Below, piece by piece: positions 1 through 64,000 of a stretch of DNA of 64,000 nucleotides; the stretch's first letter is position 1; the number at the start of each line of letters is the position of its first letter. The position numbers and the translations under genes were made by a program. Origin of the DNA: Fistulifera solaris (lineage: Eukaryota); the NCBI GenBank assembly GCA_030295235.1, contig AP026162.1, positions 248,001 to 312,000 of the forward strand, read 5' to 3'. The notes beneath the pieces are model-generated. The model was not told where the DNA came from and did not search any database. It saw nothing but the letters and a program-made list of their open reading frames with translations.

Positions 1-633
1 TCCTTTGACGCCTCGCATGGGTAGGTTCTCAATCTCTCGCTCTACACGCTCCAAATCAAGCATGAGGTCCTGCATCCAGAGTGTACAGCGTTTTCCTACC
101 GTCGTGAGTTGAGCAGGCTGGTAATGAGTGAACCCCAGCGTCGGTAAATCTTTGTACTTGAGAGCAAACTCCTTAAGTGTGGCTAGGACTTTTACCAACT
201 TTCGCTTGATAAGCTGCAACCCTTCGCGAAGTTGCACAAGATCGGTGTTGTCGCCAACAAAGCAGGAAGTGGCTCCAAGATGAATTACTGGCATTGCCTT
301 TGGAGCTTGAGATCCAAAAGCGTGGACATGACCCATGACATCGTGACGAAATTCTGCTTCCTTTTTGGCCGCCACTTCAAAGTCAACATCGTAGATATGA
401 TTGCGCATCTCTTCTAGTTGTTCGTCAGAAATATCTAAGCCTAATTCCTTCTCAGCTGTTGCAAGAGCCGTCCACAACTTTCTCCACGTTGTGAACTTCA
501 TCGCAGGAGACCAGACAAACGACATCTCCTTGGTAGCGTACCTCTCCACGAGTGGATGCTCATATTTGCGTTGATCAAGGAGAGCATCCTCGGGAAAAGT
601 GGCCGCTACTTCTAAAAACTTGTCGGCGTTCAT
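1..633 (-). CDS. ADSL: Adenylosuccinate lyase, N-terminal part (runs off the window start; absent from the ORF track)
   Basis: Manual translation from ATG at 633: MNADKF...YEHPLVERYATKEM...FRHDVMGHVHAF...IHLGATSCFVGDNTD...TLGFTHYQPAQLTTVGKR...MRGVKG, which are the canonical eukaryotic ADSL motifs. Confidence 0.95.
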   Translation of the reverse strand, partial: MNADKFLEVAATFPEDALLDQRKYEHPLVERYATKEMSFVWSPAMKFTTWRKLWTALATAEKELGLDISDEQLEEMRNHIYDVDFEVAAKKEAEFRHDVMGHVHAFGSQAPKAMPVIHLGATSCFVGDNTDLVQLREGLQLIKRKLVKVLATLKEFALKYKDLPTLGFTHYQPAQLTTVGKRCTLWMQDLMLDLERVEREIENLPMRGVKG

Positions 634-1443
634 TTAACGGCAACTTTACTTGGGATGTGCGAATTAAAAAGCTTTTAGGCATCGATAAACGACAAGGCAG
701 CTCTTCGACTTGGCGAAGAAAAATAATGGTTGTCGTTGTTCGTTGTCTGCAAGATTTTTTTCTTGGACGACTTTTGACCGTGGATTAACGACGGATGGAC
801 GATCCAAGAGTCAGTCAGGCAAGCGCAAGAGCCTGGAGTCCCGAACATCGCATCAAAAGAATCAAGAATGACGTCATAAAAATCTGTTCTTCTTTATTCT
901 TCGTGGTGTTGAGTATGCAGTAAGAAGTAGTGAATTTTGTGCGCATGTGGCAGTGGCAGGTGGCAGCCGACTGTCGGTACTCGGTACTGAATATTGGGTC
1001 GTGTGAACGCAAATCTTTCTGAGTACCTGGTACTGTATCTTCTAAGGTGTAGGTGGGGTAGGTGGTATGCGCTGTCCAGTGTACTAATTTGTATCCATAA
1101 GTGACAAAAGAAAAAGAACGCTAACTGATACTTACAGTCATTATGTAGCAACGCCGTCACACCACGTAAGAAACCACGACCACAGAAACAAATACAGTAG
1201 TTTAAGTTGTAGAAACCGTAGTTGTGATTCATTGATAGTGAAGTACTTCGTACTTTTCCTGTTTCTGAAACCAGAACTTCGACTTCAAGCGATGATTTTT
1301 TGGCTGACGAAATGCGAAACCATTCATAGCACGCGACAGAAACGAATGACCTGCTGACTGCCGAAGAAAGATACAAGTGCTTTGTTCATTCGCTGCTTGC
1401 TTCATCGCAGCTTTGATAGGTATGAGAGAGCAGTCATACCACT

Positions 1444-2499
1444 ATGATGGATTTTGATCGACGCGAGGACGCTGCAACGCCGCTGGATTGGGTATCGAGC
1501 ACGGAAGATTTGGATGATTTGAAAATAGATATTTTTCCGGATCAAACGCCAGGCGAGGAGCTGGAAGAAAACAAGCAAGAAGTGGTTCCGGAGAGTGATG
1601 CAGAAGAAAGTGGAAGTCGTAAGCGACGCTGTGGGAAAAGACCTAATGTACGCGCTCAGCGAAGGAAGAAGAAGCCGGCTGGCTTACCGAAGCGCCCATT
1701 GAGCGCCTACAATCTTTTCTTCCAGGAAGAACGCTTGAAAATACAACGAGAATTTCCATCGAAGGTAGGATTCAATGATTTCGGGAAAATCATTGGGTCT
1801 AGGTGGAAAGAGTTGAGTGACGATGATCGTCAGAAATACAATGAACTCGCAAACGAAGATACCGCTCGTTATCAGAAGGAAATGAATCTGATCAAGTTGT
1901 CAAACAAGCGCAAAAAAGAAGAAACTCAACAACAAGAAAAAAGCAACGATAAGGATAATCCTATATCCTGGGCGACTTCGCTCTTGGAAGAGGCAAATGC
2001 TGTGCAATCGAAAGACTCGGCACAAAATGAACCTCGCGCATCTGACGATCAAGAACCGCAACAAGGGCAACCAGACCCACAGCGTACTCCATGGGGTCAC
2101 CCGGTCAATTTGGTGAACTCTACTTGCCAGTACCTACCATTTGGGCCGCACTTTAGGTCGCAGCCCAGCTTTCCCGTTCCTCCTGGAATGGAAATCAACT
2201 TGGCAGATGCAAGCGGACGCGAACGCAAATACATGGTTCGATACAAAGTCTATTCAATGAGACGGAATGAAGCAGAGAGCTTTATTGCGTCTTTTAATAA
2301 TGTGGAAAGATCACCAGAAAAGCAGTTTCAAGGTGCTAATCCAGGTCTTTGGCACGAGATAATGACGCGCCATCATCCTCATGCACATCCAAACTATCCT
2401 GCCGGCCCAAAACACGATGGCCAGAGGTAAGTTATTGCAATTCATGTTATTCGAATAGCCGAAAACTCACATCGTTTTGTTTATTGTAGGCTATGGTAA
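1444..2499 (+). CDS. HMG-box DNA-binding protein
   Basis: PKRPLSAYNLFFQEER...IGSRWKELSDDDRQKYNELA is an HMG box. A probable intron 2427-2489 (GTAAGT..CTCAC..TAG) leads to a tiny last exon (R-L-W-stop). Confidence 0.85.
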
Positions 2500-3007
2500 A
2501 ACTTTAATTTCTGCCGGTAATTTACTCTTTTGCCTTCTTCGTTTCATGCGATAAATGGTATATGTGAAGTGTAAAATATTTTGTACTCTTTGCTTTCCCA
2601 TTTCCCTTCAGATCGACGTTCAATGAATGTTAATAAATTTCCTAGTTCATGTTAAGTTTTAACGAATAGCACTATTTATGATCTAGACTATTATTCGTAA
2701 AATGTTCTCAACCATAGCTGCTGGTTTTTGCTGATTAGCTGTTGTTGTCGTAAAAGGTACACAAAGTGTTGCCAGTTGCCAGGTTAGATTAGTAGCATGC
2801 CATACAGGATTGGTTTGAATCACGAAACGAGATGAGGAGAAAATATTACTCCGTATAAAAAGTGCCCTATGATCTTCGTTATTGCTGCTGAGCCCACTAT
2901 TTGGGCCATTATTTGGTAATACTACAAACGATACTAACCCGCTCTAGTAGCAAAGGTGATATTGCTCGTCGTACGATTTGTTCGGAAACAGAAGTTGATA
3001 GTCAAAA

Positions 3008-3469
3008 ATGAGCGAACACAATCTACCAGTCACAGCCGAACCACCCATGTCGGAAAATTCCGCTGCCGCTGCAAATAATCTCCCCGACAACCGCTTCGAG
3101 TTAGAACTTGAATTTGTTCAAGCTCTTGCATCACCAGCGTACATTCATTTCCTGGCAACCACGCGATCAGAAACAGGCGACGGTCCCATCTTGCAAGATG
3201 CTGCCTTTATCAGTTTCCTGAAATACCTACGCAGGACGTGGAGCCAGCCCGAATACAGCCGCTTTCTGACATATCCGCACTGCCTTTATTTCTTAAACAT
3301 GCTGATTGAAAAGCCTCTGTCATTGAAGGAGTGGACATTACCAGCCTACCGGAACTTTTGCCATCAACAACAATTTTTGAGCTGGCAACACCGACACAGG
3401 GTTTGCTATGGACGAGGATCCGCCCCAGCTCCACAACCGGAGAAGACAACTGATGATAATCAATCTTAA
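3008..3469 (+). CDS. MED31: Mediator subunit 31 (SOH1 family)
   Basis: RFELELEFVQALASPAYIHFLA...FLKYLR...W..PEY.RFLTYPHCLYFL signature. Confidence 0.93.
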   Translation: MSEHNLPVTAEPPMSENSAAAANNLPDNRFELELEFVQALASPAYIHFLATTRSETGDGPILQDAAFISFLKYLRRTWSQPEYSRFLTYPHCLYFLNMLIEKPLSLKEWTLPAYRNFCHQQQFLSWQHRHRVCYGRGSAPAPQPEKTTDDNQS

Positions 3470-4171
3470 GTTAGGTGAAATTGCTGAGATCAATTATGCA
3501 CCCTAACAATGCATGGGTTTGATGTCAAGATTAAAACTGTTCTTTTTCGATTCGGTTTCTGGTTTGAAGGATCGACTGCCGACTGTCGAGGGATCGATTC
3601 ACCGCACGTCAGAGCCAAAGCTTTATCAAAAAATGAAACTTTATCATCATTTATGAAAAGCCACGATCACGAGAACGTAGCTAAGTCTGGAATAGACACT
3701 AGGCAGAAAAATTCATGTTCTCAATTTCTTTACAGGATTACTGGACAAATGTGCGACAAGAAAAACGATTTGCCTGTCGTTGATGTATAGAATCACTCCT
3801 CATTCTTTCATTATTCGTTGCTTTATATTCATCTTTTATCATTCATCATGCTTATTCCCTAGCTCCAGCGCCCCGTTCGTGATACGCAAGGGGCAAAGGG
3901 TATAAATCCGTACACAATACATCTATACTGCGTACATCAAGGAAAGCGTGACTTATTGTGACGGAAAGTGCACCAATTGGAGGCGCATCACTCACCTCAC
4001 AACAATAAACGCTGACAACTGCTGGCATCAAACCAAAGCTGAGAGTGATTACTTTCAAAGTAGTTTGCCCACTTATCATCGTCTTCACGAAGGAGCGACA
4101 GGTAATGGCTTCATCATCGCTACGTCGATAGCTGACAATCACATCACAATCGTCTATTAAAAAAAACAATT

Positions 4172-4717
4172 ATGAAACACAGTCTCGCATTCCGACTTTT
4201 TGTCTGGCTATTCGTTACGCGAACTTCTGCATTTACCAGAAAAGACATGATTATTCGATTATCACTGGTCACGCCAACAAAATCATCAATCTCTCTCGAT
4301 GCCAAAGCCAAGCTACGTTATCGAGATGCCGAAGAAATGCTGCAGATACTACAGCGCGACGATTCATCACTGATTGTACTGTTATTCACTGCCGTTAATT
4401 GCGGCCCTTGTCGCTTACAGAAGCGAGAGTTGCAGCGACTCAACGATGCACGTAAAAGTAAACTGGAGCAGATTGCTGGTTCGCAAGAGATGCACTCTCA
4501 CAGCTTAGAACGCGAACTGGACCGACTGCCACTCAAGGTTCTCACCATCGATACCGAGCGATGGCCTCATGTGGGCTCCAAATTTCAAATTGGGAAGCTC
4601 CCGTGCCTTTTCCTTTTTCGTGGTAGTGAAACGATTCAAAGACTGGAGGGGCTAGTCAGTGCGGAAGAAATTTGGAAGCACGTAGAGGAATATCATCACC
4701 CTTCCGATGGGTCGTAG
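4172..4717 (+). CDS. Thioredoxin-domain protein, probably plastid-targeted
   Basis: CGPC active site, KIDTE-like strand and IGKLPCLFLF cis-Pro region. The N-terminal signal peptide ends in TSAF. Confidence 0.8.
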   Translation: MKHSLAFRLFVWLFVTRTSAFTRKDMIIRLSLVTPTKSSISLDAKAKLRYRDAEEMLQILQRDDSSLIVLLFTAVNCGPCRLQKRELQRLNDARKSKLEQIAGSQEMHSHSLERELDRLPLKVLTIDTERWPHVGSKFQIGKLPCLFLFRGSETIQRLEGLVSAEEIWKHVEEYHHPSDGS

Positions 4718-4977
4718 CCAACGGAGCCCCTGATGTATGCGACAAGCAATCAAGCGAATTCGCCTCTCCGCCCCTTCTGCTACGAACATGGGTTCTTGCG
4801 CTAATAGGATTTCCCTTTTGGTAGACACAGTACCGATACATGATACTTGACCCTCACTTGACAGATGTATGTAAACTAAAAACAAATTACAAACGACTTT
4901 CGCTTCGTCTTATAGTTGTTTGTAAACAAATGAGATTCTAAGTAAGTTATAACTAAAAGATGACAGTCTACTAAGAT

Positions 4978-7900
4978 CTAGAAGATTTCTTTCAAAGTGA
5001 ATTTCTTTCCATTCTTTGCCGCTTCTTCAAAAGCTGCTTTGGAGCTCACGACTGCGATAGAGGGATTGCTGAGCTTCTTGAGACGCTCAGCAAACTCCCT
5101 AAAGTCACTGGGTTTAGTGGCGAGAATTTCATCGCGAATTCGTTGACGATGCTCGGGGCTTTCATTAATAATCCATCGTTGGAACTGCGTACTACCTTTC
5201 TGATCGGGGCTGAGGGCGCCGTCCAAATCACCAATAGTACCAATGATTGCCGTGGCTAGCGCTTCCGGATCGTTCTCTAGTGTGTCTGCTACCGAGAGAA
5301 GATAATCGGCCGCAGCGTCGTACACGTCTAGCGTTTTGTGCAAATTGGGATCACGGTAACTCAAGAAGGAGAAGAAGCCGGAGAATGGGGAGAAGGTACA
5401 GAACCCACCGTACGCACCTAAATATTGTTGTTAGCGACCACCTTTGAATCACAATGACAAGAAAACAAATAAACCTACCTCCCATGACGCGAACATGATC
5501 CCACAAATAACCCGTGCGCAAAAATCGTGATACGACCTGGGCGCTACCAGGCACTCTTTCTCCTTCTTTGAAAAGCAAACCCGCCTTGCCTACATACGAA
5601 ACCTGAGTGGGAACGATGAAACCTTCGCTTGTTTCCGAGGAAAGCTCTGCCATGCGTTTCTTTGCCTCTGGAACCCAAGGATGAACTTCTTTGTAAAAAT
5701 CGGTCAGTTTTTCGCCGCTGGCATCCCCTGGAAGCGTGTCAAGGAAGCTGTCGAGCGACGGTTTGATCGTATCCAACACTTTCTTCTCACCGGTAATGTC
5801 GACCAGCATTCCGCTCCGACACGTTCTTTCATTGAGAATCGTCTTGCGTAGATTCTCGAAGCGATTGAGCAACGCGGGCCAGTCGTCTTCCGCTAACTTA
5901 ATCAAGCTCTTGACAGTGTTAAGATACGACACTCCACCCGTAATCTCGTCAACGTATCCTCCTACTCGATAACGTGCTTTCATTCTAGTATTGGCAACTG
6001 AATGACCCGATCTCTGCGCGCTGGATTCCAAGCGAGATCTAGACTCTTTGAGTAGCTCAACAACCTTCGCCTTCGAATCCAGGCGTGCGTCCGTCAGCAT
6101 AAGATTGAAGAGTAAAAACAACTTATCAATCTTTTCGCTAGTAGCTTTTCCAGAGATGACGATTTTTGTTTGCATATTTTCTCCCGACGCTGATACGCTT
6201 TCGTCTGCGCCTCTGGGGTAGACCGCGGTAGTCATAAGACCAACACTAATGCCACCCGTATGAGTTCCTAAACAAAAGAGAACAATTCGTAAGTCTTCGT
6301 CTGCCTTAACAATTTATAAAATCCATCAGCAGTCCAACTTACCAATTTCTCTGCTGAGTTGAACAGAGTCGTAATCTCCCGCTCCGGTCTCTTTCATTAA
6401 TTTGGTAAAAATTGGAAGAAGAGGAACGTCATCGAGAGAAAGAGACGACAAGTCAACCGCCAAGCTTACGTATGCAATCCCAGAGGTAGATACAAGCTCA
6501 TGTCGAACCACGGTCACGCCCGAATTATTTTCGTTTTCGGAAACAGCGATCGGGTATTCCGCTTGTTCACGCTTCAAGTCGCTGAGTTCTAGACTCGGAA
6601 TAGTTGCGCGATCTTCTGGAGAATCGTCAGCACTCTGAAGAGCGAGGAGCTTGTTTGTCTCGTCAATGATCTTGTCAAGATCAGAGTCCGACAGCGATTC
6701 CTTGATGGATGACAATCGACGTTTTTCGTCTTCGGCCTGTTCTTCTTCGAGTGTCTTTGATGGTGCCAACTCAACGGTCGTACGATGCATGTTCTCGACT
6801 AACATTTCTTTCACCATGTCCTGAAATATTTTCGACCCGGATGTTGCAATCTCATCTTTGAGTTGTTGCAAAGGCTCTTCAAATTTCAACGCATCGGTCG
6901 GAGATTCTTCGTACAACCATTTGCTCATGGACCCTAGCATGAAACTCAATCCCTTAGGAAACGAACCAGTATTGAATTCACGAAGACTGAACTCAATGGT
7001 GTTCAAGGACGAAGCAATGTCATCCTCCGTGAATCCTTCCTCCGATACTTTTCGCAACGTGTCGAGAATCAAATCTTCGACTTTCGACACATCGTCTTTA
7101 GCTACTCCCTTTAGACCAATCATAAAAACAGCTTGCAGCAATTCATCCGACAAACCACCTCCAGTAATTGCATCACCCAATCCACTTTCCATCAGCGTCT
7201 TGCGCAATACGGACGACGTCGTTCCTGTCAATAAATGATCTAAAACTCCCAACGTGAGTTCTTCTAGAGCACTCAACGGACGGTCGTTCAACAACCAATT
7301 GATCGAAAGAGAATGCGTCTCTGGCTGATCCCCACCCGCCGGGTAATACTCGACGGTTCGTTGAGGCTCTGTGTATCGTTTCGGCTGCCATTCAATACGA
7401 CTATCATCGACCGTCTCCGGAGCCGCATCAAACTCCCGGAGGTATTCATCCATCAGCTCCAGTCGCTGAAGAACATCATCATCTCCGGAAAAGTAGATGC
7501 GCGAGTTGGATGGGTGATAGAAGCGACTGTGAAAATCGACAAACTGATCAAAGGTCAGATTTGGAATCACGGTGGGGTCACCGCCACTATCGACGGCGTA
7601 GGTGTTGTCGGGGAAGATCGACCGCTGTGCCGAGCGCATCAACAATGAGTCGGGCGACGAGTAGACACCCTTCATTTCGTTGTACACGACACCCTTGTAA
7701 ACCAAAGGCTCCTCTTTGTCTTGCAATTCTAAATGGTGACCTTCTTGTGCCAAGACCATCGGATCCTTGATGGCCCTGGGATGGAAGACCGCATCGGCGT
7801 AAACGTTAATGAGATTGTAAAAGTCCTTGGTGTTCTGACTCGCCACGACGTAGCAAGTGCGATCGGGGTAAGTGAATGCGTTCAAGAACGTCTGCAAAGA

Positions 7901-8416
7901 ACCTTTGAGTAAATGCACAAAAGGGTCTTTGGTCGTATATTTCCGACTCCCGCACAAAACAGAATGCTCCAAGATGTGAGCGATTCCAGTCCCATCTTCT
8001 GGGGGTGTTCGCAAGGTAATACCGAATACTTTGTTATCATCTTCCGTCGACACCGACAACAATTGCGCTCCACTCTTTTTGTGGCGAAACAAGGAGCAGT
8101 AAGCTCCGTACTCGGTCACCACATCGCGTTTCAGCACTTCATAGGCAGGATGCGTCACTTCGAGAGTCTTGGCGAGTTTGTCCGTTGCCAACTCGGTGTC
8201 ATCGGCGACACTCGCCCGCAAAATAGAGAGTTCTCGCTGGATAGCACCGCCTCTTTGAAAGGGACGAGCAAAAATGTGCTGTTTTGGCTTGGCCGGAGTC
8301 ACGGACGAAAAGGCGGACACCGCCCAAAGTGCGCTTCGTCCTCGACTCGCGATACCGAACACAGCAATCATGGTGGTGGCGACCAAACTGTTGATACGCA
8401 AAATCCGAGTGTACAT
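4978..8416 (-). CDS. PREP: Presequence protease (M16C metallopeptidase, PreP/PITRM1 family)
   Basis: HILEH zinc motif, TFLNAFTYPDRTCY, GVVYNEMKG, SYRDPN. Introns 6268-6342 and 5418-5478 restore IGTHTGG and VMGGAYGGF. Confidence 0.95.
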
Positions 8417-8787
8417 GAATTCGAACTGTGATGTAGTAGTAATGCTTTTTCAGCAACAAATAATGCAACGTTGCAATTATCGCTTTATCGTTTCAATCAA
8501 TGTCAATCGATTGTTAGGCAAAGTGAATGAGATAAATGCCACGAGATACTTGTTGCGTTGACGCAGTTCACGGAAGAATCGTCTTTCTGATAGATCTGAT
8601 TCGATTGTTGTGGAATATTCGTTGTCGTCAGCACAATGTTTTCATTGTTGACAGCAATACGATTCGAACAGCAGACGAAAAAAAAAAAACGGATGACGAA
8701 GCAACACTCACTCATCGCGTGCTATTTACTGTATTTATTTTGCGCATGTTTCACGGTGCGACACAAGTTCTCATAGTGAATCCAAGC

Positions 8788-9101
8788 TAGACATGTGGCT
8801 TTTTCACTGTAACTTGCAACTTCACTTGAGCACCTGAAGTTTACTTTACTTTCACTTTACTTGAGACTTCGGTGAGTTCACTTGAAGTACCAAACCTACG
8901 TAAATGTACGTAGGACTGCGTAGATTAGGGATGAGAGGGAAAGGGCTAACTTTCACAAGCTCTGTGCGACACTCTTTTGTACACAAAACACTATAGTCAA
9001 TCATTACCGCTTAGTACACTTTAAACTGCAAACTTCACTTGAAGGCCAGTGACTTTACTTTCACTTGACTTTCACGAAAATTTTGAAAAGTCACATGTCT
9101 A
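8788..9101. mobile_element. hAT-type MITE (314 bp)
   Basis: TIRs TAGACATGTGGCTTTT and AAAAGTCACATGTCTA. Perfect 8-bp target-site duplication ATCCAAGC at 8780-8787 and 9102-9109. Internal ACTTCACTTGA and CTTTACTTTCACTT repeats. No ORF. Confidence 0.85.
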
Positions 9102-9300
9102 ATCCAAGCAGTAAAAGCAACCTTAACCTTAGCCACTAAAGATACATAGAGACATTCATGATTCATTCATGATACCAGGTACCTAATGTGCAGAGAATAC
9201 CGCAGACCGCACACTAGAACAATGATAAAATACGAAGTAATGGAAAGAAAAAACCTGCCATTATGTTATTCTTACTGCGCAATCGACTCGAAACCCTCGA

Positions 9301-10908
9301 TTATCGCCGATTCAAGCGTCGACTCGCGGATGTTGACTTCTTCTTCGGCGTCGTGGGAGTTATTCCAGCGGGAGATGTAAAGCCCAGGCCACTCGGAGCG
9401 GGTGCATTGCTGGCCCCAAACGAAGTCGCACCACCGAACAGAGCCGGTGCGGGAGATGGTCCCGACGCAGCAGGGGCAGGAGTTGACCCACTGAACGAAA
9501 ATGCCGAAGTACCCGAAGTGGATGGTGCTGGTGCAGTTGTCGTAGTAGAAAAGGCACTGGGCGCTGGAGCTGTAGAAGAAAAGCCAAAGCTTGACGTGGC
9601 TGGTGCCGATGCCGTGGACGATGATGCGGTTGCAGGAGCCGGCGTCTGAGCCGATTGCAAATATGCTCGCCGAAGTCGCTCATTCACTCGCTGCTGTCGA
9701 TCAATTTCTTCCTTTCTCGCCTTTTCCAACACATTCTGCCCCGGTCGCTCATACAACTGGTACTTATGGCGAATCTCATTTACGGCCGAACTCAAACGCG
9801 CCAAACGGTCACCCATGGACCAAATCGCCCGATGCTGTTCTTCGACAATGACAGCAACATGGATACCAGATCCCGAAGGTCGGGTTCGCGAGTGCTCTAT
9901 CTGATGCCGAGCCAGTGACAGCTGATCTTGTAAATCCAAAATACGGCGCTGAAAATCATCGAGGCATTGCCAGAAGTATGGACTGGGCATTCGCTCAATA
10001 CGGTCGACATGCAGCGTTGCCTGATCGAGTAATTCACCCAAACGGATACTGATATCGGTCTCTTCATTTTGATTCGCGTTAGTAGTGGTTTCTCCGTCCT
10101 TTTTCTCTTCATTCGCAATTGTGCTCGTCGTAGATAAGGAAATGCCGTGACGAACGGCATTCGCCTCTAAAGGCCACTTGGCAAACGTATAAGCCGCAGC
10201 AGCATTTTCTTCCGCTGTTGATTTCTGCTTTACGGCATATACATTCGTTTGAGCAAGTTCCTGTTGAAGTAGATTGAGCTCTTTTGTAACTTGTTCGACT
10301 TGTAGTTGTAGTTGAGACTTTGATGTTTCTTGCATCGTGGATTGTGAATTGTGACTGCTCGGCACTTGCAACGCCGCAGGGCCCGTCGACTGTACTTGCA
10401 GTAAGGTCCGTTTGTGCTCCATCATACTGTTGTATATCTTATCAATGGCCGCTTTGTATTGTGGGGACAAGTCCGAATACAACATACTGCCCTTGATTAG
10501 TGGAGTAGGTTGTTGCGCGGCCGGCTGAAGTGACCCAAAGGGAGCTGGTGCAGCACTGGGAGTAGAACCGAATAATCCTCCTCCTGAACCGAATCCGCCA
10601 GAAGGAGCAGCACCAAAAGCGGGTGCTGGAGTACTCCCAAAAGCCGGCGCCGGGGTGGACCCAAAGGTAGTAGCCGGAGAAGAACCGAATAGACTAGTGG
10701 TTGGAGCCCGAGCCGCTCCGAATGCTGTAGCAGGAGCCGGAGCGGACCCAAAGGCTGTAGCAGGAGCCGGAGTCGATCCAAACGCACTAGTAGATGAACC
10801 CGACGCACCAAAACCAAAGGAAGGAGCCGGTGTGTTTGAGGAAGAGCCAAACGAAAACCCACCTCCGGAAGGGGCGGATGTCGAAGCTGCACCGAAAGAG
10901 AAAGCCAT
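9301..10908 (-). CDS. FG-repeat nucleoporin with central coiled coil (Nup58/Nup49-like)
   Basis: N- and C-terminal FSFG/AFG repeats flank a coiled-coil core with PSPYF. The likely start is MAFSFG at 10908. Confidence 0.8.
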   Translation of the reverse strand: MAFSFGAASTSAPSGGGFSFGSSSNTPAPSFGFGASGSSTSAFGSTPAPATAFGSAPAPATAFGAARAPTTSLFGSSPATTFGSTPAPAFGSTPAPAFGAAPSGGFGSGGGLFGSTPSAAPAPFGSLQPAAQQPTPLIKGSMLYSDLSPQYKAAIDKIYNSMMEHKRTLLQVQSTGPAALQVPSSHNSQSTMQETSKSQLQLQVEQVTKELNLLQQELAQTNVYAVKQKSTAEENAAAAYTFAKWPLEANAVRHGISLSTTSTIANEEKKDGETTTNANQNEETDISIRLGELLDQATLHVDRIERMPSPYFWQCLDDFQRRILDLQDQLSLARHQIEHSRTRPSGSGIHVAVIVEEQHRAIWSMGDRLARLSSAVNEIRHKYQLYERPGQNVLEKARKEEIDRQQRVNERLRRAYLQSAQTPAPATASSSTASAPATSSFGFSSTAPAPSAFSTTTTAPAPSTSGTSAFSFSGSTPAPAASGPSPAPALFGGATSFGASNAPAPSGLGFTSPAGITPTTPKKKSTSASRRLNRR

Positions 10909-11324
10909 AATGAGGGATGCTAGAATTAGAAGCGCCGCTTTCACCGGCGTATCCTAAAGCTTAATTTTTAGTGTTTCGAGGTTTGATAAAAGGAAGGAAA
11001 TGCAGCTCCTTGCACATCACAACAAAATGATCGTTGTTTGCAGCCACAATAAAAACTTTCTTACCAGTTATTTGACGGCGGACGGCAAAACGGACACTAA
11101 CGTAGAAAGTACCCCACCTTGACCAAGATTGAGTTTTAGTTTTATCAATAATGAATCGACGTCTGGTCGCTTTCGTCGGCATCAATAATAACAGCAATAT
11201 AATAATGATGCTCCAAAATTGTTGACAGGTCCATTTGCATTGCGCTTATCGATCTTTTACGTTGCGAAACCTCATAAATTTGACATTTGTGGCGCACTAT
11301 GTCAAGAACGATTTTCTTTTGTAA

Positions 11325-11379
11325 TTTACTATAGCCCAAAGTGTATGCGACCTTTTCCATGACTGGATTTCAGTCATGA
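11325..11379 (+). promoter_or_regulatory. Solo copy of ~55-bp tripartite intergenic element (function unknown)
   Basis: TTTACTATAGCCCAAAGTG...CATGACTG-GATTT-CAGTCATGA, with 37 nt between ACTATA and CAGTCA. Confidence 0.6.
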
Positions 11380-11707
11380 GGTTCGATAATTTATCGTACC
11401 GGGAAAAAACATCTATGTGTAAATTAACACATGCCGAGTGCTATTCGCAAACACACTCGCAAACTGTTTCGCAACACTCGCAACGCTTCAAAAAAGGACA
11501 AAGACAAAATGAGGTGATTGCGGCGCATCACCTCTTCTATTCATTTTACCATACTTTATCAACACTGGTTGAAGGTCTAGTTAGCAACACACGTATTTGT
11601 CACTTACTGTAGTTGAGATTGGAAGAAGTTAAACGTCAACTACTCGGACAATAATATTAAGTATAACACAGGCACATTTTCGAGAGACTTTCGACGCACA
11701 ATTCATT

Positions 11708-13968
11708 ATGCAGGCTCCGCAGCCAATGGACATTGATCCTATAGACGATGGTCCCAGATCATTGTCAAGTCCTAACGGTAATTCATCTGACAGAACAAAT
11801 CATTTTCAGGTGATAACGCTGCCGGCAACGATTTCGAAGGAAGAGGACGCGAGGAAAGCTATTGATATGTTGCGCAGTGAAGACTCGACTGCACGTGTTT
11901 CTGCTGCGCATCGTCTCGACTCGATCGCGTCTGTTCTAGGTCCGGAAAGAACCAGAGATGTAAGCTTCTTTTTTCGCTACACAGTCATGCTCTGTTCATA
12001 TTGTTTTCTTTCTCACATTTGTTATGTTCTCAAGGAGTTGTTGCCATTTGTCACCGATGGAGTGGACGACGAAGATGAGGTACTACTAGCACTGGCATCG
12101 TCATTGGGGAGAATGGTGACTCAGGTTGGAGGCCCGACACAGGCTCATACTCTTCTGCGTCCCTTGGAGTTACTTCTTACTGTAGAAGAAACGCTAGTTC
12201 GGGAAACGGCAACAACGTCCGTTCAATCGATTGCTGACCAGCTGCCGCCTCAATATTTTCAGCATGACTATGCTGATATGCTTCGCCGTTTGGCATTACA
12301 GGAATGGTTCACGGCACGTATTTCTGCCGCGTGTCTAATCGCGACTGCGCACACCCGATTGGTCGACCCGGAACAGCGAAAGGAACACATTGATCTCTTT
12401 GTACGTCTTTGTAATGATGACACGCCGATGGTACGGCGTATCGCGGCTCGACACTTGGGAACAATGTTACAAGCAGTAGTAGAAGCTGATGGGAGAGATG
12501 TGCTCAAACCAGGTGGGATTGCTGTCGAAAAACTAGTTCCTTTGTATGAAACATTTGCTGCCCCAGATCAACCCGACTCGGTGAGGCTACAAACAGCAGA
12601 AAATTGCGTGGCGTTTGGCAATATTATATCGTCGCTAAGCCGTCAACAAGGACGGAGAGAACCGCTGCGTGCACACGAGATTGCGCTTCTGCAGCGCATT
12701 CTTCCGCTCATTGTTGCTACGATTGATGATCGATCATGGCGTGTTCGGTGGACAGCTGCCGCAAAATTTGCTGCAGTGATAACTGCATATGATGATTTAC
12801 CGGACGTTACGGATGTTATGGATACACTCATTCCTGCTTATGAAAAGCTACTTCAAGATCCCGAAGCAGAGGTGCGAACAGCTGCAGCATTGAATTTAGC
12901 AGATGTAGCACGATGTAAAGCTCGTGTGCCGATGGGAAATGCAACTACGTTAAATAGAGCATCCGATAGTACAAACGAAGATACTTCTGGTCCCCGTGTT
13001 ATCGTGGCTGAGCGGTTGGTAAAACGGCTTACCAGTTTAACGGAAGACGACAGCGAGCATGTGCGAGCTGCAGTGGCATTGGTTGCTACCGGCCTTGCTC
13101 CGGTACTAGGCCGCGATGCGACTATTATGCACTTGGTTCCGCCTGTACTATTAATGATACGTGATGCTGCTTCAGAAGTGCGATTGAACCTGATTTCGTC
13201 GTTGGCCGCTTTGAATGAAGTCATCGGAGTTGACCTGCTGTCGCAGTCATTGCTGCCGGCAATTTTGGATCTAGCGCAAGACGGAAAGTGGAGGATTCGT
13301 TTAGCCATCATTGAAAATATCCCTCTGCTAGCCGGGCAACTCGGAAAGGAATTCTTCACAGACAGACTAGCTGGTCTTTGCGTGGACTGGCTTGGTGATG
13401 ATATTGCTACGATTAGAAAAGCAGCTGCGAAGAATCTAGAGGTATGTTCCATTCCCTGGCCTTTCCTTTCTGCTTTAATTGTCTCAGCTCACTTCCCCGT
13501 GTTCCTACTTTTAGGAGTTAACGGCTCTGTTTGGCACAGAGTGGGCACTGGAACATCTTGTTCCTCCCATTCAGGATTTTCTTGGGAGTGAGCTTTACTT
13601 GCGCAGATTAACAGCTTTACAGGCATGCTCTCTGATGGCAACTAAGATGAGCCAAGACTCGGCACGGAATGAAATCCTACCCAAAATCCTAGACATGGCT
13701 TTGGATCGGGTACGTTTTCTGTAATTTTATTTCCTTATCAATCTTACCACGCTAACGTCAATGAGTTTTGCAGGTCGCAAATATTCGTTTCAATGTTGCC
13801 AGGGAGCTTGAACGAATCTCACCGCACTGCGGGGTTTCTACTTATGAATCACAAATTGTCCCTGTGATAACCGTACTTATGAACGACGAGGATCGCGATG
13901 TCCGCTTTTACGCCGAATCAACTGCCACTTCTTTGGAAGAAATGCTGGCTCAAGGTGAACGTTCTTGA
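11708..13968 (+). CDS. PPP2R1A: Protein phosphatase 2A scaffold (A) subunit, HEAT repeats
   Basis: LGPERTR.EL, DDEDEVLLALA, DDTPMVRR, DRSWRVR, VANIRFNVA, DEDRDVRFYA. Introns at 11960-12034, 13442-13514 and 13710-13773. Confidence 0.95.
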
Positions 13969-14185
13969 CGTAATTTTTAAAAAAATGTGAACTTGCAAAT
14001 ATTCTATAAGGCTTCAAAATTATTGTCATATGGTTACATCGATAGGATCGTCAGAGGTGCAGTCACAAACATACATCACATATAAAGGTAATTCTGCGAG
14101 AACCAGCAGGCACTTCAGACAACAAGATCTGAGTTCATTGTGGCAGGGTCAAATGAACTGTCTTTCCTAGACAGCATTGCATGGT

Positions 14186-16503
14186 TTAGAACAACCTGAA
14201 AAACTAGATTGTGATCAGACAGGACCAGAAAGGCACCTACCTTTTCCCAGAAACTAGCGCCGCATCATCGTCAACAATCGGAGCGTCCATTAAATCGAAA
14301 ACTTCATTTGTCGAGAGACGATCAGAATACGTTAACGTGGACGGCCTTTCCACTCCCCCCGAACTTAGATGATAGCTCCCCTAAATCAAGTGCGCTTTCT
14401 AGTTGCACATCACTCTTCAAGAGAAAGTCATCATCAAAAACGTCCAAAGCTAACGCCTCGATGGTGGTCGAGCGTCCTGATTTTAAAAGAGGCTCGGGTC
14501 TCGTCATCAAATCCATGGCGATTTCATCCAGCGTGCTTATCCTTGCCGTCGTCGATATAGGCTTAGGCTTTACCGTCGTTTCTGGTCCTAATGTGCTCTG
14601 CTCAAAGTTGCTGCTCAAAAGGTGCATTTCCTGTTCAAATTGCTCCGGATCCGTTCTCTTCGTAAAACCAGGGATGTACTGCTCTTTGAGACGGTTTGCA
14701 GCCGCACTACTGTCTCGGTTCAAAGCACATCGCTTCACGGAAGGACCCTGCAAACCGGGCTTTGTTTCTAACGTTTCATTCTGATTAGAAGTAGCGCGTT
14801 TCACCAAATCTGGCCTAGGAGCACCGGCTCGTCTTGGATTATCAGTCGATAGGCCTGGTAAAGCAGGAGGACCACCAACGCCATCACCTGAACTGTTCGA
14901 CCAACTTCTTGCAATTTCCTCATCCGCCGGATTTCGAGCGGACCAAGTTGACGCAACCACGGGGTCGACTTCGTAGCGTGGAGAAGGGGGGCCACTACCA
15001 GGTGTACTACCGCGTGAATTCGAAGCACCCTTGTTGTGTGTCTGGGTAGGAGATGGATATTGCATTAGCGAACTCCCACTGTAGTCACGAGCCGGCGCTG
15101 GATAACCGCCTTGAGGAGACTGAGGAGGTCCTCCACTATGATAGGGGTATGGTGGATATCCATTTGGCGGAGGCGGCCCCCAATGCCCGGGATACGCCCA
15201 CGGTCCAGAGTATCCCCTAGATGCTTCGCGAAAGGTTGTATACGGAATCGGATGACCGAGGGACACGTGCGGGAGCGGATTTTGACCTAAACTATGCTCT
15301 CGATCCCAACTAAAACCAGGTAAAGAGCCCCAACTTTCGTACCGACCCCCTGATGCCATGTGCTGATACGCAGCCGGGGGAGGTTGAGGCGGCGGACCTA
15401 CGCTCCCATAGCTTGGGTAACGGTAACCGGGTGGGTAAGCGCCCGGTGGCGGCGGGCCAAAGCTTCCCGTGCTGGTGATTCGCTCTTGTGACACGTCACC
15501 AGTGGATGTACTTCGAAAGGGATCCTGCCAGGAAAATCCTTCCAGCGCAATCTGTTCATTGGGTTTCAAATATTCACGACCAAGAGAATGGTCACGCGCA
15601 AGAACAGCTTTCGACGCGCCGCCTTTCTTTGCTCCATCATGTGACTTTGTTCCCTCCGCAAACTGAGTAGATTTCTCTTGCACTTCGTCTTCATCCGTCT
15701 TCATTATAGCAAAGGAATTTGCAAATTAGTCCGCCGCGAAAAATGGAAAAAACAAGATTGCAAAACACCCACTTACCGAATCGCCTCGTTCCGCAGCTCT
15801 TCGCTCATGCTCGAGATGTTGTCGAATCAGTGGGGCCTTTTCACGTAGCGCTTGACTAGTCTTTTCTCTGGCTTTCTTATCCCCTACATCATTCCATTTC
15901 TTTGTCTTTTCGTCAAATTTGAGAAATCGACCAGGGGGATCTTGATTTCTCCAAATACGGATGATATCCAGGGCCACCAAAGGTTTATCCAGACGTTTGC
16001 TGTTAACATAATCAATTTTGCGATCTTCCACCATCTTACGATACCGCTTGTTACCAAGATGATGATTTGTGCCGCCTGAAATACGAATGAAGAATGACAT
16101 GAGCATTCATTAACCCAACCCAAAAGATAGCATCCAAACAAAAAAATACTGACCCCCACGTCCAAAAAGGACATCATGATCGTGTACCTCGTCAACGTCT
16201 TTTAATGGATAATCTTTCCATCGTTCCTTCCTTTCCTTCTCTTCCTGAAGTCTCGCTTCTTCGTCAACACCGTCGTTCGCGACCGGAGGCTCCCCCTTCA
16301 TTATTTGCCTCTTCCATGTTGTCGTCTGTACTTTCCCCTTTACTCTCGTCAACACTTCCCGCTTCGCCACTCTCCAACGGTTCCCCTTCTTTATCGTCAT
16401 CGCTCAGCTTAGAAGTAACATCGGGTATGATCGCTTGTTCGTCCTCCGCGGTTGTCAACGCATCGTCTTGAATAATCGAATCATCTTGGTTGTTATTCGA
16501 CAT
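14186..16503 (-). CDS. DUF6824-domain protein with Pro/Gly/Tyr-rich tail
   Basis: HDVLFGRGG|GTNHHLGNKRYR...PPGRFL...KAREKTSQALRE. Introns at 16076-16153, ~15699-15776 and probably 14196-14240. Apparent frameshifts at C-runs 16292-16296 and 14355-14360. Confidence 0.8.
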
Positions 16504-17190
16504 GGTGCGACGATGTTGTGCGCGTGCAGGCTATCTGACTCGACAAGAAAAATATGAAATGTTCTGGTCCCAAGAAGTGAGAGATTATCCTTTTGGTCGT
16601 TGCGTTCGAGATAATGTTGGCTTGTAAGTTCGCTCGAGTTCTCCGAACGCAGACCGGAATAAAACGTTTTGTTTTTATTTCAGTCACCCCCGTACGTGCA
16701 GTTTGTACGAAGCTTCCAGTTGACTTGAGAGAACTATCGGTCCGCAGAGCAGTGATCGTGTTTAAAAAACACGGAAGCGGATACTACACATAATCCGAGT
16801 GTGCAGTACCGGTTAGTCATTCTGCTTACGAATAAGAGCGCGCTGAAGTGGTCAAACTTGTCAAGTCGTGCTGAATTTTGATCCGCGAAAAGATACGCCA
16901 CATAACGTCAGGTTAACCGAGTGACTTATGTATTGTATACCGGTACGATGTATATTTACGCCAGTTTCTGTCGTGTTTTGTTGATGGCTTCTTCTGTATC
17001 TATCAAACTGTAGCTAGCAAGACTAGCTTGGTACTCCGAGTCGCAGCCATCAATACCGGTAGGTCGATTGATCAGAATGCATAATCATCGTACCGGTACC
17101 TGTCCGGATCGTCTGTCCGGTGCTTTAACTTCGAATTGTTTTTCCACGGGTCCACGCGTGCTTCAAAAGCATGCGGATATGCGGATGGCT

Positions 17191-17354
17191 AGAGAAATTT
17201 TTCAGAAGCCGGCCTATTTCCGGGTGCTCAAGTTAGCATTTAGGCTGTATAGGGTATAGGGCCCTTCCTCCTACTGTTTGCGATTATAGCAAAGGGCCTA
17301 ATGGCTGGTTTGTTGAAGGTCACCCGGAAATAGGCTGATTTCTGAAAGAATCTC
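17191..17354. mobile_element. Small MITE-like element with ~35-bp imperfect TIRs (possibly Mutator-like)
   Basis: TTTCAGAAGCCGGCCTATTTCCGGGTG pairs with CACCCGGAAATAGGCTGATTTCTGAAA. Flanked by the direct repeat CGGATGGC at 17182-17189 and 17355-17362. Confidence 0.65.
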
Positions 17355-17520
17355 CGGATGGCGATGATGTTGATGATGATGGAGATCGGAGCGACAATAT
17401 CCATCAGTTCGCTTGGTAGTGCAGTGAATAAACAACCTGTTGCCTTAGCTAGCTATCTCATTTGACGCCGTTGTTAAAGCCCCTGAAGAGAAAAGATCAC
17501 AAACCAAATAGCTGGATAGC

Positions 17521-19213
17521 ATGACATCATTCAAGGCAGTTGGCAATTTTTTGATGCTACTTTTGGTCTCGTCGGTTCTCGGACGCAATGGTGCCACAGC
17601 GTGGCAGTCGCCTCTCTCGCGACGCGTTTTCCACCGATCGATGCCTTTTGCATTATCAGCATCGACTGAGTCGTCCACCACCGATGCTGCAGAAGTGAAG
17701 AGCGCAAAGAAGTCGGTTCCTATTACACTCTTGAGCGGCTTTCTAGGTACAGGAAAGACTACGACTCTGAAGCATCTTTTGGAAAATGTGGACGGTGTGA
17801 AAATTGGTGTTATTGTGAATGATGTTGCTTCCGTAAACATTGACGCCAAACTCGTGGCAGGACAAACGATCGACGGAATGGTGGAATTGCAAAACGGATG
17901 CGCATGCTGCAGTCTTGCGGATGAATTGTTCTTCTCCGTAGATAACATGGTCAATGATCGTGAGCTCGACGCTATTGTTGTGGAACTTAGTGGCGTCGCA
18001 GATCCGATGGCAATCAAAAACAATTGGATCATGGCACCGTCCTTTGTGAAAGAGAAAGCGGATGTCGCACGTGTTGTGACAGTGATTGACGCGGCCAGTT
18101 TCGGAACGGATTACATGTCGTGGGATGAAGCACGCGAAAGAAAAGGTTGGCTTACTCCGAACGAGGAAATGTCACCCGAGGGGAACCGCAAAGTTTCGGA
18201 ACTTCTCGCGGAACAAGTCGAAGCAGCGGATATCATCTTACTCAACAAGATTGATCTGGCAGAAAATGAAGAGCAGGTTGCCGTGGCGGAGAAGGTAGCG
18301 AGAGCGTTGAATGACAAGGCGGAAGTTCGCCGCGTGCAGTATGGTGTCATTTCTCCTTCCCTCGTCATCAGTGATGGTTCGGAAAATAAGATGGCTCATG
18401 ATCATGCTCATGATTGCAAAGAACCTGATTGCACAGACAGTAGCCACTCGCATTCACACGATCACGCGTGCGCGGAACCAGACTGCACAGACAGTAGCCA
18501 CTCACATTCGCACGATCACGCTTGCGCTGAACCAGGCTGCACCGACACTAGTCATTCTCATTCCCATGCTCATGATACTGAAACGTGCAATGACCCGACG
18601 TGTACGGAAGACCATTCTCACAGTCACTCGCATACTTCAGTCGACGAGCTTGGTATTGTGAACTTTGTGTACAAAGCGACTCGTCCTTTTGATCCTGTTC
18701 GGCTCATGAATGTTCTGAACAAGTGGCCTGTTCCGGTGAAAGAGACATTGGATCTTAATATTTTAAATGAGGGTTACGAGATCCCTGGCGAGGATGCCGA
18801 TGTCGATTCTCCCTTTGTCGGAGTCTTGCGCAGCAAGGAGCTTTTGCTGGTTTGCACCGAATAAATGGACCGGTGCAAACGAAGATGCCTGGCGCCATGA
18901 CACTGCCATGTTCTGGAGTCATGCCGGAAAAAGTTTTACGTTGAGTTCAGCGGGTAAATGGTGGGGAACATTGGATAAGGAAACAATGAAAAAGTACTTT
19001 GTTTCGAACATGAAAGAGTTTGATCGCATTATCGCGGAAGATTTCCAGACGGAAGAATTCGGTGATCGAAGACAAGAAATCGTTTTCATCGGCGTCAACT
19101 TGGACGAAGAAAAGATTAGGAAAACCATGGACGACTGTTTGCTGTCGGACGATGACATGGAAAAGTACCGCCGAAATCTTCGCAACTACGAAAGTACGCT
19201 TTTCACGAAGTAA
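17521..19213 (+). CDS. CobW/COG0523 (G3E) metal-chaperone GTPase, probably plastid-targeted
   Basis: GFLGTGKTT, GCACC, ELSG and NKID motifs, a His-rich linker, and CobW_C (FGDRRQEIVFIG). One extra base near 18839 interrupts VLRSKGFCW. Confidence 0.92.
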
Positions 19214-19732
19214 GGACAGAGCAAGTCTTAACGTTTGATTGAGCTAATTCTAATAGGCACTACTTTCATTGAATTTGTTCGGGTTTTAGACCCTAAAGCG
19301 TCAACTAGCTTAAGCTGCCGGTCCTTCTTCAGTCGAACGTCGAACGTCGAACCAATGTCTAATCAAAGTTCGGCAACTGGTAAACTGAAATGCATTTTCA
19401 AAATCGAAAGGTACCGTACCCCTGATAGTCTAGCCTACTAGAAACAAAAGCAATAGACTCTAGATTAGGTGTTCCGGGTGCTTGCATGCGAAAGTCGGAG
19501 CGGTATCGCCGTTTTATTCTTCTCGTTTCTTCGCACGCGAAGCAGAATGCACGTCGTTTCGTTCGCACGCGCGTTCATTGATCTGTTTGATTGTGTTCGA
19601 AATCTCCGCTGACCTTACTTTCCCATGCCCGAGCGTGTGTTATACTGAATCTATTCGAATACATAACATATTAATTCACCCAAAGAGAGTCCCTATGAGA
19701 ATTAAAAGCCTACAATATCTTTTTTGAGCAAA

Positions 19733-21759
19733 ATGACAGCAAACGCTAGTTGCAGTGATGTAACGTTTGCTGTCAATGATTGCTTCAATCTCTGCAATGA
19801 TTTGCACGAAGAGTTGGATGGCAGCGGTGAAGCCATTCGCGTCGGAAACTTGACTTTTGTCGAAGGAATCCTAGGAAGAGGTGCTTATGGTACCGTTCGA
19901 CTGGCCGTGCGCGACCGAGATCGTCCACCAGCGCACACGAAAACAACGCAAATAACATCGTCTCGTCGGCTAGGGCGTAGCATATCAGCCCCAGCCGGGA
20001 AGGATATATTTCGATCAAGTTATAATGGACGCTCAGCGAACAGTTCGTCATCACTTTTCCGTGATGATGATAGAATATCGGCTTCGCGAACCAGATCTTT
20101 CGATTTTGATGATGGTTCGGAAGACGAAGACTATGTCGCGGTCAAAATATTTCGGAAATCTCAATTGAAGCGTATGAGGACGATGGAGCGTAACAAAGAG
20201 ACGAATAAAGTGCAAGTGAGGACGGCTTTAGAAAAAGTAGAGCGAGAAATTGCTTTGATGAAGAAACTCTCGCACCCGAATTTGGTCAAGTTCTTTGAGG
20301 CGATCGATTCTCCGGATTCGGGACTGTTATACATGGTTATAGAATACATGCCACTCGGAGAGATCCTCACTTACCAAAACAATGGAACTTTTAGCAGAAG
20401 GGCTCCCCCGACAGGGATAGCCCAGATTCCGGGTATCACGAATGGTCACTTTGATGAACGCCATGCAGCGCTGTATTTTGTGGACATTTTACATGGGCTA
20501 GCTTATCTGCATCATCACCACATTGTGCATAGAGACCTCAAGCCCGAAAACGTGTTGCTAGACTGCCGTGGTGTTGCACGTTTAAGTGATTTTGGAGTTT
20601 CACACATGTTTGATGAAGATGAAACGTTTTGCACTACCGACCACTCGGGTGCTAGCATTAGCAGCAATCACAGCCAGACATCTTCCGCGTCCCTCAGCGT
20701 TGACGACTTGAAAAGGAAAAGTCGTAAAGAGTCTTTTAGCGTGGAGTCGGAATCTGCTTTGAACATGAAGCCGATGGGTAACACTGGATTGATGACAAAA
20801 ACGGAGGGCACTTGGGCGTTCTGGAGTCCAGAGATGTATGGGTGTTCGTCTTTCTCAGGCTATGCCGCCGATATATGGGCAGCAGGAGTCTGTCTTTACA
20901 TTTTTGTGACTGGTAGACTGCCGTTCTATTCCGAAGCCCCGGCGGAACTCATGGATTTGATTAAAGAAGGGACCGTACCCTACGATGATATTGGAATCAC
21001 TGAAGAAATGCTCGATCTTTTGAAGAAGGTTCTCGAAAAAAATCCTTCCAAGCGGGCAGGTGTTGGAGACTGTCTGGGTCATTCTCTATTGGAACGGCCG
21101 CGGAAGGAAAGGATCAAACTTTTATCGATCGAACTTGCTCGTAGTGAGGCAACAAATACAAAAGTTTCTGAAAGCGATATTCGCTCGGTAAGTGACTTTA
21201 GCTGTATTGTCTTATCAGCGCATCCGGATCGCACTCTAATGCCGGCTTGCATCTTCAGGCCTTTCGAATTGTTTCAAAAATGCCAGCAGTCTTATTGCGA
21301 ACAGCAAGTAAGCAACTACAAGCAGGATTTCAAGCAGCCAGGAGCAACTTTTCATTCGATAGGCCAACCACTCCCCGCCGTCGGGGTTTAAGTGTTCCGG
21401 GAGAAGGGGGGAATACCGATAAAGAGAGTGACAATGACAAGCGAATTAATCGTAGTAACTCTTCAAAAGCATCCTCGAGAAAGAAGTCGTTTCAGAGCTT
21501 CTTCAAGTCCCCGGCATCACCACCAAGGACACCTAAGCAACAAATCACACAGAGTTCATCCATTTTTCGTTCAGCAGCGTCAAGTGTTTCTGGGGAATCC
21601 GCTGCAAGCCGAATAAAATCCTTTTCCGTATCGCCAAGCACAGGGACTCAGAAACTTTTAGCGCGAATAGTGGTGGTACTCCGACCAAGTCCTCGGTCCC
21701 CGAACGGCAAAACAAAGTATCGCGAAGCGTCATTTTTCATCGAAAGCAATCGGACATAA
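19733..21759 (+). CDS. Ser/Thr protein kinase (CaMKK/SAK1-like)
   Basis: GRGAYG, VAVK, REIALMKKLSHPNLV, HRDLKPEN, DFG, GTWAFWSPE. Intron 21188-21258. Confidence 0.9.
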
Positions 21760-22450
21760 GTAATATCAGCGGTAGCTGCGACGAAGCGGATGGTTCGGGT
21801 CAAGAGTTTCCGGACTCGAAACCCGTATCGAAGAGGCGTCATCGGTCTAGAGTTCCGGCCGTGATAGAAGATAGTTTGGCTGTCATGTTGGATTCTCAAG
21901 CACACAATAATGATGCTACATATGCCCGCCATTTAACGGATGCCTAATGATCGACAAAAATGATGCCAATGACTATTTTTGAAAGCAGCTCTTTTATTTC
22001 TTTTCCCATCCAGCCTGATGTAGAACCACTGATAAGGCAAAGTATAGACTGCAACAAGTTAACAGCACTAACGATTAAACCATACGATCTATTTCATCAG
22101 CTACTAAGCATTAGTTTCTATTGACACATCCTTCGCATCAGTCTCGGATTAGTCGACTAGACACATGGGAACTGGGTTCTATGCAGTGTACCGACGGGAT
22201 CAGTGTCGATTCATACGACAACAAATGACACTCGCACGTCAACTCGCGATGGACGTCACCTGTTAAAAGGGCATGCACAACAAAATCTTGTTCTTAAAAA
22301 TAATTTACATGAAGCTTTCTTCGGAATGTCTTTTTTATTGCCATGTCGGATCGATGGCGCGACAAGATTCAACACATGCACGTGTACATCGAAATCACAC
22401 GCGAGTATGAGATACAGACCTGGTGTTGCCTCTTTCTTTACCCTGTTATT

Positions 22451-23079
22451 TCACACTTGAAATTGCACTTCGTTGCGAAACGATCTCCCACTCGCCTTGG
22501 CAACTTTATGCGCCTGAAATTTGATCGTCGTGGCACTATCCATTTCCAACGTCTTTTTCCACTTTTCACCCACACGTTCGCACGTGTCCTTGTTAGTCCC
22601 TTTGAGCCACAAGGAGACTCTGGACTCGGATTTGCGCACCGACACGACGGCTCCGACAATTTCGGACCCTGAAGTATAAATGTTTCCCCCAACATGGCCA
22701 TGAGTGTAAATAACCAATACTTGTCGGTTTTCCCTACCCTTGATTCTTTTTTGTTGATTGTTAAAATGAATTTACCTCCGTTGATATTAGCGGGGTCTTC
22801 CCAGGTCGGCTCAACGTTTTCAACAAAGACCGAATAGTTCGACTGCAGCGGCACTTGTGAAGGTGCTTTTATATTATTGTAAATGCTCCAGAATTCTCCC
22901 ACAGTCTTGAAAGTTGCTAACTTTTGCAAACAGTCTTTCCAGTCGCCGCCGACGACCATTTTCGGATTGTCGTACCAGATCGACCACGTTCGATGTAAAT
23001 TCACGTCGCTGGGAATACCTTTGGAAAGAGAACTCTTCGTGTGTTCGGAATCATCCATTTCCTGGTTGACCTGTGTCAT
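22451..23079 (-). CDS. EIF4E: Translation initiation factor eIF4E family
   Basis: H..WSIWYD, TVGEFWSIYNN, VEPTWEDPANINGG, EIVGAVVSVRK...SLW. A one-base frameshift near 22678 joins ORFs 22438-23136 and 22451-22717. Confidence 0.92.
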
Positions 23080-23330
23080 GGCTAGTTTTTGTTTTAAATA
23101 TTTGTTTAACAGTGACCTGGAAGAGCGGTCATGCATTTGCTGGAGGTACGATAGGGAATGAATACATTAGAGAGGGTCTCATATCCCTAAGGAATTTTAC
23201 ACTGTCTGAAACGTCTGCATTTTTCCGTTAATTCGACTTCAAAGTCGAATTATTTTTTGTGTAGGATCCAGTAGTCTAGGTTGAGAACAGACACATCTTC
23301 ACCCCAGGGTTTACCATTCACATGCGTAAA

Positions 23331-23601
23331 AATACCACACTCCCACATGGAATTACCACACCCCCACTTTTTCTGGAGACGTGGAAAACCACTCTCCCAC
23401 ATTTTCTGGAAACGGGGAAAAACCATACACGCCCAGATTATTTTCTAAACACGTGAAAAAACCACACCCCCACATTTTCTGGGTACGTTGAATTACGTAC
23501 TATGTACCACACGCCCACATTACGTGAAAATACTACATACTACTTGTACTCCCCCACATTTTTTTGGAGATGTGAAAGGAAAACACCACATACGCCCAGA
23601 T
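23331..23601. repeat. Degenerate array of ~8 units of a ~33-bp palindromic repeat
   Basis: Units approximate ACCACACNCCCA(C/G)ATTTTCTGGRNACGTGAAAA, starting near 23334, 23355, 23388, 23422, 23461, 23506, 23546 and 23585. Confidence 0.75.
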
Positions 23602-23818
23602 GATTCGTCGTCTTCGTCATACCTGGTAACTGGTAACCTTTCAAAGCACTTTGATATTTGTTTGAGCCGTCGCTTGTACCGTATTTACATAAAACGGGGT
23701 TGTGAGCTTTATTAATCGCTGATTCGACTTGTCTTTCTGGAGTAAAATTTGAAGCGTTACGCCGTGCTTTTGGCTGAGCGGTGCTTTCCACTGTTCGTGC
23801 TGGAATGTCAACGAGTCA

Positions 23819-24586
23819 ATGGGCAGCGAAGAAGTACACAAACGAAAAGGACAAACGGTGAAGCTTGTCAAAACAGTTTTGTTCATTATCACTGTAACGG
23901 CGCTATTCATACAGGGAATTCAAATCTTCAATGATCGACGGAGGAGCAACAAAGACGAGAAGAATGACGAGATCAGCAGCGAGTTTACCCGGTTACGATC
24001 ATTCTCGAAAGAAGATGATAAAGGGCCCCAAGCATTGCCGATTGTTTGGAGTCATTTGCGGACTCTTGACGTTATCACAGAGGTCGACAAGCCGGTTGCG
24101 GGACGTCAACGGCCGAATGCGGGTCGGAGGGAGTTTCGGTTTGTCGTAGGAGCGGGTGACTGGGCCGGAACAGCGACCACACCATCCCATCATCACAAGC
24201 CGTTTTCTGTTCGAATTCCTCTTCACGCTACCGTTGCTTTTCAGAATGTGATGAACAATGCTACCATGTTTCGAGCGATGTATGCGCATGCGGCTGACCC
24301 ACTCCATGATGCACCCGCGATGTATCGACCCTACTTTACACCTCACGACAATACCAAACATCTTATACGGTTTGGCTTCGAAAACAAGAAGGACGACCTG
24401 GAGATTGTATCGGTTTCTCACGAGCATTGTAATATGGACATGTGGCCGGTCCAATGTGGTCACTTCCCTTGGGTGGTGCTGCCACACGGAGCAAGCCTTT
24501 CTTCTGCACCATCTCTTCAATGGATCATCAATACGAATGTGATTGACGATGCTCTGGATACCATCAGTCTTTACATGAGAGGTTAG
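23819..24586 (+). CDS. Orphan protein with one N-terminal hydrophobic anchor
   Basis: Intronless 255-aa ORF with TVLFIITVTALFIQGIQIF near the N-terminus. No recognisable family. Confidence 0.55.
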   Translation: MGSEEVHKRKGQTVKLVKTVLFIITVTALFIQGIQIFNDRRRSNKDEKNDEISSEFTRLRSFSKEDDKGPQALPIVWSHLRTLDVITEVDKPVAGRQRPNAGRREFRFVVGAGDWAGTATTPSHHHKPFSVRIPLHATVAFQNVMNNATMFRAMYAHAADPLHDAPAMYRPYFTPHDNTKHLIRFGFENKKDDLEIVSVSHEHCNMDMWPVQCGHFPWVVLPHGASLSSAPSLQWIINTNVIDDALDTISLYMRG

Positions 24587-24796
24587 TTGCTACTACTACA
24601 TAAACGCCTGCACTGCAATACTCGGAGTAGTATACACCGCTCTCAGATTTCAGAAAAAAATCCAAATTATACAAGATTAAGTTCGTGTTAAATAATCAAA
24701 AACTCGATTTCTGTTCTAGAGGCTAGGATTTGGATTAGCGAAAGAATAATCAACTTACCTATCAGTCGATTGTCACCTTATCTGTGGCGCTGGACG

Positions 24797-24890
24797 ACGC
24801 CCAAGTCTGGGCGTGTGAAAACATCACCTCTCACAGATTTTCTGGGCACTTGAAAACACTAAACTTCCAGATTTTCTGGGAGCGTGATAA
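24797..24890. repeat. Three further units of the 23331-23601 palindromic repeat
   Basis: ACGCCCAAGTCTGGGCGTGTGAAAA, CTCACAGATTTTCTGGGCACTTGAAAA and TTCCAGATTTTCTGGGAGCGTGATAA. Confidence 0.6.
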
Positions 24891-25011
24891 CTTTTGTTTA
24901 TAAAATAAAAATGAAAAATGCCATCGCAATCAAAGACCATAACAGGTAAACGCAGACCATTATCCACATGATTCATCCATTGACTTCGCGATAAACATTC
25001 ACCTTACAATC

Positions 25012-27086
25012 ATGAACGAATTATCCGTCGAAACCCCAGCAGCCAACGATATCGTGGAAAGAGGCTATCATGTCATGTCGTCACTTCTTACAAAAGACGA
25101 ATGTACGGTTGCCGCGTCTCTCGTCAATACATTCAGCCAGGATATTTCTTATCAATCGATCAGCAATCCGTCTGAGGAAGGATACGGGTCGGGCTGGTTG
25201 CTTGGGGATCTTCGCGAGATTCTGGCAGACCGAATCTTTGAGCCACTCTATCAGACAAGAGAGCTGTTGTCGTCGAAAGAGGGTTTTGCAATGCACCCAA
25301 ACACAACACTTCAAAGTGATCCGACCGAGCCATCTGAAGTTATTCGAGCTGCTGTCATTCTTACAGGTTCGGCCCGAATGTGTTGCAAATCCATCCTCAT
25401 GCATGAAGAGATTGAACTTCATACAGGCGATGTACTTTTATGGAGGTCGAGTTTGTCGAAAGATATCAATCTACTCCATGACAATACGTCAGTCCTTTTT
25501 ATTGCGCCATGATTCCTGCTCTTCCTCTCCATACACAGAATAAGACTCTTCTAAAACAAAAACTGGATGCGTATCTGCAACGGAGGACCGGCGATTGTCA
25601 TCCGGACAGCGAATGTTGGATAGCCGATGAATACCGTGACGATCGGCGACACTATTATAGAATGGGTCCACCGCTCTTGACTTTGCGGCAAGCGGAATTG
25701 TATGGGCTGATTCCTTATCAACGAGACAAAGTCGAAATGGAAAGAGCTGTCGTACGAGGAATCCGATTTGTGGACCACTATGAGAACACCCGACCTTGTC
25801 CGGCGGTCGAAGATGATTCCCATTTAGAGTTTCTAACTTTATCTTCGTCAGCTGATAACAATGGCCTTCTCATGGGACAAGACAAATATTTGGGAGGTAT
25901 TGAATCACCGTGTGGGAACTATGTCTATGGGGTTCCTGGTACAGCCCGACAAGTGCTTCGAGTTGAGCTCGCGACAAAGAAAGTAGATCTCATCGGGCCT
26001 ACGTTTCCTGGCCCATTCAAGTGGTTACGAGGGGTTCCGGTACCAGCAACCTCGGAGTATCCTGCTGGGTGTTGCATAGCTCTCCCTTGTAATTCTTTGT
26101 CAATTTTGAAGATCGTTCCGGACAGGAACGAAGTTTACTCGTTTGGCGAATCCGATCTTAGTGAAAACTGCAATGTTGAAAGCGGTTGGTTCTATCATGG
26201 CGGTAACTTTTCGCCGACAACGGGATGTATCTATGCTATTCCAGCCAATGCAAATCGAGTCATGAAATTCAATCCCTATACGGACAAAATACAATTTATT
26301 GGTCCTGACTTTGGTACAGGGAAACAAAAGTGGTATGGTGGTATTGAAGGATCGGATGGTTGCATCTATGGCATCCCTCATAACGAAACAGGTCGGTATA
26401 CATGTGGTAGATCAGACGCTTTCTTTTGCACAGGATGACTAACGGACTGTATCTCAAACACTTGCATAGGTGTACTCAAAATCGATCCCAATACTGACAC
26501 GGTCGAGATATGGTATCCCAAAACACCATTTCCGGAAGGTCAGTGGAAATGGCACGGAGGATTACGATCGGGACATAAAATATACGGCTTTCCAAACAAT
26601 GCGGACCAAATTTTGGTTATTGATTGTCACCTCAGACGGATCTATGCAATAGGAGCGGATCTCAAATCGGGGCGGCACCGCGATGATAATTGTTACAAAT
26701 ACTTGGGTGGTGCTTTGACGCACGATGAGCGCTTCGCTTATCTTTTTCCATGCGACGCGGAGCGCGTTTTGAAAATCGATTGTCATTCCGATGAGGTATT
26801 GCTCATCGGTCCCATCATGACCGATGGTGCGAATAAGTTTCAAAACGGGTTCGTTGGCCGGGACGGTTGCTTGTACGGTATCCCGCAAAGAGCCACAGGG
26901 GTTTTGCGGATCGTCCCGAGAGATGATGGAGAAGATGTAGTTGATATAATGGACTGCGGTATGATGGGAGTGAAGGATAAGTTTGAGGGAGGTGTCATGG
27001 GGGCCGATGGATGCATCTACTGCATGCCGCTAAGGGCAAAGGTGTGTGTCAAGATTGTTCCAGCAACCACGCGTGTTTCGAACTGA
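25012..27086 (+). CDS. Protein with a degenerate PhyH/2OG-like N-terminus and C-terminal (K)W/Y-x-GG...DGCIYGIP beta-propeller-like repeats
   Basis: Repeats such as KYLGG..YVYGVP, WFYHGG..CIYAIP, KWYGG..DGCIYGIP and KFEGGVMGADGCIYCMP. Intron 26392-26469. One extra T in run 25496-25500 would fuse the first two ORFs. Confidence 0.7.
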
Positions 27087-27611
27087 TTCTTTTTTGCTAA
27101 GCGGGGGCAGATGCGCTTCAATCGCAGTAACCAGATTCTGGTAAAATTCAAGACTAAATTTCCTAAAGTCTTTACGATTGCAAAGCCCACGCTAGGCTAC
27201 AGATCGAAAGCTTTGCTTCGGAAAAAAATCTGGCATCGCGATAGGAGGCTAGAGTGTCGCGATATTTTCGACCTCATCGGCTTCCACCATCCCAAGCGTT
27301 CTGCTCGAAAGTAAGCTATTTATGTCAATATTAGTGTGCGCCTCATTACATCGAAAAACTAAAAATTTTGTTATTGTTATTACTGTGGACCAATGCAATG
27401 AGTTATGGACCATGATGTGTAGTTGTAGTTTCGACATTGCCACGACTGCTTTTCAGTCATGAATTATGATGTTGTTGAGGCTGCTCTTCAAAATGTGTTC
27501 GTTCTGATACCTTGCTATGCCATGATTGCAGTAACAGTCAACACCAATTTCATGAGACACGCCTCGAATAATCTTGATGTTTAGAATTCATGAGGTCGTT
27601 ATCCTCTATCT

Positions 27612-27666
27612 TTTACTATAGCCGTAACTGTAGATTACTTTTTTCACGTCTGCTTTTCAGTCACGA
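27612..27666 (+). promoter_or_regulatory. Solo copy of ~55-bp tripartite intergenic element
   Basis: TTTACTATAGCCGTAACTG...CACGTCTG-CTTTT-CAGTCACGA with 37-nt spacing. A second partial copy lies at 27441-27462. Confidence 0.6.
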
Positions 27667-27781
27667 GTATTGTACGACGACGGACGGCGCAAAATCCGAA
27701 CTTTGAGTTCGAACGCAATGACCATCACAACTGTCGGGTGAGTTCACTATAAATCGGTGATTCTATCTTGCACCCAGCAAC

Positions 27782-29617
27782 ATGGGTATTCACTCATTAC
27801 TAGGCGTATGCTACTGGCTTGCTACACTCGCGGTCGCAAAAGATATTTCGGGCGGTTACCATGGCGATCGTAGCATATCTTTGGACGAAGCCGAGGTGCC
27901 CGTAGACGTTTCTTCGTGCGCGCGCGCCTTGAAAGATCTTTCCATTCATCCCGAACAAGCAACAGAGAGTATTTTTTCCAAAGTTTCGTTTGCTGTGCAC
28001 CGCAGTGGAGAAACGGAAGCCTGCGGTGTCGCTCCCCCTTCTGTGACTGCTCTGCAACACGCACTGGCGAGCCTCGAAAGCTACGATGCCGTCCTGAACA
28101 AGTATCAAGTCGAGTCATTTCTTACGGGATTCTTCGCGGATCGTCTGGGTACAGGGAAGTGCGGGCCGGAGGAGGGAACTTCTTTGTTTGATTACTGTGA
28201 CGAGGGACCGGCTCGAACGGTAATTCAACCCGACCATCAGAAATTGGTGCATGTTCCTCACGGCGATTCCATGTCCTTGCCCTGTCGTTTTTACACACGA
28301 GAAGGACGGCGGATTAGTTCTTTGGAGTTTCTTAAAGAACTAGCGGATTTAGCAGTACAAAAGGCCAGTGATTGCCCTGACGAAACCTGTGGCTTCGCCG
28401 CCATTGAGCTGTATGCTGCTCCGGCGGGTCGCATGTTCATGTTTGCTCCGTCGTACGTGGGTGAAGTTTTTGAGTTGAAGCATGTCAAGGACAGTATTGG
28501 TGAAGTCATTACAGTAGAAACTCTTTCCTTGGAACCTCGTGTCTTTGATATTCACAATTTCTTCACCGTTGAGGAAGCAGATCAATTGTTAACGAAAGCA
28601 CTTGGTGAAACATCCGAAACATATGGCTTTCATCGCAGTACGACCGGTACCAGCGGGGCGAGTGTCTTTAGCAAACGTACGTCGGAAAATGCCTGGGATA
28701 CGCACGGTGCCACAGCTCAAAAGTGAAACGCCGCTGCTTTTCGCTGCTGGGCATTGATGAATACGAAGAGAGCATGTCGGATGGATTACAGATTTTGCGT
28801 TACAACTTGACGAAAGCGTATACCAGTCACTACGACTATTTAGAAGACAAGGCAAACAAGGAATTGTACGATTACGATTCCTCGATGAAAGGCGGAAATC
28901 GATTTGCGACTATCCTTTTGTACTTTTCTGATCTCCCCGAAGACGGTGGTGGTGAAACTGTCTTTCCTCGTGCCTGGCCTGTCGGGCTGCCGGTGGAGGA
29001 ACGCGTTCAACTTCCTGAAGCAATTAAGCAATTAAGGGCTTCTGGAGAGGCGGATCTTCTGACACCAGGTTCATGGGAAGAAGAAATGGTGGCGCAATGC
29101 CGGACGCGCTTGGTGAGTTCGTTTGAAATTGATTGTAGTATATGACTTGTCATTTCTCACATTTTTATAGACTGTCAAACCAAGCAAAACAAGGGCCGTT
29201 CTTTTCTATTCACAGTACCCGAACGGCACACTGGATACATTTTCCTATCATGGAGGATGTCCCGTTCTCAAAGGGACAAAGTTTGCAGCGAATTTGTGGA
29301 CGTGGTCAGCGATTCGACCTGAATTTCCGGGTGCTCCAACGAAGCGAGAGAAAACGCCGGAAGAGATTGAAGAAGAAGCTGCCGCTACTCGGCAAGTACA
29401 TGCTACTTTCCGCAACAGTGGCAAAGATCCTCGGTTTGATGCATCAACACAGGTTTATTATGAAGATCTAACCTTTTTCGGAAACTTGGGTCCAAATGAC
29501 CCACCTGTCGGGGTGAACACGTTTAAAACGCACAAATGGAATATCAAAGTAAATGGCAAGACGCTTAAAAGCTTTGTCATTACGGGAGCCAACGAGAAAG
29601 AAGTGTTTGTCATATAG
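27782..29617 (+). CDS. Secretory prolyl 4-hydroxylase (2OG-Fe(II))
   Basis: Signal peptide, RTSENAW, LQILRY, HYD, GNRFATILLY, GGETVF, HGGCPVLKGTKFAANLW. Intron 29113-29170. Frameshift in A-run 28719-28722. Confidence 0.9.
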
Positions 29618-29679
29618 TCTTAATACGGGACCGAGCATTGTGAGTGTCCCACGCCGGCGACATTATTTTTTATGACTTA

Positions 29680-32067
29680 TTAGTCGCACTTGTAGTAAAA
29701 GACCGCGTATTTCGTAGCCCCCTTCTTGCTAAAGTATAGCTGTCCGTCTTTAGGATGAGTCCCGATTTCAGGCATTTTTGAAGGACCGCCATTCAGCCCA
29801 CCCGACGATACCAGTCTTGCATCATTGGGCAACCGTTCATATTTTCTAATTTCTTCCCAATAGAGAGCGATGTGTTGGTCTTTCTCTAAACAGAGGTCGC
29901 GTAATTTTGCTAAGCTGGTCTCATATTCGTTTTTGAGTTTCATCAGCTCCATATTATGCTTGGCTTTCAGCAGCTCGATATCAGAGTCGGTCTCGTCGTT
30001 TCTGCTCTTCCTGGGGGCCGAACTACTTCTCCCTTTCTCTGAAAGTAAGGATCGGCTCTTGCTTCCCAAACTTCGAGAAAGAGTTTCACGGACCCTGGCA
30101 GGTGACGCTGATGCTTGATCTCGCGTGGATGAGCTCTTGGGGCCCAGAGTACGACGTGGTGAAGAATGTTCTTTGGTCGAAGGGCGTTCGGATCCATTTC
30201 CCCGCCATACATGACTATCGGCGGCTGCAGGGGACTGTGCCCTTCGAGTCTTGGACTCATGTCCACTCTTACGATCCGGGTCGTTTGTGCGTGAATGCCC
30301 ACTCTTTCGATCTTGGTCGCTATTCAGCGAATGTCCACTTTTGCGATCCTGATCACTCTTCCGGGAGTGTGAACTCCCTGACCTTCTTTCGTGTCCACTC
30401 TTCCGATCATCATGGCTCGTACTTTTGTTCTCACTAGCTTCCCGCCTGTCTCTACTTCTACTCCTTCGTAGATCACCATACGAGTCATTTGTGTCCTTTC
30501 TGGGGCTCTCCTTATGGTGAGGAGACTGTGATCTTCGAGGGGACACCCTGAGAACCGTTTTTCCCGGGTTGTCAGGAGAAGAATTCTCTCGAACAAACAA
30601 CCGTCCAGGAGAAGACAGTCCCTTTAATAAACTACGAGTCATTTTTACTTTCAACATTTTCGGTGTCATAGTGGGAGACTCTGAGTATTTCGATGAATCG
30701 AGAGTCGATCCTTTGTGTTTGAAAGAAAGTTTCTTGGCTGAGGACAGTGACTGATTCAAAAGCTCTGAGACGACGTGCGGCGGCAATTTATTCACAATAG
30801 CTGTCGTTTGTTCGGGATCTGCTTCACTGAATTCTGTCCAATGAGGTGCAAGATCTCGAATACAACGCATCTCCAACAGCGTCAAAGTATTGGAGCCTTG
30901 CAACGATTTGACAATATCAACTTCGAGTCCCAACATGGAGAGAGCTGTCTTTGGATAAAACACCGGCAGTACTTCCTCGGTTGTCAGCGCCAGAAAAGAA
31001 TTCTCGTCCATGTCATATCGACGTTTCTCAATAAAAGCTGCGACAACGTTTGCCTTATGCAGATCTCGTCCCTCCGATTCGAATCCAGTAACCGACACAA
31101 TTTCCAATACGAAAGGTGGATCGATCAGATCCAAGACCGGATGATCCTCTGGTAGTTGAAGAATATTGCGACCAATATGTCGAGCAGAAACTCCCATCAT
31201 TTTTTCGTCTTTCAAATTGATACTATCACGACAATAGGGTAAAATTGTGGACATGCTCAAATCCTTTTGTATAAAATCCATGACCGTTTTAAACAACAGC
31301 TTCAGCCCAAAGAACTGCGCCAAAAAGCGCATCCCCATGGCCCACTCTGACGAAATGTTCGGCGGCTTTGTAGAGTACATGTAATCGAGTACATGAGGCA
31401 TGGCACGAATGGCTGCCGTCGCGAAGCCAACGTCCGTGACCGAGGGTGTCTTGGAAGTAGTGCGTTGAAATACCTGCACAAAATATTCACTGCGCCGTAT
31501 TCCTGTCGCCAGTACACTCTTGCGAACATGATAGGTGTGAATCGATTGATCATCTTTGTTGGTGACACGAATCGTCCAGTCGCTCAAGGCATCTACCGGA
31601 TTCATTCGCCACGCCAACAGTTCGTCCTCGTTGGACGATGATTCGTACGTTTCTTCCGACATGACTATAATTTCACCCCGTACAGGACTGCTGTGTCTGT
31701 GTTCTCTTTGTTTCCTTGTATTCGAGTGTTTCACTGTCTCTACCGAAATTTCTTCGACGGATGCGGGAGAAAAGGGAACAGAAATGATTTTTCGTTCCGT
31801 CTCGGATCCGGGAGAGGGCACCGGCGAGATGGGGACACTGCGTCGTGCACGCGTTTTACTGAGATTTGCTTCGAGTAGAATCGGACTTTGAGGTACAGGA
31901 TTAGCCTCTTGGATGGGTCGTGTCGGTGATTTATTCGAAGAGCGTATTGTCAAAGAGGTGGCAACGGAACTCTCTTCCGACGCTTCGTCGATAATGTCGA
32001 GAGCATCCGGAAGAATGGAGGTCATTTGCTGTTTCCTCTTTCTTGGACTCAATTTTGCGATCGGCAT
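29680..32067 (-). CDS. BTB/POZ-domain protein (diatom-expanded type) with Ser/Arg-rich tail
   Basis: LAWRMNP..LSDWTI...YHVRKSVLA.G.RRSEYF...VLDYMY is the pattern typical of diatom BTB proteins. The start is uncertain (ORF open to 32112). Confidence 0.8.
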   Translation of the reverse strand: MPIAKLSPRKRKQQMTSILPDALDIIDEASEESSVATSLTIRSSNKSPTRPIQEANPVPQSPILLEANLSKTRARRSVPISPVPSPGSETERKIISVPFSPASVEEISVETVKHSNTRKQREHRHSSPVRGEIIVMSEETYESSSNEDELLAWRMNPVDALSDWTIRVTNKDDQSIHTYHVRKSVLATGIRRSEYFVQVFQRTTSKTPSVTDVGFATAAIRAMPHVLDYMYSTKPPNISSEWAMGMRFLAQFFGLKLLFKTVMDFIQKDLSMSTILPYCRDSINLKDEKMMGVSARHIGRNILQLPEDHPVLDLIDPPFVLEIVSVTGFESEGRDLHKANVVAAFIEKRRYDMDENSFLALTTEEVLPVFYPKTALSMLGLEVDIVKSLQGSNTLTLLEMRCIRDLAPHWTEFSEADPEQTTAIVNKLPPHVVSELLNQSLSSAKKLSFKHKGSTLDSSKYSESPTMTPKMLKVKMTRSLLKGLSSPGRLFVRENSSPDNPGKTVLRVSPRRSQSPHHKESPRKDTNDSYGDLRRSRSRDRREASENKSTSHDDRKSGHERRSGSSHSRKSDQDRKSGHSLNSDQDRKSGHSRTNDPDRKSGHESKTRRAQSPAAADSHVWRGNGSERPSTKEHSSPRRTLGPKSSSTRDQASASPARVRETLSRSLGSKSRSLLSEKGRSSSAPRKSRNDETDSDIELLKAKHNMELMKLKNEYETSLAKLRDLCLEKDQHIALYWEEIRKYERLPNDARLVSSGGLNGGPSKMPEIGTHPKDGQLYFSKKGATKYAVFYYKCD

Positions 32068-32561
32068 CGTCAACGGTTGTGAATTGTCAGATAGATGATA
32101 GAAAAGGAACAAACATTAGTAGTTATGATCGATTTGTTGACTTGTATTGGTAGTGAGACGATGTTATTCCAAAAGCTTTTTATTTTTCTCGTCCTTTTTC
32201 ATTTCAAACTCAATAATGTCTAAAGTCTAAATGTCCCATCGCACGTCTTAATGACTCGCGACACTGATACTTGCTGTAGAAGGTTTTTTAAATGGTCTAA
32301 AGTGCCGAGTGCCGAGAAAAACTTCGACACGAATGAATATTTCAATCATGAACAAATTCACGTCTATCGTACCGGTTATCGAACTCGTTTCTCGTCCGCC
32401 GCAGCATTTTATTTTTTGCCAAAACGCCGCACAAACAAATAATGGGCCTTGTTGTGAGCATTCGTCTTTCGTATCTTTTCTCATTATTTCGCCACAGCAA
32501 ATCATAGTTTCTTCAAGATCTCTTTTAATTAGACTAATCTTGATTTAAAGCTCAATCAACC

Positions 32562-33644
32562 ATGTCCGCCGAAAGCATCATGGCTGATAAAAAGGCGAGC
32601 GACGTGTACGACCGTCAGGTCCGTTTGTGGGGAGCCGATGCGCAGGTAAAAAAATTGATTCAGCGACCAAATAATTATCCTTGTCTCTGTTATCTCAACT
32701 CAATCGCTTCACGTCTTCCTTTCATCTCATTTTCCGCAGGCAAAAATGGCACAAACACGAGTTCTCTATATTCACGTCACGGGTGTATCGTCCGAGATGA
32801 TCAAAATTTGGTCCTCGCGGGGATCCGCGCCTCCATTTGCGACACTCGTTCTTTGGATCAAGTGGCGGCGACACCGTCACTCTTTTTCAGTGCGTTTCAA
32901 AAAGAGTCGAACGACGACAACAACGACAAGAAGAAGAAAACAAAGTATTCTACTGTCATGGAAGCACTCAAACCTGTCATTGAAGAATTGAATCCGCTGC
33001 TCGGAGAATGCGAAACGATTCCGGACTGGAAAGCTGCCATTCAGGAGTTTCCCTTGATTGTGGCTAGTCATTTGAGTATGGCGGATGCTCTTTATATTGC
33101 GCAACACAAATTGCCGACGACGAAATTCATTCTGACGGATACCTTTGGCTTGTACGGAGCTGCCGTCTTTGATCTCGGTCCGAACCTTGAATACCGCCCT
33201 GAGAAAGGCAAGGAATTGATGGATCCGGTTACTTTGGAACCATACATTCCCATGGACCAGATATTTGCCACGAGACTTTCGGATGCGACGAATCGCTTTC
33301 ATAAACAAGCCCCTCCCGAGGCCTATTGGCGGTATCGGTGTTTCTTGGAGTATCGGGAACGTACGGGAAAATGGCTCAGTTCCAAAGATGCGGACGTCGC
33401 CGAAGTACTAGAGTCTTATTTGCAAGAAACTGCTGATGCGTCTTTGCATGACATGATCCGTGCTCAATTCGATTCTTTGAATAAGACGGCAGAAATTTCT
33501 CCGGTGTGTGCGGTGCTCGGAGGCATGCTAGGGAACGAAATGATCAAAGTGATTAGCGGAAAAGGACAGCCGGCAAATAATACCGTGTTGATGGATGGAA
33601 TTACTTGCAAAGGATTGACGTTCCTAGTCAAGCCTAAGACATAA
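32562..33644 (+). CDS. SAE1: SUMO-activating enzyme subunit 1 (AOS1/SAE1, ThiF fold)
   Basis: VYDRQVRLWGADAQ, E..KNLVLAGI, ISPVCAVLGGMLGNEMIKVISGK. Intron 32646-32739. Frameshift in A-run 32803-32806. Confidence 0.88.
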   Translation: MSAESIMADKKASDVYDRQVRLWGADAQVKKLIQRPNNYPCLCYLNSIASRLPFISFSAGKNGTNTSSLYSRHGCIVRDDQNLVLAGIRASICDTRSLDQVAATPSLFFSAFQKESNDDNNDKKKKTKYSTVMEALKPVIEELNPLLGECETIPDWKAAIQEFPLIVASHLSMADALYIAQHKLPTTKFILTDTFGLYGAAVFDLGPNLEYRPEKGKELMDPVTLEPYIPMDQIFATRLSDATNRFHKQAPPEAYWRYRCFLEYRERTGKWLSSKDADVAEVLESYLQETADASLHDMIRAQFDSLNKTAEISPVCAVLGGMLGNEMIKVISGKGQPANNTVLMDGITCKGLTFLVKPKT

Positions 33645-33707
33645 TAATGGAATTACTAGTCCGTAGTAAATACTCGAGCAAAATTAAACTTCCATTTTTT
33701 GGTACGC

Positions 33708-35445
33708 TTAACCTACAGGTAGCGGATATCCGTCTAGCTGCAAAGCTTTGCCGAATACACCGACTTCCGACGTAGTAGGCAAGCACAGAGGAGCTTGGTC
33801 ATCCGGTGCGGAAGAAACTGATACATAAATGTTCATTTCGCGCAAACACACTTCTTCCAGCATGCCCTGGAGGACTTGCAATCGAATTCCTCTGTCAGCA
33901 ATCAGATTCTCTAACCGCTGCTTCACGACCTGCAGTGATTTGCTAGTTGTACCGGCAAGACTGCGTCGCATCTCCGCTTGATGAATCTGGCCTGCCAATT
34001 CTTCCAGATCGTCGGAAAGCTCATTTTGTCGTTGTACCATCGTATCCCAATCAATGCACTGACAAACAAACAGCTCGCGATCAAACTGAGTGCATCCTCG
34101 CACGATATTGCTTGGTACATCTAGGTACTGATCTTGGTGTCTTTTGTACTCGGAAAGTCGAAATGCATTCCGTGTCGTACACAGAGTAGCGAGGGTTGTT
34201 ATGTCATCAACATACGCCTCGACTTTCTCTCGAAGACTTCCTGTCACTATAGCCGTATCATCCGTTCTCGTGAGAAGATGTTCATCGCGCAAAAACCCCA
34301 GCAGATCCAGTAATATCGACCGTATTCCCAATCCTTGTTGTTGCTGTTGTTTACCGCCGGCGCTGTTACCATGAAACGCTTTGAGCAGCCGTCGCAGATG
34401 TTCTTTCAAACGAGGGACTCTAGCCGCTCCCAATACTCCGGGCACAGAAACGAGCTGCACTTTTTATGATCCAAATATCGGGCCAGTTCCGCAAAGGGTA
34501 CAGCGCGTCCGTCATTTCTTGCTCAAATTCCGCGCATTTTTGCTCCAGCGCCAAGCTTTCGACCAGATTTGGCTTGGACAAAAGCTTCTGGAACTGATTT
34601 TCCAGGTTAGCGTTACTTTTCGTCGGTCCTCCTTCCTGTAATAGTTGTTCGACCAGGGTTAAGCTAGGCGCCTTTCGGATCGAATAATGAGCTTCCAGAT
34701 AGGCTCGAAAGGGCGCACGATATTCACATTTGATCAAATACAATCGTTTCAGCACGGTTGCATCTGCCTGAAATGCAGCACGAAATCTAGCTAGCCCATT
34801 GGGGATCTCTACTTGCACTGTGTAAGTTAGTTTTTGCCAATCTCGCTCAATCTGCTCGTAGTTTTTCTTGGACCCGATGTATTGCTGTTGATTCTTTGAA
34901 GATGACGATCTACCTTGCAATTTATTCAACTGCCGCAATTGTTTCTGACATTGATTGTAGACATGCTCCGCCCAAATGTAGTCCGGACAATACAGGCGAG
35001 GTGACTCCCAGCAGTCTCTACGTCTTTGATGTGCGGGTTGCCTCTTTCTCCCATCCTGCTGTACCGCCGTGATGCCGGCACTGTTTTTGCTGACTCCACC
35101 CAGCGGAATGTCGTACGGGTCACTCAAGTTCGCGGACGACGCTAGAGGGTCAATGGTTAAAAGAGCTACCGCATCGCACGCAATATCGAAGCACTGTCGA
35201 ACCCACTGATGCTCCGAAAATGTCAGTTCATCCGAAAGGAGAAGTGCGGCAGCAGCATTTTTCTGCAAAGTAAGCCAGCTTTGCAACAAAGCGTGTGCGG
35301 TTATGAGGGATGCTGATAATTGAGCTTCTGACGAGCGAAATAGCGCGACATCAAGAAACGTAATTAAGCCGGGCACAGCTTTTAGTTGAATGGGACATTC
35401 TTCCGACGAACCGGGCAGGTTCGGAGTTGACGCTAAAATATCCAA
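33708..35445 (-). CDS. Hypothetical helical/coiled-coil protein
   Basis: Two long overlapping ORFs (34420-35445 and 33708-34460). Restoring one base in each of runs 34493-34495 and 34461-34465 gives YPFAELARYLDHKKVQLVSVP. The true start is probably upstream, possibly ~35591 via an intron. Confidence 0.65.
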
Positions 35446-35640
35446 ATGAACGCCCCAATTTGCTTCAGCACATCCATTAGCTTCAGTACAAGGGGACGGA
35501 ACATTTCTGCAATCATTCTTGTGAACTAAAAGCTATTGTTCGCCAAAAAGAAAAACAGCAACACCATTACACCATATTTAGATTGATTCATGTAAATACC
35601 GCGGCGACAGTTGCAAAAATAATATTTGCAACAGTATAAC

Positions 35641-35697
35641 TCATGACTGAAAATTTCACTCTTGGCAAAAACGGACAACACTTTGATCCATAGTAAA
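35641..35697 (-). promoter_or_regulatory. Solo copy of ~55-bp tripartite intergenic element
   Basis: Reverse complement reads TTTACTATGGATCAAAGTG...CAAGAGTG-AAATTTT-CAGTCATGA with 39-nt spacing. Confidence 0.55.
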
Positions 35698-35878
35698 GTC
35701 TGAAGTTGCTGTTTCGAAGATAGTTTCGAAGATAATAAGCTTTCATTACTTTCTGAACGAGAGTAAAATACGAAACAAAACATCTCGTCCGCAAAAACAT
35801 CGTCCACACCCAAAGCACAAATAAAAGGCAAAGAAAAAACTCATTGAAAACCTTGAATCGCAAATCATTCGATTGAAA

Positions 35879-36289
35879 ATGACAACAACAGATTCTCACA
35901 GACGACAGAATTCATTTCCCGTTGCGGCCCTGATCAGCGGGACGCTAGGAGCTGTAGCTTCGTGTTTAGGAAAGTTCGCCATGGACCCCGACGCTTTTCC
36001 AAAGGACACGTGGGGCTACTTGAGCCGTTTAATCTGTTTTCTACTCATGCTGGGTTGCAATGCTGGTATGCTGGGAAGTTTCTTATCAGGAATGGAAGAA
36101 TCGGGTAGCGTTGCGGGGACTTCGCTCTCGACAGCCGCCAATTTTAGTGTCTCGGCGTTCTTGGGGTATTTCCTTTGGGAGGAACAATTTAATGTCACTT
36201 GGTGGCTGGGATTTGCGATGGTAATGCTAGGCGTCTTTCTACTTTCGACCAAAGAAGATCCAAAGAAGAATATCATAAAACAGGACTAA
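35879..36289 (+). CDS. TMEM42: TMEM42-like small DMT-fold membrane protein
   Basis: Four hydrophobic helices with A.AS..GKFA, CNA.M..F, TAANF..SA.LG...W.E and W.G......GV.L. Confidence 0.75.
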   Translation: MTTTDSHRRQNSFPVAALISGTLGAVASCLGKFAMDPDAFPKDTWGYLSRLICFLLMLGCNAGMLGSFLSGMEESGSVAGTSLSTAANFSVSAFLGYFLWEEQFNVTWWLGFAMVMLGVFLLSTKEDPKKNIIKQD

Positions 36290-36402
36290 TCGTCGATCTT
36301 TGCGTGTAACAATTCAAATAGGTCTAATTCATTTTCATATTTTCATAAAACATTTCAATCGTCAGAAAGAAATCAGTAGCCGTCATATCCAATACATTCT
36401 TA

Positions 36403-38127
36403 CTATCTTAGACCCAAAGCTTGACCTCCGCTGGTCGATTTCTTCAAAACAAACATTTCCAAAGCAGTAGCAGTCCGTGGTATAGCTGGCTTCGCCAACG
36501 ACATTCCTCCCGTACCTGAACTTCTCTGCAAGCCAAAGTTCGATAACGCTTGAGATCCACTGCGCAATCCAGGCGCTCCAATATCAAAAGTCGCATTTCC
36601 TTTGGGTGTGGGAGCCTCTGAGAAAGGATCCGATCCTTGTTGCATGGGACGAGGATGATACGCCATACGTCCGTCGCGGCCCCAAGCGCCGCCAGGACGG
36701 TCAAACTCAGCAAAAGTGGCATTGCGGGGGCCTCCAGGACCATCCGGTGCATGAGGCCGACCGAAAGATTTGAAGCTTTTCAGTTTGTTGACGTTCGCCC
36801 CCTTAAATTTCTTCGGGGATGGTGGCACGGAACTGCCTGGCATAGTGGATTGAGTAAAGCCGTCAAACTTGACGGAGCGATTTCTGCGGACACCAGCATT
36901 TGCGTTATCTACGTCGGACTTGTGATGAAGAACACTCGTCAATTTAAGTGCAGACGCACGTGCTTTTTGAATGCGGGGACCACTGCTATGATGACTGGTT
37001 GTCTGGTCGGACGTCAAGTTCAACGCGCTGCCGAAAGTAGAAAAGTTTGCTCCTGTCTGAGCGGCTCCATGAGATGAAGAAGAAGTCAATTCTAACGCAT
37101 CACCTGCACTTGCTTGGTATCCACTATCCGTAACTAAGGGGACCTCAGTTTTCGTGGCTGTTGCAACAGTTCTTAATACAACCATTCGTGCCTGTTCTAC
37201 CATCGATCCCAATAAATTGGCAGATGTCAGTCTAACTTCTAACCTCGTGATACCGGGATTGTGCATACTTGCATCAAAATTCGCTATGAAAGAATCGTTA
37301 GCGTTGTGCCTTCCATGGATCGAGTAGAGACGTTACGAAAATTCTTACCTGATATTGTGCCTGGGGCTCTGAGCGTCACTCTTTCTTCCTTGTCCTGCAC
37401 CGAGACATTCAAGGCAACTTCGAAAAGAAGCGGCAAAATTACTTCGCCTTCTTTGCATTGACTAGCAACCGAATCTGGTAGCTCAAGGGTCTTGTAGCTA
37501 GTAGCAGAATCAAGAATTTTAATACTGGACGAAAGCATTCGCATAAGCTTCGCCCGACTCTCATTGTCACCAGAAGAAAGGGAGTGACGAAGTAGTAGAA
37601 GCGTCCAGGCACGTACACGTGCGTCTACTAGTGAAGCGAAAGACCTCGACACGTTTTTCTTCACCGCATCAGAAGCGTAACAAATAGTTGATTTTGTCCA
37701 AGAAGTCACCTTGTCAATATTTTGTGCAGCTTTCAGCTCCGAATTTGCCACCCCTTCAGTAGCACCGGTTAAAACAGATGCCGTCATAGTGGGGCGTGGT
37801 TCCTCATTTGATTGAGGCAAACTAGGGTCGCGGTGTTCACCCACAACGGGCAGAGGATTCAGATCTTTGGCTTCATTCAATCCCATATCTAATGAGGGCA
37901 GCGTTAAAACAATTTCATGATCTTGTATCGTATCTGATACAAGCCTTAACACGGCTTTTTTCTCGAATAGCCTGCGGTAAACCGGAGGCGCTGGACCCGT
38001 CGGCTCTGAGACCTAGAAGGCCAGCGAAATCTCTCACTCTGCTTGCCCTAATCTTCCACATGTTCATATCGCCGCCTGTATCCATTTCGAAAGACTTCGC
38101 AACAGGTTCTGGAAATTTCATACTCAT
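36403..38127 (-). CDS. Hypothetical protein
   Basis: Three consecutive ORFs joined by intron 37284-37348 and a probable extra base in T-run 37956-37961 (REKAVLRLVSDT). Confidence 0.65.
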
Positions 38128-39842
38128 GTCGTTGCTTTTCGTTTTCGCAGCAACCAACTGCGAATATTTGTAACGCTTTTTCGAAGAAATAATGAAAGAA
38201 CGACCGCTTCAACGATGCAAGGGGGCAGATTGCGGATTGCGGGCACTGTGTGGCAGCAGCAGATCGCGGCTCGCTGCGCTTCTCGAGGTCTTCGCAACCC
38301 ACATCCATTATTCTGACGACTCCTCCTCGCCACCTCGCTCCACCTCTCGCGTGACGCGTTTTCGCAAAGACCGTGGCCGGTCATTGGTCGACTGGTGCGA
38401 CAGTTCACGAATGTCGACAATAAACCACAAAGTACCGATCAATGCCTTTTCAGCTGGAAAATACAAAGAACACATGATTAAAGTTTTGTTTCAGTATCAA
38501 ACGCAGTTTTGTAATATAGATCGTTAAAGTACCATCAAAAAAGATGACTGAAAAGCGACTACTTCACACGGAAAAGAAACGTGAAACACGCACTTAACAC
38601 TAACTTTCAAAGATGTGGGAACCGGAAAGACACAAAATGGCCAATATTATTATTTTTCCTATAAAATTAGGCGTTGAACTTTGAACTTCACTTCGACTTG
38701 AAGTACGTAGTAATGAAGAAAAGCCTACAGCCTACCGTCACCATAAACTAGAGGGAGACAGTCGAAGATAATCGAAAATACCAGAACGCAAAGCGGCGAG
38801 CGGCGAGCGGTAACATCCTTTTCTTTGACTAGCTAGCTCGACGCTCGACGCTCGACGCTGAACACCTGACTTCAACTGTAGTTCATGGGAATCAGTTCTT
38901 GATTCTTGTCCTGTCAAGAAAACTTTTTTCTCAGCTGAATGCGACTTTATGGCGACAAACCATCACCCATCTTCTATCTATCATCTATCTGCCCTTTGGC
39001 TTTTGGTCCGGGCGGGGGAGGCAATTAATGTGTTTCATGATGATCGATGACGGAGCAGTCATAAAGATGTCACACTGGGGTTGTCGCATGTTTTGAAATT
39101 TGCTGGGTATGGAATTTCTCCGAAATCAAACAAGTGAGAGTCATCTACTTGAAGACCAATTATTCCATCATTTCATTGGCAATCATGGCAACATATCAAC
39201 GCTGGGGTCCGAGCCTACACCAGGAAGACTAAATTGTAGTTTCTGAACCCAGTTAATGCTTGCTGGTGTGCGAGGTGCACTAGATGCTTTGAATGGTCAT
39301 TATGAACTCGAATCGTCAGGATGGAACATTGAGAGATTGCAATGAAAATAGATGATTTCGCTTTCTTGAACGCTTAACCAGAGCAATACCTGGTATCCGA
39401 GTAGTTTCCAAAGTACTTCAAAGACTCTCTTATATCTTCTCATCCTTGTCTCGCTTCATTGCTTGTGACTCTGCGAGCAACGGAACCCCAACCCGAAATT
39501 TAAAGCGCTATGAATGCATCCAAAGTAATTTGAGCCACCAGAGTAGGTCGTCTGCAATGATGATTAAGTCTTTTTCAGAGAAAGACACTCCTGCAGCTAA
39601 AGCTAGAGGTATGACAAGGCACATAGCCATAGGCACTGTTTGAACGGTCTGGACATCACCTCGCTCGGGACTTCGTGTCACGAATGCGAGTCAATGAAAG
39701 CCTCCACCGCCAATCAACATCATCCAACCGCGCAAAACCATGTTGTTGAAATATTGAAAATCCATTCGACTTCTTTTTCAATTGCAAGACGAACCAACTT
39801 CAAATCATTTCATCAAAATAGAAGAAACAGGAAAATAGAAAA

Positions 39843-40454
39843 ATGTCGGAGAAGGCTTTCCCATTAGCAGATGCCGAACTCACCATTGCGCTGTTGGATT
39901 TGATTCAGCAAGGTAAGATTTCATCACTTGAAAGCGTATCCAACGACTCGTTTCCGCACCTTACGGAATTTTTTATCCTCTCTTTCCCTCTAGCGACAAA
40001 TTATAAGGTAAGAGAAAACTCGGGAAGTTCTTTAGTCCTTCATTTTCCTAAGGCTCAATGCGTCTATCTCTTCGCTTGTTGCAGCAAACGAAAAAAGGAG
40101 CCAACGAAGCCACCAAAACTCTGAATCGTGGAATCAGCGAGATGATTATCATGGCCGCCGACGCGGAACCGATCGAGATCTTGCTCCATTTGCCCCTTTT
40201 ATGTGAGGATAAAAACGTTCCGTACGTTTTTGTCCCAAGGTAAGTCAGGGTGTCGAACAGGTGTTGAAATCACGTTGGTTTGTTTGGTAAATTCTCACCC
40301 TTGGGTATACTTGTTCTCCAGTAAAATTGCATTGGGCCGTGCTTGCGGTGTCTCTCGCCCGGTCATTTCGTGTTCCATCACGACGAATGAAGCATCTCAG
40401 CTCAAAAAGACGATCGACGACATGAAGATCAAGATTGAACAGCTTCTGGTGTAG
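39843..40454 (+). CDS. SNU13: SNU13/15.5K (L7Ae family K-turn-binding protein)
   Basis: KAFPLAD...[23 protein letters not shown]...[33 protein letters not shown]. Exons 39843-39912, 39994-40007, 40085-40239 and 40322-40454. Confidence 0.97.
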
Positions 40455-40746
40455 ACTGGTTCGGTTAGCTGGGGCAGCGGGGGTTTGTTTGGTTTTTTGG
40501 ATCGGTGGAATGGGAGAGAATGAGTGAATGTCACTTTTTCGGGGATGACTGGGTCTATTTGATTTACTTCAACGAACGTAAGATGGGCGGCGAGCAGTTT
40601 ATGTAGTTGCGGAGTCGATGAATCTCAGTGATCAACTCTGACAGATTTGTCAGAGCCGTGAGGGACGAGACATAGAATATGTTAAAAAAAGCGGACTAAT
40701 GATTATGTTTGCAATTATACTTATATCGTTATTTTGTTTATAGATC

Positions 40747-41542
40747 TTACAAAAAGTCGTCGTCACTATCGTCATCGTCATCAAAGGGGCTAAAAGAATG
40801 CTTCTCTGCCGGGCTCTCCGGAAGCACGGAAATGGGAGACTGATCCAAGATATGATTGGAGGACACACCATCATGAATTTCCTTGTCCTTGCTTTCCGTA
40901 ATGTCGTGTGCTGTCTTCGAGATGGGCGTCGAAGGCACTTGACTCGACGAAGGAGAGATCAAAGAAATTGCATCTTTTGATGCAGGTGCGCTCGCATCCG
41001 CAGCCTCAACAGTGACAGATCCCTTACTTTCCTGAAAGGAAGTCATGAGATCGGCCGGATCGTACTTGTGAAGTGCAATGCGCCTGTCAAAGACGAGAAG
41101 GAAATAGTTATGAGTTGTGTGTCAAACTGAGACAGAAAGAACGGCACAATTCCTTATCAACTTACCAAGCTTTCACCAGACCCTGCCAGCGTTTCTTGGA
41201 GATATCCAGAGTAGCATCCGGCGTAGAGGGAGTTTCCATACTCCGAATGCGGCGCTTCTCCTTGGGCACTTGCTGGGTGTAAGCGTGATATCCGGCGGTA
41301 TTCTTTCCTTTCGCAATGTCCTTCTTCCTCTGTTCAATACGTTTCAAATGCTCGGGATCCTTGGGATCCAGTTTGTTGAACTTTTCTTCTAGCGCCAATG
41401 GCTTGGAACGTTTTCTCTGACGCCGCTCGCTGCCATCGGAACCTTTGCTGCCCGAACTGCGGCTGCCACGACGTTTTACCAAAGCCCTGGGAGTGCAATT
41501 CACCAAGGGTTCCTCCATTTTCGAATCAGCAAGAACTTCCAT
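40747..41542 (-). CDS. SLBP: Histone mRNA stem-loop binding protein
   Basis: R.K.I..GKNT.GY..Y...VPK..R....P.TPD.....SK.RW.G.VK.WR.ALH.YD RNA-binding domain. Intron 41084-41165. Confidence 0.9.
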
Positions 41543-41790
41543 CGTTGCGATTTGACAAGGTATGTACCAAAAGACGTTTTATAATGCCATAAGCTACAAA
41601 ACGAATGAATGGGTTGAGTTCTCTGTTTGTGTCGTCCTTGTCCTTTCCAAGAAAACGAGGCCGGCGTTGGGAAGGAGACGCGGACGCGCACCTCTCTCGT
41701 ATACTTTGTACTCAAGGCCACGACATTTGAATTTTGGGCGCGATGGCGGGAGACAAAGCGCGCCGTCAACATTTCAACCTGACCAACAAT

Positions 41791-41843
41791 TCATGATTGA
41801 AACGCAGTCGTGGTTACAGTAAACAACACTTTGGATGATAGCT
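41791..41843 (-). promoter_or_regulatory. Solo copy of ~55-bp tripartite intergenic element
   Basis: Reverse complement reads AGCTATCATCCAAAGTG...CACGACTG-CGTTT-CAATCATGA with 37-nt spacing. Confidence 0.5.
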
Positions 41844-42188
41844 CGGAATGACGGCGTTCCGCCAAGGTTTAGACAAGAAATAAAGACGTGCATTAAAATA
41901 CTGTTGCAATACAATTCATTGTAATAGCGAATGAGACTCATGAACGGAGGTTATGCAGCAGTTCCAATCATCAGCAAAATCATTTTCGTGACGGAATGTA
42001 GTCGTGTGTCATGTACTTCATAGAGAATAGAGACGTCATTTTCGAAGTGGTACCTCGCTGTGGTACTCGACAAAAAGATAGGGGAAAGTGGAACGATTTA
42101 TTTTCTGTTTGTTCGCCTTCGAACTTCGAACCTTGTTACCTTTCATTTTATTCATCTGACAATTCTTCTATGTTACACTATAAATAGG

Positions 42189-43440
42189 ATGATCTTTGTC
42201 GAAAACATGTCGCGAGTCATTCGTAATACGCTTCGACGTGGGCGGACGGACCACCACAATGAAACTACGGAGAATGAAGAATCAACACTTCTGCGAAGAT
42301 CGAGCTACACACCATCGCTTTCCGGCACATACGAAGGATTTGAGCAATCTTTTACGGCCTTCCAGCTCTGTATTTTCCACGTGATTTGCTATTATATTAT
42401 TGCGGTTCTCTGTTTCAGCTATTTCTTCGAAAACTGGACTATTATTGATTCACTCTATTTCGCAACGGTTCTATTTACGACAATCGGCTTTGGTGATTTG
42501 AGTCCGTCAACTTGGACTGGGCGTATCTCGGTCATCTTCTTGGCGATATATGGTATAGGTTTGCTGGGGATTTTCCTCGGTATTGCCGGACACAACCTGA
42601 TGGAGTATCAAACCAAATTATGGGATCGACAACGAAAAGATGTCCGTAGCAAAATACTGCGCACCGTAGAACAAGCAGCGCTCGATAGAAAAGAGACTGG
42701 AGGCATTCAAGCGTCAGAACGATTTGAAAGCGAACGTGCAGTTAATGTTTCTTTGTTTCGGGATATTGCGCAAGTCGCACTTGCCGAAAGTCCCATTTTA
42801 TTTGTTGTTCTGATGGGTGGGGTAATGCTGGGACATGCGGAAGGATGGAACATGTTTGAAAGGTAAGCGCGCCAATAAATGGTGACATTGAAATATCAAT
42901 GTACGGTTCGACTCAAACGCTTATTTTAGTATCTATTTCACCGTTACAGCTGGGACTACCATTGGTGAGTTGTTAGTCTTTCCAAAGAGTGAAGTATGCT
43001 GTGCATCAGTTGCTAAAATAAATGATGTTTTCTCGGCAGGCTTTGGTGACTATCATCCAGATCATCCCCTGGTTCGACTTGCGTGTTGTTTCTTTCTTCC
43101 TCTTCTCGTGGCAGTTCTGGGGCAGTTTCTCGCTGCGGTTGCTTCGATTTACATGAAACGTCAACGCCGGCGTGCAGAGCTAAAGTTTCTTACTCGAACC
43201 ATGACCATTTATGACATGCAGGCTATGGACGAGAACAACGATGGTGAAGTTCAAGAATCTGAATTCCTTGCTTTCATGCTCGTGGCACTCAATAAAGTAA
43301 ACAAGGAAGAGATTGCGGAAATAATGTCACTCTTTGATAGACTAGACGTGTCAAAGTCGGGTACCATTGACATGAAAGACCTTGTTGTCAGTAAATCCGA
43401 GATCTTCCGTGGGGTACTGGGCGATTCTACCGTCCCATAA
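42189..43440 (+). CDS. Two-pore potassium channel with C-terminal EF-hands (TPK-like)
   Basis: Two TTIGFGD pore loops, the second assembled across introns 42863-42929 and 42965-43039. EF-hands DENNDGEVQESE and DVSKSGTIDMKD. Confidence 0.9.
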
Positions 43441-43634
43441 AGGAGGAGCTGAATAGATGATATTCTAGTGCACGGGCCATCCCTTCTTTGCCCACAAACG
43501 TTCCTATCGGAGGGCAAATATTTCGTTCTTCAAACATAACACGAAGCCTTATTTTGCACTACGAAAGTGATAATTTAATCAATGGACTGAGTGTGTTTTT
43601 CAGGCTCAAAGGTCGCTGCTAGCGATTAAACGTT

Positions 43635-44690
43635 CTACTTCGAGTGAACACCGCCCTCCTTTGAAAAATATTTGTCATGGAGGTACTGTCCTGAGGTGGT
43701 TGGCTCATACTTGGGAGGGTTTTCTTTTGAGCAACATATATCAAGAGGGACGATGGGAACATCAAAACCTGGTTCGTAGAAGAAAGGTACGGAATACCTT
43801 TCCGATCCACCCTGAAGGACGACCCTATGCGGTGTCGAGCGAAACAAACCATTCGACAAACGCTCCAACATATCTCCCAAGTTCACCACGAATGCACCAT
43901 TCCGATGAGGAACATCGATCCATTGACCAGTCTTTAGCAACACTTGCAAGCCAGGCGTTCCATCCGTACGTAACACTGTAATCACCGGCCCATCTGTGTG
44001 TTCATCAGCTCCAAATAATCCTTCCTCCGGTACACTCTTAACATCTCCATAGTGAAGCAAACTTAATGCAGTCATCGGGTCCTCAAACGTTTTGTCGAAT
44101 GAGCCCTTTGGTAATCCCAGAGCTAGGGCCAAGCTGAAAATAAAGTAGGATTGCGATAAGTCAAACAAGCAAGTAGAACTGCCATTGATGTTACTTGTCA
44201 CGGATAAACATACTCACAGCTGCACCAATCGAAAGCAAAGCTCACACATCTTATCATGGTACGATTCTATCACGCTGCGGAATTTCTCACAATCAGCCAT
44301 GTCAGGAGTGAGCTCAGGCGAAGGCATCACATTTGACCCCTTGAGCTTTGCAACGTTATACTCAGGGTGATCAGCAGGGAAGTGTCTTCCTACATAGAAC
44401 CCTTCCTTGGTGTCGCCGTCCGCGTCGGCTCCATAAGCGATCTTTCCGTCCAGGGTGAAGTATCCTCTGATGAGAGCAGGGTTGCTGAGCGCTTTCTTGG
44501 ACGGCTTCGAGAGACTGAAAAAGAGCTTGGATTGCTCAAAGACATCAGTGATTAGCTCCTCCTCAATTCCATGATCCTCGAGGTAGAAAAAGCCAACTTC
44601 GATACATGCGGAACGAAGGCGTTGCACGGTTTCCTCCGAATCGCTGTCGCGTAGAGAAATCGTAGGGATCGCGTCATCTTGAATACACAT
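43635..44690 (-). CDS. 2OG-Fe(II) oxygenase (IPNS/DIOX-like)
   Basis: IPTISL, AC..VGFFYL..HG, HTD, VVNLGDMLE..SNG.F.ST.HRV, RYS.PFF. Intron 44134-44217. Confidence 0.92.
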
Positions 44691-45038
44691 GGTGGGAGTG
44701 GAGCTAACTCAGCTGCAACTTTTGATCGTTCAGAGAGGCAGTTATTGATGCTAGGATGGCACCGTTCAAAGCAAGTATCCTTTTCAGTACAGATCTCTTT
44801 TTGTGCATCGTGCATCGGCCGAAGGTTGATACCCATCCGTCGAGCCTCGTCGAGCCTCGTCGAGACCCGCACACAATAGGCAAAAACGACGTGAGGCGAG
44901 GAAGAATCACGTGCTTGAAAGATATCCTTGATCCTTGCGTCTTAATTCTCAATGCTTTGAGAAGGAATAAAACAAGACTTGTCTTATTGCAGGCAAAATA
45001 CGTTCGTCATCTTCATTATTTGTACGCTTTACCTGGTA

Positions 45039-45636
45039 CGCAACTACTATTTGCGTCGAAAAGCATCCGTATCGTCGACTGCAATTTTTACTATAATGGT
45101 AAAGTCTTGGTTCTACGCGATCGCGACTTAATTTCAGTCACTTGAAACTTGAAACGCCACCTAAGCAATGAGAGCAGCTAAAATGTCCACAAACAAAAGC
45201 GCGAAGTGTATAATCAAATGCCATGGAAAATTCTTCAATCGAAACGCAACTATTTGCAACGAAAAGCATCCGTATCGTCGACTGCCATTTTCACTATAAT
45301 GGTAAAGTGTTGGTTCTACGCGATCGCGACTTAATTTCAGTCACGATCAACATAATGAAACAATATTGAAACGCCACCAAAGTGGTCCTGGAAACGAAAG
45401 CGCGAAGTGTACAATCAAATGCCATGGAATACCCAATATATAATCTAGCTATCATCTTCAATCGAAACGCAACTATTTGCGTCGAAAAGCATCCGTATCA
45501 TCGACTGCAATTTTCACTATAATGGCAAAGTGTTGGTTCTACGCGATCGCGACTAAATTCAGTCACTTGAAGCTTGAAACGCCACCTATTAAGCAATGAG
45601 AGCACCTTAGTTGTCCACAAACAAAAGCGCAAAGTG
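45039..45636. repeat. Tandem array of three ~200-225-bp units, each containing the tripartite element
   Basis: Marker AAGCATCCGTATC at 45061, 45264 and 45487. Each unit has ACTATAATGG(T/C)AAAGT, the palindrome CGCGATCGCG and TTCAGTCAC. Confidence 0.9.
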
Positions 45637-45924
45637 GAGTTTGTGGAGTTCGAAAAGATCATTTATCGGGACTCATTTATGGTCGACTATTCATCCTTTT
45701 TAAGGCACATATCAATCGTTGCAAAAAGTAATATGCGCTTTCGATGAACTTCAAAGGAGGAGAAAGAGGAACAATTCGACTCGTAGAAATTCCCAAGAAC
45801 TTTACTTAGCCCCGCATAGCGTTTCCGGCGCCTCACGAATTGCAATCAAACATGATTATCTTTACTATCCTATTCTTCTAATTGATGTCCCAACACGACT
45901 TTGATTTTGATTGCTACCCAGTCA

Positions 45925-46225
45925 TGTCCAACATCGACCCATTTCAAAGTCTTTGTCAGCACTTGCAATAAGGAATATTGTAATCCCATACAAATCTGTA
46001 TGTTCACCAGCACCATACAGTCCTTCATGCACTTGACGTCGGCATAACAAAGTAGAGCTAGCAAAGTGAGCGGGTCTTCGAAATAATTATCAAAATCAGA
46101 GCGGTGGCCCACCTGACAAGAGGACCGCGACGAGATAAGAAAGACAAACATCACTGTTCCAGTTTGCATCGATCGCTGTACTCCCTGTTGTACGAGTCGA
46201 AAGCTCAATGCACATTTCTGGGTGG
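45925..46225 (-). pseudogene. Degraded paralog of the neighbouring 2OG-Fe(II) oxygenase
   Basis: Fragments in mixed frames: CALSFRLVQ, FDNYFEDPLTLLALLCYADVK, EGLYGAGEHTD and LQVLTKTLKWVDV. These match CELCFRLVQ, FDKTFEDPMTALSLLHYGDVK, EGLFGADEHTD and LQVLLKTGQWIDV of 43635-44690. Confidence 0.8.
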
Positions 46226-46345
46226 TACGTGGGGTACTGGGCGATTCTACCTTCCCATAGGGTAGACGCTGACCAGATAATCTAGAGTCCACGGACCACC
46301 CGCCACAAAATTCTCTTGTTGAACAATCCGCTTTCACAAACTGTT

Positions 46346-47942
46346 TCAATTAAATCGAGGACTCGCCGCCAATCCCCGTGCCCCGGTTCCGTGCATCATG
46401 TTCATATACTGCCAGCGTTGACGCCGTTCTTCGCCTTCAGGATCATTCCCCACACGACGATAAAACTTTTCTTGGTCTAAATCCCTGCTAGAAAATTGGG
46501 ATCGGCTACTCGTCCAGCTGCTGTCCAGACTTGGTCTTCGGACTGATTCTGTGACAAAGAACTTGCTCATTTCAAGTTTTTCGGCTGAAGTAACATCTAT
46601 GCAGGGGGGTGAACGTCCAGACTTCAATGTTTCTGACTTGAAATGTTTCGGTGTGATCACCAGCACCGCACAAACCCGGACTACCGAAACTTTCACTCGG
46701 GCTCGTTGTGCCCGTAATCAAATCATCGCTTAGTGCAAGAGCGAAGCCCATTTTCTCCGTCATTTTAGCAAGTTCGTGTAGATTGTCGAATTCATCAAGA
46801 GATGGTGCATGATCATCTCCTCCAACAGCTAAAATATCGTGCCTGCAGATTTGCATCATCCCATCAGCAGGACCGCTATAATGATAGACATCAATTTTTG
46901 ATTCGAGAGCAGCTTGATCAAAGAGTGAGTAGCACTTGGTGAGTCTTGACTTTTTCATCCTCCATACAAACGAAGGCTTCGAACCAAAGAATCCAAAATG
47001 GTTCCCCCAAGCTTCCGAGGTAAAGCTTCCAAAGACGTCTCCTTTGTTCGTTTCAATTGCCAGTATAGTGTTGGGGGACGCGCGACAATACATCTTTAAC
47101 GTCTCGAGCGACGCTCCGTCGCGAATTAACGAAAACTTCAACCAATAATTTTGGTTCATCAACGGAGATGGTATATGGCTCATGAGAGCGTCCATCAGCG
47201 GGGGCGACAACACATGGGGCTGTGCACTCGTATCGTCCGCTGATGTTCCGATAATCTTAAAGGCGTTGTGGTCCGATGTATTTCCGTTCAAGATATCAGC
47301 AATCGTTTCGGTACGATTATAGTCAAGCCCAAAGTCTTTGGCGTATTCGTCTTTCAGAATCTCCCACGCGGAAAAGTCACTCCGAATCGTATCTTCATCC
47401 CAAGACGAATCACTGGAACAAGAATCCTTATCGTCTTTTCGTACTTCTTCGTCGGACGGAATATCGTCGCCGTCTTCTTCCAACGACAGTTGCTGTCTCC
47501 AGGGTTGAGCCGTCTGTGTATCCTCGACGCCGTGAAGGGAGCTCCTTATAACTAATGCTTTGGGATTGACTCCATCTTCGTGCGCTTTCCATAAATTCCA
47601 TAACATATATTTTCTTCTGTTTGGCTTTAGATCGCGTTTGTTGTTGAGCAGATCGTCAGGAATGGAAAACAGAACATCATCATCGAGCTTTCTCGCGGCC
47701 TGCTGAAGAAGTCGAGTTTTCTCACTGGCCTCTCGGGCATATGTATCGGGCGAGTTGGACGGATCTACATCATCCACCAGAAGTGCATGCAGAAACACTT
47801 TTTCGGCGGACGATAGGGACGGAATACGACGGAGCACTTTGGTTTGTAGTAGTTGCCGAGCTTCTTGCACTTGTTCGGATAGTTTGTCGCTCGACGAAAG
47901 ACTGGAAGAAAGATGTTGTAAAGTAGCTGCTTCTCCGCTCAT
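46346..47942 (-). CDS. TLDc-domain (OXR1-like) protein
   Basis: W.LKFSL.RDGASL.T, ILAIET..GDVFGSF, FFG....FVW, FALAL.DDL..G, F.V.NIEVWTFTP. Extra base in G-run 46604-46609. Confidence 0.88.
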
Positions 47943-48487
47943 GGTGTATTGTTGCTGTGCTTTGTGTATTGGTTTAAAGTTTGTTTAGTGTAGTTTGGTT
48001 TGTTATCTTGTTGGAATGAATGTAAGGAACTTTACTGCTTCGCAAATGTCGTTCCACGCAAGAAAGAACGGTGCTGTCAAACGACGAAAGAACAACGTCG
48101 AAAACGACGAGGGTGCGAGAACGCGTTCGCATCCGAAGCTGTTGCACTGTAACGCAGTGTGTATCCATGCGTTCGCGTTCTGTTACTTATCAGTGTCTAT
48201 TCATTGTCTCTCCGCTACTCACATAGTTACGTTTGTCGCACGAAAAAGACGTTAATCAGCGTTATAACTAACATTTAATATTACAGTAAAAATAAATGAA
48301 CGTTATATTTAACACTTTATCATACAGTAGAGGGCCGCCGGCGCGAAACGTGACAAACGGCCAAAAGAAGCAACAACGACAACAACAACAAAAACTTTTC
48401 CGAAACCATCATCGTGCGGATAGAAAGACGAATAAACCAGCAATAAGAAACAGCAATCGCCATTCCATTCAATAAACACAGAGAGCG

Positions 48488-50800
48488 ATGAAGCTTCGTA
48501 CAGGTGTCGCAGCATACGGTCTTTTATTACTGATTCTTTCCCCGCCAGCCGTCGCTGACGATGGACTTGACAAACCTTTCACTTCATCGTTTGCCCGATT
48601 AGAACATGCTCCTTGCACCTCACTCTTTTACCGAAATGGAAGACTTGGATGTGGAACGGAAGACACGTCGCTGCAAGTAGGACAACTGAAATATTTCGAC
48701 GGTAGTCTCCCGGATATAAAGAGCCCGTACGTGGCTGTCATGGAAGAAGAAATGCTAACCGTCGATTCGATTAATACATTGCTTTCGGCGCGCGGCGGAT
48801 ATTTGCAAGGTATTCTTGTACTCAACTCGACTTCGGAAGAAGATGGAGGACAAAATAATCAATATTATTCTCCCGATTCTTTGTATCCTCGAGGCTACGG
48901 TACTCCCTCCGCGAATCTTAATTACGGAACAAATGCTTATGCTTGGAATCCGAAAGGTCAAGGACTGTTTGATATTGACATGCATGGTATACCGATGGCT
49001 TATGTCATTGATGCAGATGTTTCAAAATCCCTCCGGAAGGAAGCGCAGTCGGTGAGTGACGCTCCAGGGGATACGATTGTGGCAGAATTCAACTATTACA
49101 TGGGTCCGGACAAAATGACCAGTGCCAAGTGTCTCGCATGGAAGGATGTTGCCACCAACCAATGGAACCCAAAATGCTTACCCATCGGAGGAACTAGCGT
49201 ATGGGCTACACCTGGTTCTCCGCCATCCTATGGAGATTCCGAGAATGACAACAATGCTAACAATCGACCGGTCGTTGTACTGGCGGCCGGAATGGATTCG
49301 ACTAGTATGTTTCACGACATTAGTCCTGGTGCGAACACAGCGGCCTCCAACATCCTCACTGTTTTGATGGCAGCGCGCTTGATTGGAAAATACGTCAATG
49401 ATAACACATTGGACTCCTTGCCGAATCGAATTGTGTTCGCTTTGTTTGAGGCAGAGCAGTACGGCTTTGTTGGGTCGCGCTCCTTCCTTCGCGACGTCGC
49501 TTATCCTGGTTTTGAATGCAAGAGCAGTCTCGTTCGTGCGGTTTCAAGACTTGGTGAAAAGTCGGATCTGGCTTGTATTAATCCGGTACGTCCCAGCATG
49601 AAATTTACTGGACTGGGACAAATCAAAGGAATGTTGTCCGTCGATCAGCTTGGTTACCTCCTAGGGGATGGTGTTCTCTATGTTCACGCGGATAACAACA
49701 ACGACATGTACGGCACTTTCTTGGCTAATGTTCTCAAAAGTTCGGGAACGAACAGCTTTAGCGTTGCGTCAGCTAGCGTGAATAGTAACAACAACGCTTA
49801 CCCCTATCCTCCGACGCCGTTAACATCCCTTCTGCATCTTTCCGAGGGTGCCGTGGGTGGAGCCGTCTTGACCGGTTACGACTACGCTTTCACCAACAAA
49901 GTCCCCTACCATTCCCACCGTGACTCTGCAGATTACTTTTCCGTCAATTTGAAATCCATTGCCGCAGCAGCAACAATCGCGGCGCGGTCCATTTTGGCGG
50001 CGGCGTACGACAATGGCAGCTACGACTATGCAACATCCGCTAATTACGCGAAGAATCTAATTGGCGAATTGAATTATGATGACAAAGACTTGGTGGCCTT
50101 ATCCAACTGTCTTCTGCACAACGGTCAGTGTGAGATGATCCAGAAATACAGTTCGGTCGATGCGGCGAACGAGAGAATCCGCTTCGGTCGAAACATGGGT
50201 TCGCCGAACCCCATGCCAAAAGCAGCGAACTTTTATGCGGGTGTGTACCATCGATACTATGGTCAGCCGGTGGTCGCGGTCGGTGATCAGCTCTATGGCG
50301 CCTACAACGGAAATGACTACGGAAACAAGGCGTCGGATGCTATTCACATTCTACCCGAAGCACTCGAAAGTGCGATTCATGGTTTGTTCAATGATTACCT
50401 CGGTCGCGGCTCCAATTCGAATGGAAAATTTACGTCGTGCAAAACAGTATCGGATTGTGGCAATGTAGACTACTGCAGTGCCGAAGGCGACAGAGCCACT
50501 TGTACGGGTGGCGGTGTCTGTGTTTGTGAGCGGGCTTCCTACCATGTCGCTTTGGATGAAGCATTACTTCCTGCAGAAAACAAACCGGCGGGATACTTTG
50601 TAGTCAATGAGAACGACGAAGGCATTAGTGCCATGTATACCGAGCCGAATTGGTCGAACGATGTCGGTGTACGAGTCTACCGCGATGCCGGTTGGCTTCC
50701 CGGCTTCCTTTCGCTCGCGGCTGGGTTAGCCGTGGGATCCGCGTCCATTTTCGGAGCCTTTGTTCTACGAATCGGTCTGAAGAAAGAAAAGCTGTATTAA
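48488..50800 (+). CDS. NCSTN: Nicastrin (gamma-secretase subunit)
   Basis: Signal peptide, CLPIGG.SVW, MDSTSMFHD..PGA, F.AE.YG.VGSR.F, PPTPL, YTEPNW and a C-terminal TM helix. Confidence 0.9.
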   Translation: MKLRTGVAAYGLLLLILSPPAVADDGLDKPFTSSFARLEHAPCTSLFYRNGRLGCGTEDTSLQVGQLKYFDGSLPDIKSPYVAVMEEEMLTVDSINTLLSARGGYLQGILVLNSTSEEDGGQNNQYYSPDSLYPRGYGTPSANLNYGTNAYAWNPKGQGLFDIDMHGIPMAYVIDADVSKSLRKEAQSVSDAPGDTIVAEFNYYMGPDKMTSAKCLAWKDVATNQWNPKCLPIGGTSVWATPGSPPSYGDSENDNNANNRPVVVLAAGMDSTSMFHDISPGANTAASNILTVLMAARLIGKYVNDNTLDSLPNRIVFALFEAEQYGFVGSRSFLRDVAYPGFECKSSLVRAVSRLGEKSDLACINPVRPSMKFTGLGQIKGMLSVDQLGYLLGDGVLYVHADNNNDMYGTFLANVLKSSGTNSFSVASASVNSNNNAYPYPPTPLTSLLHLSEGAVGGAVLTGYDYAFTNKVPYHSHRDSADYFSVNLKSIAAAATIAARSILAAAYDNGSYDYATSANYAKNLIGELNYDDKDLVALSNCLLHNGQCEMIQKYSSVDAANERIRFGRNMGSPNPMPKAANFYAGVYHRYYGQPVVAVGDQLYGAYNGNDYGNKASDAIHILPEALESAIHGLFNDYLGRGSNSNGKFTSCKTVSDCGNVDYCSAEGDRATCTGGGVCVCERASYHVALDEALLPAENKPAGYFVVNENDEGISAMYTEPNWSNDVGVRVYRDAGWLPGFLSLAAGLAVGSASIFGAFVLRIGLKKEKLY

Positions 50801-51241
50801 TTGAGTATTCTTGTAAAGTCCGAGTGTTTTCTTAGGGAATGGAATCGTGTTTCGTAGGAATAGTTTCCTCCAAGCAGAGTTGTGATGTCACAATGCACGC
50901 TATGAGCGTCTGTGTTTGTCTAGCATCTACCATTTATCCCTCCAATCGCCGCAGTTCATTGTAGATTTATCGCGGGTAAGGCGAAAAGGAAAAGTATAGA
51001 GATGCCTAGGTCTAGGTCTACACTTACTTTAGTCAACTTGGGATACGGTAACTGCTCACGACGGGGATGGAAGCGACGACTGTGGCCAACATTTCACCCA
51101 GAACAATCGACGCATTCATCATACATGAGACTAAATAAATCTGTTTGCTTCCTGAAGCGGTTTTAGTTAGCAATGGTAGAAGAACAAGCGGTAGTTTGAG
51201 AGGAGTCGTGTGAACACAATCCCGTTTCAGAAACTATTAAT

Positions 51242-51295
51242 TCATGACTGAAGTGCAGTCGTGGTTAAGTTACTTTACATTTGGAGCTATAGTAA
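51242..51295 (-). promoter_or_regulatory. Solo copy of ~55-bp tripartite intergenic element
   Basis: Reverse complement reads TTACTATAGCTCCAAATG...CACGACTG-CACTT-CAGTCATGA with 37-nt spacing. Confidence 0.6.
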
Positions 51296-51531
51296 CCAAG
51301 GTGCCGCATACGATCGTAGCGTTACTGAAAAGCTATGGCCTGGGACACTCCCTGTTACACTACCAGGTATGCCATACAGTATAGCAACCACGTCCACGTG
51401 AATGGAAAGCAAACTTCTTCCTTTTCGCAAAACGATGCAAAATCGCCATTCATTCGCAACGAATGAATGAACAGTCTGCGCCTTCTTGTTCCTCTAACTC
51501 ATTCGTTCTCCAACATTGACACAAATCAACA

Positions 51532-52713
51532 ATGACATCGCCGGAAGAGAGTGCGGATAGATTGACTACGCCGGGTCCGACGATAACTTCTCAAATGCTG
51601 ACGCTCGGACTAGATGCGAGTGACGGTCGATCGCCAAAACGTTCGGTGGAAATGGTCGACAGCACTAACGAATCAGAACGAAATACCTGGTGGAATAGAG
51701 CTTTTCATTCCACGGATGGAGGTTTGGATAGTCGCATAGCAGCAGCGGTGCCAAGCGAGTCAGATAGACCGCGTATAGTAGTGGATGAAGTCGACACAAA
51801 TTATTCTTACGAGCAGATGGGAGAGCGTTTGACGGTTAATACACACACACATGAAAATGTCAATGATTCTAGGAAAGGCCGAGCAATGATGCAGCAGGGA
51901 ATACGAAAAGTTGGAGGTACTTTTAAGAAACTGCAAAAAACGTGGATTCTTAATTCGCACACCAGACGCTCCTTGTCGGACCGAAGCCATATGATTTTAC
52001 GAGATGGGCATTTTTACTATAGGGACATGGAAAGTGCGGTTCCCTCTCGCCATGATGTTGAATCTCAATGCAATTATTTTCAAGCTCCTTCGAGTGCCGC
52101 AGACACCGAACTGAAACGATATCGGGAAAGATTTGAGGATCTTAATAAAGATGCCAAGTGCTTGGAGCTCGATCGATTACTCGACAACGACTTGCAACTG
52201 GATCACACGGAAGACGTGGAGACGAACGAAGTGCAACGAGATGCGCGTAGTAGTATCATTCACACTGCTCAAACATCGTCTCTCTATTATGAGGTTGAGG
52301 GAGGTGGGATGACGCTTCTTTGTTTACCACGAGATCACGTAAGACTCATTATGGATCCAGAGCTACAAACTGGCACATTGGCTGTTGAGCAATGGAGACG
52401 TGAGGATGAGACCAGATACGAAGTTTCTTTGTCTCAAAGGCCGTCTTGCTCGTTTTGCCCAAACTGCAAAAAAGAATTTACGTTCGGTAGAGATTTCTCG
52501 ATTCACCCTGATTTACGGTACACCCTGGTGGTCAACGACGATTTGTACCGAAACCTCATGTCAGAGTTGAGCAGCCATCTTACCGAACCGTACTGTGGCA
52601 TCAACCGATGGTGTCTGGACGACGAAAAAGTGGATATTCGGGTGGCAATTGGTTTTCTAATCATTGTCTTTTCACTTATGTTTGCTACAACTATTGTGTG
52701 GCCAACTCAGTGA
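51532..52713 (+). CDS. Hypothetical tail-anchored protein
   Basis: Intact 393-aa ORF with a single C-terminal hydrophobic helix (VAIGFLIIVFSLMFATTIVW). Confidence 0.75.
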   Translation: MTSPEESADRLTTPGPTITSQMLTLGLDASDGRSPKRSVEMVDSTNESERNTWWNRAFHSTDGGLDSRIAAAVPSESDRPRIVVDEVDTNYSYEQMGERLTVNTHTHENVNDSRKGRAMMQQGIRKVGGTFKKLQKTWILNSHTRRSLSDRSHMILRDGHFYYRDMESAVPSRHDVESQCNYFQAPSSAADTELKRYRERFEDLNKDAKCLELDRLLDNDLQLDHTEDVETNEVQRDARSSIIHTAQTSSLYYEVEGGGMTLLCLPRDHVRLIMDPELQTGTLAVEQWRREDETRYEVSLSQRPSCSFCPNCKKEFTFGRDFSIHPDLRYTLVVNDDLYRNLMSELSSHLTEPYCGINRWCLDDEKVDIRVAIGFLIIVFSLMFATTIVWPTQ

Positions 52714-52739
52714 TGACCATTCGTCTAAAAACCACACTG

Positions 52740-55700
52740 CTACTTCGAGTTTGAAGAGATGTGTGAGACTTGTCTCACCTTGAATATTTCAGGCCTTTTC
52801 GAAAGCTGCGAGACCAGTTCGCGACCTGCAGCTTTGGGAAATGCAGATTGAATCGCAAATTCCATTATCGCCGTCGGTCGATCACCCGAAGAGGAGCTTC
52901 GTAGTCCGTATTGAGCTACTTTCACCGGTGACCCGTCATCGTGAACGGGTATAGATTTGATGAGTTTGATTGTGTGTCCCAAAGCATCGTCGCGATACTC
53001 CGCTTCTACGCGAAGGAGTATTGTTTCGGGTCCATGCTCTTTATCCAATGATACAATAGTAAATTCCCCTAGAATTGACTGAATTGTATCTGCGACCTCG
53101 AGCGATGTGGGTCGTTCGCTCGGAACCTTGTTGAGCATACTGGTTATCAGGGGATTGTAAGGTTGGAAACGATGTACCAACTTTTTTGTTCCAATCGGAT
53201 GGAAACTTGTGCGCACGAAGGTTGGTCAAGCACACGCTTCTTTCCATGCCAGTGTACATAGGATAGCACAATTCAAATAGGATAATTCCGAGAGAGTATA
53301 TATCTGTAGATGAATCATAGTCAGAAGCGTTTGTTTGCTCAGGCGATGCGTAAGACCGTGTCCCCAAATTTGTAGTTAGTATCGCCCTGCTAGAATTGTT
53401 TGGACTCACTGCATCTGAAATGTCATCTTCAGTGGATGCCTCGCGGCTTAGCCCAAAATCTCCCACCTTGATAATGCCTTTCGTATCCATGAAGCAGTTG
53501 CTTGCTATAAGGAGAGGAAGTGGAGGACAGTAGACCCACAGTGGCATGAAAGAGCAAGCAAAATCAGTAAAGAATTACGAGGGGATGCAAGTACATCAAA
53601 GTATATAAAGGTAATAAGACTTACGCTTGAGATCCCGATGGATGAGGCCTTGATCGTGGACGTAATGAACAGCCTGAGCAATCTGGACAAACAATTGGAG
53701 CGCCCTTGGAATATCGATCCCAGACTCGAGTGAGCCGCGTCTTGCTTCTTCATCCAAGAGAAATTCTGCCACAGTGCTCTGACTACAGAGTTGCATTTGA
53801 ATGTACAGCGTGTGTTTGGTTGCATTGTTTGTGTCAGATTGCGTGGGTTTCATGCTTGTATTCCTACTCATTGTCACATTTCGCTGGTGGGAAAGCTTTG
53901 CATTTTCGAAAAGTCCCGTTTCAAGAATTGTACTATCATCGTTCCTGCTCTCCGACATAAACTCAAAATCGTTGTGAAAGTTTTTCGAAAGTCGGTCTCT
54001 CCGTAAACTTGAAAAACTAAAATTGGATGTCATGTTCCATCCTAAAGGGTTACCTGCATTCAAGTGCGTCCGTTGCAAGGTGGGCGCTGAGCAGTGGTCA
54101 TCTTCCCATTTGCTCACAGAGTCCGTGGTAAAAAGGGAATTGTCTGTTGCATCATCAAATGTTTTCTGCTCTTCGGGTCCGTTACTACTTGATGCTGTGA
54201 CCGGCTTATCGTCGTCATCGATCTCTAGCCAAGCAGTGTAATATCGAACAATGTTAGGATGATCGAGTACAGCGAGTATCTTAACTTCGCGAAGCACACG
54301 CTGCAGGCGCCTCTGAAATCCAGGATCACTGGAATCTGCGCCCTTGACCGATATTTTCTTGATAGCGTATTCACGACCATCCAGGACATTTTTACATCGA
54401 AATATCCTGCCGAATCCACCAGCACCCAAAGCCTCGAATTCCTCAAACTCCGACGCATATCGAGAGTATCGAACCAAAGGTATGCCTCCCAATTGAACAG
54501 GTTGCTTAGAATCTTCAATGGGGCGCTGGTTTTGTTCATTACCGGGAGTAGAAAGGATCATATCATTGTCTTCGTTTTTAGATATAGCCGCGCTTCTCGA
54601 CAAATCCCCGAAGTCATTCTTGCTCGTGAAATTTGTGCTTTCTACAAAAGCTCCAGGTAAGCTTTGGCTCCTTTTCAGATTCCCGGATCGAGGCGGGAGC
54701 TTTGAAGTAGAGGTTTCTAGGTCAAGCGAATATGCGACATGAGGCCGTGTCTTCCTCGCGTCAGTCGTTGCTTCCGACAACCATTTTCTCTTTTTTGAAT
54801 TGTACAACCGGTGGAGTCCGACCGACAAAACCACCACACAAATCGCTAGAAACTCGACTAATCGCCAACTTAAGAGAAGCCCGCCGGGATGGATAGAAGT
54901 TCGCTGAGGAAGGGGAGTACCACGTTCTCTTTCAGGTTGGTTAAAAACAAACCCAAGTTTTGATTCAAAGGAATCGTGTTCAACAGTACAAGTCTCCCCA
55001 ATCGAAAGCCTTGATTGTCTAGGTTCGCCCGAGGGAAGCAATTTTGGGGCTCTTTTCGTCTCAAATCCCATTCTGCCTCTTGGGGGCGATAATACGCACG
55101 AGCTGCCTCCCATGCCGCTTTTGACCAAGTCTCATCATGTTCTACAGTTTCGCGGGGCGGGTATGTGAGCTCTAGCTGTTTGCTTTCCGTCGCTTCAGTC
55201 ATTTCATCAAAGTCGAGGTCACTTTCCACAACTGTAACCGTAGTCCAATGCCCGTTGCTTATTCCGAAAACCGAGGAAAGAACGCTGGGAGTGGTCTGTT
55301 GCCACAAAATGCTGCCGTTTTCCGGATCCACCGCAGATAGTGTGCGACCAGCATTTGAAAACAAGATAGAGGGCATTTTCGCTTTTATGAATTTGCTCTC
55401 AGCGAGGCCCACGATATCATCTTCATCTGCGTCGAGGGCAGTCTCGTCATCTAGCAAAACATCTCGAAAATCCAATGCCTGATAGTTCCCCAGCGAAACA
55501 TTCCAAGCTTGTTTCCCTGTTGACTCGGAAACATGTCGAATCCAGTACTCTTTTCTTTGCAAAGTAACGCAGCTTCCGTCGGTCGCTTTTCTCTCAAAAT
55601 GGAATCCCCATTTTCGGTTTTCCACAAAAGATGCCCTTTTTCATCCAATGCGATAAGACTGGTTTCTGCCGATGCCGTTAAAATGCCGCATTCCTGTGTG

Positions 55701-56143
55701 TCGGGAGTGCAGCTTCGAATAGGATGCTCCAAGATAGAATGAATCGAAAAAGGTAGCACTTCGAGAGATGGGTCACCGCTTTCAGAGAGTTCTGAATAGG
55801 AATACAAGCGACCGTCCAAGCCCGGTACAATCGACACCGATGAGTCCTTCAGCTCGTCAGAAAGTTCGGTATTATCCGTTCTATGTTTTTGTAACAGCGG
55901 ATCGGTGGAAACACTCGCCTCTAATTTTCCAGTCCACGCATTCATTGTGACCAACGTCCCGTCCGTCAAGGATAGAAGCAGATAGGACGACGAACGGTCA
56001 TCGCTTTTGCCGTGAAACGAGGGAATGGAATGCGTCTCTTCATTGTTCAATGACGCCATGGAGAGCACCATCAGGTAGGAAATAAAAAGAGCGAGGAGAG
56101 CGCATTTGAGAGACCGTCGTTTTCGCGACCGAATTCGGTACAT
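52740..56143 (-). CDS. PERK-like transmembrane eIF2-alpha kinase with a putative C-terminal ACT-like domain
   Basis: Signal peptide, luminal IRE1/PERK-like region (LSLTDG.L, VPGLDGRLY, WNVSLG) and TM helix. Kinase motifs SRY.SEFEE..LGAGGFG, LDGREYAIKK, HPNIVRYYTAW, a long insert, LYIQMQLC, HRDLKPSN and KVGDFGL. Intron 53505-53624. Three apparent frameshifts (~55587, ~54900-55130, ~53150). Confidence 0.88.
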
Positions 56144-56716
56144 TCTGGAACATGTAGTTGGAGCTCTGCGCCGCAAATAAGCTTCTCCTCTTAGTGTCGA
56201 TCTCACAAGGGGTTTGACTTTGTTGCTCTTAAAACGACAAAAGGACTTTTCTCGCCCGCAACGAACGCTGCTTGAAAATGCTCGTTCCTCATGGTGTCGT
56301 GGGTCTTCCGAAAAATCGCTAGCTGGAACTTTGTTCGTCGTATCGGTATCCAATATGTACAGCTCGTGACTTCTGACATCACTGACACCTGACTTCGTTT
56401 TGGTATCCACAACCATAGTAGAATAACTCTTGAAGGTACTTTTGTATGCGAGATATTGTATGCCCAAGTTCGGGTTTGCATGTCGCATCGTCATTACAAA
56501 ATACATCCACAGTGAACGAATGAATGTGCGCGATCATAAGCGCGACGAATGCTATGAGCGCGATGATGATGTGTCTCTCGATCGTATCTTGACCTGAATC
56601 ATCAGCTTCACAAAATAATACGGAGTAAACAATTCGAGGAAGACGTTTCCCCAGCTAAATATCATAGCTCGTCGTACCCAGCTGTATTTTCAGTTATATC
56701 ACTGCCTTTCTTGACG

Positions 56717-58223
56717 ATGAAGATCTCGTTCGCAGCAATTTCGTGCCTGGCTCTGTCGGCCACTTCGGCGGCTGCCTTCGCGCCCAGCTCTCCGCATCGG
56801 ATCTCCACAGAACTAAATGCGTCGCCGGAATGGCTGCAAAAGGCACAGCAGACATTAGTCACGGCGGGTGTTGCTGCAAGTCTGTGGTCGGCGCCCGCGT
56901 TTCTGGACTCCACAGGTGTCTTTCCGACAACAACTTCGACCGTCACCGCCAAGGAAATGGCCAGTGGAAGTGGCTCGCGAGTGAACAAAGACGCCGAGTC
57001 TCTTCTACGTTACGGCCTTCCCATAAATAACAAGGAGGTGTGTATTGTCATTGATGAGCAGCGCCTCGTCGGTTCACCTGCGAGCTCGCCTGATTTTCCT
57101 GATTATTTGTTGTGATCTCATACTTTCCCTTTACTGAATAGGTTCGAAAGCTACAGGTTGTTCTAGAGGATGTCAAGTACGATATTCAATCGAAGCGAAA
57201 GGGAGCCGCATTGTCGGGTAGCCAGAAAGCCAAGGCCATTTTAAACAGCAAAGATACGGAGAAGATGAAAGCCGCGTGTCGTGAGCCAGATGTCTGTCAA
57301 AAGTATCTCACGGCCATGATACAAGAAATGGACCCTCTTTCGGCCGCATTGAAAGAATCGCAGGATACATTCCAGGGCAGTGATCAAGAGCGAGCTGCCT
57401 TGGATAAAGCTTATGAGGCACAAAACGAAGCTGTAGCCAGTCTTTCTCTTTTGGAAGAGCAGATGGTGCCAAAAGGATACAAAGTCCCCGTTCCGGAAGA
57501 ATACAACGACTTGCCACAATTACAGGGACGCGCTACGGTCTCAATGACTTTGGTGAAACCCAACAAAGCACCTTTCCAGGTGGACGCCGTGTCCTATCCC
57601 GAAGCGAAAATGAAAATGGTGATTGATGGTTACAATGCTCCTGTTACAGGTGGAAACTTTTTGGAGTTGGTTCAGAAAGGCTTTTATGACAAAATGCCGA
57701 TTCAGCGTTCGGATGGATTTGTAGTGCAAACGGGAAGACCCGAAGGCAATGCCGAGGGATATGTTGCTCCCGGAAGCAAGAGCGTAGGGAATGGAAAGAA
57801 TGGCGAACGTCTTATTCCTCTCGAAATCTTTGTGAAAGGGGATAAGGCTCCCATTTATGAAGTTACTATTGAGGACGAAGGGCGAGGCGGAGAAGCGACA
57901 GTCATTCCTTTCAGTAGTTATGGTGCCATGGGATGGGCGCGAGAAGAGTACGACCCCAATTCCGGAAGTTCTCAATTCTTTTGGCTTCTCTTCGACTCAG
58001 ACTTGACACCGGCGGGGAAGAACGTTTTGGATGGCAGATACCCATGGTACGTATCGACGTAGCTCTCGTGTAACTTGATGCTTGCTTTTAAAGCTCACCG
58101 CTCTGCTTTAGTTTTGGGTACGTGGTGGAAGGCGCTGACTTTTTGAAGGCAGTGGAAGAAGGCGATATCATCGTCTCAGCTAAGGTGACAGAAGGTGCCG
58201 AGAACTTGATCTTGCCGAAGTAG
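56717..58223 (+). CDS. CYP38: Thylakoid-lumen cyclophilin (CYP38/TLP40-like)
   Basis: AAAFAP plastid leader plus a lumen signal, SLLRYGLPI, LPQLQGRATV, IDGYNAPVTGGNF, FVVQTG, SQFFW, LDGRY.CFGYV. Introns 57038-57141 and 58047-58111. Confidence 0.88.
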
Positions 58224-58900
58224 TCAAGAACGCGCTACAGCTCGACTGAGACACAAAGTTGCACAGTCGACAAGTATTTCAAGTTCATTGTGATGGTTGC
58301 CGCATTGTAACGAGCGGCGCTACTCGACCGCTGAATCACTTACTAGGGGCTATTTTAAAATTTAATGTATCAGCTTAGCTACAGACTGACCGCTAGACTA
58401 GTACCTATCAAAAGAATCTTGATGCAGTAGTCTTAGGGCTCTGCCACAAAGAAAACTCATCTGGCTCTGAACGCCAACACAACATTGCCTGCTCTGTAGA
58501 ACGTAACTGCCCGTAGGAGATGATGATTGTCTAAATAATATATCAAAATGAAATGCGTAAAGTGTGGGATGATTTTTTCGTGCGACTGGTCGATTTTCCA
58601 GGTTCTTTTAAACTTCTCGAATAACGAACGCCCTTCAATAAACAGAAAGACAATCAGAAAAAGTGAGAACGACTGAACAGCAAAGAGAGGTAAATCTCGT
58701 CAGGAGCAAAGGTACAGGTCATACTCTTCCTATCAAAACTCAATCTCATCATTCATCGGCACGATATAATGAGTGTCTATCTGACATTTTGCCAAATCAA
58801 CTCGGTTTATTCGGTTTCCGATTTGTGTAACGTAAGCGAGTCTCTTTTCATAATCATTCTGTTTCGATCGCCAACTCTTTAAAGACGATGAACGTACATT

Positions 58901-59592
58901 TTAATCCACCAACATTTGCTTGGCAATCTCATCTCGTTTTTCCTTTCCAAACAGTTGTTCTCCCAGTGTGAGTGCAAATTGAATCGATGTACCGGGACCT
59001 TGCGACGTGATCATATTCCCGGTCACCACGACACGTTCTTTGGAGTAATTGGGAATCGTTTCTTGAAAATGAGGTGCGGGATAACATGTCGCGGCGGCTC
59101 CCTCTTCGATCAACCCGTGCGTCGCCAAGGCGATCGCCGGTGCCGCACAAATCGCACCGAACAGTTTATTGGAACTTTTTGTTTCCGCAGCAATTCAATG
59201 AGTGGCGCACAATCCCGTAAGGCTTCCGCCCCAGCCACACCACCGGGCAACACAATCAAGTCCCAGTCGCGGGTCGCCGCGTCTTCGATGACTTGATCGG
59301 CTTGCACTTGAATGCCTCGACTCATCGTACACAGCAATTCTCCGTTCGGATTTACGGAGGCTGTAGTAACTTTGGCACCGAATCGGGTTAATGTATCAGT
59401 AATGCAAGTTGTTTCGATTTCTTCACTCCCATGGGCGATGGGAACCAAGACCTGTTTAGTCGTCATGCTTCGAGCGGTGGAAGAATAAAATGTGGATGAT
59501 AACTGCGATGACTGGAAAGCGGAACTGAAGCTTAGAAAAGCGAGAAGAGGAGTGTTTCGAAAAAGCAAGAGTCTCTTTGCGAGGAATGACAT
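58901..59592 (-). CDS. PARK7: DJ-1/PfpI (YajL-like) protein with organellar leader
   Basis: VPIAHGSEEIE, DLIVLPGG..GA, AICAAPA (restored by adding one base to run 59176-59180), ATCYP and ITSQGPGT. Confidence 0.9.
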
Positions 59593-59898
59593 ACTAGTAA
59601 AGTAAAAAATGAGAAGCATACAATTACCGGGTAAATAATGAGGTGCGCCGGCGGTGCAGCGTGATAAGCGGTGTATGCGTGTATGCAGTGTTTTTGTGGT
59701 TGCGAGGAGTGATGTGGAGGAGTTTTAACTCATGACTGACAAATCATGACTGAAAGCGCATTATAAGTCGGTCCGCCAGTCAGTCGCCTCGATCTACTGC
59801 TTTTTCACCCCACAAAACAAAATATTAGCTGAAGATTACTTACCGTGACGAAACATTACCATACCTCCTCGTCTTAACAATACTTTCCTGCTTATTGC

Positions 59899-61097
59899 AT
59901 GCGACGCATTTTGTTGGCGGGACTTCCTTCTTTGTGCTTGGCCTTTCGACCTATTTCTTTGCCCCGATCGCGGAATCATCATCATCGTTTATCACGCTTC
60001 ACCATGACAACAAACATGTTCAAACGCGCCAAATTATCACTTGACGAAGATCCCGAATCCAGTCACAGTAAGACTGTTGCCGTACATTCCGGAACCTTTC
60101 AAGCCGACGAAGCTATGGGTGTTTGGATGTTGCGACAACTCCCTTCCTACCGCCACGCCAAGCTCATTCGCAGTCGGGAGTTGCAAGTCTTGGAGTCAAC
60201 CGATATTGTTTTGGATGTGGGTGGAGTGTACGATCACTCCAAATTACGCTACGATCATCATCAAAGAGGTTACGAAGAGTATTTTTATCCCAAGAAGATA
60301 TTGCAGCCGGGAGGAAGTTCGAAAGAAGAACCGCGTTGCACGAAATTAAGTGCGTCGGGTCTCATTTACAAGCACTACGGAAAGCAAGTCATCCAAACTT
60401 ACTATCCTGAATTGACAGAAGAGTATCTAGAGTTGGCTTTTCATCGAATTTACGACACGCTTCTCGAAGCACTCGACGCGATTGATACCGGAGTGGAAAT
60501 GGCACCCGAAGGTGTCCAATTGGTGTATTCCGATGCTACCGGACTCGCGCGTCGTGTCAGCCGTCTCAATCCCCGGTGGAACGAAGTCACTGAAACCGGC
60601 GAAAGTCCCGATATGGATGAACGCTTTTTGCAAGCGGTAGAGATGTGCGGTCAGGACTTTTTGTCGGTCATGACGGCTATTGTCGAAAGTGACCTGCCCG
60701 CCCGAACGCACGTGGTACAAGCTCTTTGAAGCGCCATGAAATTGACGAGTCGGGTGAAGTTATTAAATTAGAAAGTGGAGGATTGCCTTGGAAACATCAC
60801 TTGTATGATTTGGAAAAAGAAACAAACATTCCCAAATTGATCAAGTTTGTGCTTTACACAGATACGTCCGGTATGTGGAGAGTTCAAGCGGTGACAGTGG
60901 AAGGCAAAAACTTTGAGAACCGATGTAGTTTACTGGAAGCCTGGCGAGGAGTACGTGATGATGAGCTTGTATCTATCTCAAATATTCCAGGGGCGCGCTT
61001 TGTCCACGCCGCCGGCTTTATCGGTGGCGCAGACACCTACGAGGGAGCTTTGGAGATGGCGAGGGAGACGCTGAAACAACAACCGAGTGAATCATGA
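59899..61097 (+). CDS. MYG1: MYG1 family exonuclease (UPF0160)
   Basis: HSGTFQADE, DVGGVYD, RYDHHQR, TKLSASGLIYKHYG, DAIDTG, WRVQAV, WRGVRD, FVHAAGFIGG. Frameshift in T-run 60725-60727. Confidence 0.93.
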
Positions 61098-61398
61098 ACT
61101 ATAAAAGGTTAAAGGCGCTACATCAAAGAACTATCTTGATACTCATGGTCTAATAATGTGTCCATGTTCATCTTCTATTGTTCACTTCCAAGTTTCGTAT
61201 AGATCTTAATGTACATGAGGCACGACTACATTCAGTCATGAGTTCATTTTATTACGACGAGACAGCCTATCATTAATAATCAAAATAAACTCGAAGCTCG
61301 ATGAGCTACATAACTGTATAGGCACCTTCAATAGCATTGCAAGGCACGGCGCCTTGGTTATCAGCGTCGTAAATCACGTTGCATAGTTTGTGTCCGTA

Positions 61399-61455
61399 TT
61401 TACTATAGACCTAAAGTGAAGATTACTTTTTGCCATGACTGCATTGCAGTCACGA
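61399..61455 (+). promoter_or_regulatory. Solo copy of ~55-bp tripartite intergenic element
   Basis: TTTACTATAGACCTAAAGTG...CATGACTG-CATTG-CAGTCACGA with 39-nt spacing. Confidence 0.6.
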
Positions 61456-61650
61456 ACCCTGCAAGCGCAATTTTATACTCCGTATTACTCCGTACCAGGT
61501 ATTTTTATAAAGAAAAGACCCCGTCCGGCGAAATTGGGCAAATACAAGTACGTTCTTGAAATTGGACCCCTTTTGGGGGGTTTAAAAGTGCTAGACACCG
61601 TGATAGTGAAACGGTTTCTACTCCTAGCGCAAAGGGGAAATCACATCCTA

Positions 61651-63702
61651 ATAAAAAATGAAACACTTAACAAGTTGTTCAGAATCATCATTGTTGCAAC
61701 ATTGTTTACCCGTATTTATCATATAAACGCAGTTAAATGACAATGGACGGATGCGAGAGACGTAAACGGAACCCTTTGTTGTTCGGTTCATGACTACTGT
61801 ACAATCCAGTCTTGGCTGGCGTAAACCAACACTTCGTTTCATAGTGAAAATTCATATGGTGTCGATCCTCGGATTTTCGACGTGAAAATAAAAGAAACTC
61901 TCAACAAATAGTTCAGAATCATCATTGTTGCGACATTACTTACCCGTAATTATAATTATATTTACGGTTGAATGACAATGGACGGCTGCGAGACGCAAAA
62001 CGGAACCCTTTGTTGTTCAGTTCATGACTACTGTAAACCAACACTCCGTTTGATAGTGAAAATTCATTTGGTGTCGATCCTCAGATTTTCGACGTGAAAA
62101 TAAAAAAAACTCTTAACACGTACCTTGTAAATCGTAAATCAGAATCATCATTGTTGCGACCTTAATTACCCGTAATCATAATTATATTCACAGTTGAATG
62201 ACAATGGATCAATGGACGGGTGCGAGACGCAAAACGGAACCCTTTGTTGTTCAGTTCATGACTACTGTAAACCAACACTCCGTTTTATAGTGATAATTCA
62301 AGGCTTCGATCCTCTGATTTTCGACGTGAAAATAAAAGAAACTCTCAACAAGTTGTTCAGAATCATCATTGTTGCAACATTGTTTACCCGTATTTATCAT
62401 ATAAACGCAGTTAAATGACAATGGACGGATGCGAGAGACGTAAACGGAACCCTTTGTTGTTCGGTTCATGACTACTGTACAATCCAGTCTTGGCTGGCGT
62501 AAACCAACACTTCGTTTCATAGTGAAAATTCATATGGTGTCGATCCTCGGATTTTCGACGTGAAAATAAAAGAAACTCTCAACAAATAGTTCAGAATCAT
62601 CATTGTTGCGACATTACTTACCCGTAATTATAATTATATTTACGGTTGAATGACAATGGACGGCTGCGAGACGCAAAACGGAACCCTTTGTTGTTCAGTT
62701 CATGACTACTGTAAACCAACACTCCGTTTGATAGTGAAAATTCATTTGGTGTCGATCCTCAGATTTTCGACGTGAAAATAAAAAAACTCTTAACACGTAC
62801 CTTGTAAATCGTAAATCAGAATCATCATTGTTGCGACCTTAATTACCCGTAATCATAATTATATTCACAGTTGAATGACAATGGATCAATGGACGGGTGC
62901 GAGACGCAAAACGGAACCCTTTGTTGTTCAGTTCATGACTACTGTAAACCAACACTCCGTTTTATAGTGATAATTCAAGGCTTCGATCCTCTGATTTTCG
63001 ACGTGAAAATAAAAGAAACTCTCAACAAGTTGTTCAGAATCATCATTGTTGCAACTTTGTTTACCCGTATTTATCATATAAACGCAGTTAAATGACAATG
63101 GACGGATGCGAGAGACGCAAAACGGAACCCTTTGTTGTTCGGTTCATGACCACTGTACAATCCAGTCTTGGCTGGCGTAAACCAACACTTCGTTTCATAG
63201 TGAAAATTCATATGGTGTCGATCCTCGGATTTTCGACGTGAAAATAAAAAAAACTTTTGAGTTCAGAATCATGCTAACTTAATTAGCCTTAATTAAAATA
63301 ATATTCGCAATTGAAAGTCAATGGATGGATGCGAGAGACGCAAAACGGAACCCTTTGTTGTTCGGTTCATGACTACTGTACTATCGAGTCTTGGCTGGCG
63401 TAAACCAACACTTTGTTTCATAGTGAAAATTCATTTGGTGTCGATCCTCGGATTTTCGACGTGAAAATAAAAGAAACTCTTAACAAGTAGGTCTAGTTCA
63501 GAATCATCATTGTTCCGACATTACTTACCCGTAATTATAATTATATTCGCGGTTGAATGACAATGGACGGATTGGGCAAGAGGTATTGTCCACCTCTTGG
63601 ATTGGGGAAGGCAAAACGGAACCCTTTGTTGTTCGGTTCATGACTACTGTACTATCGAGTCTTGACTGGCGTAAACCAACATCTTGCGTCATAGTGGAAA
63701 AA
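61651..63702. repeat. AT-rich satellite: nine monomers, mostly 210-235 bp, with a trimeric ~678-bp higher-order repeat
   Basis: Marker CGGAACCCTTTGTTGTTC at 61767, 62001, 62235, 62445, 62679, 62912, 63123, 63346 and 63617. Near-identical sequence recurs at offsets of 677-678 bp. Confidence 0.95.
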
Positions 63703-64000
63703 TGGCAAAATAGACGCAAACTAGACGCAAACTAGACCTAGATGAATGCGATTGCACGAACAATGCGACGGCCTTGACTTTGACCTTGACCATGTCATGA
63801 TCATTATTAAGGGAGCTTGTTCTGGTAGAAAAAGCTCACTTTTTGGGACTCTCACTGTGCGTGCTGATCAGCGCGTACTGCAATTACCGAACAAAACATG
63901 AGCCAGCCGCCTTCACGCCGCCGAAGCCGTGGACAAGGGCCTTTGCGGCTGTCATGGCCCACAACGCAACAATCACAAACTGCAACGACGTCCTTCGAAA

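What the first reader, a model, noticed from the sequence alone, without database searches (positions are those of the whole stretch)
11325..61455. Dispersed ~55-bp tripartite intergenic element with fixed spacing and an internal N5 palindrome
Seen: six solo copies, all intergenic, at 11325-11379(+), 27612-27666(+), 35641-35697(-), 41791-41843(-), 51242-51295(-) and 61399-61455(+). The consensus is TTTACTATAG-n3/4-AAAGTG-n~13-CAYGACTG-N5-CAGTCAYGA. The distance from ACTATA to CAGTCA is 37, 37, 39, 37, 37 and 39 nt, although the spacer sequences diverge. The inverted repeat keeps a 5-nt spacer in five of six copies and in the partial copy at 27441-27462. Four copies point toward a gene start roughly 50-330 bp away (PP2A-A, P4H, the 33708 gene, SLBP). 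Inference: conserved boxes and spacing with variable linkers suggest a protein-binding platform, such as a dimeric factor plus partner acting in promoter, insulator or origin function, rather than neutral decay of a MITE. No TSDs or TIRs were seen around the solos.
Basis: partly seen in the sequence, partly recalled or inferred. Interest (0 to 1): 0.8.

Follow-up and report, generated by a model that had tools for sequence, protein, structure and literature searches.

The report
Core of dispersed diatom tandem repeat
The six look-alike stretches are real, but they are the best-preserved part of a roughly 220-base repeat unit that lies in thousands of short rows between the genes of a diatom and travels inside small mobile elements, so they look more like repeat DNA with a weakly protected hairpin than a dedicated gene switch.

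Summary
The six copies and their spacing are real, but they are not solos. The 55-bp element is the 3' core of a ~220-bp monomer. The strict hairpin has 891 genome hits against 0 for the control; extrapolation gives about 6,000 cores. Arrays tend to read core-(body-core)n, with a period of 203-244 bp in 58 of 59 cases, even where bodies do not align. Two arrays in this window are missing from the sister subgenome. One ends in a TIR shared with a TTAA-flanked, Kolobok-like MITE. Fixed spacing is partly a selection effect: 8 of 31 unbiased copies have a perfect hairpin. There is no orientation bias toward gene starts (18 versus 16). Only the hairpin arms are conserved beyond expectation at orthologous sites (17 of 303 changed versus about 11%). 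Best reading: a mobile-element-borne, satellite-like repeat whose hairpin is probably a protein-binding or recombination site. The mobilising enzyme was not found. The scan noted this family before on other DNA of this genome.

The parts
11215..11379 (+). Decayed monomer; core (box1, box2, 8-5-8 hairpin) at 11321-11379. The hairpin ends about 330 bp before the ATG of a HEAT-repeat (PP2A-A-like) gene
   Evidence: in the sister subgenome the boxes and the hairpin are split apart
27382..27666 (+). Dimer with a 204-bp period: first core ending at 27462, then body plus core 27466-27666
   Evidence: both cores lie at the orthologous site
32292..32353 (+). Possible strongly decayed core (uncertain)
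   Evidence: 13.4 bits with the six-copy HMM, control maximum 8.3; not found by the core HMM at 9 bits
35641..35731 (-). Decayed monomer end; core with a 7-nt centre and a damaged left arm
   Evidence: the hairpin is present but the boxes are interrupted in the sister subgenome
41791..42016 (-). Eroded dimer: earlier hairpin at 41986-42016, then body plus core 41967-41791
   Evidence: (I4); the sister subgenome has a monomer in the opposite orientation here
45046..45928 (+). Subfamily-C element: three cores (45084-45140, 45284-45346, 45510-45565) plus a ~290-bp 3' part ending at a degenerate hairpin
   Evidence: the same 3' end occurs at G000:C1:1265 kb; absent from the sister subgenome; 197 unit matches with 40 of 41 candidates scored
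51242..51301 (-). Core without a recognisable body; both hairpin arms identical in the two subgenomes
59730..59752 (-). Two right-arm remnants (uncertain member)
   Evidence: only 5-6 bits, below the control maximum
61198..61455 (+). Eroded dimer: partial core ending at 61241, then body plus core 61302-61455
   Evidence: both present at the orthologous site
61517..61534 (+). TIR that closes the subfamily-B element; shared with an 816-861-bp MITE that has TTAA on both sides
61650..63705 (-). Subfamily-B array of about 9 units of ~225-235 bp with a 678-bp higher-order repeat; each unit carries a variant core; the array starts at box1
   Evidence: absent from the sister subgenome; 154 matches with 40 of 103 candidates scored

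Best explanation
The 55-bp element is the last and best-kept part of a ~220-bp monomer of a high-copy, dispersed, satellite-like repeat superfamily in a Fistulifera solaris-type allopolyploid diatom. A weaker upstream box (ACGTCGAA) extends the shared module to about 100 bp. SHOWN: monomers form short head-to-tail arrays that tend to begin at box1 and end at the hairpin. Several subfamilies share the core and the period but not the body. Arrays sit inside units with their own conserved flanks that recur at unrelated loci and differ in presence between the two subgenomes. One subfamily ends in a TIR shared with a TTAA-flanked MITE. INFERRED: the units were spread by transposition as non-autonomous DNA elements. 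Arrays grow and shrink by unequal exchange or slippage between cores, which are direct repeats, and this leaves one core behind; the 'solos' are such collapsed or eroded arrays. The hairpin is most likely a double-stranded binding or exchange site, first needed for the element's own propagation and still under modest constraint at fixed sites. The enzyme that moves the units was not identified.
For: 891 strict hairpins against 0 control, many at ~220-bp steps. Whole-unit alignment of 25 units from 13 arrays. 66 core hits in 514 kb against a control maximum of 7 bits. Period of 203-244 bp in 58 of 59 neighbouring cores. Bodies of subfamilies A, B and C do not align (z 0.1-0.9) while the upstream-box region does (z 2.0-4.7). 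Array ends are phased: 20 of 42 5' ends at box1 and 22 of 42 3' ends at the hairpin end. Shared flanks: an A-type 5' motif is followed within about 100 bp by a core or unit in 11 of 12 hits; B has 5' and 3' modules; the C 3' end is shared by two loci. The B and C arrays of this window are absent from the sister subgenome. Copy number differs between homoeologs, for example 3:1 and 2:1. Three full MITEs have a TIR and TTAA on both sides and share B's 3' module. No orientation bias. Precedent: short satellite arrays scattered with and inside non-autonomous elements (PMC8268682, passages; PMC3411249, abstract).
Against: No autonomous partner was found. PF14214, PF05970, PF20700 and PF00589 gave 0 matches (insensitive searches, and two controls did not ring). 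The resident piggyBac and one Crypton share no sequence with the core. No TSD was found around cores, and B carries the TIR at one end only. Empty-site junctions are too diverged to read exactly. Excess conservation of the arms at fixed orthologous sites and within B (0.016 and 0.021 against 0.070 in the body, 31 units) is not explained by element-level selection alone. The phasing count leans on subfamily B (27 of 42 rows, related by descent, 12 found through their 3' module); family A alone gives 3 of 12 for 5' ends (not significant) and 6 of 12 for 3' ends. The narrow period across unalignable bodies is unexplained.
Confidence: 0.55

Rival explanations
1. Host cis-element: a dimeric factor binds the hairpin dyad and partners bind the upstream boxes, acting in promoter, insulator or origin function; the repeat only distributed the sites.
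For: Arms changed at 17 of 303 sites against about 11% expected (binomial p=0.0008, but about 13 locus pairs are counted in both directions). 0 of 73 loci lay in ORFs. 5 of 62 lay in convergent gaps against 22 of 106 background gaps (p=0.023 against 18% by length). Median 240 bp to the start ahead against 394 bp to the start behind (p=0.069). The arms contain ATGAC/GTCAT half-sites like those of bZIP factors (recalled).
Against: No orientation bias (18 versus 16), no fixed distance to starts, boxes 1 and 2 not constrained, hairpin spacing variable, 12 of 33 cores lost or unalignable in the sister subgenome. A bias toward promoter-side gaps is also what insertion preference would give (inference).
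Confidence: 0.15
2. 3' end of non-autonomous rolling-circle elements (Helentron/HINE-like): box1 is the 3' subterminal repeat, the hairpin is the terminator, and arrays and chimeric flanks arise by read-through and capture.
For: Box1 starts about 55 bp before the hairpin end, within the 38-60 bp given for HINE 3' subTIRs (PMC4067079, passages). No TSD. The C element ends at a hairpin remnant at two loci. Flanks are modular and include half of a MITE.
Against: No inverted 5' partner of box1: 8 near-matches in 82 upstream flanks, two of them whole inverted cores and the rest scattered. No T-run after the hairpin. In B the core is internal. No Rep/helicase was found (insensitive).
Confidence: 0.12
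3. Site-specific recombination cassettes: the hairpin plus upstream boxes form an att-like site for a tyrosine recombinase. Body-plus-core circles of about 220 bp are excised and re-integrated at other cores, building core-(body-core)n arrays; a minimum loop size fixes the period.
For: Architecture and phased ends; a first core that often differs from internal cores; a narrow period with exchangeable bodies.
Against: The core has no similarity to the ends of that element. Arms are 8 bp and the centre 5 nt, against 11-13 bp and 6-8 nt for typical sites (PMC3212892, passages). The centre differs within arrays and varies in length. No 5-bp direct repeat beyond chance at core-bounded ends.
Confidence: 0.12
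4. RNA-mediated element: the core is a LINE-type 3' tail (stem-loop plus a short terminal repeat), a tiny LTR or part of a retrozyme.
For: A 7-nt duplication follows 9 of 71 last cores against 2 of 48 internal ones (92 exact copies in the genome). The two arm mismatches are G-U-compatible on the minus strand (read).
Against: No Rfam family at E up to 1 in six array loci apart from one chance sRNA hit. No tRNA in 8 loci. No core downstream of 3 of 3 reverse-transcriptase loci checked, out of 26. Folding z-scores are weak, from +0.9 to -3.3. No compensatory changes in 18 hairpins. No TSD. B continues about 500 bp past its last core.
Confidence: 0.05

Closest known systems
Scattered short satellite arrays within or beside non-autonomous elements (Crassostrea gigas satellitome, PMC8268682, passages; Tribolium TCAST-like elements, PMC3411249, abstract)
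   Same: Short arrays of a near nucleosome-sized monomer spread over the gene-rich genome; partial monomers, dimers and arrays; some embedded in units with conserved flanks, others standing alone.
   Different: Here the conserved boxes lie inside every monomer and not only at the element ends, different subfamilies keep the core and the period while swapping the body, and no Helitron partner was found.
Helentron/HINE and DINE-1 (PMC4067079, passages)
   Same: A conserved last ~60 bp made of a short box and a stem-loop; central tandem repeats; no TSD.
   Different: No inverted 5' subTIR partner and no T-runs at the hairpin end; the box-plus-hairpin module is itself the repeated part; no Rep/helicase found.
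Kolobok transposons and KolobokP (PMC9587614, passages)
   Same: The MITE that shares B's 3' module has TTAA on both sides and GA...TC (RR...YY) ends. KolobokP has the same formal layout of repeat-(internal-repeat)n with solos.
   Different: B has the TIR at one end only; the core has no TIR of its own and no TSD; no Kolobok transposase was detected. Only subfamily B shows this link.
CryptonS tyrosine-recombinase elements (PMC3212892, passages)
   Same: No long TIR, no TSD, tandem copies, proposed circular intermediates; reported from a diatom.
   Different: No 5-6-bp terminal direct repeat beyond chance; no similarity to the resident element checked; dyad geometry of 8-5-8 instead of 11-13/6-8.

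Membership tests
Dispersed satellite-like short arrays (element-associated) | Head-to-tail monomers of constant length in many short arrays across chromosomes | tested here: met
Dispersed satellite-like short arrays (element-associated) | Arrays embedded in units with conserved flanks at unrelated loci | tested here: met
Helentron/HINE | Short box 38-60 bp from the 3' end, followed by a palindrome | tested here: inconclusive
   The geometry fits if the hairpin is the end; it is terminal in C but internal in B
Helentron/HINE | Inverted 5' subTIR matching the 3' subTIR | tested here: not met
   8 scattered near-matches in 82 upstream 700-nt flanks
Helentron/HINE | Insertion in TT with T-runs at both ends | tested here: not met
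   The first base after the last hairpin is T in 3 of 67; exact empty sites could not be read
Helentron/HINE | Autonomous Rep/helicase partner | tested here: inconclusive
   PF14214 and PF05970 gave 0 matches, but the searches were insensitive
Kolobok (the 816-861-bp MITE and the end of subfamily B) | TTAA on both sides | tested here: met
   3 of 3 MITEs with both TIRs; duplication not confirmed on an empty site
Kolobok (the 816-861-bp MITE and the end of subfamily B) | 5'-RR ... YY-3' termini with TIRs | tested here: met
   GA...TC in the MITE
Kolobok (subfamily B as a whole) | TIR at both ends of the array-bearing element | tested here: not met
   B's 5' module has no TIR in 22 loci printed
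Kolobok | DDD/E transposase partner | tested here: inconclusive
   PF20700 gave 0 matches and its control did not ring; the choice of this family as a proxy is recalled
KolobokP | Terminal direct repeats that carry their own TIRs and TSDs | tested here: not met
   No TSD beyond chance around cores; core ends are not inverted repeats of each other
Crypton | 5-6-bp terminal direct repeats | tested here: not met
   4 of 48 against a control rate of 0.108
Crypton | Ends shared with an autonomous recombinase element | tested here: inconclusive
   No similarity to the one element checked; others named in earlier notes were not fetched
TRIM / solo LTR | 4-6-bp TSD around elements and solos | tested here: not met
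TRIM / solo LTR | Primer-binding site and polypurine tract beside the repeats | tested here: inconclusive
   None seen by eye on either strand of the A and B consensus; no formal scan
SINE with LINE-type tail / retrozyme | Small-RNA head or ribozyme | tested here: not met
SINE with LINE-type tail / retrozyme | Tail shared with a LINE | tested here: inconclusive
   0 of 3 RT loci checked, of 26 listed
Core promoter (TATA plus initiator) | Fixed orientation and distance to the gene start | tested here: not met
   18 versus 16; 109-641 bp
Core promoter / insulator / origin | Protein occupancy or activity in vivo | not testable with these tools
   needs footprinting, start-site mapping and reporters

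The most novel reading that the evidence does not exclude
A minimal cassette system in a eukaryote: ~220-bp units with exchangeable bodies share an att-like or origin-like core, are cut out as small circles and re-inserted at resident cores by a recombinase or Rep supplied in trans. The thousands of resulting hairpins have been partly taken over by the host as a genome-wide binding platform, which would explain both the fixed period and the slow change of the arms.
Probability: 0.1. Interest if true: 0.7.

Novelty: new member of a known kind. Interest (0 to 1): 0.32.

Why it matters
On the best reading this is an abundant, apparently undescribed repeat superfamily that occupies a sizeable share of the intergenic gaps of a compact diatom genome. 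It has to be masked or accounted for in promoter-motif studies. It also supplies ready presence/absence differences between homoeologous promoters for testing homoeolog expression bias. Two features remain odd and testable: the period stays at 203-244 bp while bodies are replaced, and the hairpin arms change about half as fast as expected at fixed sites. If circles or a binding protein were found, it would show a new route by which small repeats spread or become regulatory.

Tried and rejected
Relatives elsewhere: two exact-pattern scans of metagenome contigs gave 0. One scan of viral contigs gave 2 isolated hairpin matches, not followed up. Breadth outside this organism is therefore unknown.

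Expression: no RNA holder was listed on record. Contigs of two runs guessed to be RNA gave zero depth in the bins 41700-42363 and 45020-45683; this is not used as evidence.

Partner enzymes: Helitron_like_N, PIF1, Mutator-like and phage-integrase families gave 0 matches. The integrase search missed recombinases that earlier notes report in this genome, so these blanks are weak. MULE gave one marginal hit, not followed. The piggyBac near the C2 array is a separate 3.14-kb family without the core. The Crypton-type dimer junctions show no core. Three RT loci show no core downstream.

Readings considered and dropped: Helitron1 ends (5'-TC, 3'-CTAG), suggested by a few flanks, did not hold up when more loci were read. 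Cores as TIRs of one element were dropped because orientations do not pair up. TATA plus initiator was dropped because box1 is often CTATGG or CTATGA and distances vary. CpG decay as the source of the arm variants is unlikely, since CpG sites are no more variable than others.

Superseded or limited analyses: one search had orientation errors and was replaced, in which a few phases are still misassigned (for example the window's B array). A larger homoeolog sample could not be obtained, so the constraint test rests on 514 kb.
Full report
Observation. All six copies are at the stated places. Counted on the printed sequences, the gaps between the ACTAT box and the right arm are 37, 37, 39, 37, 37 and 39 nt; five copies have a 5-nt centre and 35641 has 7. 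The hairpin pattern with up to 2 mismatches has 11 strand-matches in the window against 0.03 expected. An HMM from the six copies also finds 27433-27469, 61198-61245, cores in the 45-kb array and cores in the 61.7-63.6-kb array (the latter at 11-18 bits); the best of 20 simulated windows scores 8.3 bits. The window is a gene-dense eukaryotic sequence. Its nicastrin clusters at 90% with a protein named from Fistulifera solaris, and the genome holds a second, collinear copy of the region at 85-91% identity, as expected for an allopolyploid.

What it belongs to. The strict hairpin has 891 matches in the 51.7-Mb genome against 0 for the reversed pattern, many in runs about 220 bp apart. The box1-box2 pattern has 685 against 17. 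A core HMM gives 66 hits in 514 kb of contiguous sequence (control maximum 7 bits), a body HMM 14; extrapolated, that is about 6,000 cores. Neighbouring cores are 203-244 bp apart in 58 of 59 cases. At least three subfamilies occur in the window. C lies at 45.0-45.9 kb (197 unit matches, 40 of 41 candidates scored; depth about 750 against 8-36 in the other bins in run X2). B lies at 61.5-63.7 kb (154 matches, 40 of 103 candidates scored). Bodies of A, B and C do not align (z 0.1-0.9), whereas the region holding an upstream ACGTCGAA box does (z 2.0-4.7); of all 15 pairs of six unit types, two bodies align clearly (z 3.5 and 6.5).

Architecture. Self-alignment of 42 arrays (one more gave no result) puts 20 of 42 5' ends within -20 to +5 of box1 and 22 of 42 3' ends at the hairpin end. 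This leans on B (17 of 27 and 16 of 27), whose copies are related and 12 of which were found through their 3' module; A gives 3 of 12 and 6 of 12, C 0 of 3 and 0 of 3. The common layout is core-(body-core)n. Arrays have their own flanks. An A-type 5' motif (12 exact hits) is followed within about 100 bp by a core or unit in 11 of 12. B has a short 5' module and a ~500-bp 3' module that ends in a TIR (14 exact hits). Three of those loci are complete 816-861-bp MITEs without cores, with the TIR at both ends and TTAA outside; TTAA with RR...YY ends is the Kolobok signature (PMC9587614, passages). B has the TIR at one end only. The C element ends at 45928 just after a degenerate hairpin, and a copy at another locus ends at the same base.

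Turnover. Against the sister subgenome, cores are orthologous at 27441/27612, 51242 and 61211/61399, split at 11325, interrupted at 35641, and inverted at 41791. The C array and the ~2.2-kb B element are absent. Elsewhere homoeologs differ as 3:1 or 2:1 cores, the outcome expected from exchange between direct repeats (inference). Of 33 anchored cores of 18 bits or more, 12 were missing or unalignable in the homoeolog. Junctions at 20% divergence could not be read to the base. A 5-bp direct repeat flanks 4 of 48 core-bounded loci against a control rate of 0.108.

Raw divergence between homoeologs is 0.064 and 0.076 in the arms, 0.13 and 0.15 in the boxes, 0.22 in linkers, 0.26 in the loop and 0.20 in flanks; fourfold-degenerate sites give 0.205. 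Picking a copy because it matches the consensus can halve the rate, so the fair benchmark is about 0.11. On consensus-matching sites in 21 cores (12 dropped as above; about 13 locus pairs counted both ways) the arms changed at 17 of 303 (0.056), box1 at 16 of 158, box2 at 9 of 95, loop at 14 of 81, linker at 39 of 175 and body at 184 of 900. Only the arms beat the benchmark. Dropping the unalignable pairs favours conservation, and the high body rate may reflect misalignment. Within B (31 units, one per array) arms vary at 0.016 and 0.021 against 0.070 in the body. In 9 A units picked on the body, the left arm is 0.07, the right arm 0.21 and the body 0.16. Picked on upstream boxes only, 8 of 31 non-B copies have a perfect hairpin and 18 of 31 match at 11 or more of 17 positions; the loop has its own consensus and no compensatory change appears. 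Of 73 loci, 0 were inside ORFs and 11 lacked a flanking ORF. The other 62 were 23 divergent, 34 tandem and 5 convergent, against 22 of 106 background gaps convergent (p=0.023 against 18% by length). In tandem gaps 18 point toward and 16 away from the start; distances ahead run 109-641 bp (10th-90th percentile) (genes taken as ORFs of 130 codons or more). The smaller homoeolog-validated set agrees: 6 versus 5, and 0 of 21 convergent. So there is a mild promoter-side bias, no polarity and no fixed distance.

Mechanism. Shown: monomer family, arrays, shared flanks, presence/absence between subgenomes, one TIR end, modest constraint on the arms. Inferred: spread as non-autonomous DNA elements, array change by exchange between cores, solos as collapsed or eroded arrays, and the hairpin as a binding or exchange site. 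I give this 0.55. Rivals are a host cis-element (0.15), a Helentron-type 3' end (0.12), recombinase cassettes (0.12) and an RNA-mediated element (0.05). Against Helentron: no inverted 5' partner (8 scattered near-matches in 82 flanks) and no T-run after the hairpin (features from PMC4067079, passages). Against Crypton: no similarity to the junctions of the tandem element at G000:C1:1.295-1.301 Mb, whose 6-bp repeat at three junctions I confirmed (features from PMC3212892, passages). Against RNA routes: Rfam, ARAGORN, folding and three RT loci gave nothing. The resident piggyBac is unrelated. Searches for Helitron, PIF1, Mutator-like and integrase families were blank but insensitive.

Literature. 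The closest precedent is short satellite arrays scattered with and within non-autonomous elements (PMC8268682, passages; PMC3411249, abstract and outline). Searches listed no description of this family; the library lacks most subscription papers. Passages of PMC5935921 report promoter motifs biased between subgenomes but not this element; its supplementary motif table was not opened. Passages of bioRxiv 10.1101/2021.11.10.468027 mention unclassified repeated elements between tandem genes in a supplementary figure that I could not see and that may bear on novelty. PMC4686930 (passages) gives the diatom initiator-like motif TCAHW, too short to discriminate. Earlier notes of this scan describe what appears to be the same family in other windows of this genome with differing readings; I used them as leads only.

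Verdict. A real, abundant repeat core. It is a new member of a known kind, interest 0.32. The constant period with exchanged bodies and the slow-changing arms are the points still worth a test.

Noticed in passing
window 23334-23577 and 24827-24890: Arrays of a 33-34-bp repeat with a CAGA-N3-TCTG palindrome. The motif was not found in the sister region C2, is common in C3, and lies just upstream of the A-type 5' motif in four loci.
   Followed up: partly
L013, L023, L033, L034, L040, L082, L084, L101, L123, L185: A ~80-bp palindromic mini-element recurs at many loci, often close to the arrays.
   Followed up: no
L183, L184, L185; L098/L099: A young 3.14-kb piggyBac, 99.5% identical in three copies, plus an internally deleted 1.3-kb copy; unrelated to the core.
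   Followed up: partly
L169/L170, L173/L174, L176/L177: An 816-861-bp MITE with TIRs, GA...TC ends and TTAA inside long T/A runs, Kolobok-like; no transposase found.
   Followed up: partly
window 41791-42016 versus G000:C2:272.4 kb; L008, L037, L042, C3:495.9-496.6 kb: Cores occur in closely spaced inverted pairs, and the 41.8-kb copy is inverted between subgenomes, which hints at rearrangement at the hairpin.
   Followed up: no
92 places in G000: A 7-nt duplication after the hairpin creates TGAGTCA, an AP-1/GCN4-type bZIP site (label recalled); it is more frequent after last cores (9 of 71) than after internal ones (2 of 48).
   Followed up: partly
hairpin arms, genome-wide: The left arm is mostly CACG and the right arm CATG or CACG, so the dyad is imperfect. 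The mismatches would be G-T/G-U wobbles only on the minus strand.
   Followed up: partly
window 61470-63900: The B insertion moves the 61399 core about 2.2 kb away from the next gene start, which lies only about 160 bp from it in the sister subgenome: a natural test pair for expression.
   Followed up: no
window 43635-44708 and 45870-46349: A second, broken-looking copy of part of the 2-oxoglutarate dioxygenase gene lies beside the C element and overlaps its 3' end.
   Followed up: no
window 17200-17347: A 27-bp inverted repeat with 94 nt between the arms, in an intergenic gap.
   Followed up: no
window 52013-52055: Box1- and box2-like sequence without a hairpin inside a coding frame; its score is below the control maximum, so probably chance.
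   Followed up: no
L192-L194: Tandem ~3.1-kb element with a 6-bp repeat at all three junctions and subterminal GTGCAC palindromes; no link to the core.
   Followed up: partly
L189: This RT locus looks like telomerase reverse transcriptase rather than a retroelement (motif recalled).
   Followed up: no

What the first reader, a model, noticed from the sequence alone, without database searches (positions are those of the whole stretch)
45039..63702. The solo element, the 45-kb triplet array and the 62-kb satellite are one family at three levels of amplification
Seen: the reverse complement of the 45-kb unit (consensus) reads GTGACTGAAATTAAGTCGCGATCGCGTAGAACCAACACTTTACCATTATAGTGAAAATTGCAGTCGACGATACGGATGCTTTTCGACGCAAATA. 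The satellite monomer reads TCATGACTACTGTACAATCCAGTCTTGGCTGGCGTAAACCAACACTTCGTTTCATAGTGAAAATTCATATGGTGTCGATCCTCGGATTTTCGACGTGAAAATA. Shared collinear blocks are TGACT, GCGTA(G)AACCAACACTT, ATAGTGAAAATT, GTCGA, CGGAT and TTTTCGACG. The solo at 35641 (TCATGACTG..CTTGGC..CAACACTT..CATAGTAAA) aligns too. Both arrays have a ~200-235-bp period, about one nucleosome plus linker. Inference: one binding module is used singly in promoters and multimerised into arrays, possibly as a chromatin-organising or centromeric system, or as a satellite born from a mobile element.
Basis: partly seen in the sequence, partly recalled or inferred. Interest (0 to 1): 0.75.

Follow-up and report, generated by a model that had tools for sequence, protein, structure and literature searches.

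The report
Core-sharing dispersed satellite family in diatom
The two repeat arrays and the single copies do share one roughly 100-base core, and they belong to a large family of short repeat arrays scattered between the genes of a hybrid diatom that spreads and swells like selfish DNA; no centromere or promoter role was shown.

Summary
Observation confirmed with one correction. The 62-kb array (family A, ~234 bp), the 45-kb triplet (family B, 203-222 bp) and the solo at 35641 share a ~100-bp core (hairpin, ACACTT, ATAGT, TTTTCGAC). A profile trained only on copies outside the window finds all three (solo 35 bits, B 28-31, long A units 18-23; controls at most 6.4). The other half of each unit is unrelated between A and B, so they are sister subfamilies, not one unit at three copy numbers. 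The window is Fistulifera solaris, subgenome Fso_h. The hairpin alone has 891 exact genomic hits in both subgenomes. A and B form short arrays at dozens of sites, almost only in Fso_h; both window arrays are missing from the homoeologous chromosome. Homoeologue pairs show 1-versus-6 and 1-versus-11 copies at one locus. The 45-kb array was copied from another locus with 295 bp of flank, and many A arrays share end pieces. Best reading: a core-sharing euchromatic satellite library spread by block copying and local expansion. Centromere role unlikely; promoter role and selection untested or inconclusive. Earlier scan notes described the solo on other DNA.

The parts
61653..63700 (+). Family A array: partial spacer, 8 full units and a terminal core; includes a duplicated trimer (61787-62464 / 62465-63142) and a terminal-only variant core
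   Evidence: absent from homoeologue C2
61514..61629 (+). Left end of a separate ~830-bp TTAA-flanked MITE, lying 5' of the A array as at three other A loci
45039..45640 (-). Family B triplet (cores 45478-45566, 45260-45347, 45052-45141)
   Evidence: absent from homoeologue C2
45634..45928 (-). Unique flank copied together with the B array from G000:C1:1,265,284-1,265,590 (89%), where it is ancestral
35639..35730 (+).
11319..11380 (-). Solo core, intact hairpin (47 bits)
27404..27668 (-). Relic pair of cores 204 bp apart (27404-27465, 27595-27668), shared with C2
32270..32354 (-). Weak relic core (8.3 bits; just above the control maximum of 6.4)
41789..41869 (+). Solo core (39.5 bits); the homoeologous gap holds a different core in the opposite orientation
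51238..51301 (+). Solo core (46 bits), shared with C2
61177..61458 (-). Relic pair of cores 214 bp apart (61177-61243, 61366-61458), shared with C2, back to back with the A array

Best explanation
An old superfamily of ~200-240-bp non-coding monomers, each a shared ~100-bp core plus a subfamily-specific spacer, was present in both parents of this allopolyploid diatom. Old arrays have decayed to solos and relic pairs. In the Fso_h parent, subfamilies A and B went through a burst: arrays were copied as blocks, sometimes with neighbouring DNA or a MITE end, into intergenic gaps that often already held a repeat, without target-site duplication (templated break repair or circle re-integration; inferred), then grew locally by unequal exchange (1 to 6 units, trimer duplication; copy-number difference shown, direction inferred). 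The core most likely persists because it is the recombination or break-prone handle of this spread, not because each copy serves the neighbouring gene (inferred).
For: Shared core, unrelated spacers, at least six spacer types all 203-241 bp; independent profile finds A, B and solos; A and B each monophyletic, support 1.0. Dispersal: 208 and 187 matches, lower bounds. Subgenome bias: A word 166 hits, the first 100 listed all on odd contigs C1-C15; B word 49 of 49 on odd contigs. Local expansion: B 6 units on C15 versus 1 on C16; C-type 11 units on C2 versus 1 on C1. Block copying: 295-bp flank; 12 of 21 A arrays end in the core just after the ATAG box, 7 of 21 carry a last-unit variant seen in 0 of 98 internal units, 6 of 21 share a tail; MITE left end 5' of 4 A arrays. 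A single B unit sits inside a core of the unrelated F repeat; a mixed A-then-B array joins within the core. 13 of 18 sites have a C, B or F relic in the other subgenome's gap (hand tally; binomial P 0.001 at a background of 0.35, 0.018 at 0.45).
Against: It does not explain by itself why unrelated spacers keep one period, nor why the same boxes survive in every subfamily. No circles or repair intermediates were observed. Four of eight A units lack the hairpin yet were amplified. The precise MITE-end boundary and the preferred ATAG end look more enzyme-defined than random repair would give. The 13-of-18 tally was made by hand on sites chosen for having arrays, one hit is weak (11 bits), and the background rate is an estimate.
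Confidence: 0.58

Rival explanations
1. The core is the end of a non-autonomous rolling-circle (Helentron/HINE-like or other HUH) element, and the arrays are read-through or central repeats.
For: Read backwards the core is a short palindromic box (ACTATAGT) about 50-60 bp from a terminal hairpin, like a HINE 3' end (PMC4067079 passages). No target-site duplication at most sites. 12 of 21 A arrays end at the ATAG box; flank capture.
Against: The box and hairpin are in every monomer, not in array-flanking LF/RF segments as in oyster HINEs. No inverted partner subTIR found. No RepHel, PIF1 or Rep_1 match in G000 (two of these had controls that rang nowhere, so weak). Target DNA is often replaced by 45-480 bp.
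Confidence: 0.2
2. The core is a host cis-element (dimeric factor site, nucleosome-phasing or replication-origin module) kept by selection, and arrays are multimers of it.
For: 0 of 83 cores in conserved coding DNA; 1 of 41 convergent gaps against 16 of 63 divergent (both subgenomes pooled); many solos are at orthologous places; hairpin arms 89-95% identical between homoeologues against 74-78% for flanks and 79.5% for four-fold sites; relic neighbours keep ~190-240-bp spacing and one strand.
Against: Arm mismatch of 8-9% is close to the 10-12% expected from picking cores by their match to the consensus. Several orthologous cores have lost the hairpin or box in one subgenome. Gap-class bias is not significant after length control; no orientation rule. 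Young A and B arrays are missing from the other subgenome.
Confidence: 0.14
3. The arrays are centromeric satellites.
For: A array is 38% GC against 46% for the window; low-GC DNA recruits CENP-A in Phaeodactylum. A piece matching a published F. solaris candidate centromere motif lies next to some A/B arrays and inside the homoeologue of the 35641 solo.
Against: At least eight A sites and five B sites on C1 alone; Phaeodactylum has one 2.4-5.6-kb peak per chromosome with a 500-bp stretch under 33% GC and no repeats; lowest 500-bp GC here 36.4% and 39.4%; the motif-bearing piece does not align with A or B (best 49 of 500 shuffles).
Confidence: 0.04
4. A and B are unrelated and the likeness is chance or convergence.
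For: Spacers do not align; core identity only 58%.
Against: Collinear boxes over 100 bp, both scored by a profile trained without them, controls at most 6.4 bits; intermediates of C type link them.
Confidence: 0.02

Closest known systems
Meloidogyne satellite library with conserved boxes (PMC3694981; abstract seen)
   Same: Divergent satellite families share short motifs; simple, higher-order and mixed arrays; motifs at monomer junctions.
   Different: Here the shared part is a ~100-bp multi-box core with a hairpin, arrays hold only 2-11 units, lie between genes, and also occur as solos.
Drosophila euchromatic 1.688 / Rsp-like clusters (PMC7403614; passages) and Tribolium Cast satellites (PMC11610590; abstract)
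   Same: Short arrays in gene-rich DNA, bursts in one lineage, new repeats entering older unrelated clusters, one shared junction with a variable other end, local unequal exchange, link to transposon pieces.
   Different: Those families do not share a core across unrelated spacers; circles were shown there and not tested here.
Helentron-associated non-autonomous elements (HINE/DINE-1: PMC4067079; oyster Cg_HINE: PMC7492417; passages)
   Same: Short dispersed tandem arrays, palindromic box plus hairpin at a similar distance, no target-site duplication.
   Different: No constant flanking ends around arrays, no paired subTIRs, no autonomous partner found.
F. solaris candidate centromere/ARS motifs (10.1101/2021.11.10.468027; section 7 and passages)
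   Same: Same species, dispersed low-GC intergenic DNA, subgenome-specific variants; a motif-1 piece sits beside some A/B arrays.
   Different: The motif-bearing piece is not alignable with A or B: neighbour, not member.

Membership tests
Dispersed euchromatic satellite library with conserved boxes | Head-to-tail non-coding monomers in short arrays at many gene-rich sites | tested here: met
Dispersed euchromatic satellite library with conserved boxes | Divergent families share a conserved motif; mixed and higher-order arrays | tested here: met
Dispersed euchromatic satellite library with conserved boxes | Lineage-specific bursts from a shared library | tested here: met
   (subgenomes as lineages)
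Dispersed euchromatic satellite library with conserved boxes | Presence on extrachromosomal circles | not testable with these tools
   needs circle sequencing or 2D gels
Helentron / HINE | Paired 5' and 3' subterminal inverted repeats flanking the central repeats | tested here: not met
   no constant flank pair among the A and B arrays examined
Helentron / HINE | Palindromic box followed by a stem-loop near the 3' end | tested here: inconclusive
   anatomy fits in reverse orientation, but it is in every monomer and no fixed end follows the hairpin
Helentron / HINE | Insertion at TT without target change | tested here: inconclusive
   no duplication at most sites, but target DNA usually replaced
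Helentron / HINE | Autonomous RepHel partner in the genome | tested here: inconclusive
   0 matches for PF14214, PF05970, PF01446; controls weak
MITE carrying internal repeats | Terminal inverted repeats at both ends with a target-site duplication | tested here: not met
   left end at 4 A arrays, no right end in the 39 loci scanned
Diatom centromere | One region per chromosome with a 500-bp stretch under 33% GC | tested here: not met
Diatom centromere | CENH3 binding | not testable with these tools
   needs ChIP
Known structured RNA | Rfam match at gathering score | tested here: not met
   0 matches in the window

The most novel reading that the evidence does not exclude
The core is a sequence-specific nicking or recombination site (hairpin plus ATAG box) of an undescribed diatom system that captures unrelated ~120-bp spacers into cassettes of fixed length and spreads them as arrays, a eukaryotic counterpart of REP/BIME-type elements (comparison recalled), possibly doubling as a replication origin, which would give diatoms their first defined origin motif.
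Probability: 0.12. Interest if true: 0.8.

Novelty: new variant of a known kind. Interest (0 to 1): 0.4.

Why it matters
It gives a compact case of how a satellite library is built: one core, swappable spacers, and single-to-array transitions readable by comparing two subgenomes in one nucleus. A and B are usable Fso_h markers. It also suggests caution with low-GC motif searches for centromeres in this industrial alga, since at least one published motif sits in a dispersed repeat piece among these arrays. If the core is an origin or nicking site it would matter for diatom episome design.

Tried and rejected
Rfam: no match. Core pattern in metagenome and viral contigs: 0 and 0 (exact pattern, near-own records may be left out, so no evidence on range). 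Helitron/HUH families: none (weak controls). Homology of the published-motif piece to A or B: none of 12 comparisons significant. Promoter-side preference: not significant. Selection on the core since the subgenome split: inconclusive. Target-site duplications: none clear; a possible 4-bp one at the window A site only (read by eye). MITE right end after A arrays: not found. Unrelated 214-226-bp family F: no cross-hit with the core profile. Public runs: no RNA holder listed; laid on 44000-61640, one RNA-like run left the B array uncovered, which is no evidence; a wetland metagenome run holds near-identical contigs up to 45075 and 61640. Earlier-findings look-ups by sequence and near place gave nothing. 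The 2015 genome paper could not be opened; I recall that it reports abundant ~236-bp tandem repeats, unchecked.
Full report
Setting. The window is G000:C1:248001-312000, gene-dense, 46% GC. Its MYG1-like protein is 100% identical over 237 residues to Fistulifera solaris FisN_1Hh131 and 93% to FisN_1Lh131, so C1 is the Fso_h copy of an allopolyploid diatom chromosome and C2 its homoeologue. That odd and even contigs are homoeologue pairs elsewhere is shown for C15/C16 and inferred for the rest; the parity appears to flip from C30.

Observation. Both arrays and the solo are as described. B against A units beat 296-300 of 300 shuffles in all 6 pairs. The solo is marginal pairwise. I therefore trained a profile on 28 hairpin-bearing cores from 14 loci outside the window, none of type A or B. 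It scored the solo at 35.4 bits, the three B units at 27.6-31.4, four long A units at 17.6-23.4 and four short A units at 8.3-15.3; the last, truncated A core was not reported. The reversed window reached 4.2 bits and ten shuffles at most 6.4. The same run found seven more solos at 17 bits or more.

Anatomy. The core is about 100 bp: hairpin TCATGACTG-n5-CAGTCGTG, about 12 bases, ACACTT, CTATAGTAAA, then CGATCCGC and TTTTCGAC. Of 18 monomers compared, cores align across families while spacers fall into at least six unrelated groups; all monomers are 203-241 bp. A and B are each monophyletic in a core tree. So the finding is right about the core and wrong if read as one unit at three copy numbers. 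B keeps a hairpin; A has an altered one and half its units here lack it.

Distribution. The exact hairpin pattern has 891 hits, the reversed control 0, on both C1 and C2, singly and in 221-227-bp arrays. A and B each give about 200 matches as a lower bound in arrays of 2-11 units. Exact words for A (166 hits, first 100 listed) and B (49 of 49) fall on odd contigs only; single B units exist on C2 and C16. In 520 kb of paired sequence, 0 of 83 cores overlap conserved coding DNA, which covers about half of it. Of 44 neighbouring cores under 1 kb apart, 43 are on one strand, and most old pairs are 190-240 bp apart.

History from homoeologues. Both window arrays are absent from C2, while most solos have partners there. 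B has 6 units on C15 and 1 on C16 within orthologous flanks; a C-type unit is single on C1 and 11-fold on C2. The window's B array plus 295 bp of flank matches C1:1,264-1,265.6 kb at 80-89%; the flank continues into C2 there, so that locus is the source side. Of 21 A arrays, 12 end in the core just after the ATAG box, 7 have a last-unit variant absent from 98 internal units and 6 share a tail. Four begin behind the left end of an 830-bp TTAA-flanked MITE, and several share a 130-bp leader. Empty sites mostly show replaced DNA, not duplicated targets. One B unit lies inside a core of the unrelated F repeat. By hand tally 13 of 18 sites have a relic repeat in the other subgenome's gap; the five without are the window B site, C1:905k, 928k, 1354k and C2:505k.

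Mechanism. Shown: shared core, subgenome-specific burst, copy-number differences at single loci, block copying with flanks, shared array ends. Inferred: templated repair or circle re-integration for spread, unequal exchange for growth, and the core as the handle. This matches what is described for Drosophila Rsp-like/1.688 (PMC7403614, passages), Tribolium (PMC11610590, abstract) and Meloidogyne (PMC3694981, abstract). A Helentron-type origin stays open because the reversed core resembles a HINE 3' end (PMC4067079, passages), but flanking ends as in oyster HINEs (PMC7492417, passages) were not found and no partner protein was detected (weak controls).

Function. Not shown. Arms are 89-95% identical between homoeologues (11 and 13 of 18 pairs passed the 20-bit filter) against about 75% for flanks, but selecting cores by consensus match predicts about half the background divergence, so the test is inconclusive; several cores have decayed in one subgenome. 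Cores avoid convergent gaps (1 of 24 and 0 of 22) but not significantly once gap length is controlled. Against a centromere role: many sites per chromosome, one subgenome, GC not below 36%, against one peak per chromosome and under 33% in Phaeodactylum (10.1101/096016, abstract and passages). The candidate centromere motifs of F. solaris (10.1101/2021.11.10.468027, section 7 and passages) occur in a piece next to some arrays and inside the C2 partner of the 35641 solo, but that piece does not align with A or B. The only related nucleosome repeat length found is 178 bp in Nannochloropsis (PMC12744764, passage).

Novelty. Four searches found no description of this family in the held library; the 2015 genome paper was not available, and I recall without check that it mentions ~236-bp tandem repeats. 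Earlier notes of this scan describe the solo and its 190-240-bp rows on other DNA of this genome. What this window adds is the link to A and B, the swappable spacer, and the subgenome history. Verdict: real, a new variant of a known kind, interest 0.4.

Noticed in passing
window 61514-61629; full copies L120, L121, L122: An ~830-bp MITE with ~25-bp terminal inverted repeats flanked by TTAA, near-identical at three loci; its left half precedes several A arrays.
   Followed up: partly
G000:C1:862.3-864.7k, 988.4-991.3k; L029: A second, unrelated 213-226-bp repeat family (F) with its own conserved core, often interleaved with A and B arrays; also much richer in Fso_h (33 against 3 hits in 180 kb each).
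   Followed up: partly
G000:C2:266110; L023, L029, C1:861.7k: A dispersed piece carrying published candidate centromere motifs 1 and 3; one exact word has 9 hits, all on the contigs inferred to be Fso_l.
   Followed up: partly
window 60693-60726: The MYG1-like gene is split between two frames here though the public protein is whole; probably an assembly error.
   Followed up: no
window 45930-46349: Remnant similar to the 2OG-Fe(II) oxygenase region at 43.4-44.0 kb, beside the right junction of the B insertion.
   Followed up: no
window 23325-23605: 33-34-bp minisatellite related to a 23-copy array at C2:302.5-303.3k.
   Followed up: no
paired segments L080-L115 and window: Short words TACCAGGTA/TACCTGGTA (17 and 23 against 1.7 expected) and GTACCGGTAC (16 against 0.3) are over-represented and often lie near repeat junctions.
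   Followed up: no
G000:C1:946.7k / C2:895.3k: Two cores joined tail to tail at the ATAGTAAA box in both subgenomes.
   Followed up: no
window 41986-42016: Hairpin-like relic about 200 bp after the 41789 core, found by BLAST but not by the profile.
   Followed up: no
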